Origin: Chloroflexota bacterium
Lineage (GTDB): Bacteria > Chloroflexota > UBA11872
DNA length: 64,000 nucleotides
Direction: 5' to 3'
NCBI GenBank assembly: GCA_965262745.1
Contig: OZ253558.1
Coordinates: forward strand, 1,090,567 to 1,154,566
Within the stretch, counting starts at the first letter, position 1; the number at the start of each line of letters is the position of its first letter. Under the pieces are notes generated by a model. The model made no database searches, was not told where the DNA came from, and saw only the letters and a list, made by a program, of their open reading frames with translations. Positions 1 through 64,000 of this stretch are shown piece by piece. The position numbers were made by a program, and so were the translations under genes.

Positions 1-1391
1 CGGCCGGGTTCTCGGCAACCAAGGCCGATGCGCTGCGGCGGGCAATGAGCCGCAAGCGCTCCCTGGCGCATATCCAGGCGCTCCAAGACGATCTGATGCA
101 GGGCATGGTCCGCAACGGCATCCCCGCGCCGACGGCGGAGCAGATCTATGCCCAGATCGAAGGCTACGCGGGCTATGGATTTCCCGAGGCCCATTCCTGC
201 GCCTTCGCTCTGTTGGTGTACGTCTCGGCCTGGCTCAAGGTGCACCACCACACGGAGTTCACCTGCGCCATCCTCAACAGCCAGCCCATGGGCTTCTACA
301 GCCCTCACACACTGATCGGCGACGCCCAGCGGCACGAGGTGACCGTGCATCCCGTGGACATCCAGCACAGCAGCTTCGAGTGCACGGTCGAGCCGGACGG
401 CGCGGTGCGCTTGGGCTATCGCTATGTGGAGGGCTTGGGCGAGGCCCACCGCAAGCGCCTGGATGGGGGTCTCACCCGCGGGCCGTATCGCTCCTTGGAA
501 GACTTCTGCCGCCGGACGCGGTTGCCGATCAACGTCTTGGAAGCGCTGGCCACCGCCGGAGCCTTCCGCAGTCTGGGGCTGAGCCGGCGTGCGGCTCTCT
601 GGCAGGTGCGGGCCTACGCGCCCACGGCCCGTGGCGGGGAGTTTCCCGGCCTTGTGGCCGACCTGGAAGAGCCGGTTGCGCTGCCGTCGGCCGACGCGCT
701 GGTGCAGGTCCGGATGGACTTCGCCGCCACCGGCCTCTCAACCCGCTGGCGCGGCCTGGAATTCCTGCGGCCGGCTCTGGCACAAGCCGGCGTGCTGCGC
801 GCCGCCGACCTGCAAGACCTCGCCGCCACGCGGCGGCGTGCAGGCCCGGACGGTGCATCGCAGCCACACACGCCCAAGAGGCGGCGGCGCGCTCACATCC
901 ACCGGGTCTCAGTCCCGACAACCGTGCCCCGACCGAACCGCCGCAGGCGCCACGGTCAAGGCCGACCGCCACGCCAACCCATGGCAGGACGCTACGGCGA
1001 GCGGGCCCACCGCACGGGAAATAGCTACGACGGGCGGAGCAGCGGCCGGCAGTTCCAGGGCTTGGGCGACAGCGGTGTTCCCGAAACCCTGCGCGAACAG
1101 GCCCGCACCGGAATCATGGTCACCGTGGCCGGCATCGTGATCAACCGTCAGCACCCGCCCACCGCGCGTGGCTACACCTTCCTCTCCCTGGAAGATGAAA
1201 CCGGGCTGGTCAACGTCATCATTCGCCCGCCGGTCTTCACCCGCTACCAGCGCGCGATCCTGGATTCCCCGGTGATGCTGGTCGTCGGCGAGCTCCAGGA
1301 CGAGCACGGCGCCGTGCAGGTCATGGCCCACACCTGCACACCCGTCACGTCCAACAGCCTGGGCGCGCCGCCCGCTCGTGATTGGCAGTGA
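1..1391 (+). CDS. dnaE2: DnaE-family DNA polymerase III alpha subunit, C-terminal part (error-prone DnaE2/ImuC-like), 5'-truncated by the window edge
   Basis: Frame-3 ORF 45..1391 is open back to nt 1. It carries an FPEAHSCAFALLVYVSAWLKVHHHTEF motif typical of DnaE2 and a C-terminal OB-fold-like block (GIMVTVAGIVINRQHPP...FLSLEDETG). An Arg/Pro-rich low-complexity stretch at about nt 820-1080 is atypical for the family. Confidence 0.55.
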   Translation, partial: AGFSATKADALRRAMSRKRSLAHIQALQDDLMQGMVRNGIPAPTAEQIYAQIEGYAGYGFPEAHSCAFALLVYVSAWLKVHHHTEFTCAILNSQPMGFYSPHTLIGDAQRHEVTVHPVDIQHSSFECTVEPDGAVRLGYRYVEGLGEAHRKRLDGGLTRGPYRSLEDFCRRTRLPINVLEALATAGAFRSLGLSRRAALWQVRAYAPTARGGEFPGLVADLEEPVALPSADALVQVRMDFAATGLSTRWRGLEFLRPALAQAGVLRAADLQDLAATRRRAGPDGASQPHTPKRRRRAHIHRVSVPTTVPRPNRRRRHGQGRPPRQPMAGRYGERAHRTGNSYDGRSSGRQFQGLGDSGVPETLREQARTGIMVTVAGIVINRQHPPTARGYTFLSLEDETGLVNVIIRPPVFTRYQRAILDSPVMLVVGELQDEHGAVQVMAHTCTPVTSNSLGAPPARDWQ

Positions 1392-1394
1392 GCC

Positions 1395-2009
1395 GTGGGC
1401 ACGGTTCTGCCGTCGCTTTCTTCGGGAACCCGCAATGTGCTCCCCGTCCCGTTCCGATGTGTATTTACCATGACCCAGCCGAAGCGGTATGCCGTCCTAT
1501 CGTGCGGCAAGCGTAAGCGAGCTTTGGGTATCCAGACGGATGCACGAAGACGAAGACCCATGACTCTCACAGAAAGCACTGCGACCCAACAGCTAAGTTT
1601 GTCCGAAGAACTCGTGCTGATGCTCCTCAACGAGGAGACCGGCTATTTTCACCAAGTCCCCGGCTGGCATTTGAACTGCGCCGTCGTCGACGCCGTCCTC
1701 GCGAAACTTTCACTCATATCTCGCATTGATACGGATATGGAATCTCTGTTCCTTTTGGAAGAGACAGCAACAGGCAATCCCGCTCTGGACCTTATCCTCA
1801 AGGAAATTGCAAGCGAACCAGTGCAACGAAATGCCCAGTTCTGGATCGAACGGCTCGCACCCCGCGCGGAGTCAATCATTGATTTGACGCTGGATCGCTT
1901 GGTTAGGCTGAAGATCCTGGACTCCCACGAGGGCGAATTCTGGACGCTGTCTCGTAGTGTCCTGCAGACGGAACTGTTGAACAGCTCCCCAGAAGGCACT
2001 GCGGTTTAG
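1395..2009 (+). CDS. GOLPH3/GPP34-family protein (phosphoinositide-binding Golgi phosphoprotein 3-like)
   Basis: The ORF has a GPP34-like core (LSEELVLMLLNEETGYF...AVVDAVLAKLSL...LDLILKEI). The true start is probably an internal ATG at 1470 or 1560. GC here is clearly below that of the flanks. Confidence 0.45.
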   Translation: MGTVLPSLSSGTRNVLPVPFRCVFTMTQPKRYAVLSCGKRKRALGIQTDARRRRPMTLTESTATQQLSLSEELVLMLLNEETGYFHQVPGWHLNCAVVDAVLAKLSLISRIDTDMESLFLLEETATGNPALDLILKEIASEPVQRNAQFWIERLAPRAESIIDLTLDRLVRLKILDSHEGEFWTLSRSVLQTELLNSSPEGTAV

Positions 2010-2165
2010 TTCGTAAGAACGCGCATCGGCAAGGCGATCTTCAACAACGAGATTCCTGACCCGAGAGATATCATAATTGTTTGCCTCATCAATACGTGCG
2101 ATGTATTTCGCTTTATATTCCAGCTTGAAGACGAGGATGAAGAACGGATCCAGTTCATCTGCAAG

Positions 2166-3589
2166 ATGGATTTGATCGGCCGATCCATCGCCGATGCGGT
2201 TGCCCAAAGCCTTGCCGGCCCGTTGCTTCGACGTTCCTCCCTGACCAAGAAGATTCCGACGGTCTCGCTGCGTCGATTGCTTCTCAATCCACATGTCCGC
2301 AGCGGAAACATTCCCGCCCTCTTCGCAGATCTCGCAGAAGACTACGGCCCTGTGTTTGCGATCCGGCCGCCGTTGGCGGAACCCTTGATCTTCTTGGCTG
2401 GTCCCGAGACAAACCGCTGGGTGCATCGGAGCGGGCGCATGCACCTGCGCGCCAAGGACTTTTCGCCGATTTCGAGAAGGTCTATGGTGCCTCTGGAGTA
2501 CTACCATCGCTTGATGGCGCCGATCATTTCCGGCTTCGCAAGTCCATGGGGCCGGCGTATTCTCACGGGAGACTAGCTGGGCAGCTGGATCAGCTCTATC
2601 ACCATGTCCATACATATATGGCGCATTGGACGGTTGGAGACTCGGCGTCAGCGACCACCATGTGCCGGCGAATGATTAACGCGCAGATCTCGCCACTTTC
2701 GGTCAGCGTTGATTCGCAGGACATCATCGACGATCTCATGAAGTACAAGGAGCGAGCGCTCAACACACACATCGTGAACGTCTTGCCCAAATTCATGCTG
2801 TATACCCCGGGAATGAGACGCCGGGCGAAAGCCATCGGCACCTTGCTGGAACGGGTTCAGAGCGTCCATACAGCCGCCCAACGGGCTGGATGTCCGCGGA
2901 ACCTTGCGGATGACATCCTAAGCCTACACGCCAGCGATCCGCAGTTCCTCCCTGAGTCGAATCTGCGTTTCGCCCTTTCGGCAGCGCTGACTGCCAGTGT
3001 GTACCTTGGCGATGCGCTGAGCTTCGCGGTCTACGCCATGGCGTCACAACTCGAGCTTTACGAAGAGATTCGGAATGAAGCCGATGTTCTATTTGCAAAC
3101 GGCGACCCGGATCAGGAAGACCTCAACCCATCGGCAGGCGGAATCGACGTCACGCACCGATTCCTCATGGAGTGCCTGCGTATGTACGCGATCGTCCCGA
3201 TGTCGATTCGAAACGTGATGAATACGTGTGTGGTCAAGGACTACGAACTACCAATAGGGTCACGGATCTACATCGCCCAAACAGCCGCGCATTATATGAG
3301 CGATGTCTTCCCCGACCCCTTCTCATTCGATATCGACCGTTACAAGCCTCCGCGCAATGAGCATCGTAGCCCCGGGTACGCCCCGTATGGGCCGGGCCCG
3401 CACACCTGTCTCGGCTCACGGTGGATGGACCTGCAGCGGGCGGTCAACGTGCTGATGATCACGCACTACTTCAACCTTGAAATATCCCCCGCGAACTTCA
3501 AGCTCCGGTTCAGCCCACTTCCATCGATGAAGCCGAGCAAGAAGCTGAAGTTCGTTATCGCTGAGCGGAGGCGCGAGGTAAGCGTCTAA
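2166..3589 (+). pseudogene. Cytochrome P450, split by a frameshift around nt 2546-2576 into ORFs 2166..2576 and 2546..3589
   Basis: The C-terminal ORF has the EXXR motif (ECLRMY) and the heme-binding loop FxxGxHxCxG (YGPGPHTCLGSRW). The N-terminal ORF has a P450-type N-terminus. The two frames overlap by about 30 nt and sum to about 475 aa, a normal P450 length. Confidence 0.65.
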
Positions 3590-3628
3590 TGCACCTGGGA
3601 TCGCCCGAGTGACAGGGGCAGCGAGAGC

Positions 3629-4666
3629 CTAAAGGGGTTTGCGAGCCAGGAAACAGTACAACGGCGTGAAGATCTCGGCCCTGCCGCCTGCGACGCAGGC
3701 ATTGGCGGTCCGATTCAGCAGCCCGACGACGTCCGCGGAGCCCTTCGGGAAAATCCCCAGCGCCTCGACCAGCCTAGATGTCCCGATGAACGCCTTGCGG
3801 CCTAGCGGAGTCCTGTACAGGGTGGTACCCAGCGCCTTACGCCGGGTCACCATGGGCTGATACCACGGCGTGGTCAGGCCATTCTCCGCGACGGCCCGGT
3901 CCCGACCCTCGATGATCTGAAATCCCGCCGTTTCAAGGGCTCGGTTCACCTCGCCCATAGTCGCGATATCCTTGAGCGCGATGCCGTGCATCAGATCCTG
4001 CTTGATGGCCCGGTGCCGGTTGTCGTCGGGATCGAACTTGTCCGTCATGCACATTTCCTGACCCCAGAAGAGGGCTCCGGGTTTCAGCACGCGGTAGATC
4101 TCGGCGAACGCGCCCGCCTTGTCCGGAGCATGGCACGTCGATTCGATCGCGTAGCCCCGGTCGAACGTGTCGTCCGCGATGGCGCCCATGTCCATGAAGT
4201 TGCATGCGAGGTAGTCGGCCATGTGGTCGAGTCCCGCCTCAGCGTTTAGCGATTTCGCGTTGTCCAACTGGATTTCATTGTTATTGACCCCGACGACCCT
4301 GACACCAGCCTCCCGGATGACCCGGCGCATCGGGCCGCCGATCCCGCAACCGACATCGATCACCGTCATGCCCTTGCGCAATTCCAGCTTGGCGATCATC
4401 AGTCGCTGGTGCCGGGTCTTGGAGTCCTCCAGGCTCTCCCGCGGCGACAGCGGCGCGAAGTGGAGGGATTCGCCCCAACCGAACACCATGAACTCGCCGC
4501 AAAGGTCGTAGTATTCCTTGACGGTTTGGGTGTGGTCGTAGGCCGTCGCGCCGGCATTCTCCGCGGTCGTTCTGTGCATCCATCCATCGAAGTGTTTCAC
4601 ACGACGGCGGGTGTCCATCCCACGGTACGCAGCCTTCAGCCCGTTGGATAGTTTGCGGAGTTGCAT
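3629..4666 (-). CDS. Sterol 24-C-methyltransferase (ERG6/SMT1-type SAM-dependent methyltransferase)
   Basis: Recalled from memory of yeast Erg6, blocks align along the whole length. Examples: YYDLCGEFMVFGWGESLHF vs ATDFYEYGWGSSFHF, IDVGCGIGGPMRRV vs LDVGCGVGGPAREI, VVGVNNNEIQLDNAK vs VIGLNNNDYQIAKAK, and YAIESTCHAPDKAGAFAEIYRVLKPG vs [26 protein letters not shown]. The C-terminal sterol-MT domain also matches (AGGRAEIFTPLYCFLARKP vs AGGKSKLFTPMMLFVARKP). Confidence 0.8.
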   Translation of the reverse strand: MQLRKLSNGLKAAYRGMDTRRRVKHFDGWMHRTTAENAGATAYDHTQTVKEYYDLCGEFMVFGWGESLHFAPLSPRESLEDSKTRHQRLMIAKLELRKGMTVIDVGCGIGGPMRRVIREAGVRVVGVNNNEIQLDNAKSLNAEAGLDHMADYLACNFMDMGAIADDTFDRGYAIESTCHAPDKAGAFAEIYRVLKPGALFWGQEMCMTDKFDPDDNRHRAIKQDLMHGIALKDIATMGEVNRALETAGFQIIEGRDRAVAENGLTTPWYQPMVTRRKALGTTLYRTPLGRKAFIGTSRLVEALGIFPKGSADVVGLLNRTANACVAGGRAEIFTPLYCFLARKPL

Positions 4667-4942
4667 AAGCTCCCTGTGAAAATAGGAATTGCATGCCTAG
4701 CTAGAGTATCAATTCAGGGGCTGGGTGCGCAAGAGTGAACCGATTGTCATAGCTCTATGCCGTCAAAGCACGCCCGGTGCGTCAATCACCAAGATCTATG
4801 TACCAGTAGAAGGAGAGATCGCCATAAGCTATAGAACACTTAGCCAGGAGGATTGACCACCCTGGGAACCAGATTGACAACCATTGCTGGAGCCTGGATG
4901 CAAGGAGCAGCGATGGCGGACAGAGAGGGGCCGAGAGTGGAG

Positions 4943-7199
4943 CTAGTGGACGTGGTTCGCCGCTGGGAGTCGGGCAACAGCCAACGGCGAGGCCGCCAGC
5001 ACTCCCAGCCCGAGCGCGGTCGTCAGTGCAGAGCCCAACAGCGCCGACCCAGTGGTCGCGAGCGTGCGGACTGCCGCTTCCTCCGGGTTGCGCAGGCGGG
5101 CGAACTCTTCCCGGTAGCGATGAATCACATGGATGGTGTAGTCCACGCCGATCCCGATCGAGAGCGCCGTGATGATTGACGTGATGAGCGAGTAGGGGAT
5201 ACCCAGCAGCGCCATGGTGCCCAGCACACAGATGAGCACGAGCACGATGGGACCCACCGCGACGATCGCCAGCGCCGGCTGGCAAGCGTCACCCAGAAGA
5301 AGACGGCGAGGACGGTAAGGGCCGCCGCGATCGTCGTGGCGACCGCCGCTGTCTGTCGCGCAGTGACTGAGTCGGTGACAGTGATCGAGATGATGCTCTC
5401 CGATGTCGCGGTAATGGCGTCGTCGTCGCCGGCCCAGAGTTCCTCAAGTTCCCGCTGAAGCTCCTTGGTTTGCGTGGGATCGCTTCGGTAGCTCGGGAAC
5501 TGGAGCAGCATGGCGTCGATGCCCTGCGGATTGTTGACCAGCACGCGCGCGACGGCGGGACCCAGGGCTTCAAGCCTGTCGAGGACTGCCTGCATCAGCG
5601 CTGGATCGAGTTGCACCCCTGCCGAGGCTTCCCGGAAGAGCGCCGCAAGTTCTGGGTCGTACTTGTCGCCGGGCTCCCCGCTGTCGGTGGTCCAGTCGCG
5701 CAGCAGCAACTCATACGATGTCTGAATCGGTCCAGCGGCGGTCGACGGGCGCCGGGTTTCGTCCTGAAAGGCGGTTGTGAGGTCGCGCACGTTGAGAAGC
5801 GTGCGGGTCTCCGTAGCCTCGGCCTTGATGAGCACATTGGTCACCTCGCTCGAGCCACCGACGGCCGCTTCGAGGGTGTCCATATCCGCGAGCACGGTTC
5901 CACCTCTGGGGAGGACGTCGCGGATGCTGAATTCCGACTTCAGCCCGGGGGTTGCAATCCCGAGCCCAACGGTGACCGCGAGCACGACGAGGATGTAGGG
6001 GGCCGGCCAGCGGGTCACGCTCCGGCCCAGCAGCCCAGCCAGACGCTCAATGCCCGGCAACGCATTCACGATTGGGTGGGCTGGCTTCAACGTGCCGCGC
6101 GACTCGCGCCGCCGGTCGATGATCGTCCGGCCGGGACCAGCGTCAGCATGACGACTAGGCTCATCCCGACGCCCAGCCCCGCGACGATGCCGAAGTCGCC
6201 AACGATTCCGATCGGGGAGAACAGGCTGGCCAACATACCTACGATGGTGGTGACGGCGGCCAGTAGCAGCGGGACGGCGACGTTACGCAGTCCCAAGCGA
6301 ATGGCCACGAGCACATCCTCACCCTCCGCACGTTGCTCGCGATAGTGCGAGATGGTCTGAATGGCATAGTCCACCGTGAGGCCGATCACGATGATCGGCA
6401 CCATCGTGGTCAGCGAGTTCGGTGGGCCGATCAGACCCAGGGCATTCGGCCCCAGCCAGCCTTCCGCACCGATAATCCAAATGATGGACGTGAGAAGTCC
6501 GCCCAGCGTCAGCCACATGTCTGACAACGTGCGCATGAAGAGCAGCAGCAGCAACGCGATCAGCAGGAAGGCCGCGCCTATCAGCGGCATCATCCCCGTC
6601 TCGGTGGCTACCTTGTTCTCGTCCTCAATCACGATGAACGACACGCTGCTTGCGCGCAGCGGCCCCTCAGCCGCGGCGGCCAGTTCGTTGATCTTGCGCT
6701 CAGCGTCTGCAACTCGCGCGTCGCCGGTGTCGAGCAGGCGAATGTTGGCGATGGCGATCCGCGTGCCGTCCGTATCGGTTCCGGTCATCGCCGCGAGGGC
6801 CGGCTGGATCTCCGGGAGTACGCGAACGGTGTCGATTTGCGCCTGCGTGACCGACTCGAAGCCGTCCACACCGAGCAGGAACTTGACCAGCGACGAAGGC
6901 GCGATGACCGGATCGGCAGGCGCCAGAAGCTCTTGCACGCCCGGGTCGCTGACAACGTCATTGAGGAGGGCGTCCATCTGGGAGAGGCCGGTGGGCGTGA
7001 GCGCTTCCCCTCGAAATAGAAGCGTAACGGCGCTGATCTCACCGTGGTCTCCGAAGAGCTCGTTGGTCTCATCCATCGCTTCGGCAACGGCGCTGCCGTC
7101 GGGCAGCGTGTCCGCGGTCTCCGGGGGCGGCGCGTGGGATAAGGCCAGCAACCTTGCCGCCCTCTGCGAGCCGTGCCACATCCGCGCCCACGGCAACAA
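4943..7199 (-). pseudogene. MMPL/RND-superfamily lipid transporter (HpnN/BstA-like), 5'-truncated and frameshifted
   Basis: Three minus-strand ORF pieces are collinear with one MMPL protein. ORF 6087..7199 holds periplasmic domain 1 and the first TM bundle (GLTVDYAIQTISHYREQ). ORF 5125..6090 holds periplasmic domain 2. ORF 4943..5257 holds the second TM bundle (GVDYTIHVIHRYREE). The frames differ between pieces, and TM1 and the N-terminus are missing. Confidence 0.6.
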
Positions 7200-7386
7200 G
7201 CCGCGTCAGGTGAGCTACCTGCGGCCAGCGGCCACGCCAGCCGAGCATCCAGAGCAGCCCCCTCAGCGCCCCCACGTGCGCTACGAACGGCGGCGCGGCC
7301 AGTTGGTCCGTCGCTGGACGAAAGCGGAACGGGCGGCGTGGGCGATCGAGCGTGAGGCGCGCAGCCAGCGCGCAGGCGAGCAGTGA
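7130..7386 (+). pseudogene. HNH endonuclease C-terminal remnant
   Basis: The C-terminal tail of plus ORF 6376..7386 reads WDKASNLAALCEPCHIRAHGNK, an HNH-type motif. No upstream nuclease body is present, since the upstream sequence is antisense to the MMPL gene. Confidence 0.3.
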
Positions 7387-7822
7387 CTCGCGCACCAACG
7401 CCAGATGGGATGCGACCCCTGCCCGCCACCGGCGAGAACCCCCACGCGCGGCGAACTCGCCGCTGAGTCGGCCAAAAGTGCCGTGCTCAACGCCCTAATC
7501 TTCGGCGTCGTCATTGCGGCCGGCGGTGCCTTCGTCCAGTTAGTGCTGCTGGGCTAGCCGTCCGGCGCGGCGGGCTACCTCGGCCCTGGGCGAATCAAGT
7601 TGTCCATACCGGCGCCCCGGAGCTTGGCCTCCAGCGCGGCCGTCGTGCGCTAACCGTAGCCTCAACCGCCGGCGTGTCGACGTCCGGTGGCGGAATCTGT
7701 GCCGCACCCCACGAGCAACGCGACCCACCACCGGGTATTGCTGTACGCCCACACCCAAAAGACCGACGCCAGGGGGGCGCGGCCACGGAGCTTGCCGTCG
7801 TCGATTCGTCCCTGGAGTTGCT

Positions 7823-9085
7823 TCAGAGGACCGTCTTGGGGCGCTCCTTGGTCGGATCGAAGAAGGGGACGCGTGCCACCTCGGCGTCGACGATGCCGTC
7901 CTTGGGGAGCAGCACGTTGACACGGGTGCCTCGCCGCCAGTGCGTCCGAGGCATCACCGCCAGGGCGATATTCGATCCGACGCTTGGGGACCAGAAGGCG
8001 CTGGTGACGTAGCCCACGTCATGGCCGGCGTCGAGGTCCTTGACCAGGTAGAAGTCCTCGTTGTACCAGGTGATCGGTTGACCGCCGACCCTCAAACCAA
8101 CCAGGCGCTGCTGCACTCCCTCGTCCTTGATCCTGGCCAGTGCGTCTCTACCTATAAAGTTGCTCTTGTTCAGATCCACCTGCCAGCCGAGCCGGACTTC
8201 ATAGGGATTGTTCTCGATGTCCAAGTCCTGGCCGTAGGACAGGATTCCGGCCTCCAGGCGCCGGATGTGACTGGGAGCGATCACGCGCAGGTTGAACTCC
8301 GCGCCCTGCTCCAGGATGTAAGGCCAGACATCGTCCGCGTGAAGCATGGCGTCGTGCAGGTATATCTCGAAGCCGACCTCAGCCGAGAAGCCTGTGCGCG
8401 AAATCGTTACCGCGTGGCCGTTCAGCGTCTCGTGAATCAGTCCGTAGTAGGGAATGTCTCTCACGTGCGAGCCGAACATCTTCTCCAGCAGCGGGGCCGA
8501 CTTGGGCCCCTGAATCTGGACCGGGGCCACGTCGATCTCGTTGATGTCGACGTTGTATCCGGCGCTGGCGTTGACCCCCTGCGCCCAGAGGAGCACGTCG
8601 GAATCCGAGATGCTGAACCAGAACTCGTCATCGGCGACCCGCAGCAGCACCGGGTCGTTGATGACGCCGCCGTGCTGGTTGCACAGGATCACGTAGCGCG
8701 CCTGCATCGGTGGCAATAGCGCGTGAACGTCACGCGTGATCAGCAGGTTGACGAAGTCGGCGGCGTCCGGGCCTTTGACCTGGATCTGACGCTCCACCGC
8801 AACGTCCCACATGCTCACGTGCTCAGTGAGGTAGCGGTACTCCTCGAGCAGCCCGCCATCCTCGGGTTTGATGTACGCGCGCGGGTGGTACAGGTGGTTG
8901 TAGGTCGTGTAGGCCCAACATCCGGCGGCCTTCGACAGGTGCCACCACGGAGACTTTCTGATGCGCGTCGATATGAGGATCCGTGCGTCGCTGTCCCCGC
9001 TCTGCCGCAGGTTGATCGGCACCCGACGCCGCTTGAGTCCGTCGATCACCAGCGTTTGCGTCACCTGAGGACCTCCAGTCGCCAT
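7823..9085 (-). CDS. Aminomethyltransferase-family protein (GcvT/DmdA-like folate-binding)
   Basis: The 420-aa ORF has GcvT-family architecture. It lies next to a dimethylglycine dehydrogenase-family gene. Confidence 0.65.
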   Translation of the reverse strand: MATGGPQVTQTLVIDGLKRRRVPINLRQSGDSDARILISTRIRKSPWWHLSKAAGCWAYTTYNHLYHPRAYIKPEDGGLLEEYRYLTEHVSMWDVAVERQIQVKGPDAADFVNLLITRDVHALLPPMQARYVILCNQHGGVINDPVLLRVADDEFWFSISDSDVLLWAQGVNASAGYNVDINEIDVAPVQIQGPKSAPLLEKMFGSHVRDIPYYGLIHETLNGHAVTISRTGFSAEVGFEIYLHDAMLHADDVWPYILEQGAEFNLRVIAPSHIRRLEAGILSYGQDLDIENNPYEVRLGWQVDLNKSNFIGRDALARIKDEGVQQRLVGLRVGGQPITWYNEDFYLVKDLDAGHDVGYVTSAFWSPSVGSNIALAVMPRTHWRRGTRVNVLLPKDGIVDAEVARVPFFDPTKERPKTVL

Positions 9086-9204
9086 CGGTCGTTGTACCGC
9101 TTCGGCCTGTCGCCAACCGAGGGCGTCGCGTAACTTCTTGTCATTCCAGCGAAAAGCCTACCCCGTACTCGATACCGGGCCGGAATCCAGGCCCCACCCA
9201 ACCT

Positions 9205-9341
9205 GGAACCGCGCAGGGTTCTCCCAGCACATTCATAGCCAGTCGGGGTTATGCGAACGTACCCAATCCGGAGGGAACCAGTGCAACTCACGCCTTCATC
9301 CGCCTGCCGTCCAGATCGTATAGCGGTTCATTCGCCACCGT
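9205..9341. repeat. Copy A of an approximately 137-bp imperfect direct repeat (about 85% identity to 11105..11240)
   Basis: Direct alignment of the two stretches matches. The last 60 bp (ccttcatccgcctgccgtcc.gatcgtatagcggttcattcgccaccgt) are near identical. Confidence 0.85.
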
Positions 9342-11012
9342 GAACGTATAGCTCGCCGCGCCGAGCGTGGGCGGCGGGCCGCAGCCCGGAGCGGTGGCGA
9401 CGTCGGGGAGCGCGGTGGCGCTGTGATGCAGGCGCAGCATCAGCTGGTCGTCGGCCTGCCAGGGCGCGGCGCAGGCCCGCCAGCGCCACGCCTGCCCGCC
9501 GGAGTCGGTGGCGGCCGTGGTGGCGTCGTCGAGGCGCAGCCGCAGGGTGACCGTGCCGTCCAGCGCGATGACGTCCAGGTAGTGGTTGGCCAGCGGCGCG
9601 GCCACGGAGAGCTCAAGCTGGAGCTGCTGGGCCTCCCAGATCAGCCGCTGGATGGTGGCGGCGGTGTCGCCGACGGTGAACGCCGCTGGCTGGAGCACGC
9701 CGCGGCTGCCGTCCGCACCCACGCCGGCCCCGATGGCCACCGGATCGAAGAACGCCTCATGCACCGTTCGCGCCGGCGCCGTGACCTGGATCGTGAAGGC
9801 AATGTAGGCGTCGTCCGGCATGAAGTTGCACGGAATATCTTTGTAGTGCTGCGTGTGGTAGTGCACGCGATAGGTGCCGGCGGGCAGCGGACGGGCGGTG
9901 GCCAGCGCGTGGTCGTAGCCAGTGCTGGACTGGTCGTCGTCGTCGATGATCCGGGCCTGGAAGCGCTCGTGGTCCGGGCCGCTGAGCCAATACTGGTTGT
10001 ACTGTGGGTCCGATCGTTCGATCGTCTGCGTGTAAACGTTGGTCACCGTCGCCGTCCCCGAGGCCAGCGGAATGTCGAAGGGGATTGGGGTCAGCGGATC
10101 GGCGCGATTGATCCGTTCCAACAGAATCCTGCCGCGGACACAGTCTTCGTAGCCAGGGACGCCTTCCCCAGCCCGCAGCTCGGCAGCCAGCGCCGCGATC
10201 TTGGCCCGCAGGTCCGTCATGGACACCACCGGCGGCGGCGGCGACTCCGCCCCGTCGGTGATGAACACCGTGCCGGCGCCGTCCGCCGCCCGCGTCTGGC
10301 CCGTCGCCCCGCCCGCGTCCCGCGCCGGCAGCCACGCCCGGCTCAGCGTGTCCACGCTGTAGTCCCACTGTTGCTCCCGGTAGAAGTTGGATCGCGTGAA
10401 TTGCAGCGCGGGCGCAGTCGCGCGCCCCGCCGCCCCGCCGCTCGCCGCGGCGGAGGTATAGGGCTCGAGCGGCGTTTGCAGGAAGAGCACCCCTTGCCGG
10501 TCGTCCCAGGCGGTGACGCGCTGCGCCACCGCATAGACCGCGTCCGCGCGCGCCTCGGCCTCGGTCAGGAAGGTATGGGTGCCGCGCACCACCACCACCA
10601 GCGCCGCCGGCCCCGTCCCCTTGAGGTATTCGTGCACCGTGAAGCGCAGCTCCTGCACCGGGCGATAGGTGGGCGCGACGCCGGGAGTGCTGGGCACCGT
10701 CTCAACTGCCGCCGCCGCCGCCTGCAGCGAGGCCCGCACGATCACCGGCGAGGTGAAGACCTGCTCCTCCAGCGACGGCGCGACCTGCCAGGTGATGTCC
10801 GGATAGTCCTGCACGATCGGGGTCGGCGTCGGCCGCAGGAGCGCCGGCGTGGGCGCGGGCATTGCCGGCGCGGGGTCGGGTGCCGCCATATCTGTGGCCG
10901 GGGCGGTCGCGGGAGCGCCCGCCGGTCCGCAGGCGGCGGCCAAGGCGAGCAGCAGACCGAGCGTCAGGCACCGCCAGGCGCGCCGTGGCAGCATGCGGGG
11001 CCAAGGCGGCAT
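9288..11012 (-). CDS. Secreted lipoprotein of unknown function with a Pro/Ala/Thr-rich linker
   Basis: There is a signal peptide and lipobox (MLPRRAWRCLTLGLLLALAAACG). The ORF is callable from 11132 but the likely start is near 11012. Its last 15 aa (ANEPLYDLDGRRMKA) are encoded by repeat copy A and mirror the C-terminus of the downstream DMGDH gene. Confidence 0.5.
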   Translation of the reverse strand: MPPWPRMLPRRAWRCLTLGLLLALAAACGPAGAPATAPATDMAAPDPAPAMPAPTPALLRPTPTPIVQDYPDITWQVAPSLEEQVFTSPVIVRASLQAAAAAVETVPSTPGVAPTYRPVQELRFTVHEYLKGTGPAALVVVVRGTHTFLTEAEARADAVYAVAQRVTAWDDRQGVLFLQTPLEPYTSAAASGGAAGRATAPALQFTRSNFYREQQWDYSVDTLSRAWLPARDAGGATGQTRAADGAGTVFITDGAESPPPPVVSMTDLRAKIAALAAELRAGEGVPGYEDCVRGRILLERINRADPLTPIPFDIPLASGTATVTNVYTQTIERSDPQYNQYWLSGPDHERFQARIIDDDDQSSTGYDHALATARPLPAGTYRVHYHTQHYKDIPCNFMPDDAYIAFTIQVTAPARTVHEAFFDPVAIGAGVGADGSRGVLQPAAFTVGDTAATIQRLIWEAQQLQLELSVAAPLANHYLDVIALDGTVTLRLRLDDATTAATDSGGQAWRWRACAAPWQADDQLMLRLHHSATALPDVATAPGCGPPPTLGAASYTFTVANEPLYDLDGRRMKA

Positions 11013-11104
11013 CGTGGTCCTCCTAAGGCGTGGGCGTGGGGTGGTGCGCCTGGGTCGCCCGCGCGCCTTACGTGTCATTGTCGGAAAGACCGCAGCGGAT
11101 CTCC

Positions 11105-11240
11105 GGAACCGCGAAGGCTTCTCGCAGCACATTCATCGCCTGTGAGGGCTATGCAAACGTCCCCAATTCGGAGGGACCCCTGCGGCTCACACCTTCATCC
11201 GCCTGCCGTCCGGATCGTATAGCGGTTCATTCGCCACCGT
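11105..11240. repeat. Copy B of the approximately 137-bp direct repeat, covering the DMGDH 3' end and downstream spacer
   Basis: See copy A. Confidence 0.85.
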
Positions 11241-13655
11241 CGCTTGCAGGCGCTCGCCAAAGTAAAGGACGTCGACGGTTGTTCCTGCCGCGGCATGGTC
11301 GACGGGCAGATAGCCATACACGATGCCGCGGCTGATGGAGTGGCCGTAGTTGGCGCTGGTCGCGTAGCCCAGCACGCGGTCGCCGTCCAGGATGGGCTCC
11401 TTGCCCACGACCACGCAGCTGGAGTCGTCGAGCGTCATGCAGCACAGACGGCGCGTCAGTCCCTGCGCCCGCAATTTGCCGAGCGCCTCCCTGCCGACAA
11501 ACTCGCCTTTTCTCATCCGCACCGCGAATCCCAGGCCCGCCTCGAATGGGTTGTACTCGGTGTGGATGTCGTTTCCCCAGAGCCGGTAGCCCTTTTCCAA
11601 CCGCAGCGAGTCGAACGCGCCGCCGCCCGCGGCGATCAGGCCGAGCGGCTGGCCCGCCTCCCAGAGTGCGTCCCACAGCCGCAACCCCTGCTCGGCGGGA
11701 GCGTAGATCTCCCACCCAAGCTCGCCCACATATGAGATGCGCAGCGCCAGCGCGGGAACCCCGCCAACGGTGATCGCCTTCGCGGTCATGTAAGGGAATG
11801 CGGCGTCGCTCACGTCGTCCTCGCAGACGCGGCTGAGCACTTCTCGTGCCTTCGGTCCCCACAGACCGAGGCAGCATTGCCCCGACGAGACATCGGCCAC
11901 GCTCACCGAGCGGTCATCCGGCAGATGCGACCGGATCCAGTCCAGATCGTGCGGTCCCGTAGCTCCGGAGGTGACCACCAGGAAGCGCTCGCTGCCGAGC
12001 CGCGTAACCGTCAGGTCGCACTTGATTCCCCCGCTCGGCGTGAGCATCGGCGTGTAGGTGATCGACCCGACGGGCCTGTCCATCTGGTTGGACGCGAGTC
12101 GTTGCAGTGCCTCAAGCGCGCCGCGCCCGGTCACCTCGAACTTTGCGAATGGGCTGAGGTCGAACAGGGCCGCGCGCTCACGGGTGGCCACGTGCTCGGC
12201 CGCCACCGTCGGCGACCATTCACGCGCCGCCCAGCCGGCACGCGATTCGCCGGTGACGGGGAGTGAGTCGAGCAGGTCCCGGTTGGCGTCGTGCCACTGC
12301 GGCCGTTCCCAACCAGCGTTCTCGAAGAACACGGCGCCGAGTTCCCTTTGCCGCGCAAAGAAGGGCGTCAGCCGGATGTTCCGGGGATTGGTCGCCTGCT
12401 GCCGCGGGTGGATGATGTCGTACACCTCGCGGTATTGCTGCGCCGCCCGCGCCCGGACATAGGGACGGCTGAGCGCGTGGGGGTGGAAGCGCCTGATGTC
12501 GCACTCTCGAAGGTCGGTGGTCGGCTCGCCGTTCACGATCCACTCGGCGACCGCCTTGCCGACGCCTCCGGCGTGCGTGATCCACACGGCCTGCGCCGAC
12601 CAGAATCCGCGCACCTCGGGCGACTCGCCAAGCACAGGAAACCCGTCGGTGGTGAACGAGAACAGGCCGTTGAACTTCCGCGTCAAGCCCGCGCCCACGA
12701 GGCTGGGAAGCACCTCCCGCGCCGCCGCCATCCCACTCTCGAAGTGTTCCGGCGTGAACGACATCTCGGCCGGGGCGATGGGCGCCTCCCCGTGGTCGAG
12801 GATGTCATCCGCTTCCACAACCAGGGGTTCGTGGCGGTATGAGCCAATGCCGACGGCCTCACCCACCTGGCGGAAATACATGGACTTGTCCTGGTGGCGC
12901 ACGATCGGCAGGGAGATGTCCTCGGTGCTGCCGGTCAGGTCAGGCAGCGGCGTGGTAACCGCGTAGATGTGCTGCAGTGGCGACAGCGGTATGGGCACCC
13001 CGGCCTCGGCGCCGAGCCTCGGTGCCCAGATGCCGACGGCAGAGACCACCAGGTCTGTCGTGATGTCGCCCTGGGTGGTGTGCACCGCGGCAATGCGGCC
13101 GTCGGCGATTCCGAAGCCGGTGACCTTGACGTTGCCATGGAACGCCGCGCCGTTTCGCTCGGCCTCGCGCGCCATCGCCTCGGCCGGCCTGGTCGCGTTC
13201 GTCTGGATGTCTGAAGGGACATAGATCGCGCCCAGCACGCGCTCGGAAAGCAGCGGGAAGAGACTGCGCGCCTCGGCGGCGCTGAGCAGGTGGGCCTCTA
13301 CGCCCCAGCTCAGGCCGTAGCCGACCTTTCGTTTCAGGTCGGCGAGCCGCTCAGGAGTCCAAGCCACCTCCAGACTGCCGACGGTTTTGGCGCACGGAAC
13401 GCCGTCGAGCTCCAATTGCGACCACAGATCAACGGTGGTGCGCGCGAAGCTCGTCATGGTCTTGGAAGGGTTGACCTGGAAGACCAGTCCCGGCGCGTGA
13501 GACGTGGAACCGCCGGTTTCGAAGAGTGGGCCCTGATCGACGACAACGATGTCCCGCCACCCGAGCGTTGTCAGGTGGTAGGCCACGCTGCAACCGGCGA
13601 TCCCGGCGCCAACGACGACTGCTCTAGCGTGTCTCGGCATCATGCCGTCAGGCAC
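11187..13655 (-). CDS. Dimethylglycine/sarcosine dehydrogenase-family protein (FAD oxidoreductase N-domain plus GcvT-like C-domain)
   Basis: The 822-aa ORF has a Rossmann GxGxxG N-terminus (AVVVGAGIAGCSVAYHL) and a C-terminal aminomethyltransferase-like folate-binding domain. Confidence 0.8.
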   Translation of the reverse strand: MPDGMMPRHARAVVVGAGIAGCSVAYHLTTLGWRDIVVVDQGPLFETGGSTSHAPGLVFQVNPSKTMTSFARTTVDLWSQLELDGVPCAKTVGSLEVAWTPERLADLKRKVGYGLSWGVEAHLLSAAEARSLFPLLSERVLGAIYVPSDIQTNATRPAEAMAREAERNGAAFHGNVKVTGFGIADGRIAAVHTTQGDITTDLVVSAVGIWAPRLGAEAGVPIPLSPLQHIYAVTTPLPDLTGSTEDISLPIVRHQDKSMYFRQVGEAVGIGSYRHEPLVVEADDILDHGEAPIAPAEMSFTPEHFESGMAAAREVLPSLVGAGLTRKFNGLFSFTTDGFPVLGESPEVRGFWSAQAVWITHAGGVGKAVAEWIVNGEPTTDLRECDIRRFHPHALSRPYVRARAAQQYREVYDIIHPRQQATNPRNIRLTPFFARQRELGAVFFENAGWERPQWHDANRDLLDSLPVTGESRAGWAAREWSPTVAAEHVATRERAALFDLSPFAKFEVTGRGALEALQRLASNQMDRPVGSITYTPMLTPSGGIKCDLTVTRLGSERFLVVTSGATGPHDLDWIRSHLPDDRSVSVADVSSGQCCLGLWGPKAREVLSRVCEDDVSDAAFPYMTAKAITVGGVPALALRISYVGELGWEIYAPAEQGLRLWDALWEAGQPLGLIAAGGGAFDSLRLEKGYRLWGNDIHTEYNPFEAGLGFAVRMRKGEFVGREALGKLRAQGLTRRLCCMTLDDSSCVVVGKEPILDGDRVLGYATSANYGHSISRGIVYGYLPVDHAAAGTTVDVLYFGERLQATVANEPLYDPDGRRMKV

Positions 13656-13721
13656 CTCGTATGTCTCCTCGACAGGACGACGCCGCCAAGCGATTTGGAG
13701 CTACCGGCTGCCAGGCCTGCC

Positions 13722-14600
13722 TCAGTATTCATACCGCGCGGCAAACTCCGGCTGATGTTTGCTCAGCCACGCTCGCAGCGGGACGGTCTCGTCGGAGGTC
13801 TCCATGCGCCTACCGGAGCCTTCGATGGTGTCAAGCAGCTGTCGGCGAATCGGGTCCCCTAGGTTGCGCGCCTCGTGCCCGTGCGGTAGCACGTTGTCCG
13901 AGTGCAACCAGCGGTATGCATAAGCGTAGAACAAGACTTTCCGCGTCACTTGCGAGTAGTTTGGACTGCCGCTATGCCACAATCGGGCATCGAAGATCAC
14001 CGCGTCACCGGCACGCGAGAGAATGGGCTCGGCGCCGGGAACAAGACCGCCGGCCCCCGGCTTGACCTCGATGCTTCGTCGTCGGTGGCTTCCCGGAATC
14101 ACCCAGAAATTGCCCATGTCGCGTCTGGTGACATCCGTCAGAAAATAGCCGGCTTTCAGCGACAGTCGCGCTGGAATCTCGATCTCGGCCATGTCAAGAG
14201 ATCTGCGGCCGTTATCTTGATGCCACCCCCCGGGTCCCCGTGGACCGTCGCACGGCTCTGGCGGCGTGAGCATGAGATGCGTGTTTTGCAGGAAGATATT
14301 CCAGCCAAGAATCCCCCAAACCTTAGGAAAGGTCGTCGGGTGATCGATGAGGTTTACGAATGCCGGAGCGAGCCCCACCGCGTTCAAGTGCTGCACCCGG
14401 TTGGTGACGCCGGCATAGGTTTCGCCGGCCGCGAGTCGGCCGTCTCGATGCAGACGGTCGATCACATCGACCAGCCCTGCCGCGTGATCCTGGGTAAGCG
14501 CGCCCTCGACATGCAAATACCCGTTGCGCTCGAAGGCTTTCCCTTCCTCCGCGGTGAGCGCATGCCTCAGGCAGTCGGCGTCCAATGTTTGCCCCCCCAC
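13722..14600 (-). CDS. Phytanoyl-CoA dioxygenase (PhyH)-family Fe(II)/2-oxoglutarate oxygenase
   Basis: A HxD...H facial triad sits in a PhyH-like context (GGWHQDNG ... LWHSGSPN). Confidence 0.7.
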   Translation of the reverse strand: MGGQTLDADCLRHALTAEEGKAFERNGYLHVEGALTQDHAAGLVDVIDRLHRDGRLAAGETYAGVTNRVQHLNAVGLAPAFVNLIDHPTTFPKVWGILGWNIFLQNTHLMLTPPEPCDGPRGPGGWHQDNGRRSLDMAEIEIPARLSLKAGYFLTDVTRRDMGNFWVIPGSHRRRSIEVKPGAGGLVPGAEPILSRAGDAVIFDARLWHSGSPNYSQVTRKVLFYAYAYRWLHSDNVLPHGHEARNLGDPIRRQLLDTIEGSGRRMETSDETVPLRAWLSKHQPEFAARYEY

Positions 14601-14654
14601 GCACGCGCCTGCGACGCGAACCTAGCACACGGCGCAAGTGGCGGCAGCACTTAT

Positions 14655-15218
14655 CTAGACCGCGCTCTCGGGCATCCGCTCCCACTCCTCGCGCAGGACC
14701 CCGTAGTAGACAAAGTCCACATGTTCGTCCCGCATCTTGCGATGGCCCCGCAGCAAGCCCTCACGCGTCATGCCGACTTTTTCCATGACGCGCCACGACT
14801 GACGGTTCCTCACATCCGAGCGCGCGAAGACTTTGTGCAGGGCGTATCTCTCGAACCCCCAGTCGATGACGGCCCGAGCTGCCTCCGGCACAATTCCGCG
14901 ACCCCACGCCTGCCTAGCCAGTGCGTAGCCCATCTCAGCTATCTCGTGCCGCACATTAACATGCAAGCTTATGCTGCCGACAACCTGCCGCTCCCAGACT
15001 ATCGCGAACGTTGGTTCGGTCGACCAATCATCAAGAATCCTTCGTGCGACGTACTCCACCGCATCATCGTGCGTGTACGGATGGGGAATCGGCAGATATC
15101 GTCCGACCTCGGGGCCCGACGCGTAGGCCAGCACGTCGTCGACATCACCGAATTCGAACGGCTGCAGCAAGAGCCGCTCCGTCTTCAACTCGACGCGCTC
15201 GTTCGGATCGTGGCTCAT
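14655..15218 (-). CDS. GNAT-family N-acetyltransferase (RimJ/RimL-like)
   Basis: The GNAT core is present (ERLLLQPFEFGD ... GYALARQAWGRG). The ORF extends to 15491 but the first plausible start is MSHDPNE at 15218, just below the upstream gene stop at 15233. Confidence 0.65.
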   Translation of the reverse strand: MSHDPNERVELKTERLLLQPFEFGDVDDVLAYASGPEVGRYLPIPHPYTHDDAVEYVARRILDDWSTEPTFAIVWERQVVGSISLHVNVRHEIAEMGYALARQAWGRGIVPEAARAVIDWGFERYALHKVFARSDVRNRQSWRVMEKVGMTREGLLRGHRKMRDEHVDFVYYGVLREEWERMPESAV

Positions 15219-15232
15219 CGCTTCATCGCTAG

Positions 15233-16210
15233 TTAGTCCTCCGACAGCCCGGCGAACCTTGCCGCGTTCGCGCCGAGGATCAGCCGCTTTTCCTCGTCCG
15301 AGAGGAAGTTCGCATGCGTCGTGACCATCGTGAGGTTCTGCTTGTACGTGCAGCGGCCCTCGGTCCATGGCCAGTCCGTGCCCCACATCACACGCTCCGC
15401 GCCGGCGCCCTTGACCAGCCCCTCCAGTAGCGCGAGTCCGTTGGCGTACGGGTACTCCCATTCCGGGCCTTTCAGCCGGCCGTTCGTCCACGCGATCTCA
15501 TCCCCAAAGAAGATCGTGATGGCGGCGATGTCGGTGTAGAGGTTCTCGTGCCTGTTGAGCAGCCCCACGAAGGGCTCCAACGACGGAAACGGCGGGCGGC
15601 AGTTCGCCAGCCATTGGTCGCCCCAGGTGAAGCACCCCCAATGGGTCAGCAGGAACCGCACCGACGGGAAGTCGCGCGCGACCGGTTCGAATAGGTTGAG
15701 GAACTCCTGATAGTCCGAAACGCAGGCACGCAAGCGAGGATCGTTCCAGCGTTCCCAGGCCATGACGATCGGCACGTCGCGCTCCGCACACAGCTCGTAG
15801 ACCTTGCGCAGGCCGGGGTCGGACGGCCAGTGGCCGGTATAGGCCGGGAACAGCTTGAGCCCCACCGCCCCCGCGTCGAGATCCGCCCGGATCCGGTCGA
15901 GGTAGCCCGGTCGATCGGGGTTGATGTGATCGGTGAACCAGATGAAGCGATCGTGGTCGGCCGCCTTCAGCGCGTCGAGGAAATACTCCTTGGTGATCCG
16001 GTTGATGGCCGGATCGTCCCAGGTGTCGCCGAGGTCCGGCCAGATGTCCTCGGCCGTGTAGCTGATCAGAAAGCACTTGTCCACGCCGGCATAGTTCATC
16101 TCGTCGAGCAGCAGCTCGGCCGACATCGGGTGCCAGGTGTAGTGCATCCGGATACTGCGCTCAACGCCGTGCGCCTTCTCCAAGATGTGGACTTGGGTGT
16201 CGATGATCAT
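15233..16210 (-). CDS. Amidohydrolase-2 family metal-dependent hydrolase (TIM barrel)
   Basis: The protein starts with the metal-ligand motif IDTQVHI and has an HxH-like pattern. Its 325-aa length fits the PF04909-like family. Confidence 0.65.
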   Translation of the reverse strand: MIIDTQVHILEKAHGVERSIRMHYTWHPMSAELLLDEMNYAGVDKCFLISYTAEDIWPDLGDTWDDPAINRITKEYFLDALKAADHDRFIWFTDHINPDRPGYLDRIRADLDAGAVGLKLFPAYTGHWPSDPGLRKVYELCAERDVPIVMAWERWNDPRLRACVSDYQEFLNLFEPVARDFPSVRFLLTHWGCFTWGDQWLANCRPPFPSLEPFVGLLNRHENLYTDIAAITIFFGDEIAWTNGRLKGPEWEYPYANGLALLEGLVKGAGAERVMWGTDWPWTEGRCTYKQNLTMVTTHANFLSDEEKRLILGANAARFAGLSED

Positions 16211-16437
16211 TCGTGCCTCGTTTCTCGGGCATGCGGCCGACGCGTCTTGGTCGCAAAGTCCGCAGCTGTGACCGCAGCGTACTCAGATCGCCCGTGCCTG
16301 GCCCTCAGAGTGCGGGAAGCGGGTCACCCTGACGCAGGCCGGAGCCTCACCTAGCCACCACGGCCCGCGAGCCGCAGGCGAGGAATCTAAGGGGCAGGCC
16401 ATCAGGCTCAGCGCCTGTCGCCTGCTCACTCCTTTCG

Positions 16438-17547
16438 GTGGTCCAGAGCTATGCTGATCCGCATATGGGCGCCGGCTCGGTGCCCGAGGACCCGGCCTAC
16501 CGAACCTCCGCATTGCCCGACCACCGCATCGTTCTCACCTACGACCCTGACGGGACGCTCGTCGACCGCGTCCGCGCCGCACTGCCGCACCGTTCGCTCG
16601 AGATCGTCCGGGCGCTGTCGGCGGACGCCGTGCCCGGCGCGATGCCCGGCACGACGATCTTCTTTGGCAACTACCTCGCCCCGTCGGCGCTGCGACAGGC
16701 GGGCGCGCTGCGCTGGATTCAGACGGTGGGCGCCGGCGTCGACGTGCTGCTGTCCGTCGATCTCGCGGCCACCGACATCGTCGTCACGAATACCAGCGGC
16801 GCCTTCGGCGCCCAGATAGCCGAGCACGCGCTATCGCTCATGTTCGCCCTGGCCCGTCGCCTGCCTGGCGCGCTGCGGTCGCAGGCGGCCCGGCACTACG
16901 CCCCCGAACCCCGCGATGAACTGTTCGAGCTGGCCGGCAAGACTATTGGCATCGTGGGCTTCGGCGACGTCGGCCAGGCGCTGGCGCGGCGCGCGCGTGG
17001 GATTGGCATGCGGGTAATCGCCATGCGGCGACGGCCACGCGGCTCACCTGTAGCCCACCCGTTGATACCGAATCTGCCGCTCGACCCGCTCGCCGGCTCG
17101 GACCCCGACGATCCGTCGGCACTCGCGGACGAGATCGTTGGACCCGACCGCCTGGACGACTTGCTGCGCGACTCCGACGTGGTGGTGAACGCCGCGCCGT
17201 TGACGCCCGCAACGGTGCGCCTCTTCGTCCGGGAACATTTCGCGCGCATGCGGCCGACCGCGTGCTTCATCAACGTGGGCCGCGGTGAGACGGTGGATCA
17301 GGACGCCCTCATCGACGCGCTCCGCGACGGTGTCATCGCCGGCGCCAGCCTGGATGTCACCACCCCCGAGCCGCTGCCGCCCGATTCACCCCTGTGGGCG
17401 CTGCCCAACGTGATTCTCACCGCCCACTACGCCGGCTGGTCCAACACCATGCTCGACCGCATCTACGCGATCTTCACGGACAACCTAGGCCGCTTCGATC
17501 GCGGCGATCCCCTCCGCAACCAAGTGGATGTGCGCGCCGGCTATTGA
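16438..17547 (+). CDS. D-isomer-specific 2-hydroxyacid dehydrogenase-family NAD-binding oxidoreductase
   Basis: It has the NAD-binding motif GKTIGIVGFGDVGQA and the catalytic region FINVGRGETVD...LDVTTPEPLP...LTAHYAGWS. Confidence 0.8.
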   Translation: MVQSYADPHMGAGSVPEDPAYRTSALPDHRIVLTYDPDGTLVDRVRAALPHRSLEIVRALSADAVPGAMPGTTIFFGNYLAPSALRQAGALRWIQTVGAGVDVLLSVDLAATDIVVTNTSGAFGAQIAEHALSLMFALARRLPGALRSQAARHYAPEPRDELFELAGKTIGIVGFGDVGQALARRARGIGMRVIAMRRRPRGSPVAHPLIPNLPLDPLAGSDPDDPSALADEIVGPDRLDDLLRDSDVVVNAAPLTPATVRLFVREHFARMRPTACFINVGRGETVDQDALIDALRDGVIAGASLDVTTPEPLPPDSPLWALPNVILTAHYAGWSNTMLDRIYAIFTDNLGRFDRGDPLRNQVDVRAGY

Positions 17548-17645
17548 TCAGCTCCGCGCTGGCCAGAACGGATCACCAACCTTTTCTGCGATTTGCGCGT
17601 CGGGTTCGGCAATCCGGATCCGATTCGCGACAAGCCTCAACCTGA

Positions 17646-18068
17646 TCAGTCCTCATCCGCCGTAAGGTCCCTATGTGATATCGGTGGCGTTCCGGGAACG
17701 CAGCTCCACGGTTCCCGGTGAACCTCGCTGCCATCGGCTCGGGTGATATGCCAGCTCGCGCTTTCGGGCTCAATGTCTCTGCAATGCTCAATCTTCGCCG
17801 TCCGAATGCACTTGCCGTCGAGGACATAGCTGGTCGCAGACGCGACCCTATGCATAGTTCCATCTCCCGAAATGCGATCTATGGCGAACATCCCCATCTG
17901 GATGTGTCTGTCCAGTTCGTCATCGAACGGCCGGCCATGTACTGCCTCCGCCTCGGCTACGTCGAACAACAAAACCTGTTCCACAGTGTGACCCTCGACG
18001 ATGACATCGATCCATCGCACAGTTACGCCCCGAATCTGCCCGGTTCGCTCAGTGACCTCGGCGGTCAT
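17646..18068 (-). CDS. Hypothetical protein (140 aa), last gene of the 3-gene cassette
   Basis: The ORF overlaps the upstream ADP-ribosylglycohydrolase gene by 4 nt, which suggests translational coupling. I recognise no family for it. Confidence 0.4.
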
Positions 18069-19132
18069 GACGAGTGGCGCTGGTGCAGCACAGCGGGCAA
18101 GGACTGCCGCGCGTGGTCATAGAGGCTGTCGGCCATTGACGTGATCTCCGTCGCCATCGTGAGCAAGTTTCGCCATTGCACCGGAATTGCTTCGGCTCCA
18201 TAAGTGGCGCCGGCGATCTGCCCGTAGATTGCAGCGGTGGTGTCGGCGTCGTCTCCGAGGTTTGCAGCCAGAAGAGCCCCCTCACGAAAGTCCTCGGACT
18301 TGTGAAAGGCCCAGAGAGCCGCCTCCATCGATTCCACAACGTAGCCCGTTCCTCTGATTGCTGGCGGTTCTCGATGCTTGAACGACCCGTCGGCGACGTC
18401 GGCAATCTTTTCCGCCAAGGGGCTTCTTTCCCAATGACCTTCCGCCGGGCAATAGCGTGCGGACAGGAGCGTCTTTTTGTCGACGCCACGCAACGCCCCG
18501 ACTAGCAGGCCGGAGAAGTAGCGGCAACCGTCAACTGCTTCTTCGGCCCCATGGGTGGTTCGCGAGCTATCAGCGCTTCTTCTGATTGCTTGGGAAACAT
18601 CGCCTGCAAAGTACATCGGCACCGGAGCCAGCCGCATGAGTGACCCATTACCGGCGGAATAAGGGTCGGAAGAGCCCGCAAAGGGTTCGTCGGACTCCAT
18701 GAAGCGTGACAACGCACGTGCGACGGTGTTCCCGATGTCGAAGCATGTGCCAGTGGACGAGAGATAGCCCTCATCACGCCAACGCACATAGCGTCGCATC
18801 TGGTCCATCGGGTCAAACTCGCCCCGCTCGATCAAGCTCGCGGCGAGGCACAGGGCCATGGATGTGTCGTCAGTCCACTGGCCGGGTTCTAAGTTAAACG
18901 GTCCGCCACCGATCATGTCGTCGATTGCCTGGAAAGTTCCGGGCCGATTGAACTCCAGCGTGGTGCCGAGCGCGTCACCCGCCGCTAGACCTAGCAGGCT
19001 TCCGCGAAAACGGTCCCGTGTCGCTGGCTCAGTCAAGGTCAATGATGAGGCGGCAATGGTCGCTCGGGCCCCAGTCGTCAGGACTGTTGAGGGCGTGCAC
19101 CGACACGCGGTCGGCGATGTTCTCCGTGGCAA
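18065..19132 (-). CDS. ADP-ribosylglycohydrolase (ARH/DraG-family)
   Basis: The ARH N-terminal motif is [22 protein letters not shown], and the family sequence continues in the rest of the ORF. The real start is probably downstream of 19132. Confidence 0.75.
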
Positions 19133-19826
19133 AGACGTAGTCGGCTTGCGCCCAGGCCTGCGCGGGCGTCGCGCCGATGGATTGGAAAGTCACCACATCG
19201 CCGCGGTCGCTGCGGCGCCCCTCAGGCATGACCTCGCGAAAGCCCAGCGCCTGCATCCGGTCGAAGGCTGTCTGGAAATGCAGGGCCTCGCGTTCGTTCC
19301 AGATCGTTGTCGGATGGGCACTCCAGCCTGGGTAGATGACCCAATCGCCAGCGGCAATGACGCGGCTCTGGCGGCCGACCAAGCGCGCCAGATCAGAGAT
19401 CAGCCGGTGAACCGAGCCAATGCACTCTCGGCGACTCGGCGAGCCCGACTCGCGCGTAAAGGCGTTGTACGCGGGGGCCATGGAGACGACGATAAGCGAC
19501 TCGTCTCCGTCGATCGGGTTCACTATCGCGGCTCCGAGCGTGCCCCACTCGCTCGTGTAGAAGTCGTGGCTGAAGTGATCGCCCATCGGCAGAGTCGCGA
19601 TGAAGCTGACGGAGACCCGGTTGGAAAGCCTGGCCACGACTGAGGGATACCCCAGGGAGGCGTTGTGGTGGTCGGGCCAAAGCCTGTGGTCGACTTCGAC
19701 GTCGTGACGGAGCTCGTCGGGCAGGGGTGACGCCTCCTGCAGCAGCGCAATATCGACACCGGCCATCCGGAGCAGCTCGTTCCATGATTTGCGCGAGTGC
19801 GCCATGTTCCAGCAAACGATCTTCAT
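19029..19826 (-). CDS. Endonuclease/exonuclease/phosphatase (EEP)-family protein
   Basis: The EEP start block is [15 protein letters not shown]...DIALLQEA, and the C-terminus has DH motifs ([12 protein letters not shown]). Confidence 0.7.
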
Positions 19827-20179
19827 GGGGTTCTCCCGGCAGGCAGTTCAGCATTCGTTCGACCATGGGTCCGGCCCGAGAATCCATCGTTTCCGGGCGG
19901 CCCAAGAGCCAGGCGATTGGCGTCTCGCACCTGACCCACGACGAACTCGCTGTGTGGATTGATGATGCCTACATCGTGTCATTCCTGGTTCGGACGGTTT
20001 CTCTCGCGGTACTGGAGTTCGTAGTCGAAATGCTCGATCCGAGCCATCCTGGGTTGCCCTCCCGGCAGGCGACTTGGGAGGATCACCCCGCTCCGTCGTC
20101 GCCCACGAGCCTCAATATTCGTTCGAGCGGGATCTCTGCCTGGATCTGTTCCGGGAGCTACTCACAAGTCCGATAGATC

Positions 20180-20385
20180 GCACTCACCAGGCTGTCGCCA
20201 CGCCCGAACCGCTGCCGCCGGATTCCCCCCTGTGGGCGCTGCCAAACGTGATGCTCACCGCCCACTACGCCGACTGGTCCGACACCATGCTCGACCGCAT
20301 CTACGCAATCTTCACCGACAACCTCCGCCGCTTTGATCGCGGCGAGCCCCTCCGCAACCAGCTCGACGTGCGGGCTGGATATTAG
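20180..20385 (+). pseudogene. Duplicated 3' fragment (about 65 codons) of the 2-hydroxyacid dehydrogenase gene
   Basis: Nt 20180..20385 are about 88% identical to 17345..17547. The remnant encodes PEPLPPDSPLWALPNVMLTAHYADWSDTMLDRIYAIFTDNLRRFDRGEPLRNQLDVRAGY, against the same tail in the intact gene, and ends at the equivalent stop. Confidence 0.85.
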
Positions 20386-20676
20386 GTGGCTCCCGCCAGT
20401 ACGGTTCCAACGAGCCTCGCTTTCAACGGTCGACCGGATTCGAATACCACGGCGTGCTCTGGCCATGTTGTGCATCGGGAGCCGAACAAAGCCGCTCCAA
20501 CAAGGCACTCCACAGTCTGTCGCCGTTTAGTTCCGACAGCACCCGGCACACACCCAGCAGGCCGTCGCCAACGGTCAAGGGCGTCCGCACGTCTACATCG
20601 TCGCATCACCGAAGCGGCAAGCGTACTCTTTGCCCCGGCAGACCTACCAACCCATGCTCGCCGTCACATAAAGCAT

Positions 20677-21330
20677 TTAGTAGATACGCGCGAGGTTCCG
20701 CACCGCGTCCCGAAACACTTGACAGCTTTTCGATCGGTTCCTATCCACGTCCAGGAAAGGCGCTATTTGCTCAGCCCACTCAGCCTTGGCCCGCCCCATC
20801 TCGGGGTACCCCGCTCTAAGGAGCCGCGCCGATCCACCTTGGTATATGGCGTCCGCCAAAACCTCCCACGTTCCGCATATACTGTCCTGAGAGTATCTGT
20901 TCAGAACTGAATTCTTTGCGTTGGGATAGGCAGCCTTTATAGCGTCGCGATCGCCCAGTAGCCACGCCTCAATTTCCTCGATGGCGATCCTAAATACCGT
21001 TTGTGGACGCGGGTAGCATGCCTGGAGCACATTGAGCAGTTGTTGCTTGAATGACAGGCAATCTCTATCGTCCAAGTCCACAATCACCAGTACTGCCTGG
21101 CAAGATCCGAGACTCCTACCATATCCGCGCAAGAGGCGAGGCAGGTGATCCAGTAGCAGTCGCTTCGTTGGATCCGGCACACCGTACAGATTCCTCGGTA
21201 TACGACCAATACCTCGGTAGGAATGAATCCTCCACGAATGCATGGTATTATTTTGACCTAGAATCTTTTCCAGAATAGCCTTGACCGTGATACTTCCAGA
21301 TCTATCCTCAACCAATATTTCGAAATGCAC
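20677..21330 (-). CDS. DUF4276-like protein (predicted TOPRIM/OLD-like nuclease partner)
   Basis: The N-terminus reads HFEILVEDRSGSITVKAILEKILG, followed by an acidic VIVDLDD block typical of DUF4276. The likely GTG start at 21330 lies 4 nt after the ATPase stop. GC is lower than the flanks. Confidence 0.6.
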   Translation of the reverse strand: MHFEILVEDRSGSITVKAILEKILGQNNTMHSWRIHSYRGIGRIPRNLYGVPDPTKRLLLDHLPRLLRGYGRSLGSCQAVLVIVDLDDRDCLSFKQQLLNVLQACYPRPQTVFRIAIEEIEAWLLGDRDAIKAAYPNAKNSVLNRYSQDSICGTWEVLADAIYQGGSARLLRAGYPEMGRAKAEWAEQIAPFLDVDRNRSKSCQVFRDAVRNLARIY

Positions 21331-21334
21331 TTGT

Positions 21335-22618
21335 CTACTGCTGATCGAAGTAGTCGCTGTACCAGAGACCGCCAAGCGGCAGACCTTCTTCGACCAGAGC
21401 TCGGACAATATGATCGTTGCTCGCCCTAGTAATGGTCGCGAAGCCGTCCGCCGATTTCTCCAAGATCCACGTTTCCTCGGGTGTCAGAGCATCGACGAAG
21501 TAGGGTTGGTGGGTCGTGACAAATATCTGGGGCGCGTTCCGGCGCCCCGAGGCGTGGCGGCGAAACTCATCGGCCAGCAATTCCAATAGTTTGTGATAGA
21601 GACCGTTTTCCGGCTCCTCGATGCATATGAACGGCGGCGGCTGCTGATCCTCCAGCATCAGCAGATACGCAAAGACTTTGAGTGTGCCGTCGGACACTTG
21701 CTGCGCGTAGAACGGGTCAGCGAAGCCCTTATCGTTGAAGCGCAGCAGCAAGCGACCGTCAGGACTGCGTTCCGTATCGATGCGGTCGATGCCGGGAACT
21801 CTCCTGGCAATCCGTCCAAGGATGCGTTCAAACCTATCGCGGTGCTCCCGCTCCATGAATTGCACGACGTTGCCCAGATTGTCTCCGTGGATATTCAGAT
21901 GCCGCTGGGGTCCAGCCATTGGCAACCCGCGCGCGGCGTCCGGCGTAAAGTAGCTCAGATACCAGCCTTCGATAAACTGACGAAAAGCCGCGATTCTCGG
22001 ATGTTGCTTCAGTGCCCCCAGGGTTGCAATACCCAGCTTGCGCTTGTCCTGAAGTTCAATAATCTCCCGTCCCGCGCCCTCCTCGTTTTCTAACCCTCTC
22101 AGTAGCGCTGAAAGGTCCACTTCCAGTCGGCCATCTTCATCGACCTGCAAACCCTGCACCTCGCCTGCCCAGGCCATTCCCTTGCCCTCGTTCAGCATCA
22201 AGAACGAAAATGGCCAGCCGCGTCTCTGTCCTCGACGACGCTGGCGCAGGCGTTCGCGTGAAACATAGGGGCGGCCCGAATCGTCCTTGTCGATCGCAAA
22301 TTCGTATGTGATCGGTCGAGCCTTCGAATCCTGCCGGTAATAGACCTCGAACTCGATGGGGGTGTCGCTACCCTGTGATCGTATGCGGTCGAACCCGCCG
22401 CGCCCACGCACGTCGCAGGCCTCTTCGACACCGAGCTTCAGGCAATCCGCCAGGAATCCGAAAGCATCGAATAGGGAGCTCTTGCCAACCCCGTTCTTTC
22501 CAATCACCGCCGTCAGCGGCTCTAACGGCTGGGCGGCAGGCGTGTTCCACAGCTTGCCTAGGGTGATGTCGTGCAACACCCGGTAGTTCCTGATGCCGAT
22601 GCCTTCGATACGGGCCAT
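21335..22618 (-). CDS. AAA_21/ABC-type ATPase (OLD/AbiL/PARIS-AriA-like ATPase component)
   Basis: There is a Walker A (GKNGVGKSSLFDAF) near the N-terminus, and a distal signature/Walker B region (FICIEEPENGLYHKLL...VTTHQP). Confidence 0.75.
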   Translation of the reverse strand: MARIEGIGIRNYRVLHDITLGKLWNTPAAQPLEPLTAVIGKNGVGKSSLFDAFGFLADCLKLGVEEACDVRGRGGFDRIRSQGSDTPIEFEVYYRQDSKARPITYEFAIDKDDSGRPYVSRERLRQRRRGQRRGWPFSFLMLNEGKGMAWAGEVQGLQVDEDGRLEVDLSALLRGLENEEGAGREIIELQDKRKLGIATLGALKQHPRIAAFRQFIEGWYLSYFTPDAARGLPMAGPQRHLNIHGDNLGNVVQFMEREHRDRFERILGRIARRVPGIDRIDTERSPDGRLLLRFNDKGFADPFYAQQVSDGTLKVFAYLLMLEDQQPPPFICIEEPENGLYHKLLELLADEFRRHASGRRNAPQIFVTTHQPYFVDALTPEETWILEKSADGFATITRASNDHIVRALVEEGLPLGGLWYSDYFDQQ

Positions 22619-22788
22619 GCGGTCAGTTTCTCTCGTTTAGCGCAGCACCGCTAGCAGCATAGCGTCGAGCAGGCTTGTTTCCACTGCCGCGAGGACAGAG
22701 AGCGGATAGGGCGTTGGCCAAGCGCCCGCGGTCGACGTCGCGGACCTTCTCGGGCCTCCAACAGATTGCGCACTGTCGCCACTTCGAA

Positions 22789-22835
22789 TGGTGCCCAGGA
22801 CGGGACTGGAACCCGCACAGCCCGGAGGCCACCAG
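22789..22835 (-). other. tRNA 3'-end remnant (variable arm, T-arm, acceptor 3' strand and CCA), a probable island att-site duplicate
   Basis: The reverse complement (tggcctccgggctgtgcgggttccagtcccgtcctgggcacca) matches the 3' 45 nt of the intact tRNA-Leu at 35720..35803 with 3 mismatches. The 5' part does not fold as a tRNA. Confidence 0.6.
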
Positions 22836-23031
22836 ACCCTAAACCGAGGTCAACCCACCGCCAGGCACTGCCGCAGCGCCTTGACCATGGCCGGTCGCTG
22901 CTCACGGCTCCTCGTGCCGACCGGATTGGCGATCGCCCGCATCACGACCTGTTGATCGGACGCTGAGAAGCGTAATCCCCGGCGCTGCTCCGCGGATGCC
23001 TGATACCCGCCACAGCCTCTGTCGCCCTGCA

Positions 23032-26000
23032 CTACGCGGGTGTGAGCGGGCTCTCAGCCTCGTCGTGGGCCATTTCAAACAGCCGCGCCAGGGCGTTGGC
23101 CAGGTGCATTTGGCGGGGCGTGCGGCAGCGCACGGCGAGCAAGCCCGGACTGGCCACGACTACCGCCAGGCACTTGGCGCGGCTGGTGGCGACGTTCAAG
23201 CGGTTGAGGCTGTAGAGAAACTCCATGCCACGCGGCGCCTCGTCGGCAGAGCTTGTGGCCATCGAGTAGATGGAAATCGGGGCTTCCTGGCCTTGGAACT
23301 TATCGACAGTGCCGATTCGCAACTCCCGGAGCTCAGGTCGGGATGCAAGCTCCCCGATCTGGCGGTTGTAGGGCGTGATGATGAGCACGTCTTGAGCGGT
23401 CAGCGCGTGGGTCGCGCCTTCGGCGTCAGTCCATGAGGCGCGCGACCGGAGCAACCGGTCGACGCTCTCGGCAATCGCCGCCGCCTCTTCCTCGGAGTCG
23501 CTGATGCGGCGCTCGTGCGACACGGCCACGAAGCGCAGTCCTGTCCCGAGGAACGGGGACGAGCCGGCCAGGTCCAAGTTCTCGCGGCCGGGATGCGCGC
23601 GCAGGTTGTCCTCGTAGAAGACTTCCGAGGTGAACTCACAGATGCTGGGATGCAGGCGCCACGTGCCGTCGAGAAACAGTCCGAAGTCCTTGGGCATCAC
23701 TCGTGCGTCATCGAGTACGTGCGCCAGCACCGAACGATCCGCGCCTGGCGGATGCACGCCCTGCAGCGGCTGATCCAGCTGCTGCGGGTCGCCCAGCAGC
23801 AACAGGCTCTTGGCGCAACGTGCCGAGGCCAAGGCGTCGGCCAGCGACATCTGCCCGGCCTCGTCGATGCAGAGCACGTCCACCAAGCCCTCCGCGTCGT
23901 CACGCGCCCAGAGCCAGGAAGTTCCGCCCACCACGTCAAGCGTTCCTCTGGCCAGGGCCATGCACGCATCCTCGGTTTTCGCGAGGGGTACCGCGTCCGC
24001 GAATTCGGGCTCGGCTGACCGGTAGCGGGTCCGCTGGCCGATCCTGACCGGGACGCCGCGCTCGCGGGCCACCCGCGCCGTCTTCTCCAGCAACTCACCG
24101 ATCACCTTGTGGCTGTTGGCCGTCACGCCCACGCGCTTACCCGCCTCCACGAGGTCCACGATCATCTCGGCACCAACCGTGCTCTTGCCCGAGCCGGGCG
24201 GTCCCTGGATCGCCAGGTAGCTCTCGTCCAGCATCTGCACCAGCCGCCGGGCCGCATCCTGCGCATCCTCGCCGTCCGCCGTCAGCGGTGATCCGTCGGT
24301 CTGTCCAACCCGTGGCGGACAGCGCATCAACAGGTCTCGGGCCGCCTGGTACGGCCCGGGCGCGTCGATCCCGTGCTCAATCACCCACGTCGCCAGATTC
24401 CGAAGGCTCGACGGTTTTGGCCCTGGATTGACATATTCGTAGGCGATCAGTGATGTCGGCGCCGGTGCTGCCCGGTTGGACCCAACCTTCAGGTCGATCA
24501 CGCCGTCTCGATCGTTTACCGCGACCACTTCGCCGATCGAATTTCCGTGCTGATCGCGTGGCCGGTCGCCGACTTCGATCTTGTGGTCCTGTGGCGGGAA
24601 CCGAAAGCTGTAGATCTTGGAACGCGACTTGGGCCTGGGATCGGCCCGACTGCGCACGTAGCTGAGCTGGCCCAGCGCGTCCGTCTCGCCGACTCGCTCT
24701 TCGTCGGTGAGTTCGTCCTTCAGGTGGAAATAGCGCCACCAGAACGCCTTATCCTCGCGCCGGTGCCAGTCGAGCAGCTGCGCCAGGAGCCACCGCCCGC
24801 GTTGGCTCGGATCTTCGAGCGACCTGCCGTCCGTCAAGTCCTCGGGCAGGCCCGCTGTCAGCTGGGCCACGAGTTCCTGCACCTCCCGCTGGGCCTCCGT
24901 GTCCTCGGTCTCTTCGGGAGGCTTGACCGTAGGACGCGGCGGGGCTTCGGCGCCGACTTCGTTCACCAGCGCGGCGCGCTGGACTTCCAGCCACTCGCGC
25001 AGATAGCAGGTGGAAAGACAGTCGTCGCGGTTATAGGCCCTGATCTTCTCCAGCAGGCCGTCCCGGTCGGTCCCGTCCTCGGGTTCGAGCCAGTTCTCGA
25101 ACTCCACGATGCTCTCGCCCGCATCGCGTAGATCGATTTCCCGCTTGAATCCGTAGAGCGGCTCCAGCCGCTTGATGGAGTAGCTCTCCACCGAAGCGCG
25201 AACGCCCTGCCGCACGACGCGGTAGAGGTCCACGAACACACTGCCCCGCAGCAGCTGGTCCACCTCTGACTCACGCGTGGCGTAGCGCCCCGCCAGCCGC
25301 TTCATTGCCCCTGTCTCGTAGGGCGCGTAGTGATAGACGTGCATGTCCGGGTGGCCAGTCCGGCGCTCCATGATGAGGTCGATACAGTCCTCGAACGCCT
25401 TACGCTCGGCCGCCGGCGACACGGTGCCGTCCGCGATCGACCAGAACGCGTGAAACCTGGGGTCGCCCGCGGCGTCCGTCTGTCCCGGCTCGATCACGCC
25501 GAAGAGGTAGTCGATGCCGTCGATCTCGTCCGAGCCATAGAACGGATCGCCCTCCAGGTCCAGGAACAGGTCACCGGGCGACGGCTCCGGCAACAGCCAG
25601 AGACCGCGGTCCGGAACAACCACGTCCTCGCGGTCGCGTTCGGGCGGGATGCGCTCCGAGATCACCTGGCCTTCGCCGCGCACCTGGATCGCCGCCTGGG
25701 CCTGCACCCGGGCCAGCGAAACCGGGCTGACGCCGTCCAGCTGTTCCGGCAGCGGCCGCGACGGATCGGCCAGCCCACCCCGTGTGGTCACGTCAATGGC
25801 GTGCAGGGCGCGTCGCTGGCGGGACGTCAGGTTGGCCACCAACGCCAGATCGTCTTCCCGACGCCACTGGGCTCGGCATTCCTGGTTCCACCTGCAGAAG
25901 TCGCAGTGCTGCATGGGTTCCGGCTTGGTCGAGATTGGAAACGCCGATTCGGAGTCGTCGAGCAGCGTCTCGAACTGCCGCGCGACCAGGCGGTAGTAGG

Positions 26001-26577
26001 CCCCGTAGTCGGCGACCCGAAGGCTCGCGGTCCTGCGCGCGACGCCGCCCAGCACCAGATGCATCCGTTCCGGCGGCCGCCCCTGCATTCTCCCGAGCAG
26101 GTCTGAATACATGCTGATCTGCAAGACGGCGGGGGCCGTGGGTTGCCGCGCCAGCTTGGTGTCCCAGACTTCATAGCTCCATGCCCCGAGGTCGCTGGGT
26201 TTCTCGACGCGGCGCAGGAAGTCCGCGTACCCCAGCCGCCGGTCGCCGAGCAGCACGGCCTGGTAGATCACGTCAACGCCATCTCGCATCGCCTGCAGCG
26301 TGGCGGCGTGCTCGGATTCAACCACTCGGGACGGAGACACGGTGTCGGGCGGCCGGATTTCCCTGATTCCCAGGTTCTCGGCGTCCAGCGATTCCAGGAA
26401 GCGCGCCTCATACTCCCGACCGCGCCGCGCCAAACGGTCGAGCACTGGGTCGTCACGAAACGGCCGTTTGAGGTCATGCAGAACCGCGGCGCGCTCCAGG
26501 TTGGCCAGGTGCCGGCACTCCAGGAACGCGACCAGATCGGTGGCGGAGTAGACCAGACGCCTATCAATCAGTTGCAT
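23032..26577 (-). CDS. RecB-like nuclease + RNaseH-like domain + SF1 (Upf1/Dna2-like) helicase fusion protein (TM0106-family N-terminal region)
   Basis: The 1181-aa ORF has an N-terminal RecB/Cas4-like region with a Cys cluster (HCDFCRWNQEC). It has a C-terminal Walker A (GPPGSGKST), a Walker B (CIDEAGQ) and SF1 motifs (GDPQQL, VATSRAK). Confidence 0.7.
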   Translation of the reverse strand: MQLIDRRLVYSATDLVAFLECRHLANLERAAVLHDLKRPFRDDPVLDRLARRGREYEARFLESLDAENLGIREIRPPDTVSPSRVVESEHAATLQAMRDGVDVIYQAVLLGDRRLGYADFLRRVEKPSDLGAWSYEVWDTKLARQPTAPAVLQISMYSDLLGRMQGRPPERMHLVLGGVARRTASLRVADYGAYYRLVARQFETLLDDSESAFPISTKPEPMQHCDFCRWNQECRAQWRREDDLALVANLTSRQRRALHAIDVTTRGGLADPSRPLPEQLDGVSPVSLARVQAQAAIQVRGEGQVISERIPPERDREDVVVPDRGLWLLPEPSPGDLFLDLEGDPFYGSDEIDGIDYLFGVIEPGQTDAAGDPRFHAFWSIADGTVSPAAERKAFEDCIDLIMERRTGHPDMHVYHYAPYETGAMKRLAGRYATRESEVDQLLRGSVFVDLYRVVRQGVRASVESYSIKRLEPLYGFKREIDLRDAGESIVEFENWLEPEDGTDRDGLLEKIRAYNRDDCLSTCYLREWLEVQRAALVNEVGAEAPPRPTVKPPEETEDTEAQREVQELVAQLTAGLPEDLTDGRSLEDPSQRGRWLLAQLLDWHRREDKAFWWRYFHLKDELTDEERVGETDALGQLSYVRSRADPRPKSRSKIYSFRFPPQDHKIEVGDRPRDQHGNSIGEVVAVNDRDGVIDLKVGSNRAAPAPTSLIAYEYVNPGPKPSSLRNLATWVIEHGIDAPGPYQAARDLLMRCPPRVGQTDGSPLTADGEDAQDAARRLVQMLDESYLAIQGPPGSGKSTVGAEMIVDLVEAGKRVGVTANSHKVIGELLEKTARVARERGVPVRIGQRTRYRSAEPEFADAVPLAKTEDACMALARGTLDVVGGTSWLWARDDAEGLVDVLCIDEAGQMSLADALASARCAKSLLLLGDPQQLDQPLQGVHPPGADRSVLAHVLDDARVMPKDFGLFLDGTWRLHPSICEFTSEVFYEDNLRAHPGRENLDLAGSSPFLGTGLRFVAVSHERRISDSEEEAAAIAESVDRLLRSRASWTDAEGATHALTAQDVLIITPYNRQIGELASRPELRELRIGTVDKFQGQEAPISIYSMATSSADEAPRGMEFLYSLNRLNVATSRAKCLAVVVASPGLLAVRCRTPRQMHLANALARLFEMAHDEAESPLTPA

Positions 26578-26723
26578 CGCCGATTCACCAGCCCGTCCCC
26601 ATGGCCGACGGCTTCACCCCGGCCACGCGTGCGATCAGCGCGAGCGCGTTGCCAACATACTCCGCGAGGCGACACCGGGCCAGATTGTGGGCCGCCTGCC
26701 GCGGCATGAAGCTGGGGCGACGC

Positions 26724-27452
26724 TCACAGCGGCAGCAGGTGCCCCGCTTCGCGCAGCCGCTGACGCCGCTGTTGCGCGTCCGGCATCGCTCTAACCACCA
26801 GCCCCCAGAAGTCCGGCCCGTGGTTCTTTATTGACAGGTGCGCCAGCTCGTGCACCACGATGTACTCGACAAGGGCAGGCTCCAACATCATCGCCCGCCA
26901 GTTGAAGCGCAGCGTGCCGTCCGGCGCGCAGCTCCCCCAGCGCCGGCGTTGATCGCGGATCAGCACGCGCGGCCAGTCGCCGTGACCCAGGCGCGGCCAC
27001 CAGCGCTCCACGCTAGTTGGCAGGCGGTCTGCCGCCCGCCTCCGATACCAGGCCACGAGGGCGCGCTGGGCACTGCGGGTTCGCTCACTATCGGACGCCC
27101 CCGTTGGCACCGTGACGCGGAACCGCCAGTGATCGAAGCGCACGCTCACCGACCTGACGTCGGCGTGCTCGACCAGCAAACGCACGTTGCGGCCCAGGTA
27201 AGGCAACGTCTCACCGCTCACAAAGCGCTTCGGCGCGGCGGCCAGCGTCTCCGCGGTGCTGCGGCGCATGATCCAGGCCGCCCGCTTGCGCACGATCCCC
27301 CGCAACTCCTCGGCGGGCGTCGAAACAGGCGCGGCGACCTGGACCCCGCCCCCGTCCACGGTGATCTGCACCGTCTTCCTGCGCCGCTGACTGCGCTGCA
27401 CCTCGAACTCGATCGTGCTCTCGCCGAAACGGACGGATCCCCGCTCACTCAC
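26724..27452 (-). CDS. DUF45/YgjP-like M48-type zinc metallohydrolase
   Basis: The HExxH motif (VVHELAHL) sits in a YgjP-like context. The ORF overlaps the hsdR stop by 4 nt. Confidence 0.65.
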   Translation of the reverse strand: MSERGSVRFGESTIEFEVQRSQRRRKTVQITVDGGGVQVAAPVSTPAEELRGIVRKRAAWIMRRSTAETLAAAPKRFVSGETLPYLGRNVRLLVEHADVRSVSVRFDHWRFRVTVPTGASDSERTRSAQRALVAWYRRRAADRLPTSVERWWPRLGHGDWPRVLIRDQRRRWGSCAPDGTLRFNWRAMMLEPALVEYIVVHELAHLSIKNHGPDFWGLVVRAMPDAQQRRQRLREAGHLLPL

Positions 27453-30400
27453 GATCCCGACCTCTGACGCGCCACGTCCACGATCTGGTGCGCCAGCTCG
27501 TCCAAGCGCTCTTCCGTGAAGTCCCCCGTGCCTCGCAGCTCCCGCTTGATATCCCGGCGCATCTCGCGCTGCACTTCAAGGTTCGACTGCCAATCGATCA
27601 CGTCGCTGTGACGCTGGATGGCGCGTTCGATCGCGCGCGCCACGGCCGTCGTCTGCTCGTCCAGGGCAGTGCGATAGGAGCCTGAAGCTTCGCCCGCGTC
27701 CACGCTCGGAGAGGCCAGCAACTCGTAGACCGCAAACGACACTGGCGAGAGCCCGTGCTGCGCGGCGATGTCCGCTTCGCTTTGGACCTGCTTGCGCAAT
27801 TCGGCCAGTCGCCGGCAGGCCTCGGCAGCGTCGATCAGCCGCTGACGCAGTTCCTGGATGATGCGGTCCAATTGCTCCGAGAGCTTCTCATAGAACGCCG
27901 GGTTTTCCGCCAGTCGCTCGTTGATCTGGGCGCGGACCGCGTGCTCCATCAGCGACGCCCGCGCTTCGTCGTGCGGCAGGTCGGCAATCTTCGCCTCGAA
28001 GTCCTGATCCAGGATCGAGAGCGGCTGCATCAGGCTGCGCACCTTGGCGTCGATGCGCTCGTCGATCAGGCCCTTCACCTTCGCGCCAATATCGGTCCAA
28101 TCCAACTCCGCGTCCTCGCGCAGGAACTGCGCCCGCACATAGGCGCGAATCGCCGTCAGCCGCGCCAACCGCTGTACGTAGGGCTCGGCGCCCGGGTCCG
28201 GCAGGTAGCGGTCCATCAGGCGGGCGAACTGACGGTAGTCCGCGCTGAATCGCTCGAACAGGTCGGCCTTGAACGCGTCCTCCGAGGCGGCATCCGGCGC
28301 AAACAGCGCCGCGCAGTCCCACACGTTGCTCAGGTCGCGGCCCTTGAAGTGCGACTCCGCCTGCACCGCCGCGGCCTCGATCGCCGGCCCGGGATCCTCC
28401 TCCAGCTCGCGCATGGAGTCCTGCACGTCTGGCCAGTCGAACGTCGCCAGCGCCGCCTCCAGGTCCCGCGAGACCCCGTGATAGTCGATCACCAGGCCGT
28501 GCCGCTTCTCCGTGTCCACGTTGTCCGGCCGGTGCGCGAAGCGCCGGTTCACGCGGGCAATCGCCTGCAGCAGGCCGTGTTCCCGCAGCCCACGGTCCAG
28601 GTAGAGCACCTGCTCCACCGGCGCGTCAAACCCGGTCAGCAGCATGTCCACCACCACCAGGATCTGCGGCTCGCCCTCGGGGTCCACGAACGCGCCGGTG
28701 ATCTGCTCCTGGTTGAGATCGCGCGCCGCGGCGAACTCCGGGCCGTCGTTGTTATCGGTGGTGATGATCGGATAGGCGCTCAGCCCAAAGGTCTTCAGGC
28801 GCTCCGCGTAGCGCAGCGCCGCCGCCCGGCTGGGCGCCACCACCTGCGCCTTGAACCCGTTCGGCTGCACCTTGGCCTTGAAGTGCTGGGCAATATCCAG
28901 CGCGATCATCTCGATGCGACGCTCCGCCTCCGCCACCGTCTCCTTGTTCGCGTAGCGCCGCCGGATGCGCGCCTGCGTCTCCTCGGACTCCTGGCCGAAC
29001 ATCTCCTCGAACAGCGTGTCCAGCGTCTCCGGCCCCTCGATGTGCAGTTCCGGCAGCCGCGCCTCGTAGAGGATCGGCACGGTGGCGCCGTCGGCGACCG
29101 ACTGCGGAATCGTGTAGGAGTCGATCAGCGAACCGAATCGCCGCATCGTGCTGTGACCGAAGTCCTTGTCGATGGGCGTGCCCGTAAAGCCGATCAGCGC
29201 TGCGTTGGGAAGGGCCTTGGACATGCGCGCGCCCAGCAATCCGTATTGCGTGCGGTGCGCCTCGTCCACCATCACCACCACCTGCTCCGATGGGTTCAGC
29301 ACATCCAGCCGGCCCTTGGGAGTCGTCAGCGCGTCCTCGAACTTCTGGATTGTCGTCATCACCGTGCGGCCGCCGCCGCTTCTCAGCAGCCGGCGCAGGT
29401 TGCGGGCGTTGGTCGCCTGCTCAGGCGCCGGAAAGCCGCAGCGTTGGAAGGTGCCGCTGATCTGCCGGTCCAACTGCGTGCGGTCGGTCACCACCACGAT
29501 CGTCGGGTTGTGCAGCCGCGGCTCGCGCCGCAGCTTGGTGGCCAGCCACAGCATCGTCAGCGACTTGCCCGAGCCCTGCGTGTGCCACACCACCCCGCCG
29601 CGCTCCTCGGGACGGCGGCCCGTCAACAATCGCTCCAGCGCCGCTCGCACCGCGCGGTACTGCTGATAGCGCGGCAGCTTCTTCACCAGCTTGCCGGCCT
29701 GCGGCTCGTAGACCACGTAGTCGCGCAGGATGTCCAGTAGCGTGGCCGGCGCCAGCAGCCCCACGATCAGCCGCGCCTGGCCCTCTGGTTCCACCCCGAA
29801 GCGCTGCCGCGCCTCGGCTTCCGAATAGGGCAGCACCGACTTCCATTCCACGTAGGCGTTCTCGGGCGCGCCCAGCGTCGCGTACGCCGCCGCGGCTCCG
29901 CAGTGCGCCACGCACAGCAGGTTGGTGTGGAACAGCTCCGGCGCGCCCGTCCCGTGCCACTCGGGCCCCGCTTCTTGGTAGCGACGCAGCTGGCGCACCG
30001 CCTGCGTCCGCCACACGTCCAGCAGCGACGGCGATTTCGCCTCCATCACCACCAGCGGCACGCCGTTCACGAACAACACCAGGTCCGGCTTCACCACCCG
30101 CTGGTCGTCTTCCTGGTTGCGCCGCTCGTTACCCCGACGCACCCGGAACTGCGTCGTCACCACGAACTCGTTCAGCCCGCCCTCCGGATGATCGAAGTCG
30201 AAGAAGCGCGCAATCCGGCTCTGGCGACCACTGGGCGTGTCCACCCCCAGCGGCATGCCGTAGATCAGGTGCTCGTGCACGCGCTGATTGCGGGCCATGC
30301 CGCTGAAGTCGCTGCGCTCCAGATCAGCCACCACCCAGTCCGCCTGCGACTCGGTCATCCAGGCGTTCAACCGCAGCAACGCCCGCCGCAACCGCCCCTT

Positions 30401-30538
30401 TAGCAACACCTCCCGCTCGTCCCCGCGCTCCGCCGCCAGCGTTTCGCGTGGGACGTACGTCCAGCCCAGTCTTTCAAGCAGCTCCCGCGCCGGGTTCTCG
30501 GCGTGATGGAGCTCATTGAGCCTGGCGGGAGTGGTCAT
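27449..30538 (-). CDS. hsdR: Type I restriction enzyme R subunit (HsdR)
   Basis: The 1029-aa ORF has helicase motifs (DEAHRTQ, FTGTP) in HsdR-type architecture. It lies in an operon with hsdS and hsdM. Confidence 0.9.
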   Translation of the reverse strand: MTTPARLNELHHAENPARELLERLGWTYVPRETLAAERGDEREVLLKGRLRRALLRLNAWMTESQADWVVADLERSDFSGMARNQRVHEHLIYGMPLGVDTPSGRQSRIARFFDFDHPEGGLNEFVVTTQFRVRRGNERRNQEDDQRVVKPDLVLFVNGVPLVVMEAKSPSLLDVWRTQAVRQLRRYQEAGPEWHGTGAPELFHTNLLCVAHCGAAAAYATLGAPENAYVEWKSVLPYSEAEARQRFGVEPEGQARLIVGLLAPATLLDILRDYVVYEPQAGKLVKKLPRYQQYRAVRAALERLLTGRRPEERGGVVWHTQGSGKSLTMLWLATKLRREPRLHNPTIVVVTDRTQLDRQISGTFQRCGFPAPEQATNARNLRRLLRSGGGRTVMTTIQKFEDALTTPKGRLDVLNPSEQVVVMVDEAHRTQYGLLGARMSKALPNAALIGFTGTPIDKDFGHSTMRRFGSLIDSYTIPQSVADGATVPILYEARLPELHIEGPETLDTLFEEMFGQESEETQARIRRRYANKETVAEAERRIEMIALDIAQHFKAKVQPNGFKAQVVAPSRAAALRYAERLKTFGLSAYPIITTDNNDGPEFAAARDLNQEQITGAFVDPEGEPQILVVVDMLLTGFDAPVEQVLYLDRGLREHGLLQAIARVNRRFAHRPDNVDTEKRHGLVIDYHGVSRDLEAALATFDWPDVQDSMRELEEDPGPAIEAAAVQAESHFKGRDLSNVWDCAALFAPDAASEDAFKADLFERFSADYRQFARLMDRYLPDPGAEPYVQRLARLTAIRAYVRAQFLREDAELDWTDIGAKVKGLIDERIDAKVRSLMQPLSILDQDFEAKIADLPHDEARASLMEHAVRAQINERLAENPAFYEKLSEQLDRIIQELRQRLIDAAEACRRLAELRKQVQSEADIAAQHGLSPVSFAVYELLASPSVDAGEASGSYRTALDEQTTAVARAIERAIQRHSDVIDWQSNLEVQREMRRDIKRELRGTGDFTEERLDELAHQIVDVARQRSGS

Positions 30539-30906
30539 GGGCTCTCCCCGCGGGAGTCCTCCAACATCTTTCGCAGCTGCGGCAGCATGCTTGGGATCGC
30601 ATCTTGAATTATCGACCAGATGATGACGTCACTGATGTGCAAATAGGAGTGCGCCAAGCGATTGCGGACCCCGATGATTGCGCGCCAGGGAATCATGGGA
30701 TATGCCTCACGCGCGTCGGATGGGATATGCGTTGCCGCCTCACCGATCAGTTGGATGTTGCGCAACGTGGCGTCGTGGATGAGACCGTCGGCTGCGAAGG
30801 CGTCCTGATCCAGTCCATCCGTATATGACAGGACTTTCTCGGCGAACTCGATCATGTCCTGAACGTAAAGATTCCAGCGTCGACCTTCTTCATGGGTCTC
30901 ACACAT
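30535..30906 (-). CDS. HepT-like (DUF86) toxin of a HepT/MNT toxin-antitoxin pair
   Basis: The RX4HXY-like motif is present (RNRLAHSY). The start at 30906 overlaps the MNT stop by 8 nt. Confidence 0.65.
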   Translation of the reverse strand: MCETHEEGRRWNLYVQDMIEFAEKVLSYTDGLDQDAFAADGLIHDATLRNIQLIGEAATHIPSDAREAYPMIPWRAIIGVRNRLAHSYLHISDVIIWSIIQDAIPSMLPQLRKMLEDSRGESP

Positions 30907-31216
30907 CCACGGCCTCCCGTTCCACGTGCGGACGCATTTCGGCCCGAACGTCCTCCCGGGTCGCCAGTTCCACCGGTCGTTGCAGCAGGTCTTCCAGGTA
31001 GAACTGGGCTCCGAAGTAGGTCCGCCAGTTCGGAGGAGCGTCGAACCGCACCAGGATGTCAACGTCGCTCCCGTCGGTACCTTCGTCCCGGGCATAGGAG
31101 CCGAACAGGGCGAGATCCGCGACGCCGAATCGCTCCGCCAGCACCGGCCGGTGGGCTCGGAGCATCTCCAGCACTTCCGCTCTGGTCATGGCGTCACTCC
31201 GTCGAGGCGGGCGCAT
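30899..31216 (-). CDS. MNT-type nucleotidyltransferase antitoxin (PF01909-like)
   Basis: The 105-aa ORF has the GS...D.D nucleotidyltransferase motif (LFGSYARDEGTDGSDVDILV). Confidence 0.75.
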   Translation of the reverse strand: MRPPRRSDAMTRAEVLEMLRAHRPVLAERFGVADLALFGSYARDEGTDGSDVDILVRFDAPPNWRTYFGAQFYLEDLLQRPVELATREDVRAEMRPHVEREAVDV

Positions 31217-31370
31217 GCATTACGACTGGCAGCCTGGCATCCTCGTGTTCGCCCCCGCGCTCCGCCGCCAGTGTTTCCCGTGGCACGAAGGTCGAACCCA
31301 GCTTCTCAAGCAGCTCTCGGGCCGGGTTCTCGGCGTGATGGAGCGCGTTGAGCTTCGCGGGCTGGCTCAC
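31194..31370 (-). pseudogene. Duplicated 5' end of hsdR (about 40 codons), open as a 58-codon GTG-initiated ORF ending just before the MNT start
   Basis: The reverse complement translates to VSQPAKLNALHHAENPARELLEKLGSTFVPRETLAAERGG. The authentic HsdR N-terminus is MTTPARLNELHHAENPARELLERLGWTYVPRETLAAERGD. DNA identity to 30400..30538 is about 85%. Confidence 0.7.
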
Positions 31371-31924
31371 GACCTATTCGACCCTGTGGCCTTGCTGATG
31401 GCTCGACTTGCACCGTCCAGCCGACGCATTAGGTGATTCGCCAGCGTCAGAAGCTCAAGTGCAACGTCAGAATCATCCTCGAGCCCGTGCTCATGCGCAC
31501 GCGGATTCCTAATGCCCGTCATCGCCCCGGCATAGATATCCATGTAGCCAAGCTGTTCGTCACGGTCAGAGTTCGACTGAAAATCATTCATACAAAGAGT
31601 GGGTGAATTAACACTAAATGCTTTTCGCATAAGACTCGCACCATCCTGACCCAATATACCCGACTTTTGCTTGACTTCATTGTTCATGCATTTCAAAGCT
31701 TCTTCAACAGCCCGCGCATAGTGACCATCAGCAAACAATTGGCGGCTCACTGAACGAAGCGCCTCGCTTGTCACCACATCGTCGAATCGGTCAAGGACGG
31801 TTCGCTCGTCGGAGTGAGCACGATCCCGCCTTGATAACGTTCTCCCCAAGCCTGCCTCGTCTGCATCCATTTGAACATCGTTGGCTGCCTTGAGCCAGCC
31901 ACGATAACCTCCACGGTTAGCCAA
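31367..31924 (-). CDS. Hypothetical protein embedded in the type I R-M operon (possibly TIGR02391/PF09509-like)
   Basis: This is a 185-aa, lower-GC ORF. Recognisable blocks include ALKCMNNEVKQK and IRNPRAHE...LELLTLANHLMRRL. The family call is from memory only. Confidence 0.35.
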   Translation of the reverse strand: MANRGGYRGWLKAANDVQMDADEAGLGRTLSRRDRAHSDERTVLDRFDDVVTSEALRSVSRQLFADGHYARAVEEALKCMNNEVKQKSGILGQDGASLMRKAFSVNSPTLCMNDFQSNSDRDEQLGYMDIYAGAMTGIRNPRAHEHGLEDDSDVALELLTLANHLMRRLDGASRAISKATGSNRS

Positions 31925-31927
31925 GCG

Positions 31928-32716
31928 TCATTCATCCTTCCGACCGTACAGGTGTCGTGCCATGCTTCGAAAGATTTGGTCAATTTGATCGGCTGTAGCG
32001 CTAGAATCAATATGAATCTGACTGTCAATGTGTACAGATGGGTCAGCAGTCGCTACAGATACCGTAGTAGCCGAATTCAGTAAATCGTTGCCTTGAGGCG
32101 ATGGGTCCGCGCTTGGCTGAACATCATCCGGGATTTGTGATTTCGCACCGTCTGGCATGTTTTCTAGGGCATGGCCGATCGTTATCAGCCGCTCACTTCC
32201 ACTTACCTGTTGGATGATCCCAAGGTAGCGTGCATTTGCCATAACGATATTCCCAGCTTCCGCACGGTATCCATCGGGAACCCCTACCAGACCCAGTTCA
32301 TCTTTCAGCACATCGTCGGCAGGGACTCGCTGGTTCTTTAGCCGGCCGTACAGCTGGTTGAACGGATCGATCCGACCAATCGCATGCTCGAATTCCATCC
32401 GTAGCTTCGCCTGCCGTTCAACCGATTCATCGACGATAGATCTACCCTCTGGTGTGAGTTCCAGGAAATCCGCTTGATAGCCTCCTGATGTAAGGCCATA
32501 GCGTCCTGAACTCGTAACAAGCTCGCGGCTCGGACCGCTTTCCGGGGCACGGCCCAGCCTGTCAAACAGGGTTAGTCGCCGCATCCGGTCTCCCGCGCCT
32601 TCCATGGCGATGGTGCGTGCAATCGATAGCGCGTCCTCAAAGGTGACAGTCGGATAGGTCTTGGATGGACCGCGGCTTCGACGCGGGCTCGATGCGGTGT
32701 CCTTGGAATCTGTCAT
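31928..32716 (-). CDS. Hypothetical protein (262 aa), lower GC, between hsdS and the preceding unknown gene
   Basis: The ORF is clean and packed 4 nt from its neighbours. I recognise no family. Confidence 0.4.
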   Translation of the reverse strand: MTDSKDTASSPRRSRGPSKTYPTVTFEDALSIARTIAMEGAGDRMRRLTLFDRLGRAPESGPSRELVTSSGRYGLTSGGYQADFLELTPEGRSIVDESVERQAKLRMEFEHAIGRIDPFNQLYGRLKNQRVPADDVLKDELGLVGVPDGYRAEAGNIVMANARYLGIIQQVSGSERLITIGHALENMPDGAKSQIPDDVQPSADPSPQGNDLLNSATTVSVATADPSVHIDSQIHIDSSATADQIDQIFRSMARHLYGRKDE

Positions 32717-34011
32717 CGTTCCCCCTCTGTCGCTATCGGAACCCTCAAGGATCCCGTCAACAGTGTGTCCGTCATTGACGCTTTTAGCGATTGTACAGAG
32801 AATCGCTCCTGGAACGTCATTTCAATCGCACCCCTCGCACCGGCTATGATCTCGGCGATAGCCCGCTGCTCGCAAAGCGATGGGAGGGCAACGGTGAGTG
32901 ATCCTACTTGCTCAAGGTTGATATTCGCCTGCGCCAACTCTGAGCGAAGATCATCGACCTGCTTCTGTACCATCTTTCCGCTTAGCATGAGCGCCGTGAA
33001 CTCGGGCGTAGCCCGCTGATTCTTGGCCAATCGAACAATTGCGAGAGCCTGATTAACATTCGCGGGAAGGTGTTCACTCGTAATCAGAGCTGATCGACCG
33101 AGTGCACCAGCAATGCTCAAGAGGATGTCACCGGCTTGTAATATCGATCGCGAAAGCATCTGGTGGGTTTCACCGGTGATAAAGCGCAGTTCTCCACCTG
33201 TCACCAACCCGTCAGCGATGTTCTCGACGCGCAGGAATCGCACACCTGCTGGCACGTACTCGTGGCCCAAGGTGGTTGGCGTCGTTCCCTTGGTGATTCG
33301 CTCACATATCGCCTTCAGCCGCACGACTTGCCAGTCTGCCGGGATGATTCCCAGGCCGGGCACGCTGCGCCATTCGGTATGCCAGCCGGGAACGCCGCGG
33401 GTGAGGAGGTCGTGGAGCAGGGCGTCGCGCAGGCGCTCGGTGGCGCTGATGACCGCCTCGGTGTGTTCGATGGCCTCGTCAATGGCATCCAGCACGGCGG
33501 CGATAGCACACTGTTCCGACAGCGGTGGTAGAAGAATCGGTAGGGAACGCGTTGCATCCAGCGTCAGACCGAATCGCGTGATCCCGTTCGCCACACGAGC
33601 AAACTCTCGGCGTGATGCCTGAGAGCCCAATGCTTCTGCAAGGAATTGACCTTCTACGACCGTCGGCCGCGGTCGCGCCATTCCAAGGTGATAGCCGCAC
33701 AAGACATTAGGCATCGTGTCTGTGACATAAGCGGCGATACCTATTTCGTCAGGGGTTTCGGAGTCTTTTGTGAAGAGCACGTCACCACGCTTCAGGCTCC
33801 AGCGCTTGTGCTCTTTCGCAGTCGCCGTAGCTTCCATGAACGGCATTCCAGGTCCGATGAGTCGATTGTAAAACACGTCCGTATAGTTGCAGAGTTGAAC
33901 TGGTATTTCACTGTCCATTTTCTTCTTGTCTACTCCACTAAAGGCAATAGCTGCCACGTCCCCCAGCTGCACCACTCGCCACCCGTCCGGCAACTCACTC
34001 AGATCGCGCAT
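32713..34011 (-). CDS. hsdS: Type I restriction-modification specificity subunit (HsdS)
   Basis: The ORF has two target-recognition domains separated by conserved helical spacers, and sits between hsdM and hsdR. Confidence 0.8.
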   Translation of the reverse strand: MRDLSELPDGWRVVQLGDVAAIAFSGVDKKKMDSEIPVQLCNYTDVFYNRLIGPGMPFMEATATAKEHKRWSLKRGDVLFTKDSETPDEIGIAAYVTDTMPNVLCGYHLGMARPRPTVVEGQFLAEALGSQASRREFARVANGITRFGLTLDATRSLPILLPPLSEQCAIAAVLDAIDEAIEHTEAVISATERLRDALLHDLLTRGVPGWHTEWRSVPGLGIIPADWQVVRLKAICERITKGTTPTTLGHEYVPAGVRFLRVENIADGLVTGGELRFITGETHQMLSRSILQAGDILLSIAGALGRSALITSEHLPANVNQALAIVRLAKNQRATPEFTALMLSGKMVQKQVDDLRSELAQANINLEQVGSLTVALPSLCEQRAIAEIIAGARGAIEMTFQERFSVQSLKASMTDTLLTGSLRVPIATEGER

Positions 34012-34093
34012 GAGTTCCCGCCAGTGTTCATGGCCAAGCCGCTCACGCCATCGCGCCCATTCGGCTCATCAGGCACGGTCATGACCGGCTGCA

Positions 34094-35623
34094 TTAGCGC
34101 TCATAACCCAGCTCCGCCAGCAGCTTGTCCATCTTCGCCACCGCCTCATCGCGCCGCCGTTCGGCCTCTCGCAGCTGCGCCAGCGCCTCCTCCACGCTGA
34201 GCACCTCTATGGGCTCGCTGGTATCCACGTAGCGGCTGATGTTGAGGTTGAAGTCGTTGGCCTCGATCTCCGCCAGGTCGGCCACGTGGGCGAAGCGCTC
34301 GACATCCTCGAAGCCGCGGTAGGCGGCGACGATCTTTTGGATGTGCTCCCGGTCCAGGAAGTTCTGCGCCTTGCCCTGGCGGAAATAGCCCTCCTGCGCC
34401 GCGTCCACGAACAGCACCTTGCCGCGCCGCTCGCTGGGCTTGGCCTTGTTGAGCACGCAGATGGCCACCGGGATGCTGGCTCCGTAGAAGAGGTTGGGCG
34501 CCAGGCCGATCACGGCCTCGAAAAGGTCGCTTTCGACGATGCCGCGGCGGATCTTGCCCTCGGCGCCACCACGGAACAGCACCCCGTGCGGCATCACCAC
34601 GCCCACCATGCCCGTCATGGTGGTGACGGCCAGCATGTGCAGCAGGAACGCCAGGTCGCCCCTGGTGCGCGGCGGAATCGCGCCATAGCGGTCGAAGCGG
34701 TGATGCGGGTCGTCGGGCGCGAAATCGTGGCCCCAGTTCTTGAGGCTGAACGGGGGATTCGCGATCACCCGGTCGAAGGCCAGCAGGCGGCCGGCGTTGT
34801 CCAGCAGGCGCGGCTCGGCGATCACGTCGCCTTCCTCCAGCCGCGCGGCGGACAGCCCATGCAGCAGCAGGTTGAGCTTGCCGGCGGCCAGCGTGCCTCG
34901 GTTGCGCTCCTGCCCGTGCAGCACCAGGTTGCGCCGGTCGCCCCCCTGCTCCTGCACGAACTGCGCGGTGTAGATGAGCATGCCGCCCGAGCCGGCCGTC
35001 GGGTCGCAGATGCGCATGCCCTCACGCGGCTGCAGCAGCTCGACGATCAGCCGCACCACCGGGCGCGGGGTGTAGAACTCGCCGCCCTTCTTGCCGGCGT
35101 CGTCGGCGAACTGATTGATCAAGTATTCGTAGGCGTCGCCCAGCACGTTGTCCGAGCCGCCGTCCGCGCCGCGCAGGTTCGCGTCGCGCAGGTCAAGCTC
35201 GCTGAAGTGGTTGAGCAGTTGGCGGATGATGCGCTCGCGGTTGGCCGGGCTGCCCAGCCGGGATTCGTCGTTCCAGTTGACGCTGGTCAGCACGCCGTCC
35301 AGCCGCTGCACGTTCTCAATTTCGATGTTGTGCCCGGCCACGTTGAGGGTCTCGCCCAGGTTCATGGACGCCCTCACCAGGGCGGGCCAGCGAGCGGATT
35401 CCGGCACGAAGAACTCGTGCTCGTCGTGGTCCGTCAGTGCCGTCTGGCGCGGCACGCCCGAGGCCACGGCGGCCTCGACCTCTTCGTCGAACCGGTCCGA
35501 CAACCGCTTCAGGAACAGCACCGCAAAGATGTAGTTCTTGTAATCCGCCGCGTCGATCTGCCCGCGCAGGATGTCCGCGGCCTGCCAGAGCTTGGATTGC
35601 AGTTCCTGCTGACTGAGCGGCAT
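34094..35623 (-). CDS. hsdM: Type I restriction-modification N6-adenine DNA methyltransferase (HsdM)
   Basis: There is a SAM-binding motif, the catalytic NPPF motif (ANPPFSLKNW) and an HsdM N-terminal domain. The real start is MPLSQQELQSKLW at 35623, and the longer ORF would run into the tRNA. Confidence 0.9.
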   Translation of the reverse strand: MPLSQQELQSKLWQAADILRGQIDAADYKNYIFAVLFLKRLSDRFDEEVEAAVASGVPRQTALTDHDEHEFFVPESARWPALVRASMNLGETLNVAGHNIEIENVQRLDGVLTSVNWNDESRLGSPANRERIIRQLLNHFSELDLRDANLRGADGGSDNVLGDAYEYLINQFADDAGKKGGEFYTPRPVVRLIVELLQPREGMRICDPTAGSGGMLIYTAQFVQEQGGDRRNLVLHGQERNRGTLAAGKLNLLLHGLSAARLEEGDVIAEPRLLDNAGRLLAFDRVIANPPFSLKNWGHDFAPDDPHHRFDRYGAIPPRTRGDLAFLLHMLAVTTMTGMVGVVMPHGVLFRGGAEGKIRRGIVESDLFEAVIGLAPNLFYGASIPVAICVLNKAKPSERRGKVLFVDAAQEGYFRQGKAQNFLDREHIQKIVAAYRGFEDVERFAHVADLAEIEANDFNLNISRYVDTSEPIEVLSVEEALAQLREAERRRDEAVAKMDKLLAELGYER

Positions 35624-35719
35624 CGGTTCTCCCTGTGGCGCTGTGGGGGCGTAGGTACTGATGGCGCCGACAAGCGAGTCTCGCAGATGCTCACGGCGCG
35701 GCCGCGCGGTGTGAACGGG

Positions 35720-35803
35720 TGCCGAGGGCGGGACTCGAACCCGCACAGCCCGGAGGCCACTAGCCCCTCAAGCTAGCGCGTCTACCAATTCCGCCACCTC
35801 GGC
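35720..35803 (-). tRNA. tRNA-Leu (anticodon GAG), type II with a long variable arm
   Basis: The reverse complement gccgaggtggcggaattggtagacgcgctagcttgaggggctagtggcctccgggctgtgcgggttcgagtcccgccctcggca folds as a cloverleaf by hand. It has a 7-bp acceptor stem, a D-arm, an anticodon loop ttGAGgg, a 15-nt variable arm and a T-arm gcggg/ttcgagt/cccgc. Confidence 0.8.
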
Positions 35804-35902
35804 CGGGCGGTTGATTATAGGCGCGGCCGCGAAGGGTCGTTTGGCCGGGCGCCCCGCGCAGGCGGATGGCGTACGCTGAATGAAACTGAACGCCTGTCGG
35901 TA

Positions 35903-36349
35903 GTGTTTATGTCAAGCACCGCTCACGTTGCATGGCTCCGATTGTCCCCACGCTCCGGCCAGAACCTTGACGTCAGCAGCCTCAGCTTCGTCGCCGACGT
36001 CGGCATCGAGGGCGACCGCCACGCCAAGCCCGACACCCGCAATCAAGTGCTGCTCATGGACACCGAAACCCTCGACGCGCTGGAGCTCGCGCCCGGTGAC
36101 ATTCGCGAGAACGTCGCCACGCGCGGCATCGACCTCGCGTCGCTGCGTGAGGGCGACCGCTTGGGCATCGGCGCGGAGGCCGAGGTGGTGATCTCCCATC
36201 CCTGCGACCCCTGCTCCAAGATGGACGCGTTGCGGCCCGGACTTCAGGAAGAGATACGCGGACGCCGGGGCATGCTCGCCAACGTCAGCGCCAGTGGCGT
36301 GGTCGTTGCTGGAGACCCCATCACCTCCACGTCCGCCGCGGAGGCCTGA
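35903..36349 (+). CDS. MOSC-domain protein
   Basis: The 148-aa ORF contains GDRH and a conserved C-terminal Cys (HPCDPC). Confidence 0.6.
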   Translation: MFMSSTAHVAWLRLSPRSGQNLDVSSLSFVADVGIEGDRHAKPDTRNQVLLMDTETLDALELAPGDIRENVATRGIDLASLREGDRLGIGAEAEVVISHPCDPCSKMDALRPGLQEEIRGRRGMLANVSASGVVVAGDPITSTSAAEA

Positions 36350-36398
36350 CCGCCGCCGCGCATCCCGGCGCCGGAACCCCGCGCCCTCAGGAGGTCGC

Positions 36399-36929
36399 AT
36401 GAATCTCTACATCCTGCGGCACGGCAAGGCTGAACCCCTGGGACCGGCGTATCCCCGCGACGACGAGCGCCCGCTCAGCCCTGGAGGATGGCGGCGAACC
36501 GAACGGTCGGCAAAGGGCATGGCGTCCGCGAACGTCGCCGTCGGCGCGATCATCTCCAGCCCGTTGCTGCGCGCCCGCCAAACCGCCGAGATCGTTCACC
36601 TGGGACTCGGCGTCGCCGCGGAGATCGAATATTCCGACGCCCTTGCCACCGGTGATCTCATGGGCATCCTCTCGGCGGTCCGGTCCCATGAGCGCAGTAA
36701 GGGCGTCATGCTGGTTGGGCACGAGCCAACGCTGAGCCAGCTGATCTCGATCTTGGCGTTCGGCGCGCCGGGCGGGGCGCTCGATCTCAAGCCCGGCGGG
36801 CTGTGCAAGCTCCAGACGTATGCCATCGGGCTGCGGCAATGCGCCATGGTTCGGTGGTTCCTGACGCCCAAACAGCTGGCAGCGCTGGGCCGGCGCTCGC
36901 CTGCGGGCAATCGGGGCGCGGCGGCGTAG
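36399..36929 (+). CDS. sixA: Phosphohistidine phosphatase SixA-like (histidine phosphatase superfamily)
   Basis: It has the RHG motif ([10 protein letters not shown]) and a downstream catalytic His (LVGHEPT). The start is taken at MNLYIL. Confidence 0.65.
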
Positions 36930-37077
36930 AGCGGCCGAAAAGGTCCCCACGTATGGAGACCTTTGCAAAACCGTCATTTCCGCGAAACCGGGAAGCCAGC
37001 AACAGTGCGTACACATTGGCGGACACTGGTTCATCGACACAGACGCCTCCACCTGGGAGTCAGGCAAAGGTCTCCGT

Positions 37078-38316
37078 ATGAAACGCTGCGCGAGCTCGAC
37101 CCTGGCGTGTGCGCTAGCACGGACCGGACCGCGGGCCTTCGCAGCGGCGGCGGTTGGATCAGCATTGGCCGTCTCCATCGCCTGCGACGGCGGCTCGCCG
37201 TCCGTGATCCGCGTGCCGCTCGAGCGCATCACGATAGCTGCATCGTCGCCGGCGCCGAGCCCTGTAGCTGATCTTCCTGCCGGCCGACCCCGCCCCACTC
37301 CCACGTCTCCGGTGAGCGTGCCCACCCCCACGCCCAGCCCTTCCCCGACGCCGAGCCCAACACCCGCACCCACGGCCACGCCAGCCGCGGCGCCAACGGC
37401 CACGCCATCGCCCACGCCGACACCCAAACCCACGCCGACCCCGACGCCCGCGGCGACGCCAACGCCCACTCCAACGCCGTCCTTTCCCGAGACCCCGCCC
37501 CCGCTCCGCTGGATCGCCTACCAAGCGGACACCGGCCGCAACCTCGAAATCTTCGTCATCGCCAGCGACGGCACCGCCCGCAGGCAGCTCACCTTCAACC
37601 CCGCCGACGACGCGCAGCCCGCGTGGTCGCCCGACGGGACAACCATCGCCTTCGCCAGCAACCGGGACGGGGAATTCCGCATCTGGTTGATGGACGACCT
37701 CGGCCGCAGTATTCGTCCGCTCACCCAGGGTCCGGGCGACTCCCGCCCCGCGTGGTCGGCCGATGGCCGCCAGATCGCCTTCCAGTCTCAGCGCCGAGGC
37801 AGCCCCGACATTTGGATCGTGGATGTCGAGACGGCAACCGAAACGCTGGTGGTTGGCAGCGGCCGCGCCGAGACCTCGCCATCGTTCGCGCCCGACGGCA
37901 GCCGGGTGGCGTATAGCGCCGATCGATTTGGGCAGTACGACGTATTCACGGTGGCCGTTGATGGCACCGACGAACAGCGGTTGACCGACGCCGCCGCCCA
38001 CGACCTCGAGCCGAGCTGGTCGCCGGACGGCGAGCGCGTGGCCTACACCACATTCCGCGACCGCATCCCGTACGTCGCCATCGTCAACGCCGACGGCACG
38101 GGCAAGGCCGTGCTCGCGCTTTCCGAATTCAGATCCACCGTGGGGGATCGGGACCCCGTCTGGACGGCGGACGGCCGCGCGTTGATCTATGTGACGGCTG
38201 ATCCCGACTCGTCTAATCTGGCGCTGATGTGGGCCGATGGTTCGGGCCGGAGCCTCTTCGTGTATCGCTTTGGTGATGACTCAGCACCCTCACCCGGTCC
38301 CGCGGTAGCCCCATGA
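37078..38316 (+). CDS. Secreted TolB-like PD40 beta-propeller protein with a Pro/Thr/Ala-rich linker
   Basis: A signal peptide and a PT linker (nt about 37260-37500) precede repeated PD40 units ([65 protein letters not shown]). Confidence 0.65.
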
Positions 38317-39605
38317 GCCGCGGCGCAGAGATCGCGCGCCGCTCCGCGTTCTTCCTCGTCCGCATCAGCCTCTTCTGGTTCGGCCTGTCGTTCCTGTGGG
38401 GCGGCATGAACATCCAGCTCCTGCCGACCCGCGTGCCGGAGCTGGTCGGCGACGAGGTCAAGGGCACCGCCATCGGCGTGATCGTCGTCGTGGGCCTCAT
38501 CGTGGCCATCATCGTCCAGCCGCTGGCCGGCGCCGTCAGCGACCGCGCGCGCCTGCGCTGGGGACGGCGGCGGCCCCTCATGGCGGCGGGCATCGCCGCG
38601 ACCATCCCGTGCCTGCTGTTCGTCGCCTACGCGCCCAACTACGGCCTGCTCTTCGTGGCGATGGTGCTGCTCCAAATCGCCGCCAACATCGCCCACGGCC
38701 CCTATCAAGGCGTGATCCCGGACCAGGTGCCGCGCGAGGCGCGTGGCCGCGCGTCTGGATTCTTCGGGCTCGCCAACCTCACCGGCACGCTGGCGGGCGC
38801 CGGCATCGCCGGCATGTGGCTCAGCATGGCCGAGCAGGGCCAAGAACCCAACCCGTTCTTCGCCCCCGCGCTCTTCACCATCATGGTCGTCCTGGCCGTG
38901 TTCTCAGTAGCAGCCTGGCTGGCCGCGCGGGAGAAGCCGCCGCCCGAGACGGTTCCTTTCGAAGGAGTCCTGCACGAGGTTCGCCTGCGACTGCGCGAGC
39001 TCACCCAGAACTCGGCCTTCGTGTGGCTCATGCTCTCGCGGCTGCTGTACTTCATGGGCCTGCAGGCCATGGACAACTTCATCCAGCTTTTCCTGAAAGG
39101 GGACCGCGCGGACGGCGGCCTGGCCGAGACCGACCCCGAGTTGAAGACCACCATCGTCCTGGCCGCGGTCCTCTTGACGGCGCTCATCACCACCGTTCCC
39201 GCCGGATGGCTGGCCGACCGCTACGGCAAGCTGCGGCTGGTGGCGGCAGCCGCCGGGCTGGGGCTCCTCGCCGCCGCCGTGCTCATGACGTCGGATTCGT
39301 ACTGGCAAGTCGTGCTGTTCGCCGCCGTGCTCGGCGTCGGCGTCGGCCTCTTCACCGCCGCGGACTGGGCCGTGGCCATCGACCTCATTCCCGACCAGCG
39401 CGCGCCCGGTCTCTACATGGGCCTCTCAAACGTCGCCACCGCCGGCGGCGACGGCCTGGCTACGCTCTCCGCCGGCATCGCCCTCGACCTATTCGGCTAC
39501 CGCGCCGTCTTCGCCATGATGGCCGTCTTCTTCGGCCTGAGCATCGTCGTCCTCCCCATCGTCCGCGCCCGCCTCGCCGCCGCGCACGCGCCACCGCCTA
39601 CGTGA
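38313..39605 (+). CDS. MFS transporter
   Basis: The 430-aa ORF is hydrophobic throughout with about 12 predicted TM segments. A GRRRPLM motif follows the first TM helices. Confidence 0.7.
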
Positions 39606-39957
39606 TGTAGGGGCGCCCCTTGTGCGCGCCCGCCTCGTATCGCACCGTCCAGTCTCCCCCCTTGACGGACGATCTGGCCCGTACTTGATGGAATCCCCGC
39701 GCGACCCCTCGTCATACGCCCGTGAGCCGGTGGCCCACGCCGTCCGACTCCCTCTCCCCATGGGAGTGTCCAGACTGGGGAGATGGGTTACAGGTGTTCG
39801 GAGACATGGTTTACACATTTAGGCCAGATCCCGCCTAACCGGCTCAACCGCTTGGCGCTCATCGCCGCCCCGCCCATGGAACGAATCTACCGATCCACGC
39901 GTACTATCCATTGAAGCACCCAGCACCCAACGCCACCAACGCACGGGAGGCGGATCC

Positions 39958-42102
39958 GTGAGAGGCCATCGCCTGGCTTGGCGGCCGATCGTCGCTTTAC
40001 TGGCCGCGGTCGGGCTGGTGGCGAGCCTGTCAAGCTGCGGGCCGGAGACACCGGATGCGCCGAGCCCGGTTGCGCCTGGGGCGTCGTCGGCGGAAGTCGA
40101 TGGATCTGCCCATGCAGTCCGATCGCCGCTGCCCGCGGGAGCGGCCGAATCCCCCTTATCCACCACGCCGTCCGTGTCGCCGACGAACCAACAGGCGTCC
40201 GCGGCAGATCCCGCAGATACACCGGCCCAAGCACCGTTGACAACGAGGGAAGTGGTCCGAGAGGTTTCGGTGGAGCGCTCAATAGCAACGACGCCATGCT
40301 GGGGCAATCCGCCGACGGGCGTGGTGCAGTGGATTCCCGACGGTGGTGAAATCATCTTTATCTTCAATGCTCGAGTCTATGCTGCGGCGGCTGATGGGAG
40401 CAGCTTGCGGCATTTCGCGGACGCGCGGACGCAGTCGTCTTCTCATGAATCTTGGGGGACGGCGACCGAATTCCATGTCGCTCCCGACGGCGCAAGCCTG
40501 GCGTACGCCACGTGCGAGTTTCCGAGACTTGGTGCGGGGTCGCAGCCACACTCTTCGGACTACCAGCAGGATCTGGTAGTCGCGAGTCTCGATGGCGGGG
40601 AGCGCCGGCGGCTCACGGACTCCGCGGCCCTTGAGGGGCTCCCGACCTATTTGCGGTACGAGTCATGGGAGAGTCACCCGGCCTGGTCCCCCGATGGCAC
40701 ACAGATTGCCTATGTTTCCACCCAGCGACCATCGCTAGAACGCTTTACGCACCTGTACATCATGCAGGCCGACGGTGACAAACAACGAATGCTACCGGGG
40801 GGATTCGATTTCGTGGCCGGCCGAGCGCCGGCGTGGTCGCCGGATGGTCGCTGGCTGGCCGTCACGGGGGTCGGCGACGTCGAGAAGTGGATATTGGCCA
40901 GCCGGGAGGGGCGCAAGCTTGAGGGAGCCGCAGCTTGGGCCCTCCACCTCGTCGATGTCGCGACCGGAAAGGAGTTCGTGCGGCTTTCGGATGCCGTCAG
41001 CAGCGCATCCTGGTCTCCGGACGGTCAGCGGCTGGCATTTGCGAAGCCTGATGGCGCCGAGGTGGCGCTCTACACCATCGCCTCTGACGCGACGGACGCC
41101 CAGCGGGTGACGACGATCACGGGTTGGCATCCCCGCTACGGAGAGCCGGACCCGACTCGCGCCTGGATCGAGACGGTGGCCTGGTCGCCGGATGGCTCGA
41201 AGATTCTGTACTCGTGCGGTGGAATCTGTGTGGTGGACGTCAACGACGCACCGGCGAGTGAAGCGCCTCCGTCCAAGGAAGCGTCGTCGGCCAATGACGA
41301 TGTTAGCGCGGTGCCGAGCCGAGAGGCGGAGAAACGCCCGACAGTACTGCCCGGGGACGTGGCCGCGTGGTCGCCGGACGGCTCGCGGATCGTGACTGTC
41401 GACAAATACTCGAATGTGCGCACGATGGCCCCCGACGGCTCTGACCTGCGAACTCTGGTGGCGCCGGACACGGAGGGAGATCTCCAGAGCGCGTACGACT
41501 TACGACAAGCGGAGATCGCCGCGTGTAGCGCGGGGACGGCCGTCCCCAAGCCGGAGGCCAATCCCGACTTGGTGCGCGACTGCGAGACGCTGCTTCGGGT
41601 GCGGGATGCGCTACGCGGAACCGCCGAGTTGAATTGGGCCTCCAACCGCTCCATCGGCGAGTGGGACGGCCTGCAGGTCAGCGGGTGGCCACGGCGAATC
41701 TTCGAGATCTCTCTCAATGGGCGCGGCCTGACCGGGGAGATTCCCCCGGTGTTGGGCGAGCTGACGCACCTGCGGCGGCTGAATCTCAGTGGGAACAAAC
41801 TGAGCGGCGCAATCCCGCCCGAGTTGGGCCAGTTGACACAGCTTGCGCGGCTGGACTTGTCCGACAACTCGTTGACGGGAAGCATTCCCCCCGAGCTAGG
41901 CGCGCTAATCCGTCTGGTCGAATTGCGGCTCAACAACAACCAGTTGACGGGTCCAATCCCGCTGGAGGTTGGCCAATTGGCCAACCTAGAATTTGTCTTC
42001 CTGCGAGTCAATGGCCTGACTGGCTGCATCCCGCCCGCACTACTGACGGGTCCCCGAACTGATTTGCATGGCCAATGGCTGCCGGCGTGCGAGGCGGGAT
42101 GA
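39958..42102 (+). CDS. Secreted PD40 beta-propeller protein with C-terminal plant-type leucine-rich repeats
   Basis: There is a signal peptide and lipobox-like SSCGP, then multiple PD40 units (AWSPDGTQIAYVS, AWSPDGRWLAV, SWSPDGQRLAFA, AWSPDGSKILYS, AWSPDGSRIV). The C-terminus has five LRRs of the LxxLxxLxLSxNxLSGxIPxxLG type. Confidence 0.7.
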   Translation: MRGHRLAWRPIVALLAAVGLVASLSSCGPETPDAPSPVAPGASSAEVDGSAHAVRSPLPAGAAESPLSTTPSVSPTNQQASAADPADTPAQAPLTTREVVREVSVERSIATTPCWGNPPTGVVQWIPDGGEIIFIFNARVYAAAADGSSLRHFADARTQSSSHESWGTATEFHVAPDGASLAYATCEFPRLGAGSQPHSSDYQQDLVVASLDGGERRRLTDSAALEGLPTYLRYESWESHPAWSPDGTQIAYVSTQRPSLERFTHLYIMQADGDKQRMLPGGFDFVAGRAPAWSPDGRWLAVTGVGDVEKWILASREGRKLEGAAAWALHLVDVATGKEFVRLSDAVSSASWSPDGQRLAFAKPDGAEVALYTIASDATDAQRVTTITGWHPRYGEPDPTRAWIETVAWSPDGSKILYSCGGICVVDVNDAPASEAPPSKEASSANDDVSAVPSREAEKRPTVLPGDVAAWSPDGSRIVTVDKYSNVRTMAPDGSDLRTLVAPDTEGDLQSAYDLRQAEIAACSAGTAVPKPEANPDLVRDCETLLRVRDALRGTAELNWASNRSIGEWDGLQVSGWPRRIFEISLNGRGLTGEIPPVLGELTHLRRLNLSGNKLSGAIPPELGQLTQLARLDLSDNSLTGSIPPELGALIRLVELRLNNNQLTGPIPLEVGQLANLEFVFLRVNGLTGCIPPALLTGPRTDLHGQWLPACEAG

Positions 42103-42299
42103 TGCGTCGCCTGGGCCGGCTGACACGGCATGCCCACGAGGGCGCAACTCGCCGTTTCCCCCGACGGGCAGCCGTCGCCGGTTGGCTTGTGCTATTTGGG
42201 ATGGCCGTGCTGCTGGCGCTGGCGAGTTGCGCCGCGGGCCAGCAAGCTCACACCTAAGAAACTAGTCACTACCGCACGCACGACTGACAAGGCAGAGCC

Positions 42300-43316
42300 A
42301 TGACCGCCACACCGTCCGTCTACAAGCTCAACCTGCCGCCGGCGACCTACGTCTCGGTCCCGGCCGACCGTCTGCAACGCTTCGTGCGCGACGCCGCCCT
42401 GGCCTTGGGCCTCCCCGACGCCCACGCCGCCCAACTGGCCGAGATGCTCACCGCCAACGATCTGCGCGGCGTCCACTCCCACGGCACGCGGATGATCGCC
42501 CACTATGCCGACGAGCTTCGCGGCGGCCGGCTCAACCCGGCCCCCAATCCGCGCGTCACCCGTGAGACTCCGGTGAGTCTGACCGTGGACGGCGACGGCG
42601 GTCTCGGGTATTTCGCCTCCCACCTGGCCACGGAACGGGCCATCGCCAAGTCACTCGACATCGGCGTCGCCGTGGCCGTCACGCGGAATCACGGTCACAT
42701 CGGCGCCGCCGGCATCTACGCCCGCATGACCCTTCCGCACGACCTGCTGTGTTTCGTCACCAGCGGCTCGCGTCCCAACCTCGAGCCGGGCATGCCGGTC
42801 TACAGCTCGGCGATTGGCTCGCCGCTGTGCATCAGCGCCCCCGCCGGCGAAGCGGACCCATTGGTGGTCGACTTCTCGCCGGTGTACGACCTGCGCTCGT
42901 CGCCGCACCGCGAGCAGCTCGAAGACTGGATCCCCGGCACGATCTTTCGCTGCATCGGGCTGGGCAACATCGCCCAAGCGTGGGGCGGGATTCTGGCCGG
43001 CGTGCCTCAAGAGGCTGACGCCCCGCCGCCCCGCTTCGCATCGGCGCACCAGGCCGCGGCATTCATGATGTTCCGCATCGACCTGTTCCTCGACCCAGCG
43101 GAGTTCCGGCGTCAGATGGACGTGCTGGCAGAGCGCATCGCCGAGTTGGCGCCGCTCCCGGGCTTCCCCAAAGCGCAATTCGCCGGCGGACCGGAAGCCG
43201 AGCGCGCGCGCCGCTACGCGGTTGAGGGCATCCCCGTTGGAGACGAGCACCGCCGCGACCTGGAGACCCTCGCCGACGCGCTGGGCCTCGCCACGCCCTG
43301 GAAACGCACCGGCTAA
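42300..43316 (+). CDS. Ldh_2-family (malate/L-lactate/sulfolactate dehydrogenase type 2) oxidoreductase
   Basis: The family core is present (HGTRMIAHYADEL...VTRNHGHIGAAGIYA). Confidence 0.65.
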   Translation: MTATPSVYKLNLPPATYVSVPADRLQRFVRDAALALGLPDAHAAQLAEMLTANDLRGVHSHGTRMIAHYADELRGGRLNPAPNPRVTRETPVSLTVDGDGGLGYFASHLATERAIAKSLDIGVAVAVTRNHGHIGAAGIYARMTLPHDLLCFVTSGSRPNLEPGMPVYSSAIGSPLCISAPAGEADPLVVDFSPVYDLRSSPHREQLEDWIPGTIFRCIGLGNIAQAWGGILAGVPQEADAPPPRFASAHQAAAFMMFRIDLFLDPAEFRRQMDVLAERIAELAPLPGFPKAQFAGGPEAERARRYAVEGIPVGDEHRRDLETLADALGLATPWKRTG

Positions 43317-43352
43317 GTTCCATCGCCCACGCGGCACCGCAACGGCTCAGCC

Positions 43353-43643
43353 CTAGGGGCGGGTTTCAATCCCGCCCCTCGTATGTTGCAAGCCCCTCGG
43401 TTCGTCCGGGGGAAGCACCGAGCCGGAACCGACCGTACGCCCCCGCCCGCGGCGCCCCAAACCCGTTCGTGGTGAGCCTGTCGAACCACGTCCCGGCGTG
43501 CCTGGACCGGAGGGTAGGGGCGGTTCGCGAACCGCCCTCCGGGTCCACGCGCGCGGCGCTAAACGACCGGGTAGGGACAACCCTCGTGGTTGCCCTTGGA
43601 TTCTGTTTCGCCCGTTCGCGGGCGCAAGCCCGCTCCGACCCAA
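43353..43643. repeat. Cluster of REP-like palindromic elements (GTAGGG + GC-rich hairpin)
   Basis: Units sit at 43353-43379, 43512-43537 (gggtaggggcggttcgcgaaccgccc), 43569-43595 and about 43607-43635 in a 350-bp intergenic spacer. Confidence 0.6.
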
Positions 43644-43673
43644 GGGGTCGCGCCTACTCGCGCGGAGGACCGC

Positions 43674-44480
43674 CTAGTCGGTACACCCCAGCAGCACCCG
43701 CCGCATCGGATCGGTCTGTCGCGCGACGAACTCCGGCGAGTGGTGCCATTCCGGGCGCACGTCGTAGACCTGCGTGGACCACTTGTAGACCACCCACACC
43801 AGCCGGCGCGGGCGCGACGTCCGGTTGGGCATCGCCGTATGCCAGATATTCGTGTCGTTGATCAAGCACGTCCCCGCCGGCGCCGGCAGCGGCACCATGC
43901 CGGGCAGCGCCCGCGGCTGCCCGTCGTGGTTAGCCCAGGGCGGCGGCCGGTTTGGATCCTTGTGGCTACCGGGGACCACCGCCGTCGGTCCAACGTCCTC
44001 GGTCACGTCGTCCAGATAGATCGTCAGCCGCATATACGGGCCGCCGTCACGGTGCCAGAGCGTCGCGGCCGGCGAGTTCGGCGCCCGATAGTTGCCCATC
44101 CCGCTCGACAAGAGGACCACGTCGTGGTTCCGCGCCGCCTGGACGATTGGCAACACCGTCGGCAGGTCCATCAGTTCCTCGAACAACGGATCGAGCTCGA
44201 AGAACCGGTGCAGGTCGATCGACCCGACGCCCTTGACCGACGTGGACGCGCCGTCGACTACCGCTGACGGCACGTTCTCGTAGTCGGCGATCAGCGCGTC
44301 GAAGCGCTCGCGAATCGGCGCCAGGCGCTCGGCGCTGATCGCGTTTGGCACGACCGTATAGCCGACGTGGTCGAGCCGTCGCACGTGCATGAACAGCTCG
44401 TGCACATTTGGGATCGCTTCCATCAGGTCACCACTCACATGCGCCCGGGCGGCGCGCACTAGCCATCGAACGCGGCGCAA
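43674..44480 (-). CDS. Phytanoyl-CoA dioxygenase (PhyH)-family protein
   Basis: The Fe(II)/2OG oxygenase core is present (LWHRDGG ... IWHTAMPN). Confidence 0.6.
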   Translation of the reverse strand: MRRVRWLVRAARAHVSGDLMEAIPNVHELFMHVRRLDHVGYTVVPNAISAERLAPIRERFDALIADYENVPSAVVDGASTSVKGVGSIDLHRFFELDPLFEELMDLPTVLPIVQAARNHDVVLLSSGMGNYRAPNSPAATLWHRDGGPYMRLTIYLDDVTEDVGPTAVVPGSHKDPNRPPPWANHDGQPRALPGMVPLPAPAGTCLINDTNIWHTAMPNRTSRPRRLVWVVYKWSTQVYDVRPEWHHSPEFVARQTDPMRRVLLGCTD

Positions 44481-44497
44481 GCATACGCCGCCGCGCG

Positions 44498-45505
44498 CTA
44501 CGCCACCGGCTCCAGATCGACCGCCCGCCCCAGACGCATTGCCTCATAGAGCCCATCGGCCAACTGGACCGCGCGCACGCCGTCGGCGCTGTCGGCCAGC
44601 GGCCGTTCGCCCGTCCGCACAGCCGTGACGAACGAACCCAGCATGTCGGCAGGGCCCCAAGACTCACTCACCCGCTCCGGCGTCTCCACCACCACGCCTC
44701 CGCCGCCGTCGACGACCCGCGCGTGGTTCATATCGTCCCAGAGTTCGGCGCGGCGCACGGCATCGTTCACGCCGCCCCAGTAGGTTCCGCCACTCTCAGA
44801 CTTGCCAAATTCGCCCACGACGACCTGTGCCAGCCCACCGCCGGCAAACTTGATCGTCGCCGTGAGGGTGTCGGGGAGTTGGGCGCGGCGCACATAGCGG
44901 CCGCCGGTCCCGTAAACCCGTAGCGGGCGCGAGCCAAGCAAATGACCGGCCAGGTCCAGCGCGTGGCTGCCAATCGTCCCGAGCACTCCGCCGTGCTCGG
45001 CCTCGCCCTCCCACATGCCGCCCAAGGAGTCGACGGTGGCCTGTAGCACAGTCGTCTGCGGCTGCGTCACCGTTGAGCGAACCAATTGGACGCCGGGCGC
45101 CGCGCGCAACGAAAAGTCGACGCAGGCCACCACGCCAGCCTCGCGCACCGCCGCATGCGCCCGCAGCGCCTCGGGAAGCTTCGTCGCCAGGGGCGCCTCC
45201 ACAAATACATGCTTGCCCGCGCGAGCCGCGGCGGCTACCAGCCGCGCATGCGAGTCCGGCCGGGTGGCGATGAGCACCGCCTTGACCTGGCTTCGGTGCA
45301 GCACCGCCTCGACGTCGTCGTCCGCCCGAGGCCCCTCGAATTCAGCCGCAAGGCGCTCCGCAGCCTCGATGTCTTGATCGACGCACCACACCAGGCGGCT
45401 GTCCGATCGCTGCGCCACCGCTCGGGCCAGGCGGCCGCCCATCTTGCCGCACCCGATGAGCGCAATCGGCAGTGGGGACCCGGCGTCGCCGTTCATATTC
45501 GACAC
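44498..45505 (-). CDS. Gfo/Idh/MocA-family NAD(P)-dependent oxidoreductase
   Basis: The N-terminal Rossmann motif is IALIGCGKMGGRLARA, and the family's C-terminal alpha/beta domain follows. Confidence 0.75.
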   Translation of the reverse strand: MSNMNGDAGSPLPIALIGCGKMGGRLARAVAQRSDSRLVWCVDQDIEAAERLAAEFEGPRADDDVEAVLHRSQVKAVLIATRPDSHARLVAAAARAGKHVFVEAPLATKLPEALRAHAAVREAGVVACVDFSLRAAPGVQLVRSTVTQPQTTVLQATVDSLGGMWEGEAEHGGVLGTIGSHALDLAGHLLGSRPLRVYGTGGRYVRRAQLPDTLTATIKFAGGGLAQVVVGEFGKSESGGTYWGGVNDAVRRAELWDDMNHARVVDGGGGVVVETPERVSESWGPADMLGSFVTAVRTGERPLADSADGVRAVQLADGLYEAMRLGRAVDLEPVA

Positions 45506-45623
45506 CGACTTGCGCGCACGGTGCGTAACATCACGCCGACGCGCGGCGATCTAGCGCCAGAGACAGTGTTTCCCCGCACATCTGACGTCACATGTACGCC
45601 ACACGGCTCATGCCTGTCGTATA

Positions 45624-46823
45624 GTGACGAAACAATTCGACATAATGCCTGAACAGCCCATGCCCGACGGTTCGGAACGGCTTGCCTCGCGACTGCACCG
45701 TGGCGAGATCATAAGTCTCAGTGCCGCGTTGGCCGTCTTCGTGATCGTTGGAGCCATTGGGCTGTTCGTCTGGCGCAGCAACAGCACGGAGCTTGCGGCG
45801 CCGGTGTCGGTATCGACCCCTACCGTCAAGGCGCGTCCGCCCGCTCCCCCGCCACAACCCACGGCCGACGCGACATCGGTCGCCAGCGCAACCCCAGCGG
45901 TTAGCCCAGACGTCGATCCGATCACGATCACCAAGGAAGAGATCCCCGATCCTCTTGACCTGATCGCGACCTGGCCCAGCGACCGGCCGTTCTCCCTGCT
46001 CCTGCTGGGATTGGACCAGCGACCGGGCGAGGCCACGGGGCGCACGGATGCCATGGTGCTCACCCGAGTCGAGCCGGCAAACAAATCCGCGGCCCTCATC
46101 TCGATCCCGCGCGACCTGTGCGTGGCCAATTGCCGCACGGAACCCTATCGCATCAACTCGATCTACCAGAATGAAGGACCCGACGTGCTCCGGCAGCGCG
46201 TCGGCGAAATCATGGGCATCAATGTGGACTACCTGATCGTGCTTGACTTCTACGGCTTTCGGCAGCTCATTGACTTCTTCGGCGGCGTCGAGATCGATGT
46301 GACCAAGACGATCTACGACGAGAGCTTTCCGAACGCCACCGACACCGGCTTCGAGCCCTTCTACGTCGAGGCCGGCATCAACCTCTTCGACGGTGACAAG
46401 GCGCTGCGCTACGCGCGCTCCCGGCATCAGGACGGGGCCTTTGCTCGCGATCAACGGCAGCAGCAGATTCTGCTCGCGCTCCGCGAGCAGATCCTGACCC
46501 CTCGCACGCTCCTGCAGTCGCCGGCGTTCCTCGAGCGGCTCCGCGATACATTCAAGACCAACGTGCCGCTTGAGTTCGTGCCCTCGATGTTGAAGCTCGC
46601 GCTTGCCATCGACTCCACGCGCGTCGTCCAGGGAGCGGTGGGGTTGGATCGCGGCCTTTCGGCCACGGTTATCGCCGAAAACGGCGCCTACGTGCTCGAA
46701 CCCAACGTGCCGCTCATCCAGGCCTACGCCGCCGAGCTCGTCCGCCAGGGCGAGGCCCTGCCGGCGTCGGAAAGCACGGCGGACGGACCCCAATTCGCCG
46801 ACCGCCAGCACCTCGAACCCTAG
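45624..46823 (+). CDS. LytR-CpsA-Psr (LCP)-family cell-envelope phosphotransferase
   Basis: An N-terminal TM anchor precedes the LCP core (LGLDQRPGEATGRTDAMVLTRV...ISIPRD...LRYARSRH). Confidence 0.75.
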   Translation: MTKQFDIMPEQPMPDGSERLASRLHRGEIISLSAALAVFVIVGAIGLFVWRSNSTELAAPVSVSTPTVKARPPAPPPQPTADATSVASATPAVSPDVDPITITKEEIPDPLDLIATWPSDRPFSLLLLGLDQRPGEATGRTDAMVLTRVEPANKSAALISIPRDLCVANCRTEPYRINSIYQNEGPDVLRQRVGEIMGINVDYLIVLDFYGFRQLIDFFGGVEIDVTKTIYDESFPNATDTGFEPFYVEAGINLFDGDKALRYARSRHQDGAFARDQRQQQILLALREQILTPRTLLQSPAFLERLRDTFKTNVPLEFVPSMLKLALAIDSTRVVQGAVGLDRGLSATVIAENGAYVLEPNVPLIQAYAAELVRQGEALPASESTADGPQFADRQHLEP

Positions 46824-46827
46824 CGCG

Positions 46828-47634
46828 TCACTCCTCGGGCCTCCGGGCCACGACGTAGATCTCGGAAGGTTCGTAGGCAACCTCCAGCGCCCGGCGCACG
46901 ATACCGGCCACCCGCGTCAACTCGTCGCGCGTGTGGCGCAACTCCGCGCTCACCTCATGCAGCGCCGCCTCGAGATCCGCCGCGTAGCGCGTCCGCGCAA
47001 CGCGGCCGCCCAACCAGCGCGTCACGGTGTCTTCATCCGGCACGGTTGTGCTATCCGGCGATGGCCCCGCCGTTATGTCAAGATCGTCGAGGCGCACCGG
47101 CAACCCGCGCGCGGAGGTCGGATTGACACCAGAGGCCTGCACCTCAAGCCCCGCGCGCCGACATAGAAACTCGAGCAGATCGACGTCATAGGGCCGCACG
47201 TGCGTCGGGTCCTTCCAGAACTCGTGGGAGATTGTCGGCAGGCTGCCCGGATTCGGCGTGGCAAGGATCAATGTCCCACCAGCGACCAGGCGGCTTCCGC
47301 TGAGCCGCACCAGCGCGGCGCCCTCCTCAACCGGAAAGTGCTCAATCACATGCAGGGCGCTCACCACATCAAAGGTCTCGGGCGTCGACTGCAAGTAGTC
47401 GAGCGCCTCGGCCTCGATGACCTGGTGCGCCCCAGCATGCGCCAGCATGGCTCCATCCAGGTCGACGCCGTGCGTCTCCAGTCCCGCCGCCGCCGCGACA
47501 TCCAGGAACTCGCCGCGGCCGCAGCCCACGTCAAGCATCCGTCCGGCCGCGGGCAGGAACCGCGCGTACCAGGCGCGCGCGTCGCGGACCATTTCGGGAC
47601 CGAATTCGCGGAACGCGTACCAGTCGGCCGCCAT
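46828..47634 (-). CDS. Class I SAM-dependent methyltransferase
   Basis: It has motif I (LDVGCGRGEF) and motif post-I (ETHGVDLD). Confidence 0.65.
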   Translation of the reverse strand: MAADWYAFREFGPEMVRDARAWYARFLPAAGRMLDVGCGRGEFLDVAAAAGLETHGVDLDGAMLAHAGAHQVIEAEALDYLQSTPETFDVVSALHVIEHFPVEEGAALVRLSGSRLVAGGTLILATPNPGSLPTISHEFWKDPTHVRPYDVDLLEFLCRRAGLEVQASGVNPTSARGLPVRLDDLDITAGPSPDSTTVPDEDTVTRWLGGRVARTRYAADLEAALHEVSAELRHTRDELTRVAGIVRRALEVAYEPSEIYVVARRPEE

Positions 47635-47752
47635 CAGCGCGCGGCCCGGCGGACGTGTGCAGCGAAAGGTGTGGTCATGTGGATATCAGAAACGGCAGCT
47701 CGCGGCCCGCGCTCGACCGTACAATACCGAGCCGTCTTTGAGACCATGATGC

Positions 47753-48556
47753 GTGCGCAACGACGACGTCGAGATCTTCGCCATCGGCACTGAGCTTGTG
47801 ACGGGGCTGATCCTCGACACCAATTCGCACTGGCTGGCCGGCGAGGTTGCCGTGGCCGGCGGCGAGGTGCGACGCATCACGGTGCTGGCCGACGACCTCG
47901 AGGTGCTCACTGCAGAGTTGCGCGCCGCGGTCGCCCGCCGTGCCCGCGTCATCATTACTACCGGCGGCTTGGGACCGACGCCCGACGACCTGACCGTCGA
48001 CGCCGTAGCCAAGCTGGCGGGCTGTGGCGTCGCGACGCCGCCCGAGGTGCTCGCGGACTATGCGCGCCGGCGCGGCATCAGTCTCGAAGAAGCCTCGACC
48101 CCGCCGCGAATCAAGATGGGAACCGTGCCGGCGGCGGCGCGCGTTCATCTCAATCCGGTGGGATGGGCGCCCTGCTTCACAGTGCAGGTCGACGAGTCGA
48201 GCATCTGGTGCACGCCGGGGCCGCCGCGCGAGGTTGAGGGCTGTTTCCGCACCCACATCCAGCCCGTCATCGAACAATTGTTCGCGGGCCAATCGGCGCG
48301 GATGCGCGTCTTCATCGACGCTCACGAGTCCGAGACCTCGCCGCTCATGCAGTCGGTCATGCGCCGCATCCCGTCCGCCTACCTCAAAGCCTACGTCGGC
48401 CTCTCGAACCCCCACGGGCTGCCCGTCGACATCGTCGTGCGCAGCATGGACGGCGTGGCGCCCAACGCGCTGCTCCAGCAGACCTACGACGAGTTTTGCG
48501 CCGTGGCCGCCGAGTCGGGCAAGACCGTAACCCTGGAGGCGCCGGCCGGGTCGTAG
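47753..48556 (+). CDS. CinA-like molybdopterin-binding (MoCF-biosynthesis) domain protein
   Basis: The CinA N-domain signature is present (VEIFAIGTELVTG...ITTGGLGPTPDD). Confidence 0.6.
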   Translation: MRNDDVEIFAIGTELVTGLILDTNSHWLAGEVAVAGGEVRRITVLADDLEVLTAELRAAVARRARVIITTGGLGPTPDDLTVDAVAKLAGCGVATPPEVLADYARRRGISLEEASTPPRIKMGTVPAAARVHLNPVGWAPCFTVQVDESSIWCTPGPPREVEGCFRTHIQPVIEQLFAGQSARMRVFIDAHESETSPLMQSVMRRIPSAYLKAYVGLSNPHGLPVDIVVRSMDGVAPNALLQQTYDEFCAVAAESGKTVTLEAPAGS

Positions 48557-48599
48557 CCCACCGCCGCAGTAGACTGCGCCCGCCTGATCGGTTTCCGCC

Positions 48600-50615
48600 A
48601 TGGCGATTCCCATGCAGTCCCGCTGGTCGGACGAAGACGCGCGCGGCCTCGACGCCCTCGGACTTCGGGTGTACACCTCCAGGCTCATCGGCGCCGAACC
48701 GGCGTTGGTGCTGCACGGCGGCGGCAACACGTCGGTCAAGCTCGACGACCGCGACCACCGCGGACGTCCCTGCCGCGCGCTGGCGATCAAGGGCAGCGGG
48801 TCCGACCTGCGCACCATCGAAGCCGCGGACTTCGCGCGCCTGCGTCTGGATGACCTCCAGGCATTGCGCCCTCGGACCGAGATGCCGGACGACGACATGG
48901 TGGCCTATCTCGCGCGCAGCGTGCTGGACCCGAATGCCCCGCGCCCGTCGATCGAGACGCTGCTTCACGCCTTCCTGCCCGATGCCTGGGTCGACCACTC
49001 GCACGCCGACGCCGTGCTGGCCCTCACCAACCAGGCCGACGGCCACCGACTCCTGCGCGAGGTCTATGGCGATCGGGTAGCCATCGTGCCCTACGTGCTG
49101 CCCGGCTTCAGCTTGGCGCAGCTCGCCGCCGACGTCTACGCCGCCCACCCCGGCGCCGAGGGTCTGGTGCTCGACATGCACGGCCTCGTCACGTTCGGCG
49201 CGACGGCGCGCGAGTCGTACGAGCGGCACATCGAGTTTGTGACCTTGGCGGAGAAGCGTGTCCAGCCGCACCTGCCGACAAGGGGGAGCGAGCCTGGCGA
49301 TCACGCGGCGGCGGCCAAGCTGGCGCCGGTCCTGCGAGGCGCGCTCTCTACTGCATCGCGGGTCATCGTGCGCTACGACGGGTCGCCTCGGGTGCGCGCG
49401 TTCATCGACCGGCCCGACCTAGAGCAGATCTCGCAGCAAGGCCCGGTCACGCCCGACCACGTGCTGCGCACGAAGCGGCTGCCGCTGGTCCTGCGAACCA
49501 CAGACCCCGACGGCGTCCACGGCGCCGTTGCCGCCTACCGTTCGGCCTACGAGCATTACTTGGATGAGTACGGCGACGCCGCTACACCCCGGCACGATTC
49601 CGCACCACGCGTCATCCTGGTTCCCGGCATCGGCATGCTCACCACCGGCGCCTCGTGGGATGAGGCCGGCATGGTGGCCGACATGTATCGCCACACAATG
49701 GACGTCATCGAGGCCGCCAGCGCCATCGGGTCCTACCGTGCCCTCCCGCCGCACGACCTATATGCCATGGAGTACTGGCCGCTCGAGCTCTACAAGCTCA
49801 CCCGGGCGCCGCCGGAACGAGCCTTGGCGCGCCGGGTCGCGCTGGTCACGGGCGCTGGGCGAGGTATCGGCCGCGCCATCGCCGAGGCGCTTGCCGCGCG
49901 CGGCGCCTACGTGTTCGTCACCGATGTCGACTTCGAGGCCGCATCAGATGTCGCCCAGACCATTGCCGCCCACGGCGATCACGCGCAGGCGCTGCCGCTG
50001 GACGTCACGAGCGAGCACGACACGACGCGAGCCTTCGCCACTGCCGCCGCGCAGACGGGCGGCGTGGACATCGTGGTCTCCAACGCCGGCATCGCGGCCG
50101 CCGCGCCGATTGACGAACTGGCGCTCGACACCTGGCAACGAAGCCTCGACGTCAACGCCACCGGGCACTTTCTCGTGTGCCGCGCCGCGCTGCGCCAGCT
50201 GCGGGCGCAGGGTATTGGCGGAAGCATCGTGCTCGTCTGCACCAAAAACGCGCTCGATCCGGGAGCCGGATTTGGCGCCTACAGCGCCGCGAAGGCGGCG
50301 CAGCTTCAGCTCGGCCGCGTGCTCGCCATAGAAGCGGGACCCGACCGCATTCGCGTCAACATGGTCAACCCTGACGCCGTGTTCGAAAACTCCGGCCTAT
50401 GGGACGCCGACCTGCGCGCCGGGCGCGCGTCAGCGCACGGCGTGGCCGTTGAGGACCTCGAAGCGTTCTACGCGCAGCGGAACCTGCTGCGCCAGCGCGT
50501 CACCGGCCAGGATGTCGCCGAGGCCGTGGCCTTCCTCGCATCGGACCTGGCCGCCAAGACGACCGGCGCCGTGATCCCCGTTGATGGCGGCCTGCGCGGA
50601 GCGTTTCCCCGTTAG
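48600..50615 (+). CDS. Bifunctional class II aldolase/short-chain dehydrogenase (rhamnulose-1-phosphate aldolase/alcohol dehydrogenase-like)
   Basis: The 671-aa ORF has an N-terminal class II aldolase/adducin domain. Its C-terminal SDR domain has TGAGRGIGRA, NAG and a YxxxK-type motif (YSAAKAA). Confidence 0.8.
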   Translation: MAIPMQSRWSDEDARGLDALGLRVYTSRLIGAEPALVLHGGGNTSVKLDDRDHRGRPCRALAIKGSGSDLRTIEAADFARLRLDDLQALRPRTEMPDDDMVAYLARSVLDPNAPRPSIETLLHAFLPDAWVDHSHADAVLALTNQADGHRLLREVYGDRVAIVPYVLPGFSLAQLAADVYAAHPGAEGLVLDMHGLVTFGATARESYERHIEFVTLAEKRVQPHLPTRGSEPGDHAAAAKLAPVLRGALSTASRVIVRYDGSPRVRAFIDRPDLEQISQQGPVTPDHVLRTKRLPLVLRTTDPDGVHGAVAAYRSAYEHYLDEYGDAATPRHDSAPRVILVPGIGMLTTGASWDEAGMVADMYRHTMDVIEAASAIGSYRALPPHDLYAMEYWPLELYKLTRAPPERALARRVALVTGAGRGIGRAIAEALAARGAYVFVTDVDFEAASDVAQTIAAHGDHAQALPLDVTSEHDTTRAFATAAAQTGGVDIVVSNAGIAAAAPIDELALDTWQRSLDVNATGHFLVCRAALRQLRAQGIGGSIVLVCTKNALDPGAGFGAYSAAKAAQLQLGRVLAIEAGPDRIRVNMVNPDAVFENSGLWDADLRAGRASAHGVAVEDLEAFYAQRNLLRQRVTGQDVAEAVAFLASDLAAKTTGAVIPVDGGLRGAFPR

Positions 50616-50818
50616 GTGGTCCTGTAACCGGCGAGGCGCGAAACCTGGCGTCGGCCTGGAGCGACAGCAGTCTGGACCCGTTTCACCAGACAGTCCGGTC
50701 CGCTCTCCCTTGGTGAAAGAAGACTCCGGTCCCCTCTCCATTGATGGCAGAGGAATAGGGTGAGGCTGCCGGATCGCTCAACCCGCCAGCCACTCCCACG
50801 ACCTACGCGGGCCGAACG

Positions 50819-51277
50819 CTAGTGGCCGCAGGCCCCCGCCGTAACTCCGGCCCCGTCGGTGTTGAACGAGCTGCCGCAGCCGCAGGTCGTCTCCGCGTTG
50901 GGATTTCGCACCGAGAATCCGCGGCCCATCATGCTGTCGATGAAGTCGATCTCAGCGCCGGCAATCAAATGCGCCGTATGCCCGTCGATGTAAACGTCAA
51001 TGCCGTTCGACTGCGCCGTGATATCGGTCGGCTCCGGCTCGTGGGCCAGTGCCATCGCGTATTCGTAGCCCGCGCAGCCACCGCCCGTAACTGCGACCTT
51101 GAGCGCGCCCTGTGCGTGCCCGCGCTCCGTCAGGATCTCGCCGAACGCGCGCGCCGCTCGATTGGTGACCGTCACCGGCGAGGGCGGCGGCGGAGCGGCC
51201 ATGGGCAGCCCGAGTCGTTGTTCAGCCGGTCCATCCATCGGCAGAGCGATGCGCTCGTCGGTCTCCACTGCGCTCAT
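50819..51277 (-). CDS. HesB/IscA/ErpA-family iron-sulfur cluster insertion protein
   Basis: It has the three conserved Cys, including the C-terminal CGCGSSF signature. It also carries N- and C-terminal extensions. Confidence 0.7.
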   Translation of the reverse strand: MSAVETDERIALPMDGPAEQRLGLPMAAPPPPSPVTVTNRAARAFGEILTERGHAQGALKVAVTGGGCAGYEYAMALAHEPEPTDITAQSNGIDVYIDGHTAHLIAGAEIDFIDSMMGRGFSVRNPNAETTCGCGSSFNTDGAGVTAGACGH

Positions 51278-51456
51278 CGTGCGTCGTTCCTTACTGGACA
51301 GGTCGTTCGCAGCCTCATTCCGAAGCTAGCACGAGCGCGGCCCCACGGCGAGCCGGGTAGCGAGCCACGCTAGTCCCGTCATTCCCGCGGAAGCAGAAAT
51401 CCAGGCTCAGCTCACCGGCGGATCAAGCGAGCGTCCTGCGCGATCGCCCTCGGTTC

Positions 51457-52593
51457 ATGGGCCGCCCTGCCGCATCCTCAAGTCCAAGTGCCTCACCACC
51501 ACAAACCGCGGCGCCCGTGCACCACTCCAGCGCGGCCGCTGCCTGTGAAATAATCCGCCGCCGCAGTTCCTGCCAAAGGTCGCCCCCCATACTCGCCAGA
51601 TCAGCGCTCCCCTCCGCGCGGCGCCGCGTGCTCGACGCCATCCACCGCGCCCGGCGCCCCCTCGTGCTCTCACACCGAGATCCGGATGCGGACAGCCTCG
51701 GGTCCGCCCTCGCGCTCGGCGGTGCATTCGCCCAGCTGGGCGTCGAGGCCGTGCTCGCGATCCACGCCTCGGAGCGCATCGGGGCGCCGTTGAACGAGCT
51801 GCCCGGGGTCGCCGGCGTGGTTCCCCTGAGCACCGCGCTGGCTACCGCCAACCACGACATCGTGTTTGTCGTCGACACTGCCAGTCCCGCCCTCTTGGGC
51901 GGCGAGCCGGCCACGCGCCTAGCGCTGCTCACCGACCGGCCCGTCGTCAACATCGACCATCACGACTCGAATCAAGGCTACGGCACCATCAACTACGTTG
52001 AGTCCATGGCCGCGGCCACGGCCGAGGTGCTGTGGGGAATCTTGGCGGTCGCCGGCATACCGCTGACCCCAGACATGGCGACCAATCTCCAAGCGGGTCT
52101 CGTCGGCGACACCCTGGGATTTCAGATCGCCGACACCTCGCCCCGGACCCTCCGGGCGGCCGCCAGCCTGCTGGAAGCCGGCGGCGAGACGCATGGCATC
52201 CCACGCCGGGTCCTCAGCGCGCGAACCATGGTGGGCACCCGCCTCTACGGGGCGGCTTTGGCGGCCGCGACGACGTCCGCGGACGGTCGCATCGTGTGGA
52301 CCAGCGTCACCCAAGCCATGGCAGCGTCGGTGGGGGCCAGCGTTCAAAACTCACACGGGCTGCCCAATGCCCTGCAAGAAGTCGTGGGCGCGGAGATCGC
52401 GGCTGTCTTCTATGAAATCGGTGCAGCGACCACCCGCGGAAGTCTGCGCTCCACCGGCCGCCCGATCCAGGAAGTCGCGGAGCATTTCGGTGGCGGCGGC
52501 CATCAGCTCGCGGCCGGCCTCACGATCCAGCAGCCGATCGCGGTCGCGCAGCGGCTGGTGCTCGATCGGCTCAAGCTGCTGCTCGACGCCTGA
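51457..52593 (+). CDS. DHH-family phosphoesterase (NrnA-like oligoribonuclease/pAp phosphatase)
   Basis: The DHH motif reads NIDHHDSNQ, and the C-terminal DHHA1 region has GGGH (FGGGGHQLAAG). The real start is probably downstream of 51457. Confidence 0.7.
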   Translation: MGRPAASSSPSASPPQTAAPVHHSSAAAACEIIRRRSSCQRSPPILARSALPSARRRVLDAIHRARRPLVLSHRDPDADSLGSALALGGAFAQLGVEAVLAIHASERIGAPLNELPGVAGVVPLSTALATANHDIVFVVDTASPALLGGEPATRLALLTDRPVVNIDHHDSNQGYGTINYVESMAAATAEVLWGILAVAGIPLTPDMATNLQAGLVGDTLGFQIADTSPRTLRAAASLLEAGGETHGIPRRVLSARTMVGTRLYGAALAAATTSADGRIVWTSVTQAMAASVGASVQNSHGLPNALQEVVGAEIAAVFYEIGAATTRGSLRSTGRPIQEVAEHFGGGGHQLAAGLTIQQPIAVAQRLVLDRLKLLLDA

Positions 52594-52725
52594 GCGCCGC
52601 CGCGTGAGTGCCGGTGGCGATTGCTAGACTCCTCCGGCGCGCGGCGAAGCTGCCGGCGTTGAATCCGGTCCTGGTATCCGCCCGCAAAACCCTGTGGGTG
52701 GTGGCACGACCCCGAGGCGAGGTCG

Positions 52726-53442
52726 ATGGGCGAACGGCTCTCCCGGCTGGCGCCGACGATCATCGTGGGCGTGGCGGCATTGCTGCTAGCTGCGTGCGGT
52801 GACGCCGACACCGGCAATGTGCCGTCCGTGTCGCCATCCCCATCGCCGCGGACCACCGTGGCGACGACCGTGACCACACCGGCCCCAGTTCTCACGCCAA
52901 CGGCGGCGCCCTCCCCGGTACTGACCCGCCAGGCAATCCCCCAGACGCTGCAAACCCGCAGCGCCACGCCGCTGGCCACCGCAGCTGCCTCGCCTGCCAT
53001 CGCGCCGCCGCTGACGGCTTCGCCCGTCGCCACGCCGGCGCTGACCGCGCCGCCCCCACCCATCACGACGACGCCGACTGCGATCGTCCCCCCGCCCGGC
53101 GCGCGGGCCTCCGTCGGTCGCGTGGCCACCGCGGAGAATGTCGATGGTCTACAGCGGCCGGTGGGTGAGACCAGCACCTTCGAGCCCACGCAGCGGGTCT
53201 ACATCGCGGTCGAATTCATCGACGTGCAGACCGGTGCCGAGCTCGGCTTTTCCTGGCAGGCCGATGGTGGCTGCGCCGGCAGCTACACCCTGCCGCCTCG
53301 GTCGGCGCTGCGGCGTGGCTTCTTTGGCTTCTTCATCGACGAGACCGAATGCATCGGTCGTTACGTGGTGGAAATCCTGGTGGATGGCGTGGCCCATGCC
53401 GAGACCACCTTCGCCGTGGGAGCCGCCCAGCCCATCGGTTGA
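52726..53442 (+). CDS. Secreted lipoprotein of unknown function with a Pro/Thr/Ala-rich linker
   Basis: There is a signal peptide plus lipobox (LLLAACG) followed by a PT-rich linker. The C-terminal domain is of unknown function. Confidence 0.4.
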   Translation: MGERLSRLAPTIIVGVAALLLAACGDADTGNVPSVSPSPSPRTTVATTVTTPAPVLTPTAAPSPVLTRQAIPQTLQTRSATPLATAAASPAIAPPLTASPVATPALTAPPPPITTTPTAIVPPPGARASVGRVATAENVDGLQRPVGETSTFEPTQRVYIAVEFIDVQTGAELGFSWQADGGCAGSYTLPPRSALRRGFFGFFIDETECIGRYVVEILVDGVAHAETTFAVGAAQPIG

Positions 53443-53504
53443 CCCCTGAGGCCGCCGGTGGTTTGCTGCGTACATCCCCGCTCCACGATTGCCCGAGGTG
53501 CCCC

Positions 53505-54611
53505 GTGAAGGTGACCCGCGTTTCCGCCGAGGTCTACGCCAAGCCGCATGACCCGCCGATCACCAACGGCAAGTACACCTACACCCATTCCAAGAACGTC
53601 GTCGTCCGCATTCAGACCGACGAAGGCATCGAAGGTGTCGGCATTTGCGGCGGACTCGGCCTGCCCTCAGGGCGCGACGTGCTGGTCTCCCTGATCGAGA
53701 ACATGTCCGAGGCAGTCATCGGCGAGGACCCCTTCAACGTCGAGCGCATCTGGGACCGCCTCTACCAGCCCAAGATCTTTGGCCGCAAGGGCTTGACCAC
53801 GCGGGCGCTCTCGGCCATCGACATCGCCTTGTGGGATGTCATAGCCCGCGCCGTGGGACAGCCGCTCTACCGGCTTCTCGGCGGCTACACGGACGAAGTG
53901 CGCGCCTACATCGCCGGCGGCTACTACGAGGCCGGCAAGGGCATTCCCGAGCTGCAAGACGAGATGCTCGGCTACGTCGAGCAAGGCGCCAATGCCGTCA
54001 AGATGAAGATCGGCGCGGTGTCGCTGCGCGAGGATGAGCGCCGCGTGGCCGCCGTGCGCGACGCCATCGGCGACGACGTGGACCTGCTCGTCGACGCCAA
54101 CAACGCGTATGTCGCGGCCGACGCCGTGCGCATGGCGCGCATCCTCGAGACCTACAACGCCTTCTGGTTCGAAGAACCCGTCTCGCCCGACAACATGCGG
54201 GGCAGCGCCGCCGTCGCCAACGCCTCCAGCGTGCCCGTCGCCGCCGGCGAGAACGAGTACACCCGCTGGGGCTTTCGCGAGCTGTTTGAGACCGACGCCG
54301 TGCGCATCGCCAATCCCGACGCCATGGTGCTGGGCGGCGTGACCGAGTACCGCCGCGTGGCCGCGCTGGCCGCGGCCTACGAGATCCCCATCGCGCCGCA
54401 CGGCCTGCAGGAGATTCACATCCACCTGCTCGCCGCGTTCCCCCTCCCGCTCATCCTCGAGTTCTACAACCCGAACGTCGCCGGCCTCAACGAGGTCATG
54501 TTCCACGAGAAGCTCGAGTTGACCGACCGGGGCACCGTGATGCTGCCGCAGGGACCTGGCCTGGGCGTCGAGTTCAACTGGGAAGCCCTCCAGCAGTACC
54601 GCGAGGAATAG
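53505..54611 (+). CDS. Mandelate racemase/muconate lactonizing enzyme-family (enolase superfamily) protein
   Basis: The metal-ligand and catalytic blocks are KMKIG, LLVDANNAY and FEEP. The start is called at GTG 53505, which fits the family N-terminus better than the long ATG ORF from 53349. Confidence 0.75.
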   Translation: MKVTRVSAEVYAKPHDPPITNGKYTYTHSKNVVVRIQTDEGIEGVGICGGLGLPSGRDVLVSLIENMSEAVIGEDPFNVERIWDRLYQPKIFGRKGLTTRALSAIDIALWDVIARAVGQPLYRLLGGYTDEVRAYIAGGYYEAGKGIPELQDEMLGYVEQGANAVKMKIGAVSLREDERRVAAVRDAIGDDVDLLVDANNAYVAADAVRMARILETYNAFWFEEPVSPDNMRGSAAVANASSVPVAAGENEYTRWGFRELFETDAVRIANPDAMVLGGVTEYRRVAALAAAYEIPIAPHGLQEIHIHLLAAFPLPLILEFYNPNVAGLNEVMFHEKLELTDRGTVMLPQGPGLGVEFNWEALQQYREE

Positions 54612-54649
54612 CGCTGGGAGGGCTCGCATCCGCGTCCTGCGACCGCGCT

Positions 54650-54678
54650 TTCGTAGGGACGGTTCGCGAAGCGCCCTG
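54650..54678. repeat. REP-like palindromic element
   Basis: The unit reads gtagggacggttcgcgaagcgccc in an intergenic spacer. Confidence 0.6.
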
Positions 54679-54778
54679 CCCCAATCGCTCGTAGCCGGGC
54701 GTATCGAGCGCGATCTCCCGTTCGACCACGCGCCAGCCGTGTGGAACTATCGCGCAGTTCGATTCCGCTGCGAGTGCA

Positions 54779-55579
54779 ATGCGACCAAACAAACTGCGAG
54801 AACTGCTCAACACCGGCCAGCCCTCGGTCGGCACCCACATCTTGACCTCCTGGCCGGGCGTCGTGGAGCTCGCCGGACAGACCGGCGTCCTCGACTACGT
54901 GGAATTCGTCGGCGAGTACGCGCCCTACGACCTCTACGCGCTCGAGAACCTCGGACGCGCGGTCGAGCTGTTCGATCACCTCAGCGCCATGATGAAGATC
55001 GAGCAAGAACCCCGCACCTTCCTCGCCATTCGTGCCATCGGCTCGGGCATTCAGAATGTCCTCTTTGCCGATGTGCACTCACCGGCCGAGGCTGCGGACT
55101 GCGTGGCCGCGGTGCGCGCCGAGACTCCCTCCACCGGCGGACGCCACGGGGCCGGCGCCCGCCGCGACGTGGGCTATGGCTGGGAAAATGCCGGCGGCGG
55201 CAAGGCTTTTGTGCAGGCCCTTGAAGATTCCGTGGTGGCGCTGATGATCGAGAAAGACGGCGCCGTCAGGGACATCGAGAACATTCTTGCGGTCAAGGGC
55301 GTCGACATGCTGCAGTTCGGACCCGCGGACTACGCCATGAGCATCGATTTGCCCGGTGACTACTGGCATCCGCGCTGCCGCGCGGCGGAGGAGCACGTGA
55401 TCAAGACCGCGCTCGCCATGGGCAAGCATCCGCGCGCCGAGATCACCACGCCGGATGAAGCCAAGTACTACCTCGACCAGGGCGTGCGCCATTTCTCGAT
55501 CGGCACCGACGTCCAGATTCTGCGCGACTGGTGGCAGCAGAGCGCCGAGGGCGTACGGGACGCCATCGCCGGGCACTAG
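54779..55579 (+). CDS. HpcH/HpaI-family aldolase (2-keto-3-deoxy acid aldolase)
   Basis: The 266-aa ORF has a TIM-barrel aldolase core, with LAIRAIGSG and VALMIEK blocks. Confidence 0.7.
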   Translation: MRPNKLRELLNTGQPSVGTHILTSWPGVVELAGQTGVLDYVEFVGEYAPYDLYALENLGRAVELFDHLSAMMKIEQEPRTFLAIRAIGSGIQNVLFADVHSPAEAADCVAAVRAETPSTGGRHGAGARRDVGYGWENAGGGKAFVQALEDSVVALMIEKDGAVRDIENILAVKGVDMLQFGPADYAMSIDLPGDYWHPRCRAAEEHVIKTALAMGKHPRAEITTPDEAKYYLDQGVRHFSIGTDVQILRDWWQQSAEGVRDAIAGH

Positions 55580-55594
55580 CTCCCGGCAGGCTCC

Positions 55595-56236
55595 ATGCAC
55601 GCCGTCGTCGCGCTCGGCGGTGACGCCGATCCAACCCACGTTCGCCGGGCGCTCGCGCGCGCAAAACTGGTCATCGCCGCGGATGGCGGCGCAGCGCACG
55701 TCGAGGCCGCCGGCGGCGTGTGCGACGTGATCGTCGGCGATATGGATTCGGTGTGTCCGGAGACGCTGGACCAAGCGCGCAACGCCGGCGCGGACATCCG
55801 CGACTTTCCCACCGCCAAGGACGCAACCGACGGCGAGCTGGCGCTCCAAGAAGCCGTGAGCCGCGGAGCGACGTCCATCACCATCGTGGGCGCGCTCGGA
55901 GGCCCGCGCGTGGATCACCTGCTGGCCAACGTCGCGCTGCTAGCGCACCCCAGCCTCCGCCGCCTGGACACCGTGATCGAGGACGCCTCGCAACGGCTCT
56001 GGCTGGTGACCAAATCTTCAACCTGGCGCGGCGAGGTCGCCGACCGCGTCACGCTGCTGGCCGTCGCCGGCGACGCGCACGGCGTGACCACCCAGGGTCT
56101 GCGCTATGCCCTGCGCGACGGCACGCTCCGGCACGGCTCCAGCCTCGGCGTCAGCAACGAGATGACCGCCCCGCGGGCCGAGCTCTCCGTCGCCCGCGGC
56201 TCGGTCCTCGTCATCCACCAACGGCAATCCGGGTAG
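55595..56236 (+). CDS. Thiamine pyrophosphokinase
   Basis: The family signatures are VIAADGGA and VIVGDMDS, and the 213-aa length fits. Confidence 0.7.
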   Translation: MHAVVALGGDADPTHVRRALARAKLVIAADGGAAHVEAAGGVCDVIVGDMDSVCPETLDQARNAGADIRDFPTAKDATDGELALQEAVSRGATSITIVGALGGPRVDHLLANVALLAHPSLRRLDTVIEDASQRLWLVTKSSTWRGEVADRVTLLAVAGDAHGVTTQGLRYALRDGTLRHGSSLGVSNEMTAPRAELSVARGSVLVIHQRQSG

Positions 56237-56288
56237 GGACGGTTCGCGCAGCGCAATCCGGGTAGGGGCGATTCGCGAATCGCCCTCT
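56228..56288. repeat. Two tandem REP-like palindromic elements
   Basis: The units are gggtagggacggttcgcgcagcgc and gggtaggggcgattcgcgaatcgccc. The core gggcgattcgcgaatcgccc is a perfect 20-nt palindrome. Confidence 0.65.
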
Positions 56289-56653
56289 CCACGGCGCCCG
56301 CCGCCTACGAGATGCCCCGCCGCCCACGCTCTACCCGGTGTCCCACGCTGCGTGCAGCGTGGGACCGGCCACGGTCCAACATCCCAGTCGACGTGCCGCC
56401 CAGGAATACCACCAAAAAGCCATTCCCAACCTCACCTGCCCTTCCAGATCCTTATGTCAAGCCAAACGCAGTGAGGAATCTAAGACCTTCGTCTCCAGAC
56501 GCAAGCAGTGAACCTCCGGCGGCCCCAACCTGGCCCACCGCGGACCACGCAAGCATGAATGCGCCGAAAGAAAAGTCTGAGGCCGCAAAGTGCGGTGTAG
56601 AATCTGGTGCCGGCGGGCAATGGCGCCCGGCCAGGTGAATCTGGAGGCCGCAT

Positions 56654-56983
56654 ATGGGATCCAGGAAACAGGTCCTCATTGGGACCGCAGTGCTCTTCGC
56701 CGCCGTTGTCGCGACGCTCCTCGGGATATGGCTTTGGCTGCTGGTGTCGCCCATACCAGCGTCTACCGAGGCCGTGGCGATCCCCAACGGCACCACGACG
56801 ACCTTTCGTCCAGAGATCGCCGCGGAAAACTTCGCCGCTGGGATTGCAACCACGCTTGTCGCCGTGGTCTACATCAGCGCTGTCGCGGCCGTCCTATGGT
56901 TCATGCTCACCGTAGCTTGGCGGGCCTTTGCATATCTAGGGCATCGGAACCGGGAGTACGAACAGCGGCGTACGGGCGCCTGA
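56654..56983 (+). CDS. Small hypothetical membrane protein
   Basis: The 109-aa ORF has three predicted hydrophobic helices. I recognise no family. Confidence 0.3.
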   Translation: MGSRKQVLIGTAVLFAAVVATLLGIWLWLLVSPIPASTEAVAIPNGTTTTFRPEIAAENFAAGIATTLVAVVYISAVAAVLWFMLTVAWRAFAYLGHRNREYEQRRTGA

Positions 56984-57038
56984 CGAGGGTCTAAGGCAGT
57001 CGAGACTCGGCACCGGTCAGTCCAGGGCCGCCCGCCCC

Positions 57039-57404
57039 TCAGTTCGCCGACGGCTCCCCCGCCAGCATGCTCTCGCGGACCGTCGACGCATCCGCAGGCA
57101 GATCGGGGTCACCGTGGTAGCTCTGTTCCCGATAGCTCATCGACGTCCGCGACAGCCAGGCCAGCCGCGCGCGCCACTGCCCGCCGCCACCGCCGTTCTT
57201 GAGCTGCCGCAGCACCTCCAGGCGGGCCTCGGCCCGAGCTCGCAGAAAGGCGCATGCAAACTCGTCGTCGACGCGAATCCAGTTCCGCAGCGTATGACGC
57301 GTGACGCCTGCCAGCGCCGCGCAATCCTGCAGCGTCAAGCCGTCGCCGGCCGCCGCCACCAAGCGGCGGCGCACCGTCGGAGTGAGTTTCGTTGGTCGAG
57401 CCAT
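57039..57404 (-). CDS. Helix-turn-helix DNA-binding protein (terminase-small-subunit/transposase-OrfA-like HTH)
   Basis: The HTH reads LTLQDCAALAGVTRHTLRNWIR. The upstream region is lower in GC. Confidence 0.4.
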   Translation of the reverse strand: MARPTKLTPTVRRRLVAAAGDGLTLQDCAALAGVTRHTLRNWIRVDDEFACAFLRARAEARLEVLRQLKNGGGGGQWRARLAWLSRTSMSYREQSYHGDPDLPADASTVRESMLAGEPSAN

Positions 57405-57666
57405 GCGTTACTATTGTAACTACAGATTCCCTCTTGTTCCAAACCCACTTTCCCGGCCCGGCAGGTATTTCGACGACGAAGTTAAACCCCGAACAGGCAA
57501 AAAAACTGCCACCACGCACGAACAACCCTCACCGGAAATGCCTATCACCCGCCACGTCTGGACTGTCCGGGGACTAGCGCTCGCCCCACGCCCCGCGGGA
57601 TTCGGCCCTAGCAGCCCATAGACTTGAGCGGGGGAGGCACGGGGTCCCGCCCGGCCAGGAGCACGC

Positions 57667-59421
57667 GTGGCGGAACTGGACCTGTTCGGCGAGCTGGCGG
57701 TTATCGGCGGCCTGGCCGTGGCCGCCGCAATCGGCCTGCACCGCTTCGGACTTCCCTCAACGGTCGGGTTCCTGATCACCGGCGCCATCGCTGGACCGCA
57801 TGGCCTCGGGCTGGTTGGCGACTCGGAGCACATTGAGCAAATCGCCGAAATCGGCGTGATTTTGCTCCTGTTCGCGGTCGGGCTCGAGTTCTCGCTCTCG
57901 CGTCTGCGCTTCATCTGGAAGGCGGTCGCGTTTGGAGGCTCCTTGCAGGTCGGCGTCACCACCCTTGCGACGCTCGCCATTCTCCTGATCGCGGGAGACA
58001 CGGTCCCGCGCGGCATCGTCTTCGGGCTTGTCGTGGCGCTGTCGAGCACGGTTGTCGTGCTGCGCGTGCTCACGGTCCGCGGCGAGTTGGATGCGCCGCA
58101 CGGACGCTTCATCGTGGGCGCGCTGATCTTCCAGGACCTACTGGTGATCCCGCTCACGCTGCTCGTGCCGGCGCTGGCTGGCGGCAACAACAGTGGCGTC
58201 GCTTTGGAGGTCGCGTGGGAGTTGGCGCGCGCGGTCTTGGCCGTGGTCGCCCTGCTCGTCGTGGCTCGATTCCTGATCCCGCGAATCTTCCGCGCCGTGG
58301 ACGCCACCCGCACGCGCGAGGTGTTTCTGCTGACCGTGATTTCGATCGCCCTCGGTTCCGCGTGGCTGATGAACCAACTGGGGCTATCGGTCGCCCTCGG
58401 AGCGTTCCTCGCGGGCATGCTCCTCGCCGACACCGACTACGGTCACCGCGCGACAAGCGACATCATCCCGCTCCGCGACGCCTTCACCAGCTTTTTCTTC
58501 ATCTCGCTGGGAATGATTGTCGACTGGCAAGTCTTCGTGGACCATCCGGTCCTCGCGGTGCTCATCGTGCTCGGCCTCGTATTTGGCAAGGCCCTCGTGG
58601 CATCGGTGGCGGCGCTGGCGATGCGAAATCCGGCGAGCGTGGCCTGGCGGTCGGGCATCTACCTAGCGCAGTTCGGCGAGTTCGGCTACGTGGTGCTCCT
58701 CCTTGGCGCCAGCGTGGGCCTGGTCTCCGCCCCGGAGCTACGCCTCGTCGTCACCACCGGGGTCGTGAGCATGGTGTTGTCGCGGGTGCTGATGCATTGG
58801 ACCGGCGGCCTGCATGCGGGGGAGAAACTGCTGCGCCCGTTGGAACGGCTGCTGCGCGCGCGCGGCATCGACGAGCCGACCGTGCAGGACGCGCACCTCA
58901 CTGACCACGCGGTGATCGCGGGCTACGGGGTCGCGGGGCGGCTGCTCGCGCGCACGCTGGCACAGGCCGAGGTTCCCTACGTCGTCCTGGAAGTCGACGC
59001 CGACCGCGTACGCGAGGGCCGGCGCGAGCATGCCCACGTCTACTACGGCGACGTCACCAGCCCGGAGGCACTGGCGCATGCACGCCTCAACCACGCACGC
59101 GTGTTGGTTCTCGTCATCAACGACCCGCTCGCCGTGCGCCGCGCGATCGCTGCCGTGCGGACAGATTCGCCGGACGTGCCAATCCTCGCCCGGACTCGCT
59201 ACCTATCCGAGCGTGACGGCCTGGTCGCCTTGGGAGCCAGCCACGTCGTCTGCGAGGAAGTGGAAGGCGGAACGGAAATGACGGCGCGCGTGCTCAAGGC
59301 CCTTGGCCTCGACGCTCCCGCGATTCACGCCCAGATCGACACGGCGCTCGGCTCTTCGACCGACGAATACCTCGCCGGCGCGATGGACGACTGGACCGAA
59401 CCCGCCGACCAGAAGCCATGA
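57667..59421 (+). CDS. Kef-type monovalent cation:proton antiporter (CPA2) with a C-terminal TrkA-N/RCK domain
   Basis: The 584-aa ORF has about 12 TM helices. The C-terminal Rossmann motif reads VIAGYGVAGRLLAR. Confidence 0.8.
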   Translation: MAELDLFGELAVIGGLAVAAAIGLHRFGLPSTVGFLITGAIAGPHGLGLVGDSEHIEQIAEIGVILLLFAVGLEFSLSRLRFIWKAVAFGGSLQVGVTTLATLAILLIAGDTVPRGIVFGLVVALSSTVVVLRVLTVRGELDAPHGRFIVGALIFQDLLVIPLTLLVPALAGGNNSGVALEVAWELARAVLAVVALLVVARFLIPRIFRAVDATRTREVFLLTVISIALGSAWLMNQLGLSVALGAFLAGMLLADTDYGHRATSDIIPLRDAFTSFFFISLGMIVDWQVFVDHPVLAVLIVLGLVFGKALVASVAALAMRNPASVAWRSGIYLAQFGEFGYVVLLLGASVGLVSAPELRLVVTTGVVSMVLSRVLMHWTGGLHAGEKLLRPLERLLRARGIDEPTVQDAHLTDHAVIAGYGVAGRLLARTLAQAEVPYVVLEVDADRVREGRREHAHVYYGDVTSPEALAHARLNHARVLVLVINDPLAVRRAIAAVRTDSPDVPILARTRYLSERDGLVALGASHVVCEEVEGGTEMTARVLKALGLDAPAIHAQIDTALGSSTDEYLAGAMDDWTEPADQKP

Positions 59422-59685
59422 CAGCCGGCCTGGAGCTTCCGGCGATGCGCTGACCCGGTCGTTAGGCTAGCGGCGCTCATCGGATCCAGACCACATTTCG
59501 GGCTCCGGCCCCAGGTTGAATCCCTTTCCGCGCGACCGCTCACCGCACCCGCGCGCCTCGGCGGCCCTGCAAAACGTCGAGCCCCTCAGCACGTCCCGTG
59601 CGGCGTGGGATGCGGACGCATAGAATTGGGCAAGTCGTCGAAGTGCGATCACCGTGATCGCCACGCGCAACAAGAAGCGCCGCAT

Positions 59686-60567
59686 ATGGAAAAGAACACT
59701 CTCACCGTCAAGCGAGGCCTGGCCCAGATGCTCAAGGGCGGCGTGATCATGGACGTCGTCAACGCCGAGCAGGCGAAGATCGCCGAGGACGCCGGCGCGG
59801 CGGCCGTGATGGCCCTCGAGCGCGTGCCGGCTGACATCCGCGCGGATGGCGGCGTGGCGCGCATGGCCGATCCCGAGAAGATCATCGAGATCCAAACGGC
59901 GGTGACCATTCCGGTCATGGCCAAGTGCCGCATCGGCCACTTCGTCGAGGCCGAGCTGCTCCAGGCCCTCGGCGTCGACTACATCGACGAATCGGAGGTC
60001 CTTACGCCCGCCGACGAGGCGCACCACGTGGACAAGCAGGGATTTGACGTGCCGTTCGTCTGCGGCTGCCGCAACCTTGGCGAGGCGCTGCGCCGCATCG
60101 GCGAAGGCGCGGCCATGATCCGCACCAAGGGCGAGGCCGGCACCGGGGACATCGTCGAGGCCGTGCGCCACATGCGCGCGGTGATGGGCGACCTGCGCCG
60201 CCTCACGACCATGCGCGAGGACGAATGGCCAACCTTTGCGAAGGACATTCAGGCGCCGATCGACCTGGTCGCGGCGGTGGCGCGCGAAGGCCGGCTGCCG
60301 GTGGTGAACTTCGCCGCGGGCGGCGTGGCGACTCCGGCCGACGCCGCGCTGATGATGCGCCTCGGCGCCGACGGCGTCTTCGTCGGCAGCGGCATCTTCA
60401 AGTCAAGCGATCCAGCGGCGCGAGCCAAGGCGGTCGTCGAGGCCACCACGCACTTTCAAGACGCCAGCATCATCGCGACCGCCTCGCGCGGCCTTGGCGA
60501 GCCGATGGCGGGCATTGCCCGCGACACCCTCGAGCCGGAGGAGCTACTCGCTAGTCGTGGGTGGTAG
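59686..60567 (+). CDS. pdxS: Pyridoxal 5'-phosphate synthase lyase subunit PdxS
   Basis: PdxS blocks are present ([37 protein letters not shown]). The start is taken at MEKNTL. Confidence 0.9.
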
Positions 60568-60579
60568 GCCTCCGCGAGC

Positions 60580-61158
60580 GTGACCGCCGTCATCGGCGTG
60601 CTGGCCCTGCAGGGCGACTTTGCCGAGCATGTCGCCATGCTCCGGAGCCTGGGGGTCGAAACGCGCGAGGTGCGCGTGCCCCGCGATCTCACCGGGTTGG
60701 ACGGGCTCGTGATCCCGGGCGGCGAGAGCACGACCATTGGGCAGCTGCTGGAGACCTACGCGCTGCTCGAGCCGGTCCGCGCTCGCGGCGCGTCCGGGTT
60801 TCCCATCTGGGGAACTTGCGCGGGGCTGATCCTGCTCGCCAGGGACGTCGGAACCCCCCAGCCCGTGCTCGGCTTGATGGACATCGCGGTTGAACGCAAC
60901 GCCTTCGGACGCCAGACCGATAGCTTCGAAACCGATCTCGAGTTTTGCGGCTTGTCAGGCGGCGCGCTGCATGCGGTGTTCATCCGTGCACCCATCGTGA
61001 GTCGCGTGGGCGACAGCGTGGAGGTGCTCGCGCGGCTCGACGACGGCCGCATCGTGGCCGTGCGGCAAGAAAACCTGCTGGGAACGGCATTCCACCCCGA
61101 GTTGACACCCGACACGCGCCTGCACAGTCTGTTCGTGGAAATGGCGCAGGCCTCGTGA
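60580..61158 (+). CDS. pdxT: Pyridoxal 5'-phosphate synthase glutaminase subunit PdxT
   Basis: It has the GATase triad context (GTCAG, GTAFHPE). It follows pdxS by 12 nt. Confidence 0.85.
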   Translation: MTAVIGVLALQGDFAEHVAMLRSLGVETREVRVPRDLTGLDGLVIPGGESTTIGQLLETYALLEPVRARGASGFPIWGTCAGLILLARDVGTPQPVLGLMDIAVERNAFGRQTDSFETDLEFCGLSGGALHAVFIRAPIVSRVGDSVEVLARLDDGRIVAVRQENLLGTAFHPELTPDTRLHSLFVEMAQAS

Positions 61159-61172
61159 ACGTCTCCAGCTCC

Positions 61173-62150
61173 ATGCTCGGGCCCTGGCACGTGCCCACGC
61201 TCGTCGGCACGTTCGTCCTGGCCAACCTGCCGCGCGTGGACGTGGTGACCTACCACGGTCGCCATGTCCCCGCGCTCATGGCTGCCGGCGCCGCGCTGCC
61301 CGGAGTGGCGCCCGACCTGCAAGCGGTCGGGGCGTGGACCGGACCCCGTCTCCGGGGATTCGGCCTGTTGCGCTGTGCACCGGCGGCGCGCCGCGCCAGC
61401 GTGCAGGCCCTTACGCTGCTGGCCCCGCGCACCCCTCGCGACTCAGCGCGCCCACTGCAGTTGGAAATCGCCGAGGCCATGCTGCAACGCCTTGCCGTAT
61501 GCGCAGCGGCACAGGGGCGTCCAATCCTCGTGGCGCGTCTGTGGGAGGACAGCCCATACGCCCCGGCCTTCACGGCCAACGGTTTCTCGACCGCGGCAAT
61601 CGAAAACGAATATGAGCGATCGCCCGGGCCGGTTGGCGACCCGCCCGCGATCGAGGGGCTGCGCGCTCAGGAAGCTCCCGACGCCTGGGACGTGATGCAA
61701 CTCTATCGTGCGATTACACCGGCCGCCGTGCTGCGGGCCGAGGCACGGACCATGGAGGAGATGGAGCAACCGCCGCCGCGCACGTCGGGACTCAGACCCT
61801 GGCTAAGCGCGATGGACATTGAACGCAACGTGGTCGCCGACGAGCACGGACTCGTCGCCTGGCTGGAGCTGCGCCTGGATGCCGGGGAGAGTCATCGGCT
61901 CACGCTGATGCTCCACCCGCGCGGCAATCACCTGGCACCCGCGATGGTGCGCTGGGCCCTGTGGCGCTTGGCCGCCGCGGCGCCGCGCCCCGTGCGCATC
62001 GGGGTCCGCGAGGCCCACTCGCCAATCGGCGCCGCCCTGGAGGCGTTGGGATTCACGCTTGCCAGCACCCGTGCGCTCATGGTCAAGGACGTGGCCGAGC
62101 GCGTGGCCGCCCGGGTGCCCGGCGTGGTGCTGGATGGAGCGCCTGGGTAA
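61173..62150 (+). CDS. Hypothetical protein, possibly a tandem GNAT-like acyltransferase
   Basis: This is the in-frame continuation of ORF 60945..62150 past the pdxT stop. I see weak GNAT-like blocks only. Confidence 0.35.
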   Translation: MLGPWHVPTLVGTFVLANLPRVDVVTYHGRHVPALMAAGAALPGVAPDLQAVGAWTGPRLRGFGLLRCAPAARRASVQALTLLAPRTPRDSARPLQLEIAEAMLQRLAVCAAAQGRPILVARLWEDSPYAPAFTANGFSTAAIENEYERSPGPVGDPPAIEGLRAQEAPDAWDVMQLYRAITPAAVLRAEARTMEEMEQPPPRTSGLRPWLSAMDIERNVVADEHGLVAWLELRLDAGESHRLTLMLHPRGNHLAPAMVRWALWRLAAAAPRPVRIGVREAHSPIGAALEALGFTLASTRALMVKDVAERVAARVPGVVLDGAPG

Positions 62151-63642
62151 TCCCATGGAAGATCCAGCCGGACCGCTCACGGCCGCCGCCGGGCCGATAC
62201 CGCATCCGGCGGCCTCGGATCGCGAGGAGCTTGACCGGCTCGTGGCCGCGCTGCCGTCCGCGATGCGGGACGCGCTGCAGGCCTTGCCTGAATGGGAGAC
62301 GCTCGTCGAACTCGTGCTCGACATCGGCCGCTGTCCTGAAGCGCGGCTCGACAGCCGGTCGGTGGCGCTCATGGACCGCGAGGTCACGGGAGACGATCTG
62401 CATCAGGTCGTGGCGGCCATTGGCGCCTTCACCGCCGACAATCGCGCGGGTATCGCCCGCACCCTGCACCGCTTCTCGGCGCTGCGCAATCGCTCGGGCA
62501 GCATCGTCGGGCTCACCATCCGACGGGGGCGGGCGCTGCACGGCACCACGCACGTGGTGGCCGACATCGTCACCTCACGGTGCAATCTGCTGCTGCTCGG
62601 GCCGCCGGGCGTGGGCAAGACCACGATGCTGCGGGAGATTGCCCGCGTCTTGGCCAGCGACGAGGACCGCCGGGTCGTCGTGGTGGACACGTCGAACGAG
62701 ATCGCGGGCGACGGCGACATTCCGCACGCGGGCATCGGGCGCGCGCGCCGCATGCAGGTAGCGCAGCCGGACCTGCAGCACCGCGTCATGATCGAAGCGG
62801 TCGAGAACCACATGCCCGAAGTCGTGGTCGTCGATGAGATCGGCACCGAAGCCGAGGCCCGCGCCGCCCGCACGATCGCCGAGCGCGGCGTGCAACTCGT
62901 GGCCACGGCCCACGGCCAGACACTCGAAAACGTGCTGCTCAACCCGTTGCTGGCCGACCTCGTCGGCGGCGTCGAGGCGGTGACCCTCGGCGATGACGAG
63001 GCGCGCCGCCGCGGCACGCAGAAAACCGTGTTGGAGCGCCGCGCGCCGCCTAGCTTCCACATCCTCATCGAGCTGCACAGCCGCGACACGTTCGTGATCT
63101 ACACCGACGTCGCCGAGACGGTTGACGCGCTGCTGCGCGGGCTGCCGGCTCCCGGCGAGCGCCGCGTGCGCTTGGCCGATGGACGCGCCGAGCGCGAGCA
63201 GATCAACCAGCCGCCGCGTGATCCCGCCCGCCCTCCGCTCGCGTTGCGCGGGCCCAGCGCCGCGAATCCGAACCGCGCGGCGACCGGCAGTCTCCAAATC
63301 CTCCCGTTCGGCGTCGGGCGCAATCGCCTGGAGCAGGCCATCGTGAACACGGGCGTCGACGCTCGGCTTGTGCGGGACCTCGGCGGCGCAGAGGTCGTGA
63401 TGACGCTGCGCAGCTTCTTCCGCCGCCGTCCCCGCCTGCTGCGCGATGCTGAAGCCCGGGGAACGCCGGTCTACGTGCTGCGCAGCAACACCGTCTTGCA
63501 AATGGAGTCGTGCCTGACCGAGATGGTCGAGGCCGGCGCGGCAGCCAACGGTGACGCGTCGGCCCAGCCCCGCCCAGACGCGTCTGGGCCCAGTGGTCCC
63601 GCACAGCGGCTGCGGCTGGCCCTCACACAACCACGCACGTGA
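62134..63642 (+). CDS. P-loop ATPase of the SpoIIIAA/Ycf45-like (R3H-associated) family
   Basis: It has a Walker A (LLGPPGVGKTT) and a Walker B (VVVVDEIG). The start choice is uncertain. Confidence 0.5.
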   Translation: MERLGNPMEDPAGPLTAAAGPIPHPAASDREELDRLVAALPSAMRDALQALPEWETLVELVLDIGRCPEARLDSRSVALMDREVTGDDLHQVVAAIGAFTADNRAGIARTLHRFSALRNRSGSIVGLTIRRGRALHGTTHVVADIVTSRCNLLLLGPPGVGKTTMLREIARVLASDEDRRVVVVDTSNEIAGDGDIPHAGIGRARRMQVAQPDLQHRVMIEAVENHMPEVVVVDEIGTEAEARAARTIAERGVQLVATAHGQTLENVLLNPLLADLVGGVEAVTLGDDEARRRGTQKTVLERRAPPSFHILIELHSRDTFVIYTDVAETVDALLRGLPAPGERRVRLADGRAEREQINQPPRDPARPPLALRGPSAANPNRAATGSLQILPFGVGRNRLEQAIVNTGVDARLVRDLGGAEVVMTLRSFFRRRPRLLRDAEARGTPVYVLRSNTVLQMESCLTEMVEAGAAANGDASAQPRPDASGPSGPAQRLRLALTQPRT

Positions 63643-64000
63643 GCGTCGACGGCAAGCGGCGCGGGCTGTTCATTGCCTTCGAAGGGCCCGAGGGCTGCGG
63701 AAAATCCACCCAGGCGCGGCTGCTGGCCGATCGCCTGCAGCGCGCCGGCTTGGACGTGCTGCTGTCGCGCGAGCCCGGCGGCACCGATTTTGGCGAACGG
63801 TTGCGGACGCTCATGCTCCGGGAGCGATCCTTGCCGGACTTGGAGCCGCGCGTGCAGGCGCTGCTCATGCTCGCGGCGCGCGCCCAGCACGTCGCTGAGC
63901 GCCTCCGCCCCTGGCTCAGCGGCGGCGGCGTCGTGGTGTGCGACCGGTTCGCCGCGTCGACGCTGGCGTACCAGGGCGCCGGCTTTGGTCTCGACGCCGA
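63639..64000 (+). CDS. tmk: Thymidylate kinase, 3'-truncated by the window edge
   Basis: From GTG at 63639 the frame reads VSVDGKRRGLFIAFEGPEGCGKSTQARLLADRL...LSREPGGT...CDRF and stays open to the window end. This ORF is absent from the supplied track because it has no stop codon. Confidence 0.8.
   Translation, partial: MSVDGKRRGLFIAFEGPEGCGKSTQARLLADRLQRAGLDVLLSREPGGTDFGERLRTLMLRERSLPDLEPRVQALLMLAARAQHVAERLRPWLSGGGVVVCDRFAASTLAYQGAGFGLDA

Follow-up and report, generated by a model that had tools for sequence, protein, structure and literature searches.

The 64,000-nucleotide stretch of Chloroflexota DNA studied here (GCA_965262745.1, OZ253558.1:1090567-1154566; hereafter the window) carries near its left end a compact block of genes. 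On one side the block is bounded by the DnaE2-type gene of an error-prone DNA polymerase III alpha subunit, of which the C-terminal portion is present (45..1391, + strand; Pfam HHH_6 and OB-fold). In an independent assembly from another sample (L001) the upstream part with DNA_pol3_alpha is also there, and farther out lie genes resembling ImuB and RecA. On the other side lies an aminomethyltransferase gene (7823..9085, - strand; Pfam GCV_T and GCV_T_C), a flank also found in a sister genome (L007). Between these outside genes we find a pseudogene of a GPP34::cytochrome P450 fusion (1557..3589, + strand), an intact gene for a 345-aa Erg6-like methyltransferase (3629..4666, - strand) and a pseudogene of an MMPL/HAE3-type RND transporter (4782..7199, - strand).

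The presence of GPP34 and P450 domains, proposed in a preliminary description of this DNA, is borne out by Pfam matches in ORF 1395..2009 (+; GPP34, 56.9 bits with a cut-off of 29.1) and ORF 2546..3589 (+; p450, 96.5 bits). That description had taken them for separate genes; a tblastn search with the intact 675-aa fusion protein of a relative (L003), which spans both, shows them to be fragments of a single broken gene with an N-terminal GPP34 and a C-terminal P450 domain. Residues 5-302 of the intact protein align with 1569-2462 in frame +3 (79% identity) and residues 283-675 with 2417-3586 in frame +2 (72% identity), and a methionine aligned with the N-termini of homologues suggests a start near 1557. 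The gene is convergent with that of the methyltransferase, the two stop codons lying 39 bp apart. Its frame is broken by two lesions: a premature TAG in the GPP34 domain (2007..2009, +), shared with L001, where L003 has CAG (Gln) and L007 has GAG; and a 1-bp deletion between the GPP34 and P450 parts near 2460 (2458..2462, +), where the nucleotide alignment shows GACT-TTTC in the window and L001 versus GACTACTTC in L003, shifting the frame from +3 to +2. L007 is free of the TAG and has instead lost the equivalent of window positions 2185-3341 by a deletion between microhomologies. GPP34 and P450 are thus no longer encoded as one polypeptide in the window, where the gene is a pseudogene of a GPP34_L family member; the heme-thiolate motif FxxGxxxCxG is nevertheless retained as YGPGPHTCLG in the frame +2 segment. 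An earlier study reported GPP34_L fusions as exclusive to the symbionts of sponges (Microbiome 2025, PMC11706023), and the intact homologues of our locus agree with them in domain order, length (~675 aa), taxa and habitat, the copy in the window differing in being a pseudogene. We rejected an identification of the P450 as the sterol 14-alpha-demethylase CYP51: the best solved relative of the domain in the intact homologue is the Methylococcus CYP51, with only 75.7 bits (E = 2e-20), and there is no match to the NCBIfam CYP51 model.

The transporter gene lies upstream of the methyltransferase gene in the same direction and is scattered over three reading frames, as seen from Pfam MMPL matches on its fragments and from tblastn with the intact 823-aa L003 protein, residues 37-375 of which align with 7136-6120 (frame -3), residues 374-655 with 6129-5284 (frame -2) and residues 657-760 with 5281-4970 (frame -1). 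The gene has at least two frameshifts, caused by the loss of 4 bp near 6131 and of 1 bp near 5285, and more indels close to the 3' end. An unbroken frame of ~800 aa spanning both MMPL transmembrane modules is no longer present in the window, and L007 has lost most of the gene. The intact homologue resembles HpnN and MMPL (HAE3) transporters, including their Patched/sterol-sensing-like transmembrane regions, scoring 221 bits with the HAE3 model and 116 bits with HpnN, below every equivalog cut-off. In relatives, the GPP34::P450 gene is usually followed by genes for a Rieske oxygenase of the KshA/SdmA-like type (94 bits with KshA; 35 bits with the SdmA model against a cut-off of 600) and then an LkcE-like FAD oxidase (98 bits). 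Both are absent from the cassette of the window genome, and the Rieske gene gave no tblastn match in the window, leaving the methyltransferase as the sole intact cassette gene.

The intact order in relatives runs from the MMPL/HAE3 transporter through the divergent Erg6-like methyltransferase to the convergent GPP34::P450 fusion. Among 86 loci centred on the methyltransferase (henceforth SMT), comprising relatives of the window and genome loci, a near-full MMPL gene lies next to the SMT in 60, the fusion in 58, the Rieske gene in 60 and the FAD oxidase in 43. The transporter had earlier been seen as a decayed exporter next to the SMT: the decay is real, while its recurrence makes it a member of the same cassette rather than a mere neighbour. 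When loci with a full SMT are considered, 75 of 128 have an uninterrupted fusion gene, placed tail-to-tail with the SMT in 65 of the 75 (median gap 49 bp). The identities of SMT and fusion co-vary (r = 0.67, a value reached in 0 of 999 Mantel permutations), and the pairing holds down to 55% identity in the SMT and 41-43% in the fusion. Contrary to the expectation that such enzymes are rare in bacteria, SMT homologues give 2079 database matches, and in GTDB species-representative genomes 376 matches, mostly in sponge-associated Chloroflexota; enrichment of SMT homologues in symbiont MAGs has been reported (PMC9531527). The accession prefixes of the 45 JGI/WGS metagenome matches denote sponge metagenomes wherever Brown et al. 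name them, the prefix MKWU excepted.

The cassette moves horizontally and across phyla, in agreement with the horizontally acquired module of the preliminary description. Synonymous divergence of the SMT across Chloroflexota, Dadabacteria and Acidimicrobiia is only 0.2-0.44 (dS 0.44 versus Dadabacteria and 0.21 versus Acidimicrobiales), and the non-Chloroflexota SMTs nest inside the Chloroflexota radiation in a neighbour-joining tree without support values. Of the two sources suggested earlier, the symbiont gene pool is upheld and the eukaryotic one is not: the close relatives of the SMT are all bacterial, and the named plant and fungal SMTs, with canonical motifs, fall outside its subfamily. 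In habitat, cross-phylum transfer and purifying selection the cassette parallels the ERG24-CYP51-LSS clusters ('CSGs') of Kelly et al. 2022 (PMC9531527); it differs from these in having no cyclase, CYP51 or ERG24, its P450 (76 bits) not being a CYP51. On balance, we regard the region 1557-7199 as probably the worn remains of a lipid-modification cassette that moves horizontally and is characteristic of sponge-associated bacteria, chiefly Chloroflexota/Dehalococcoidia.

Base composition adds little to the case for acquisition. The block 1395-4700 does have a lower GC content than the rest of the window, as had been observed (58.0% versus 66.3%, among the lowest 3% of windows of its size). The dip, however, is largely due to the dead fusion gene (54-56% GC, GC3 0.63-0.70), whereas the SMT has 62.2% GC and a GC3 of 0.82, inside the interquartile range of the host (0.80-0.87). 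A low GC content argues only weakly for acquisition, since the GC of 58 intact cassettes follows that of their hosts (r = 0.77, mean difference -1.6 points). Two further blocks of the window are equally GC-poor, and both are defence islands.

The 345-aa product of the intact gene was correctly recognized earlier as an Erg6/SMT homologue with a C-terminal sterol-methyltransferase domain. Pfam finds Sterol_MT_C (PF08498) at residues 282-344 with 62.4 bits (cut-off 21.7), along with Methyltransf_11 (60 bits) and CMAS, and the sequence IDVGCGIGGP provides the Region II motif DxGxGxxGP of a class I SAM-dependent methyltransferase. BLASTP with the yeast Erg6 sequence, whose length (383 aa) and 28/28 numbered residues fit a published numbering, aligns 327 aa at 36% identity (E = 2e-74), the C-terminal domain included. 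The identical protein is encoded in L001. With yeast Erg6 and plant SMT1/SMT2 (EC 2.1.1.41, 2.1.1.143) it shares the two-domain architecture, the SAM-binding motif, E195, G217, W286 and the C-terminal G333, G352, F357 and P359, and altogether it keeps 23 of the 25 residues conserved across functional SMTs, the exceptions being T78, replaced by G, and F89, replaced by L. The differences from these enzymes, apart from the bacterial host, lie in the pocket: Region I, DFYEYGWGxSFHF in Erg6/SMT1/SMT2 and generally Y/F81-E-Y/F83-GWGxxFHF with an invariant F89, reads EFMVFGWGESLHF, with M81 for Y/F81; position 249 is I in place of D or G; and YEW is replaced by QEM. These changes characterize a divergent 'SLHF / FWGQEM' subfamily, in which L is found at position 89 in all 126 clade sequences, M81 is invariant or nearly so and Ile249 is shared by 123 of the 126. 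A Gly249 (yeast numbering), necessary for the C30 products of propylating, 24-isopropyl-forming SMTs, is accordingly replaced by Ile in the window enzyme.

For this subfamily, no member of which is known to have enzyme activity, a sterol-like substrate is suggested by homology and gene neighbourhood. The methyltransferase may catalyse a SAM-dependent C-methylation of the side chain of a sterol or sterol-like triterpenoid, with the altered pocket (M81, L89, I249, QEM for YEW) perhaps conferring a substrate range or regiochemistry unlike those of classical SMTs acting on delta-24 sterols of the desmosterol type. Where the cassette is intact, this lipid would also be oxidised by the P450, an enzyme held at the membrane by its N-terminal GPP34 domain in lieu of a transmembrane anchor, and the RND pump might carry the lipid across the envelope. 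In the lineage of the window, the methyltransferase would work without partners; its sterol substrate would either be supplied by the sponge host or come from synthesis genes in another part of the genome. Taken with the erosion of the cassette, this whole account is the one we favour, as moderately probable.

A rather unlikely alternative is the earlier proposal that the protein is a bona fide sterol C-24 methyltransferase making bacterial 24-alkyl sterols within an acquired sterol-modification module. The full-length homology to Erg6 in both domains and the 23 of 25 retained residues, DxGxGxxGP, E195 and G217 among them, speak for it, as do the OSC-CYP51-ERG24 clusters reported in sponge-associated Dehalococcoidia (PMC9531527) and the canonical SMT that some cassettes also hold (L003, L036, L045). 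Against it stand the Met, Ile and QEM at the pocket positions and the loss in the entire clade of F89, which is invariant in all functional SMTs tested (Brown & Welander 2025, bioRxiv 10.64898/2025.12.19.695621). Furthermore, sponge-metagenome SMT homologues of the '2 of 2' type, for example Aplysina aerophoba JGIcombinedJ30088_10000835 '2 of 2' and Petrosia ficiformis LXNJ01004423, likened to the window SMT by signature blocks rather than full sequence (Region II GGPMRRV.RE.G and Region IV KPGA.FWGQ[ED]M), by ~35% identity to Erg6 and by a sponge-symbiont source, showed no activity on desmosterol or 24-methylenecholesterol (PMC10070321; bioRxiv 10.64898/2025.12.19.695621). The contigs JGIcombinedJ30088_10000835 and LXNJ01004423 are not among our pattern-scan matches; in the alignment of Brown & Welander 2025, at least two of the 'no activity' rows have both blocks common with the window (GGPMRRV.REAG and FWGQ[ED]M), and two more have that of Region II. 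By its motifs the window SMT belongs to a divergent subfamily of which at least two and probably four tested members are inactive on these two substrates, although the negative result, obtained in E. coli lysate, is still compatible with activity on zymosterol, lanosterol or cycloartenol. The genomic company differs as well: the A. aerophoba '2 of 2' copy shares an OSC/CYP51/ERG24/sdmAB cluster with a canonical SMT, the window copy lies in a decayed MMPL/GPP34::P450 cassette, and a scan of 42 ORFs across the 64-kb window, including nearly all of at least 200 aa, found neither an oxidosqualene cyclase nor a squalene epoxidase nor a CYP51. NCBI, for its part, names clade members only 'class I SAM-dependent methyltransferase'. 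Because the tested members of this divergent branch did not methylate sterols, the window SMT is no clean evidence for bacterial 24-alkyl sterol synthesis.

This bears on the fossil record, where bacterial SMTs matter for reading 24-alkyl and 24-isopropyl steranes as traces of eukaryotes or sponges. The commonest 'SMT' of sponge Chloroflexota belongs to a branch with altered pocket residues that is not known to act on sterols, and this locus shows that symbionts should not be credited with 24-alkylation on the strength of a Pfam Sterol_MT_C match in their genomes.

The state of its neighbours raises the equally doubtful prospect that the methyltransferase is itself a functionless relic, spared a disabling mutation so far while the cassette decays, every partner being dead or gone in the window genome. 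The window is 99.94% identical to L001, with 4 gaps, and 97.3% identical to L007 over the segment 3332-5481 (SMT 96.5%, flanking pseudogene remnants 97.0% and 98.3%), versus 91-93% for the flanking housekeeping genes; the corresponding dS is 0.086 for the SMT and 0.20-0.30 for the housekeeping genes. This contrast with L007 is a further sign of horizontal transfer. Between the window and L007, the SMT shows 16 non-synonymous and 20 synonymous changes (dN 0.021, dN/dS 0.24). Selection on the SMT in this lineage is equivocal, because its dN is no lower than the 2.1% by which the pseudogene remnants beside it have diverged (23 of 1112 bp differ). Moreover, these neighbours carry about one disabling lesion per kb, a rate at which a neutral 1-kb gene would survive intact about one time in three, and dN/dS tends to be higher in stand-alone SMTs (0.21-0.50) than in intact cassettes (0.09-0.22). 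On the other hand, dN/dS stays below 1 in all SMT pairs computed (0.09-0.50), the ORF is full-length with all conserved motifs, and its GC3 remains at host level, unlike that of the dead fusion gene. Intact SMTs without the fusion gene are also recurrent, at ~15 genome loci in ~6 separate tree clades (judged on up to 10 kb of retrieved sequence to either side), including L007, L002/L010 and the two-copy genome L011/L012.

The locus adds one more representative to kinds already described, and its own interest is modest; the conserved SMT/GPP34::P450 pairing is the most useful by-product of the analysis. It is mentioned neither in the main text of the GPP34 paper (PMC11706023), which is likewise silent on the RND pump and the Rieske gene, nor in Brown et al. 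2023 (PMC10070321), and it joins two unlinked literatures: fusions so far read as host-manipulation effectors are anciently and tightly paired with a methyltransferase and lipid-type genes, which offers a testable alternative function for them. Going further, it is conceivable, if improbable, that the 'SLHF/FWGQEM' methyltransferase and GPP34::P450 form a sponge-symbiont-specific pathway for non-classical decoration of the sterol side chain, GPP34_L being a lipid-metabolic enzyme anchored through a phosphoinositide-binding fold and not a phagosome effector. Such decoration might consist of methylation away from C-24, or of a side chain that already bears an alkyl group, with the P450 then oxidising the product at the membrane. 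If so, this bacterial family could be one source of the unconventional sponge sterols that serve as animal biomarkers for the Neoproterozoic.

Eukaryotic GOLPH3 binds PI4P, which accords with a different role for the fusion. The published proposal for the sponge-symbiont GPP34 proteins, which are symbiont-enriched and expressed in Aplysina aerophoba, is that of a secreted PI4P-binding effector (PMC11706023) and not of the membrane holder envisaged above; it would manipulate the host by blocking phagosome maturation, its adjacency to the SMT being incidental. We give this little credence in view of the tight, conserved and co-diverging pairing with the SMT. The other recurrent neighbours are also of lipid type, namely the RND/HpnN-like pump, the KshA/SdmA-like Rieske oxygenase and, in Dadabacteria, FA_hydroxylase (ERG3/ERG25 family) and 3-beta-HSD genes adjoining the SMT, and the words sterol, methyltransferase, MMPL and lipid do not occur in the main text of PMC11706023.

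Finally, it is very improbable that all three genes are really intact and that the stop codon and the frameshifts arose through faulty sequencing or assembly: indels are the commonest error of long-read assembly, L001 differs from the window by 4 gaps and its contig name indicates 3x coverage, but the TAG is a substitution, the TAG and the 1-bp deletion are identical in that independent assembly of another sample, the sister genome has independent large deletions in the same two genes, and the SMT lying between them is without a lesion. The window itself captures a cassette in the course of erosion: one gene is retained, and its partners decay in parallel in sister lineages.

Our analysis shows that the locus at 1557-7199 is the remnant of a cassette in which one methyltransferase of a divergent sterol methyltransferase (SMT) subfamily is still intact, and that its partners have undergone parallel decay in sister lineages. 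The surviving gene (3629..4666, reverse strand) encodes an Erg6-like class I methyltransferase of 345 aa, detected with the Pfam Sterol_MT_C and class I methyltransferase models. The preliminary description had aligned it with yeast Erg6 through the C-terminal sterol-MT domain, and this likeness is real: Sterol_MT_C scores 62.4 bits at the C-terminus against a cut-off of 21.7, and the BLASTP alignment with Erg6 spans 327 residues at 36% identity (E = 2e-74), with the C-terminal domain included. The Erg6 sequence used in the comparison fits the numbering of Brown & Welander 2025 in length and at 28 of 28 residues. An NCBIfam search with the SMT recovered no equivalog at or above cut-off, and a search of solved structures recovered no SMT, the top matches being 3bus, MitM and other generic methyltransferases.

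The organization of the original cassette is apparent in L003, a contig from a Chloroflexota MAG, where an intact 823-aa MMPL transporter precedes the SMT, and a single 675-aa protein with GPP34 and P450 domains follows it tail to tail. The next genes encode a Rieske/KshA_C oxygenase and an amine-oxidase-like flavoprotein, and another SMT lies farther along. The GPP34 and P450 domains previously noted beside the window SMT are indeed present in Pfam searches (GPP34 in ORF 1395..2009, 56.9 bits; p450 in ORF 2546..3589, 96.5 bits), but they are two frames of one gene rather than two genes: in tblastn searches with the L003 protein, residues 5-302 of the fusion match window frame +3 (79% identity) and residues 283-675 match frame +2 (72%). 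Nucleotide alignment locates a premature TAG stop at 2007-2009 (CAG in L003) and, near 2460, the loss of 1 bp. The MMPL exporter is decayed as had been proposed, with tblastn homology to the L003 protein split across three frames, deletions of 4 bp near 6131 and of 1 bp near 5285, and more indels near the 3' end of the gene. Assembly error as the source of these lesions is opposed by L001, an independent assembly from another sample that is 99.94% identical and shares both the TAG and the 1-bp deletion of the fusion gene, and by separate losses in L007 (OZ244789.1), the sister genome, whose SMT is 95% identical. The latter has GAG at the TAG codon, has lost most of the MMPL gene, and lacks the equivalent of window 2185-3341, deleted between short microhomologies. 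As L007 has its own deletions and no TAG, its partner genes were inactivated independently of those in the window lineage, with an intact SMT in between.

We aligned 126 sequences of the SMT clade with Erg6 and found that they keep 23 of the 25 residues common to all functional SMTs (Brown & Welander 2025; bioRxiv 10.64898/2025.12.19.695621). Position 89 is L in every sequence, as against F in functional SMTs, position 78 is G, S or N as against T, and position 81 is M as against Y/F; position 249, at which Gly is reported to be needed for propylation, is I. Set against 150 representatives of clusters at 50% identity, the subfamily is delimited by a Region I of the form E[FL]MxFGWGESLHFA, ..IAL at positions 247-251 and PMRRV.RE.G in Region II, together with the FWGQEM of Region IV visible in the Erg6 and supplementary alignments. 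All other representatives, including the named plant and fungal SMTs and the canonical bacterial SMTs, have the canonical YEYGWGxSFHF and G[DN]GL. Judged by sequence, the divergent motifs set off one discrete SMT subfamily. Some cassettes (L003 at 17223-18251, reverse strand; also L013, L036 and L045) hold a canonical SMT (DFYEYGWGRSFHFA) with Gly at 249, a residue reported as necessary for 24-isopropyl formation. Because of this Gly, these Chloroflexota may possess, next to the divergent SMT, an enzyme that is a candidate for ethylation or propylation.

Relatives bearing the signatures occur among tested enzymes. In the accessible part of the supplementary alignment of Brown & Welander 2025, at least two members of the 'No activity' group carry both signature blocks, namely Aplysina aerophoba JGIcombinedJ30088_10000835 '2 of 2' (GGPMRRV.REAGVRVVG; KPGACFWGQDM) and Petrosia LXNJ01004423 (Region IV KPGALFWGQEM). 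The '2 of 2' copies of Nitrospira and of Theonella Chromatiales, from the same group, match in Region II, the sole block legible there. By this placement, which uses only the Region II and Region IV blocks, the nearest biochemically tested relatives in that part of the source are inactive on desmosterol and 24-methylenecholesterol (Brown & Welander 2025). Several inactive SMTs are the second copy of a pair in which the other, canonical SMT is active (PMC10070321). This arrangement suggests another substrate or step rather than a dead enzyme. None of the tested contigs of Brown et al. is among the 45 sponge contigs from our metagenome scan. One main value of the locus is a caution, namely that membership of this subfamily should not be equated with 24-alkylation; the other is its conserved pairing of an SMT with a GPP34::P450 fusion.

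In GTDB genomes, one for each species, a scan for SMT relatives returned 376 stretches encoding them, of which the best 80 are 77-95% identical. They are mostly from Chloroflexota/Dehalococcoidia/SAR202 MAGs, with a few from Candidatus Dadabacteria/Thermodesulfobacteriota and Acidimicrobiia. The accession prefixes of the 45 JGI/WGS metagenome matches, MKWU apart and where Brown et al. name them, are those of metagenomes from Petrosia, Sarcotragus and Aplysina sponges. Across 86 SMT loci, a near-full MMPL gene is found at 60, the fusion gene at 58, the Rieske gene at 60 and the FAD oxidase at 43. The fusion is uninterrupted at 75 of 128 loci with a full SMT, and 65 of these 75 converge tail to tail with the SMT with a median gap of 49 bp. 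Pairwise identities of the SMT and the fusion are correlated (r = 0.67, reached by 0 of 999 permutations), and the pairing is still present at 55% SMT identity and 41-43% fusion identity. The GPP34::P450 architecture has been published as 'GPP34_L', with 656 proteins reported as exclusive to sponge symbionts and a proposed role as a secreted effector binding PI4P (PMC11706023). Its pairing with an SMT appears neither in the main text of that study, where sterol, methyltransferase, MMPL and lipid have zero occurrences, nor in Brown et al. 2023 (PMC10070321), where cytochrome P450 has none. The window locus is a degraded addition to two described kinds, the sponge-symbiont SMT homologues and the GPP34_L fusions.

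Of the partners, the P450 domain has a distant likeness to CYP51, the score of 76 bits ruling out that identity. The Rieske partner is like KshA in its Rieske domain (94 bits), and SdmA is ruled out (35 bits against a cut-off of 600). The flavoprotein resembles LkcE and the RND pump (MMPL) matches the HAE3 and HpnN-like models. The SMT would C-methylate a sterol-like lipid with non-classical specificity; in intact cassettes GPP34, lying where a eukaryotic P450 has its N-terminal anchor, would tether the P450 to the membrane, and the RND pump would transport the lipid. In the window genome the SMT would act alone, on endogenous or host-derived sterol; no oxidosqualene cyclase, squalene epoxidase or CYP51 is found among 42 scanned ORFs, which cover nearly all those of at least 200 aa in the 64-kb window.

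The survey also shows that the cassette moves horizontally among sponge symbionts, across phyla. Non-Chloroflexota SMTs nest within the Chloroflexota radiation in a neighbour-joining tree, and dS between the window SMT and one Dadabacteria and one Acidimicrobiales copy is 0.44 and 0.21, respectively. In the Dadabacteria (L004/L005, 10001-13821), the SMT is accompanied by a Rieske oxygenase, GST, FA_hydroxylase (ERG3/ERG25 family) and a 3-beta-HSD/OleD-like reductase. These replace the fusion and form another set of sterol-nucleus enzymes, one more like that of eukaryotes. Relative to L007, window 3332-5481 is 97.3% identical overall (SMT 96.5%; pseudogene remnants on either side 97.0% and 98.3%) and the flanking housekeeping genes 91-93%, with dS of 0.086 for the SMT against 0.20-0.30 for these flanks, so that the SMT segment appears more recent than the DNA around it. 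The cassette is flanked by neither an adjacent tRNA nor an integrase, nor by repeats beyond chance, and scans for promoters and terminators did not exceed the expectation from shuffling. A Dehalococcoidia genome (CBDEGP010000002.1) has two stand-alone SMT copies, L011 (1252919-1273953) and L012 (1362589-1383623), about 110 kb apart, whose dS of 0.02 points to recent duplication or double acquisition.

Genome loci that keep an intact stand-alone SMT number about 15 and fall in about 6 clades, and dN/dS is 0.09-0.50 over the pairs computed. As clean proof of selection in the window lineage these ratios are weakened by the low divergence of the pseudogene remnants: between the window and L007 the SMT dN of 0.021 equals the divergence of the adjacent remnants (2.1%), and for this reason the SMT may be undergoing relaxation there.

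The block 1395-4700 does lie below the background in GC, as initially noticed, at 58.0% where the remainder of the window has 66.3%, among the lowest 3% of equal-sized windows. The dead fusion gene carries the dip (54-56% GC, GC3 0.63-0.70), the SMT having 62.2% GC and a GC3 of 0.82, against a host median of 0.84 (interquartile range 0.80-0.87). In 58 intact cassettes GC (0.56-0.66) follows that of the flanks (r = 0.77, mean deficit 1.6 points) and the fusion is always the lowest-GC member; therefore, the dip is mostly intrinsic composition, set off by the unusually high GC of the host. The dip does not mark a recent arrival, and the GC3 analysis and the 58-locus comparison rule out low GC as proof of one.

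Other low-GC blocks in the window are defence islands. At 20677-22618 (reverse strand) two paired genes of low GC (GC3 0.58-0.69), one for an AAA_21 ATPase and one for a DUF4276 protein, are very strong matches to HEC-01, a candidate defence system in PADLOC (HEC-01A 631 bits, HEC-01B 295 bits). A type I restriction-modification system on the same strand (27449-35746; HsdR 27449-30538, HsdS 32713-34011, HsdM 34094-35746), which adjoins tRNA-Leu 35718-35803, has between HsdR and HsdS a low-GC insert encoding a HepT-like RNase toxin, a Hypoth_Ymh/HEPN protein (PD-Lambda-3_B-like) and an unknown ORF. Between the two islands, 23032-26577 (reverse strand) encodes an 1181-aa protein with RNase_H_2 followed by AAA_11/AAA_12 helicase domains and a weak PADLOC likeness to Mokosh MkoA/MkoC. 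The 444-aa ORF at 13902-15236 (forward strand) has no Pfam match, a low GC3 (0.66) and a dN/dS of 1.3 against L007, and is probably not a real gene in that frame. In the C-terminus of a DnaE2-type polymerase (45-1391, forward strand), residues ~184-358 include about 170 aa of R/P/G-rich low complexity between the HHH_6 and OB-fold domains, with all three forward frames open; this stretch may have arisen by insertion or by a frameshift that was then compensated, and L001 has the gene called in two pieces. PD40/WD40 beta-propeller and leucine-rich-repeat proteins are encoded at 37078-38316 and 39958-42102 (forward strand), 'eukaryotic-like' repeat proteins of a type enriched in sponge symbionts, and L001 has a 1152-aa LRR/Big_5 protein close to the cassette.

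Follow-up and report, generated by a model that had tools for sequence, protein, structure and literature searches.

The DNA analysed here (the window) is a 64,000-nucleotide stretch from the genome of a sponge-associated Chloroflexota bacterium. Within it, a lipoprotein gene lies between a DMGDH-like gene and a GcvT-like gene, flanked by two copies of a direct repeat. From low to high coordinates, the features are as follows.

7823..9064, minus strand: GcvT-like aminomethyltransferase gene with GCV_T and GCV_T_C domains, start at 9085 or 9064 (open reading frame, Pfam)
9065..9119, minus strand: remnant of the native DMGDH-GcvT spacer, including the GcvT ribosome-binding site (alignment with empty sites)
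9120..9269, minus strand: element E, an intact REP-like intergenic element comprising R2 and an 85-nt segment X (alignments)
9205..9341, minus strand: repeat copy A, 137 nt (repeat search, MAFFT, blastn)
9205-9269, minus strand: R2 of copy A
9270-9287, minus strand: duplicated native spacer of copy A
9288-9341, minus strand: duplicated DMGDH tail and stop codon of copy A, now the lipoprotein C-terminus TVANEPLYDLDGRRMKA
9288..11012, minus strand: lipoprotein gene, with AGGAGG 6 nt 5' of its ATG, ending ...TVANEPLYDLDGRRMKA
9342..11012, minus strand: lipoprotein body, residues 1-557, including a putative signal peptide and the conserved Cys28 (homology, AlphaFold model)
11013..11104, minus strand: cassette leader, 92 nt, with AGGAGG 6 nt before the ATG
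11105..11240, minus strand: repeat copy B, 136 nt (repeat search, MAFFT, blastn)
11105-11169, minus strand: R2 of copy B, the first 65 nt of the REP-like element
11170-11186, minus strand: native spacer of copy B
11187-11240, minus strand: last 17 codons and stop codon of DMGDH, in copy B
11187..13655, minus strand: DMGDH-like gene, 822 aa, intact, source of the duplicated tail (open reading frame, Pfam, 80 orthologues)
11232..11240, minus strand: ACGGTGGCG, the T-V-A codons in DMGDH, common to the lipoprotein gene family (codon-level comparison)

As predicted from its domain architecture, the DMGDH-like gene fits the dimethylglycine / sarcosine dehydrogenase family (Pfam E-values: DAO 2.7e-55, FAO_M 3.9e-21, GCV_T 4.9e-84, GCV_T_C 4.5e-19). 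Its protein terminates in ...TVANEPLYDPDGRRMKV. This tail belongs to the GCV_T_C domain (Pfam match 735-814 of 822) and its motif is kept in 76 of 80 orthologues, in agreement with an earlier, sequence-only reading of this DNA that took the tail to be native to DMGDH. The GcvT-like gene is the ancestral immediate downstream neighbour of DMGDH: such a gene follows at a gap of at most 210 nt in 51 of 80 related loci. In the nearest relatives, L007 and L008, the gap is 52 nt and empty, and the spacer remnant at 9065..9119 is collinear with both of these empty sites (93.9% identity to L007). The empty junctions bear out the proposal that the lipoprotein gene is an insertion at the DMGDH-GcvT junction, accompanied by a target duplication. 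Other DMGDH-GcvT insertions, of 1-2.8 kb, occur in other lineages; they contain MTHFR and Fe-S protein genes, and none has a tail duplication beside it.

The direct repeat spans 137 bp (9205-9341 against 11105-11240), with 119 of 137 positions identical and one 1-nt indel by repeat search and MAFFT, which confirms the earlier estimate of about 85%. By blastn, copies A and B are 86.9% identical over 137 columns (E ~1e-42). The window holds no further copies, and the 28-mer ACGGTGGCGAATGAACCGCTATACGATC occurs in it exactly twice, against 0.00 expected from shuffles. Each copy consists of the last 17 DMGDH-like codons and the stop, 17-18 nt of native spacer, and 65 nt from the start of the REP-like element. 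The notion that the repeat is a duplicated DMGDH-tail target therefore holds for 72 nt (tail and spacer), but the remaining 65 nt derive from the REP-like element. Six independent metagenome contigs, drawn from several samples, show the same architecture, two of them with two cassettes, and an assembly artefact is unlikely on that account.

Divergence is unevenly spread along the repeat. The coding tails, stop included, are identical at 52 of 54 positions; the near-identity of the lipoprotein end (...TVANEPLYDLDGRRMKA) to the DMGDH end (...TVANEPLYDPDGRRMKV) extends to the DNA level. The 83 non-coding columns carry 15 mismatches and the 1-nt indel (~81% identical) and are the least conserved part of the repeat; the coding part that differs from them (Fisher, p = 0.009) is only 17 codons long. 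Such a pattern could reflect later gene conversion, or an incoming copy that had already diverged, rather than simple ageing. Given just 17 codons, it is also compatible with selection on DMGDH plus chance.

The lipoprotein body shares homology with the N-terminal module found in a large multi-copy family of Chloroflexota, whose members often bear cadherin, FN3 or LRR extensions, have a hypervariable centre, and show mosaic exchange between copies. Searches of Pfam, NCBIfam and PDB sequences gave no match that would assign the family, Foldseek returned only weak Ig-like or cadherin-like matches (TM at most 0.14), and no plasmid or phage homologue was found. The N-terminus, MPPWPRMLPRRAWRCLTLGLLLALAAAC, combines a charged N-region with a hydrophobic core, as in a putative lipoprotein signal peptide, and Cys28 is at least 90% conserved across 71 homologues. 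Its dN/dS of 0.33-0.54 marks the lipoprotein as a live gene. AlphaFold models residues 60-535 confidently, while the tail (residues 548-574) has pLDDT below 50 and is modelled as disordered.

Close paralogues read ...ASYAFTVAEDAAVGAAVG... and then continue for another 300-450 residues with Pfam cadherin, so the family does normally end differently. The body in the window stops at F-T-V-A, the point where paralogues run on into cadherin domains, and the chimeric peptide reads ...FTVANEPLYDLDGR. The DMGDH tail is present on seven of the 120 best homologues. Six of these were checked, and all sit at the DMGDH-GcvT locus; among the 120, the fusion was found at no other locus or element. The observation that the sequence-only reading had named as evidence against itself, the tail on orthologues in unrelated contexts, did not appear in this set. 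Donor-type sequence exists elsewhere in the genome: the full-length paralogues P0012 and P0020 are listed on a contig of 3,277,764 bp, the same length as that of P0001. The cargo was indeed inserted, yet it is not a complete gene: it is a paralogue from the cadherin-bearing family that has been truncated at its 3' end, and its in-frame join falls at a microhomology of 9 nt. Most likely the tail is a passenger providing a stop codon, not a functional module.

The join itself can be followed codon by codon. Paralogues read TTC ACC GTG GCC GAA GAC, DMGDH reads GCG ACG GTG GCG AAT GAA, and the chimera reads TTC ACG GTG GCG AAT GAA, which places the in-frame junction within the shared T-V-A triplet ACGGTGGCG (9 nt). 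In the 120 nt leading up to T-V-A, the lipoprotein DNA and its paralogues are 87-88% identical, and beyond it ~34%; present-day paralogues agree with only 7-8 of the 9 junction bases. The junction bears a microhomology signature, of a kind documented at 4-15 bp for template-switch amplification junctions in E. coli (PMC1428787). This microhomology is read at the proximal junction alone. On the other side of the lipoprotein body, the leader at 11013..11104 has no match in the paralogue upstream regions examined or elsewhere in 90 loci, which is the range that the donor search covered. A candidate homology between the leader and segment X, as if all of E had been duplicated, was rejected (local alignment score 14, equalled by 530 of 1000 shuffles).

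The distal boundary of the repeat lies within element E. This element is 150 nt long, begins 18 nt 3' of the DMGDH stop codon, and is missing from the empty sites. In L014 and L034, a relative of E that is contiguous over the R2/X boundary sits downstream of an unrelated gene; the L014 copy aligns with a score of 52 against 16.5 +/- 2.4 for shuffles. Because R2 and X are contiguous in this independent copy, the breakpoint at the distal end of the repeat falls within sequence that was already there. The core hairpin GGATTCCGGC...GCCGGAATGAC is also found in L012, L074 (three copies) and L081. It is on these dispersed intergenic relatives and the palindromic core that we call E REP-like; the window holds one copy only. 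No intermediate with element E but without a cassette was found among the loci compared. The R2 pattern had zero matches in JGI metagenome contigs, and hence no intermediate state was found there either. The similarity of R2 to the native spacer, of which it might have been a diverged copy, was not significant (55 of 1000 shuffles).

Strains differ in the number of cassettes they carry. The window, L001, L002, L004 and L006 have one cassette and two repeats, while L003 and L005 have two cassettes and three repeats. This relation of n units to n+1 repeats, together with the copy-number polymorphism, fits tandem amplification, and the occurrence of both states in sister strains implies that the repeats now support unequal crossing-over. 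Duplicated cassettes are already 5-12% diverged from each other, and the amplification is therefore not a transient one but old and stable. Truncation and the tail are features of every cassette in every strain seen, the last cassette of an array included, and no full-length cadherin-bearing copy is seen at the locus. A truncated cassette copy and a full-length paralogue share a ~600-nt tract at 97-100% identity; cassettes also trade internal segments with full-length paralogues. Synonymous divergence (dS) is 0.08-0.13 at strain level and 0.26 to the empty-site species L007. Non-coding divergence between repeat copies, at ~0.2 per site, is consistent with ageing in situ since the split from that species.

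We propose, with a probability of about 0.7, that the 137-bp repeat is the scar of an old microhomology-mediated illegitimate rearrangement in a sponge-associated Chloroflexota lineage, followed by tandem amplification. Comparison of loci shows an ancestral order of DMGDH, a spacer of ~52 nt and GcvT. The alignments likewise show that the 150-nt REP-like element E then entered the spacer 18 nt past the DMGDH stop. Next, the 92-nt leader and codons 1-557 of a gene from the multi-copy surface-lipoprotein family would have been copied in, with one junction inside E and the other in frame at ACGGTGGCG, which the lipoprotein gene and the DMGDH tail have in common. Synthesis or repair would have restarted 137 nt upstream of the exit point, and in this way the DMGDH tail would have been duplicated together with 18 nt of spacer and 65 nt of E. 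The anatomy of this insertion is visible in the present-day locus; its mechanism is what we infer. The most economical route would be an MMBIR/FoSTeS-like one, in which the template is switched twice in the course of replication or break repair, perhaps with homology-facilitated illegitimate recombination (HFIR) used at one end. As a consequence, the truncated lipoprotein has lost its cadherin-type C-terminal region and reads through 14 DMGDH-derived residues to the duplicated stop, with DMGDH left intact. The repeats have since been substrates for unequal homologous recombination, giving the one or two tandem cassettes seen when strains are compared.

It is unlikely that the segment arrived by Campbell-type integration, in which a circle carrying the leader, the truncated lipoprotein gene and an already diverged 137-bp segment would have undergone one crossover at the chromosomal DMGDH tail. 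Such a circle could have looped out of a related strain's tandem array and then been taken up. Exactly one unit flanked by direct repeats is what this would produce; tandem arrays do exist, and unit circles could excise from them by recombination between repeats. The repeats, ~19% diverged in their non-coding halves and 96% identical in the coding part, are compatible with an incoming diverged copy, but their divergence also fits ageing in situ. Integration of a circle only shifts the problem, as the fusion of tail and lipoprotein would still need a prior illegitimate event at the T-V-A microhomology. A non-exhaustive search, over the 120 best homologues, gave no second fusion locus or element, and there is no integrase (within ~6 kb), plasmid or phage signal. 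The single-crossover integration of a circle with a diverged target, as suggested by the sequence-only reading, is neither needed nor demonstrated, with no second source of the fusion found.

A broader reading, which we consider quite unlikely as a whole, is that the DMGDH-GcvT junction has become a cassette site bounded by homology and dedicated to a variable surface-lipoprotein family of sponge symbionts, with the repeats acting as portable recombination handles. Truncated cassettes may then be amplified, lost, excised as circles and re-integrated, and may act as gene-conversion donors or acceptors with full-length cadherin-bearing paralogues. If true, this would be a surface-variation system so far undescribed in Chloroflexota or in sponge symbionts.

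A longer history at the same site is very unlikely. In it, a full-length lipoprotein gene would have entered E, unequal exchange at ACGGTGGCG would have produced a tandem duplication, and the full-length distal copy would later have been deleted. This would use the identical T-V-A microhomology, and duplication, deletion and gene conversion are all demonstrable at the locus; one-step and multi-step histories, moreover, yield an identical end product. However, at least three events are needed, one of them a deletion without homology at its ends, and the full-length copy that it postulates is seen in no strain, the last cassette being truncated and tailed like the others.

That the repeat is a regulatory or RNA element (a terminator, processing site or coupling signal), of which each operon gene needs a copy and for which the protein tail is incidental, is highly improbable. 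Empty-site relatives manage without the 65-nt R2, and the non-coding stretch is where the repeat copies agree least. One copy does precede every cassette and GcvT itself, and RNAalifold gives a 7-bp closing stem (GAGCCGC/GCGGTTC) with two compensatory pairs. Nevertheless, a structured RNA or riboswitch was rejected: no Rfam family matches, single-sequence folding is no better than shuffles (z -0.55 and +0.96), and the covariation term is only -0.44 kcal/mol. No promoter or terminator consensus was found in 8900-11400. Convergence, a native lipoprotein-family motif or an assembly chimera have nothing past the initial resemblance in their favour and are of negligible probability, given DNA-level similarity running 83 nt beyond the stop codon, a tail confined to this locus's proteins among the 120 best homologues, and the six independent assemblies, two with two cassettes.

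Read as an old illegitimate rearrangement, the locus is a well-resolved natural example of a bacterial operon gaining a foreign gene without mobile-element machinery; no integrase or transposase occurs among called genes within ~6 kb. The site is available in its empty, filled and amplified states, one breakpoint is resolved to the single base, and the insertion has a visible by-product, a chimeric protein whose C-terminus and stop codon are borrowed. The insertion is clean but ordinary illegitimate recombination, a new example of a known process, and nothing in these findings overturns present understanding. The locus also draws attention to a lipoprotein family of sponge-associated Chloroflexota that is large, multi-copy and uncharacterised, and that is relevant to how symbionts show variable adhesins to their host.

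Among known systems, transposons and insertion sequences leave a 2-14 bp target-site duplication and have terminal inverted repeats and a transposase, whereas here the duplication is 137 bp, the insert ends lack inverted repeats, and there is no transposase within ~6 kb. Integron cassettes are closer in form, as gene-sized units between repeats of ~60-140 bp in short arrays. Unlike attC sites, however, the repeats here are direct copies of a host coding tail and spacer, not imperfect palindromes, with no significant hairpin: they fold no better than shuffles, and no integrase is present in called genes within ~6 kb.

Neisseria pilS/pilE and Borrelia vls are silent-cassette antigenic variation loci. 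The system here resembles them in its multi-copy surface-protein family, its hypervariable centre, and a truncated copy that shares a ~600-nt tract with a full-length paralogue. It differs in that the truncated copy comes with a ribosome-binding site, signal peptide and stop of its own and looks expressed; neither a dedicated expression site nor unidirectional conversion was seen. Campbell-type integration likewise gives an insert between direct repeats of a homologous segment, reversible via those repeats, but no independent circle or vector functions were found here, and the repeat holds an in-frame fusion needing a prior illegitimate event. Amplification by unequal crossing-over shares the n cassettes, n+1 repeats and strain-variable copy number (one or two), although copy numbers here are only low and the duplicates are 5-12% diverged.

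In HFIR during natural transformation, as summarised in PMC6382021 (citing de Vries & Wackernagel 2002), foreign or ectopic DNA is joined at 3-10 bp of microhomology on one side; the opposite side needs a homologous anchor, and recipient DNA is generally replaced. The one-sided microhomology junction is shared, but on that account of the process the locus differs in that 137 bp were duplicated rather than replaced and no anchor was identified. In template-switch amplification in E. coli (PMC1428787), the junction likewise falls within an imperfect homology that is short and G-rich (9 nt here, 4-15 bp there). The differences are that the source of the insert here is a paralogous gene at another location, not the neighbouring sequence, and that the event, unlike its laboratory counterpart, is ancient and fixed in the lineage, with one of its two junctions readable. 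As in template-switch, MMBIR or FoSTeS insertional duplications, a copied insert is accompanied by a flanking duplication without recombinase or mobile-element genes, and, as in template-switch amplification, the initial duplication is expanded by ordinary homologous recombination.

The locus comprises three consecutive minus-strand genes and two copies of a direct repeat, placed in the window as follows.

13655..11187, minus: DMGDH-like gene, 822 aa; Pfam DAO, FAO_M, GCV_T and GCV_T_C
11105-11240: repeat copy B (DMGDH end)
11012..9288, minus: lipoprotein open reading frame, 574 aa; AGGAGG 6 nt upstream of the ATG
9205-9341: repeat copy A (lipoprotein end)
9205-9269 and 11105-11169: R2, 65 nt, the rest of the repeat beyond its native portion; not in empty sites (DMGDH-GcvT junctions lacking the lipoprotein)
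9120-9204: X, 85 nt, behind the last repeat copy only; not in empty sites
9120-9269, minus: REP-like element of about 150 nt (R2 plus X)
9085 or 9064 to 7823, minus: GcvT-like gene

For the GcvT-like gene, the GTG at 9064 (GGAGG 6 nt upstream; 413 aa, as in relatives' calls) is a likelier start than the ATG at 9085 that the ORF finder gave. A tRNA gene at 35720-35803 (minus) is the sole Rfam match at or above the gathering threshold in the whole 64 kb.

The sequence-only reading had described a 137-bp imperfect repeat and a protein tail shared by the lipoprotein and DMGDH, and was right in every particular (MAFFT, blastn). Repeat search and MAFFT both recovered the two copies, which are 86.9% identical over 137 columns (E ~1e-42, blastn); one 28-mer occurs exactly twice, with no occurrence expected by chance. 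By alignment count, 52/54 positions of the coding tail and its stop codon are identical, versus 15 mismatches and one 1-nt indel across the 83 non-coding columns (Fisher p = 0.009); selection on DMGDH, together with so few sites, can account for this difference. Shared codons hint at some exchange between copies: CCA is common to both copies in L002 and L006, and CTG to copy A of the window and the middle copies of the L003 and L005 arrays. We found no support for an RNA-level function of the repeat.

The tail itself originates from DMGDH and is foreign to the lipoprotein. DMGDH ends ...TVANEPLYDPDGRRMKV and the lipoprotein ...TVANEPLYDLDGRRMKA; Pfam GCV_T_C spans residues 735-814 of 822 in DMGDH, and the tail is therefore the end of this domain. 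An ortholog scan at one genome per species gave 80 orthologous loci, all from MAGs (Chloroflexota/Dehalococcoidia, Latescibacterota, Gemmatimonadota and Entotheonella), and several of their isolate labels agree with the sponge MAG series of PMC8163846. The motif TVxx(E/D)(P/A)(L/I/V)(Y/F/V)DP... ends 76 of the 80 DMGDH orthologues. The lipoprotein family is large (455 matches among the candidates scored), and among its best 120 matches only seven proteins (P0001-P0006, P0009) bear the tail. Whether this family normally ends differently had been posed as a question, and it does: in close paralogues ...PGCGPAPTYGAASYAFTVAEDAAVGAAVGTVTATAAG... is followed by another 300-450 residues, cadherin by Pfam. 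The motif in orthologues and the tail-less paralogues together argue for this origin.

At the proximal junction, lipoprotein DNA is 87-88% identical to its paralogues across the 120 nt ahead of the T-V-A codons; past them identity is about 34%, and DMGDH homology begins exactly there. Paralogues read TTC ACC GTG GCC GAA GAC, DMGDH reads GCG ACG GTG GCG AAT GAA, and the chimera reads TTC ACG GTG GCG AAT GAA, so that the join is in frame and falls within as many as 9 nt that the two genes share. Such a join is the textbook mark of illegitimate joining mediated by microhomology. The chimeric gene is alive, with a dN/dS between strains of 0.33-0.54 compared with 0.17-0.24 for DMGDH. Its product matched nothing in Pfam or NCBIfam, has no sequence relative in the PDB, and gives weak Ig-like or cadherin-like Foldseek matches only (TM <= 0.14). 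The AlphaFold model (71 homologues; mean pLDDT 80.8) is confident at residues 60-535 and poor (pLDDT below 50) at residues 548-574, a stretch that takes in the borrowed tail. Most plausibly the tail is a passenger that supplied a stop codon after the cadherin-type region was lost.

Alignment of both copies with empty sites limits the native portion of the repeat to the 54-nt tail and the adjoining 17-18 nt. R2 and X form a single pre-existing element, a relative of which stands directly 3' of an unrelated ORF of 336 aa in L014 and aligns across the R2|X boundary (score 52 versus 16.5 +/- 2.4 for shuffles); another occurs in L034. Its hairpin core, GGATTCCGGC...GCCGGAATGAC, recurs at dispersed positions in L012, L074 and L081. 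The element is a REP-like intergenic repeat, and the 137-bp duplication has its distal breakpoint within it. Relatives or cores lie at:

L014:16652-16745
L034:15303-15420
L012:15196-15275
L074:4418-4467 and 15408-15457
L081:12889-12938

Some copies have a nested second hairpin, and copies sit just 3' of stop codons in unrelated places in several Chloroflexota/Dehalococcoidia MAGs. Homology to X of the 92-nt leader, which follows R2 of copy B and precedes the lipoprotein ATG, was rejected (530 of 1000 shuffles score equally well), and the leader showed no relation to upstream regions of the examined paralogues.

Empty, filled and amplified sites bear out the proposed insertion with target duplication. 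A GcvT-like gene lies within 210 nt behind DMGDH in 51/80 loci (within 60 nt in 27/80), and comparison with relatives lacking the lipoprotein confirmed empty junctions, including those of the nearest, L007 and L008, with a 52-nt spacer (L007: DMGDH 91%, GcvT 95% identical). Six metagenome contigs, their DMGDH 94-100% identical, carry the lipoprotein at the same position. L003 and L005 hold two tandem lipoprotein cassettes of ~1.9 kb and three repeat copies; other filled loci hold one cassette and two copies. Since then, the repeats have promoted tandem amplification.

Other features of these loci vary. MTHFR (PF02219, E = 4.8e-35) and a ~430-aa protein with weak 4Fe-4S dicluster matches add 1-2.5 kb at the junction in L018, L029, L032, L033, L035, L040, L043-L045, L047-L049, L052, L062, L064, L067, L069 and L084; beside these genes of other lineages there is no DMGDH-tail duplication. 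Synteny is lost right after GcvT (window 7823-9085): MMPL-type genes follow in the window and L002, and a DnaE2-like Pol III alpha gene in L003-L006, preceded by NTP_transf_2 in L003-L005 (plus HEPN in L004), not in L006, and followed by an IMS/ImuB-like gene where the locus is long enough (L005, L006). The GcvT-like gene of L001 is apparently broken. Frameshift-split cassette copies and one such DMGDH copy (L005:4087-5825; P0010, P0011; L006:3361-5830) sit in low-coverage (2x-6x) long-read contigs and are sequencing errors or decaying copies. The DMGDH-GcvT pair shares 78-85% protein identity between Chloroflexota and Latescibacterota, Gemmatimonadota or Entotheonella MAGs (L019-L023, L026-L028, L031, L036, L039, L042, L054, L071, L079, L080). 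Because this exceeds the 71-74% to some Dehalococcoidia, it suggests that the operon moved between phyla among co-resident symbionts.

Most likely, the REP-like element entered the DMGDH-GcvT spacer, after which the leader and codons 1-557 of a lipoprotein paralogue would have been copied into the locus, with one junction in that element and the other at ACGGTGGCG; unequal crossing-over between repeats would later have produced the two-cassette arrays. Exactly such a structure would result from two template switches during one round of replication or repair, synthesis restarting 137 nt upstream of its departure point and so duplicating that stretch. The first and last copies are each 96-100% conserved across strains and ~86% identical to one another; the duplication is therefore older than the strain radiation. 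Its timing is coherent: non-coding divergence between copies is ~0.2 per site, DMGDH dS between strains 0.08-0.13, and dS to the empty-site species L007 0.255 (DMGDH) and 0.265 (GcvT). On these values an already diverged incoming copy, as envisaged in the sequence-only reading, is not required. Campbell-type integration of a unit circle would yield the same product and is unlikely; no integrase or transposase was seen among called neighbour genes of the six filled contigs, and no lipoprotein homologue was found on a plasmid or phage. A multi-step history (insertion, then duplication, then deletion), with again the same product, is more improbable still. Insertion with target duplication stands; the cargo is a truncated paralogue joined by microhomology, and the duplicated target is partly a REP-like element.

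The cassettes are mosaic, and their hypervariable centre is ~60% identical between variants. Cassette 2 (L003:7913-9643, L005:6001-7731) is 97-100% identical over ~600 nt to P0013 (L089:5001-7592), a full-length cadherin-bearing paralogue at another locus, with flanks 75-86% identical; the truncated copy therefore exchanges sequence with expressed-looking long genes. This indicates recent gene conversion or recombination among members of a multi-copy family whose centre is hypervariable. Full-length members have a recurrent home locus (L087:6032-11003; L089:3326-7592; L090:1642-4941), where they directly follow, at a distance of 10 nt, a gene for a He_PIG/FN3 protein; neighbours in L087 and L089 include GFO_IDH_MocA, PhyH and gamma-glutamyltranspeptidase genes, and in L089 two family members are separated by an rve-family transposase gene.

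The mechanism belongs to a known kind, in a case that is unusually well documented. Escherichia coli amplification junctions ascribed to template switching have 4-15 bp of G-rich homology (PMC1428787), compared with as many as 9 shared nt here. There is a low probability that the locus belongs to a surface-variation system. Cadherin and FN3 attachment proteins are enriched and laterally transferred in sponge symbionts (PMC8163846), a pattern that the exchange between cassettes and paralogues fits.

Follow-up and report, generated by a model that had tools for sequence, protein, structure and literature searches.

Repeat pairs in the window

The window, a 64-kb stretch of an uncultured Chloroflexota genome, contains an anti-phage defence hotspot between a D-2-hydroxyacid dehydrogenase (2-HADH) gene and a tRNA-Leu gene. 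By self-BLASTN and a repeat search of the whole window, we recovered all three imperfect direct repeats that the initial annotation had described, with 83-88% identity between the copies: E1 (9205-9341 versus 11105-11240; 137 bp, 87%, 1 gap, E=2e-40), E2 (17349-17545 versus 20187-20383; 197 bp, 88%, E=7e-66) and E3 (30409-30529 versus 31241-31361; 121 bp, 83%, E=5e-30). Each pair has one copy within an intact gene, its partner being only a terminal fragment; the intact genes are a dimethylglycine-dehydrogenase-like (DMGDH) gene at its 3' end (E1), the 2-HADH gene at its 3' end (E2) and hsdR over its 5' 40 codons (E3). Besides these, the self-comparison of the window returned only a fourth pair of the same layout, formed by the 3' 54 nt of tRNA-Leu(GAG) (35718-35771 versus 22790-22843; 89%, E=1e-12), and one weak 49-bp match.

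The same structures are present in independent assemblies of other samples (L016, L017, L018, L005 and L020) and are therefore not assembly artefacts. The window does come from an uncultured genome assembled out of a metagenome, in which alternative strain haplotypes could have been joined in series, but the recurrence in these assemblies, closed chromosomes included, extends to private decay mutations, and the 12-17% divergence between copies far exceeds strain-level variation; the artefact reading has next to no probability and is effectively refuted. Since the events are common to relatives that are 88-96% identical, they are old and not recent. As had been proposed, they do not look like the work of a transposase or integrase: the blocks in this region of the window have no transposase, integrase or terminal inverted repeats beside them, and a Pfam search of the region's ORFs and tblastn with the relatives' integrases detected no recombinase in the region. 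E1, E2 and E3 are nevertheless not one kind of event.

E1: a gene end duplicated behind the DMGDH-like gene

The intact DMGDH-like gene (11187..13655, minus strand; domains DAO-FAO_M-GCV_T-GCV_T_C) ends in E1 copy A (11105..11240, minus strand), which comprises the last 54 bp of the gene, the stop codon and ~12 bp, followed by a small element of ~70 bp. Copy B (9205..9341, minus strand) carries a duplicate of the DMGDH tail and a second copy of the element, so E1 is a composite of a 69-bp gene-end duplication joined to the ~70-bp element, which is dispersed and unrelated to the gene. The coding end and stop codon show 2 differences in 57 bp between the two copies; the two elements are 84% identical, and another copy of the element occurs at an unrelated place in L005. 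Copy B also provides the last 18 codons and the stop codon of the inserted ORF (9288..11012, minus strand), which is lipoprotein-like and 3'-truncated. This ORF belongs to a large family whose full-length members have 900-1000 aa with cadherin domains and read GAASY(A/T)FTVAED, followed by 350-430 further residues; at the same point the window ORF reads GAASYTFTVA, then NEPLYDLDGRRMKA and the stop, its joint with the DMGDH tail lying at a shared Thr-Val-Ala. In cargo-free relatives, the DMGDH-like gene directly adjoins a GcvT-like gene, which starts 50-75 bp after the DMGDH stop in L003, L006, L038 and L039.

At the sites where every cargo-free outgroup reads GAT and CTC, both E1 copies read GAA and CTA, and these shared derived states point to a duplication in place or gene conversion. 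The earlier proposals that all three events share one route and carry a diverged allele of the target do not extend to E1, which is a separate event older than E2 and E3. A 3'-truncated copy of a multicopy surface-protein gene would have been inserted behind the DMGDH-like gene, an insertion that would have doubled 69 bp of target sequence on the spot. The simplest route would be template switching, or joining by microhomology, where both share ACGGTGGCG / Thr-Val-Ala, the junction microhomology being visible at the protein level only; the duplicate would now give the inserted ORF its C-terminus and stop codon.

E2: a dehydrogenase fragment bordering a variable defence slot

The intact dehydrogenase gene (16438..17547, plus strand) contains E2 copy A as its last 199 bp (17349-17547). 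Copy B (20187..20385, plus strand) is the truncated 3' end of a diverged dehydrogenase allele, with a TAG stop and 7 unique decay substitutions, and the homology ends exactly at the dehydrogenase stop codon. The block between them (17548..20186, minus strand) spans a 140-aa ORF, the genes of an ADP-ribosylglycohydrolase (ARH) and of an EEP-family protein, and 360 bp upstream. Beyond the fragment is a slot (20386..22789, minus strand; GC 0.57) occupied here by HEC-01, whose AAA_21 ATPase (21335-22618) and DUF4276 (20677-21408) genes are both on the minus strand. The other side of the slot is formed by the truncated tRNA-Leu fragment (22790..22843, minus strand), beyond which an 1181-aa RNase_H_2 and SF1-helicase protein (23032..26577, minus strand) is the right-hand neighbour conserved in every context. 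The intact tRNA-Leu(GAG) (35718..35803, minus strand) is the right border of the hotspot.

The differences between the E2 copies are concentrated at third codon positions (17/24, P=2e-4). The 7 fragment-unique changes are distributed 2/3/2 over the codon positions, and with these set aside 15/17 differences are at third positions (P=4e-6). In E3 the differences fall 2/9/14 over the codon positions (P=0.016), a modest third-position excess. Because the differences are mostly at third positions, the truncated copies of E2 and E3 derive from diverged, once-functional alleles and not from duplication in place, as the initial annotation had supposed in proposing that a diverged allele was carried in. 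This bears on the reading in which gene ends were duplicated in tandem long ago, diverged later and received unrelated genes between them. The shared derived states and few coding differences of E1 agree with it, as does the age of the structures, but an orphan fragment would decay evenly over the codon positions, the fragment-unique changes, which are spread evenly, are few, and the fragments share states with the alleles of other lineages. For E2 and E3 simple tandem duplication is already contradicted by the codon-position pattern, and we regard it as very improbable overall.

The block between the E2 repeats was taken for foreign cargo, which the relatives contradict. The 140-aa ORF and ARH genes, with or without EEP, directly follow the dehydrogenase stop in L038/L039/L040, L021, L007 and L009, and in L038/L039/L040 and L021 the 140-aa ORF, ARH and helicase genes make a tight operon beginning right after that stop. 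Compared segment by segment with L005, L009, L003 and L038, the identities of the dehydrogenase, 140-aa ORF, ARH, EEP and helicase move in parallel. By gene order and congruent divergence, the block appears to be a vertically inherited neighbour in the relatives, and the foreign, low-GC DNA of E2 would be the HEC-01 module on the far side of the fragment. The cargo was likewise expected to be low in GC; the E1 block has a GC of 0.72 against a window mean of 0.66, and the lowest values lie beyond the truncated copies (0.57 on the E2 side and 0.55 on the E3 side, versus 0.61 for the presumed cargo).

Among relatives, cassettes turn over in the slot, which has the dehydrogenase fragment on one side and the tRNA-Leu fragment, or the helicase, on the other. 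The window and L016 carry HEC-01, L017 a defence-type reverse transcriptase, L035/L036 GajA/GajB (Gabija) and L002 a 1506-aa protein; in L005 the slot is empty. The fragments themselves are mosaic. The L017 fragment has the leftmost private changes of the window fragment (sites 3, 11 and 16) and past them is another allele, free of the later decay changes and with a TGA stop, so a crossover took place inside the fragment. In L001, the dehydrogenase 3' end resembles the intact allele to site 160 and the fragment after it, and then continues into HEC-01 flank sequence. Cargo-free junctions were seen among relatives for both E1 and E2, but from this chimeric pattern the L001 junction seems to have arisen secondarily, by a pop-out between the E2 repeats, and not to be the ancestral state; L001 may itself be a deletion product.

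The dehydrogenase fragment measures 58 bp in L020, 134 bp in L005, 197 bp in the window, L016 and L017, 415 bp in L002, L035 and L036, and 826 bp in L008. Such variable breakpoints, together with the recombinase-free window, argue against site-specific integration. Decayed integrative elements, entering a gene end with a replacement end and having since lost their integrase genes from the window, still have points in their favour. The tRNA-Leu 3' fragment is a classical signature, and for that pair alone a classical integrase event explains the data equally well. Integrases adjoin the dehydrogenase fragments in L002, L035, L036 and L008, and site-specific elements therefore move these blocks at some stage: in L008 the integrase adjoins tRNA-Leu, followed by the 826-bp fragment, and L002, L035 and L036 have a tRNA-Gly island with an integrase pseudogene fused to the 415-bp fragment. 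The icd/icdC pair of e14 is a direct analogue (PMC13626634). Against this, neither search found an integrase in the window, the five breakpoints have no shared identical core at a fixed position, the blocks are very small (0.7-2.6 kb), and the L002 and L035 integrase is truncated by the junction, so the junction itself is illegitimate. We consider such elements quite unlikely as the source of the repeats.

E3: an hsdR fragment inside a type I R-M operon

The intact hsdR (27449..30538, minus strand) holds one E3 copy in its first 130 bp (30409-30538), and the truncated copy (31241..31370, minus strand) has the first 40 codons of a diverged hsdR allele. The block between them (30535..31189, minus strand) is an MNT (31189-30899) and HepT (30906-30535) toxin-antitoxin pair. 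The fragment is joined to the variable middle of the type I restriction-modification operon (31371..33958, minus strand; GC 0.55), which contains Ymh/HEPN-like (31367-31924), 262-aa ORF and hsdS genes; the Ymh stop codon and the GTG start of the fragment overlap (GTGA). Beyond is hsdM (34094..35623, minus strand), 94-95% identical to L019 and congruent with hsdR.

MNT-HepT-hsdR are contiguous in L019 (95%) and L020 (85%), both of which lack the fragment. Their homology to the window ends at 31205 and restarts at 33959; within the variable middle they match only the conserved core of hsdS. While hsdM/hsdR are 95/95% identical to L019 and 91/89% to L020, the fragment reaches just 84/77%. The junction has 2-4 shared bases at most. 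Here too the presumed cargo is a conserved neighbour with a divergence congruent with its flanks: MNT-HepT would be a vertically inherited neighbour of hsdR, and the foreign, low-GC DNA would be the hsdS-262aa-Ymh segment beyond the fragment.

Origin of the E2 and E3 fragments

We somewhat favour the reading that these repeats mark junctions left by recombination between diverged relatives in and next to the defence hotspot, with a homologous exchange at one end and an illegitimate join at the other. DNA of a related lineage with a different gene order would be anchored by homologous pairing in one conserved gene, and its other end joined illegitimately with little or no homology. That illegitimate end happens to fall within a conserved flanking gene, in the copy that the donor brings, and a short and diverged end of this gene would be left trapped beside the resident intact gene; in the mirror image, the resident end would be displaced instead. 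This would account for the dehydrogenase 3' and tRNA-Leu 3' fragments, which together frame the HEC-01 slot, and for the hsdR 5' fragment attached to the imported hsdS-262aa-Ymh segment. The fragments would decay later yet remain recombination-active, the trapped gene ends serving as homology arms for cassette swaps between them and for pop-out deletions between repeat copies. What we infer from this anatomy is a mechanism with one illegitimate end, how the DNA entered and the direction of transfer, the last of which cannot be proven; no donor genome with a dehydrogenase-X-tRNA-Leu or Ymh-hsdR adjacency was found.

The initial annotation suggested homology-facilitated recombination or Campbell-type integration. 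The diverged-allele origin, the lack of a transposase or integrase and the cargo-free junctions together fit a recombination route using target-gene homology, but the present data do not distinguish Campbell-type integration from one-ended illegitimate recombination. In the former, a circularised foreign fragment with a target-gene piece and cargo integrates by one homologous crossover inside the piece, so that the gene receives the new end with the cargo beside it and the old end is displaced. It predicts exactly the observed layout of intact copy, block and truncated copy in direct orientation, agrees with the end of E2 homology at the stop codon and has a precedent in rhs (PMC2935791). In L005 and L020 the dehydrogenase fragment abuts the helicase flank, its stop being followed by the same GCCGCCGCG, while the genes separating it from the intact copy differ, a layout that also fits new DNA entering at the 3' end of the gene and pushing the old end aside. 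However, the incomer would have to be the block between the repeats, which in E2 and E3 diverges congruently with both flanks. A crossover in 121-197 bp at 83-88% identity, with a longest identical run of 24-25 bp, would be inefficient, the expected reciprocal-chimera pattern is not visible in the two copies, and the circular form was not observed. We judge this route rather unlikely.

Comparison with known systems

Scars of the type seen in the repeat pairs are already known, and they do not represent a new mechanism of insertion. Homology-facilitated illegitimate recombination was reportedly described by de Vries and Wackernagel in 2002, Prudhomme et al. in 2002 and Meier and Wackernagel in 2003 (cited in PMC5361080). 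One-ended illegitimate recombination has been proposed for the T6SS effector-immunity arrays of Vibrio cholerae (PMC5361080). What they have in common with our case is a homologous anchor in a single conserved gene combined with illegitimate joining of the opposite end; the donors are diverged, and successive events displace or orphan pieces of genes and shift their neighbours. They differ in that the scars here are in housekeeping and defence flank genes (dehydrogenase, tRNA-Leu, hsdR) and not in toxin genes as in the arrays, and in that the mechanism here comes from comparative anatomy alone.

The C-terminal displacement of rhs/CDI genes was described by Jackson et al. 2009, with a circular-intermediate model (PMC2935791). 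There, too, an intact gene and a block are followed by a dissociated 3' tip that opens with homology to the gene's end, the tips come from diverged alleles, and homologous recombination with retained tips can reshuffle the locus. In contrast, the present locus has no polymorphic-toxin logic, array of alternative functional tips or immunity genes, its fragments are decaying by-products, and the E2 and E3 evidence favours the fragment side as the incomer.

Integration of e14 or phage 21 into icd leaves the icdC 3' pseudogene, and tRNA-targeting islands are comparable; in all of these the inserted DNA lies between the gene and a diverged duplicate of its 3' end. In e14, recombination between the two 3'-end copies removes the inserted DNA and leaves a chimeric gene (PMC13626634), as would have happened in L001. 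Unlike our blocks, with their shifting breakpoints and integrase-free window, these elements use a tyrosine integrase at a fixed core site, and among the present pairs tRNA-Leu is the only one that could be of this class.

Chromosomal defence hotspots flanked by core genes, such as the Pseudomonas core defence hotspots, and defence genes inside type I R-M operons are familiar. Like them, the present slot keeps its position while its defence cassettes (HEC-01, Gabija, reverse transcriptase) are interchangeable. It differs in being flanked by fossil remnants of the original core genes and in that the same frame is also found inside integrase-bearing tRNA-Gly and tRNA-Leu islands.

Repeat pairs in the window

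Self-BLASTN of the 64-kb window, which belongs to an uncultured Chloroflexota, returned five non-trivial repeats, and a second repeat search of the window was concordant. All three of the repeat pairs that the initial annotation had described as bracketing blocks of cargo, each with one intact gene end and one truncated fragment, were recovered: E1 (9205-9341 and 11105-11240; 137 bp, 87% identity), E2 (17349-17545 and 20187-20383; 197 bp, 88%) and E3 (30409-30529 and 31241-31361; 121 bp, 83%). A fourth pair has the same layout and consists of the 3’ 54 nt of tRNA-Leu(GAG) (35718-35771) and a fragment at 22790-22843 (89%). Each of these four pairs consists of an intact gene’s end and a terminal fragment (E-values from 7e-66 to 1e-12). 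The fifth repeat, a weak 49-bp direct repeat with 82% identity and five gaps (43512-43559 and 56260-56304; E = 1.6e-4), probably arose by chance. Since structures of the E1, E2 and E3 types are present again in independent assemblies of relatives, whose loci we number L001 to L040, the repeat structures are real. Elsewhere in the window, a 345-aa methyltransferase with a Sterol_MT_C domain (3629-4666; E = 4.5e-17), which is unusual in a bacterium, lies beside an MMPL-family gene.

The dehydrogenase fragment derives from a diverged allele

The intact copy of E2 (copy A) is the 3’ end of a D-2-hydroxyacid dehydrogenase gene (16438-17547, plus strand; protein-coding genes in the window were called from GC3 and Pfam). 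It is followed by a minus-strand block (17646-19826) encoding a 140-aa ORF, an ADP-ribosylglycohydrolase (ARH) and an EEP-family protein, by the truncated duplicate (fragment B) and then, again on the minus strand, by the DUF4276 and AAA_21 ATPase genes of the HEC-01 defence module (20677-22618) and a 1181-aa RNase_H_2/SF1 helicase gene (23032-26577). The homology between the two copies sets in suddenly inside the gene, with a sharp left boundary at 20186/20187, and ends exactly at the stop codon, which is TGA in copy A and TAG in fragment B. The 24 differences are distributed 4/3/17 over codon positions 1/2/3 (P = 2e-4). When eleven other alleles were compared, seven of the changes proved private to fragment B, with a 2/3/2 distribution over the codon positions, while 15 of the 17 non-private differences are at the third position (P = 4e-6). 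This codon-position pattern rules out a local duplication, and the fragment represents an allele that was functional and ~8% diverged when the structure formed and that decayed afterwards. Splitting the changes in this manner, with allele divergence that preceded the event on one side and evenly spread later decay on the other, offers a simple and reusable test to distinguish an imported fragment from a local duplication.

The block between the copies appears not to be foreign. In L038, L039, L040 and L021 (a short contig, the one useful yield from the JGI metagenome contigs), the 140-aa gene directly follows the dehydrogenase stop codon and is itself followed by ARH and the helicase in a tight operon with no fragment, and the arrangement in L007 and L009, with the 140-aa gene behind the dehydrogenase, resembles this one. 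Furthermore, the identities of the dehydrogenase, 140-aa, ARH, EEP and helicase genes to each relative rise and fall together. The genes for the 140-aa protein, ARH and the helicase form a conserved operon converging on the dehydrogenase (window 17646-19826 and 23032-26577; L038 11036-15983), which some genomes extend by the EEP-family gene; in PADLOC, the helicase resembles the Mokosh proteins MkoA/MkoC only in part. The 95 bp that separate the dehydrogenase stop from the 140-aa gene were also considered as a possible trapped 3’ remnant of that gene; this was rejected, the alignment score being 17 when shuffled sequences averaged 15 and reached 28.

The length of the dehydrogenase fragment varies among the relatives: 58 bp in L020, 134 bp in L005, and 197 bp in the window, L016 and L017. 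In L002 (9515-10663), L035 (10001-10651) and L036 (1278-1928) it is 415 bp long and fused in frame to a truncated tyrosine integrase inside a tRNA-Gly island, and in L008 (7688-10824) an 826-bp fragment comes after a tRNA-Leu and an integrase. A defence cassette and the helicase come after the fragment in all four of these loci. No dehydrogenase ends were found in the viral contigs searched, and neither a second tRNA-Leu remnant nor an integrase remnant was found in 19827-20186 and 20386-20677.

A probable imported segment in the restriction-modification operon

E3 lies within a minus-strand gene set at 26724-35623 (YgjP, hsdR, HepT, MNT, Ymh protein, 262-aa ORF, hsdS and hsdM). On the coding strand, Ymh is followed by the hsdR 5’ fragment, ~50 bp, MNT, HepT and intact hsdR; the GTG start of the fragment overlaps the Ymh stop (GTGA), and the ATG of intact hsdR overlaps the HepT stop (ATGA). 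Two relatives, L019 (95%) and L020 (85%), contain MNT-HepT-hsdR-YgjP with the fragment absent. Their homology to the window covers 26720-31205 and is back at 33959 (hsdM or the 5’ end of hsdS), with abrupt limits at 31205 and 33959 in L019 and no visible crossover. The hsdM and hsdR genes are 95% and 95% identical to those of L019 and 91% and 89% identical to those of L020, and because these identities are congruent, the two genes share one common history; the corresponding values for the hsdR fragment are 84% (L019) and 77% (L020). The odd segment in the operon is hsdS, the 262-aa ORF, Ymh and the hsdR fragment, with a GC content of 0.55. At the junction, homology ends abruptly after ...GAGG with two to four shared bases at most. 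The differences between the copies are distributed 2/9/14 over codon positions (P = 0.016), and the fragment carries five private replacements (E>A, W>S, Y>F, D>G and R>H), which are consistent with decay of the fragment. We propose that the segment would have been imported from an operon having Ymh immediately before hsdR, anchored by homologous pairing in hsdM or the 5’ end of hsdS at one end, and joined illegitimately upstream of MNT at the other, 121 bp into the donor hsdR.

The blocks that had been taken as inserted cargo at E2 and E3 turned out to be conserved neighbours of the intact genes, 140aa-ARH(-EEP) for the dehydrogenase and MNT-HepT, the toxin-antitoxin pair, for hsdR, each with congruent divergence. 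An HsdM_N fragment upstream of hsdM in L019 was considered as a similar close duplicate and rejected, having 27% identity over 40 residues and a different signature. The Ymh/HEPN-like protein (31367-32716 together with its neighbour ORF) matches PADLOC PD-Lambda-3_B (E = 6e-18); it and the adjoining 262-aa ORF, which has no known domain, are located between hsdS and hsdR and may be a two-gene defence module inside the type I restriction-modification operon.

E1 as a probable duplication made in place

At E1, a minus-strand ORF without Pfam domain (9288-11012) is inserted between a GcvT-like gene (7823-9064, minus strand) and a dimethylglycine-dehydrogenase-like gene (DMGDH; 11187-13655, minus strand). 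In L003, L006, L038 and L039, the GcvT-like gene starts 50-75 bp after the DMGDH stop. The 137-bp repeat is composite. Its first part comprises the last 54 coding bp, the stop codon and ~12 bp, and the window copies differ at only 2 of 57 bp across the coding end and stop. The second part is an element of ~70 bp with 84% identity between the copies; it is absent behind copy B in L001, where the repeat is only 69 bp. This element (GGTTCCCTCCGGATTGGG...GGGAGAACCCTGCGCGGTTCC, minus strand, ~70-80 bp), found behind both DMGDH tails (9205-9279 and 11105-11179) and at an unrelated locus in L005 (6370-6450), looks like a short dispersed repeat; a structured RNA was rejected, as an Rfam search of the element gave no match at E<=1.

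Both E1 copies carry GAA and CTA where the cargo-free L003, L006 and L038 carry GAT and CTC; therefore, copies A and B are each other’s closest relatives. The inserted ORF belongs to a very large lipoprotein-like family whose full-length members have 900-1000 aa with cadherin domains, and in the window it is cut at ...GAASYTFTVA, after which come the last DMGDH residues. Thr-Val-Ala (ACGGTGGCG) is common to the paralogues and the DMGDH tail at the join, in the paralogues as seen only at the protein level; no full-length paralogue is present in the loci compared. In our reading of these sequences, E1 arose long ago when a truncated paralogue was inserted and 69 bp of the target were duplicated in place, likely by a template switch or microhomology join. 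Since both copies are translated, we propose that selection or gene conversion later held them alike. The inserted ORF has only 65% protein and 76% DNA identity to its counterpart in L001 (2694-4376), against 93-95% for the flanking genes. In these Chloroflexota the family has expanded hugely; one 3.28-Mb contig alone carries several paralogues, and many have cadherin domains.

Transfer route and direction

For E2, E3 and the tRNA-Leu pair, we favour recombination with diverged relatives in which one end was joined by homology and the other illegitimately, which would trap a terminal piece of the conserved flanking gene. A diverged donor is indicated for E2 and E3 by the third-position excess and by allele states common to other lineages, in contrast to E1, whose copies are closest to each other. 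The route in the initial annotation holds in part: homology to a diverged allele fits, whereas a single shared route does not, E1 probably being an in-place duplication unlike the diverged-allele fragments of E2 and E3, and the cargo was mostly misidentified.

The same topology would result from the mirror image, in which an incoming gene end with its block displaces the resident end by one-ended recombination or by a Campbell-type crossover of a circular intermediate. The fragments in L005 and L020, which share the post-stop GCCGCCGCG and helicase flank and have different genes between them and the intact copy, favour such a displacement, but the congruent divergence and the GC content argue for the opposite direction. 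Because of these two features, the DNA on the fragment side is favoured, though not proven, as the incomer in E2 and E3; together with the codon-position pattern, they locate the foreign DNA beyond the fragments. For annotation, this means that DNA between an intact gene and a truncated duplicate is not necessarily foreign.

The pattern matches known scars. In rhs C-terminal displacement (PMC2935791), an intact gene is followed by a displaced 3’ tip that starts with homology to the gene’s end, as E2 is in the window, L005, L016, L017 and L020; however, the block between gene and tip is laterally acquired in rhs, and 140aa-ARH(-EEP) and MNT-HepT are conserved neighbours here. Homology-facilitated illegitimate recombination was put forward for T6SS effector-immunity arrays (PMC5361080), and chimeric genes formed by deletion between copies are known from the icd/icdC pair around prophage e14 (PMC13626634). 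In e14/icd and tRNA islands, the inserted block encodes the recombinase and the crossover position is fixed, whereas the window blocks encode none and the dehydrogenase breakpoints are at 58, 134, 197, 415 and 826 bp.

This variation makes site-specific integration unlikely for the dehydrogenase and hsdR cases. The window also lacks a recombinase: Pfam on the ORFs of 7.8-36 kb detected none, and tblastn of the L002 integrase and the integrase-dehydrogenase fusion protein P0041 on the whole window gave no integrase match. For the tRNA-Leu fragment alone, site-specific integration is a good explanation. In other genomes, integrase-bearing islands clearly carry the fragment-slot-helicase frame. 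The tRNA-Leu fragments seen were limited to 43-54 nt. A transposon with a long target duplication was rejected, as there is no transposase domain and there are no inverted repeats at the block ends, and the repeats, at 54-197 bp and 83-89% identity, are not short and perfect. A diversity-generating retroelement was rejected as well; in both copies all four bases take part in the mismatches, which are not adenine-specific, and the ORFs of the window region surveyed by Pfam include no reverse transcriptase.

A variable defence slot between trapped gene ends

The interval between the dehydrogenase and tRNA-Leu (35718-35803, minus strand) is a defence hotspot. Within it, the contents of the slot between the dehydrogenase fragment and the tRNA-Leu fragment or helicase flank differ among relatives: the window and L016 have HEC-01, L017 has a defence-type reverse transcriptase, L035 and L036 have Gabija (GajA/GajB), L002 has a 1506-aa protein, and L005 has nothing. 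The GC content of the slot in the window (0.57) is the neighbourhood minimum. The variable part at E2 is the DNA beyond the fragment, not the block between the copies. The locus gives a worked example of defence-hotspot turnover in a poorly studied phylum; diverged relatives appear to exchange DNA by ordinary recombination, with no dedicated enzymes of mobile elements, and gene-end fragments record the events.

Two alleles show that the dehydrogenase fragments are still recombinationally active. First, the L017 fragment has the private changes furthest to the left in fragment B (sites 3, 11 and 16) and then turns into another allele without the later decay changes of B, with a TGA stop followed by the reverse-transcriptase cassette; this mosaic places a crossover inside the dehydrogenase fragment. 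Second, L001, a 93-95% relative, has one dehydrogenase copy that resembles the intact allele up to site 160 and fragment B beyond, and its 3’ end continues directly into HEC-01 flank sequence. No recombination breakpoint was visible when window and L001 identity was profiled in sliding windows along the dehydrogenase. The L001 copy is what deletion between copies A and B would yield; therefore, its ‘cargo-free’ junction is no proof of a 140aa-ARH-EEP insertion.

The frame of dehydrogenase 3’ fragment, cassette, tRNA-Leu fragment and helicase occurs at the native locus and in integrase-bearing tRNA-Gly and tRNA-Leu islands, with a different defence system in each context. Given this recurrence and the L017 mosaic, we tentatively raise the possibility, which we hold with low confidence, that the trapped dehydrogenase and tRNA-Leu fragments are more than scars and act as a portable landing pad, or homology arms, for defence cassettes. 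This is the one reading with some novelty; the remainder is a known kind of scar. If general, fossil core-gene pieces would let defence cassettes shift between chromosomal hotspots and mobile islands by plain homologous recombination, the cassettes needing no recombinase themselves.

Other genes bear this kind of scar in L009, where a 209-bp helicase 3’ fragment (92%; 12568-12775 and 13917-14124) is separated from the intact helicase by an EEP copy, and where a second EEP copy (79%; 12821-13619 and 17673-18471) and a second amidohydrolase copy (85%; 8617-9685 and 19532-20613) are present. Downstream of the helicase, L007 contains kilobase-scale direct repeats of 87-91% identity (15334-17538 and 17594-19798; 17580-18541 and 20134-21095).
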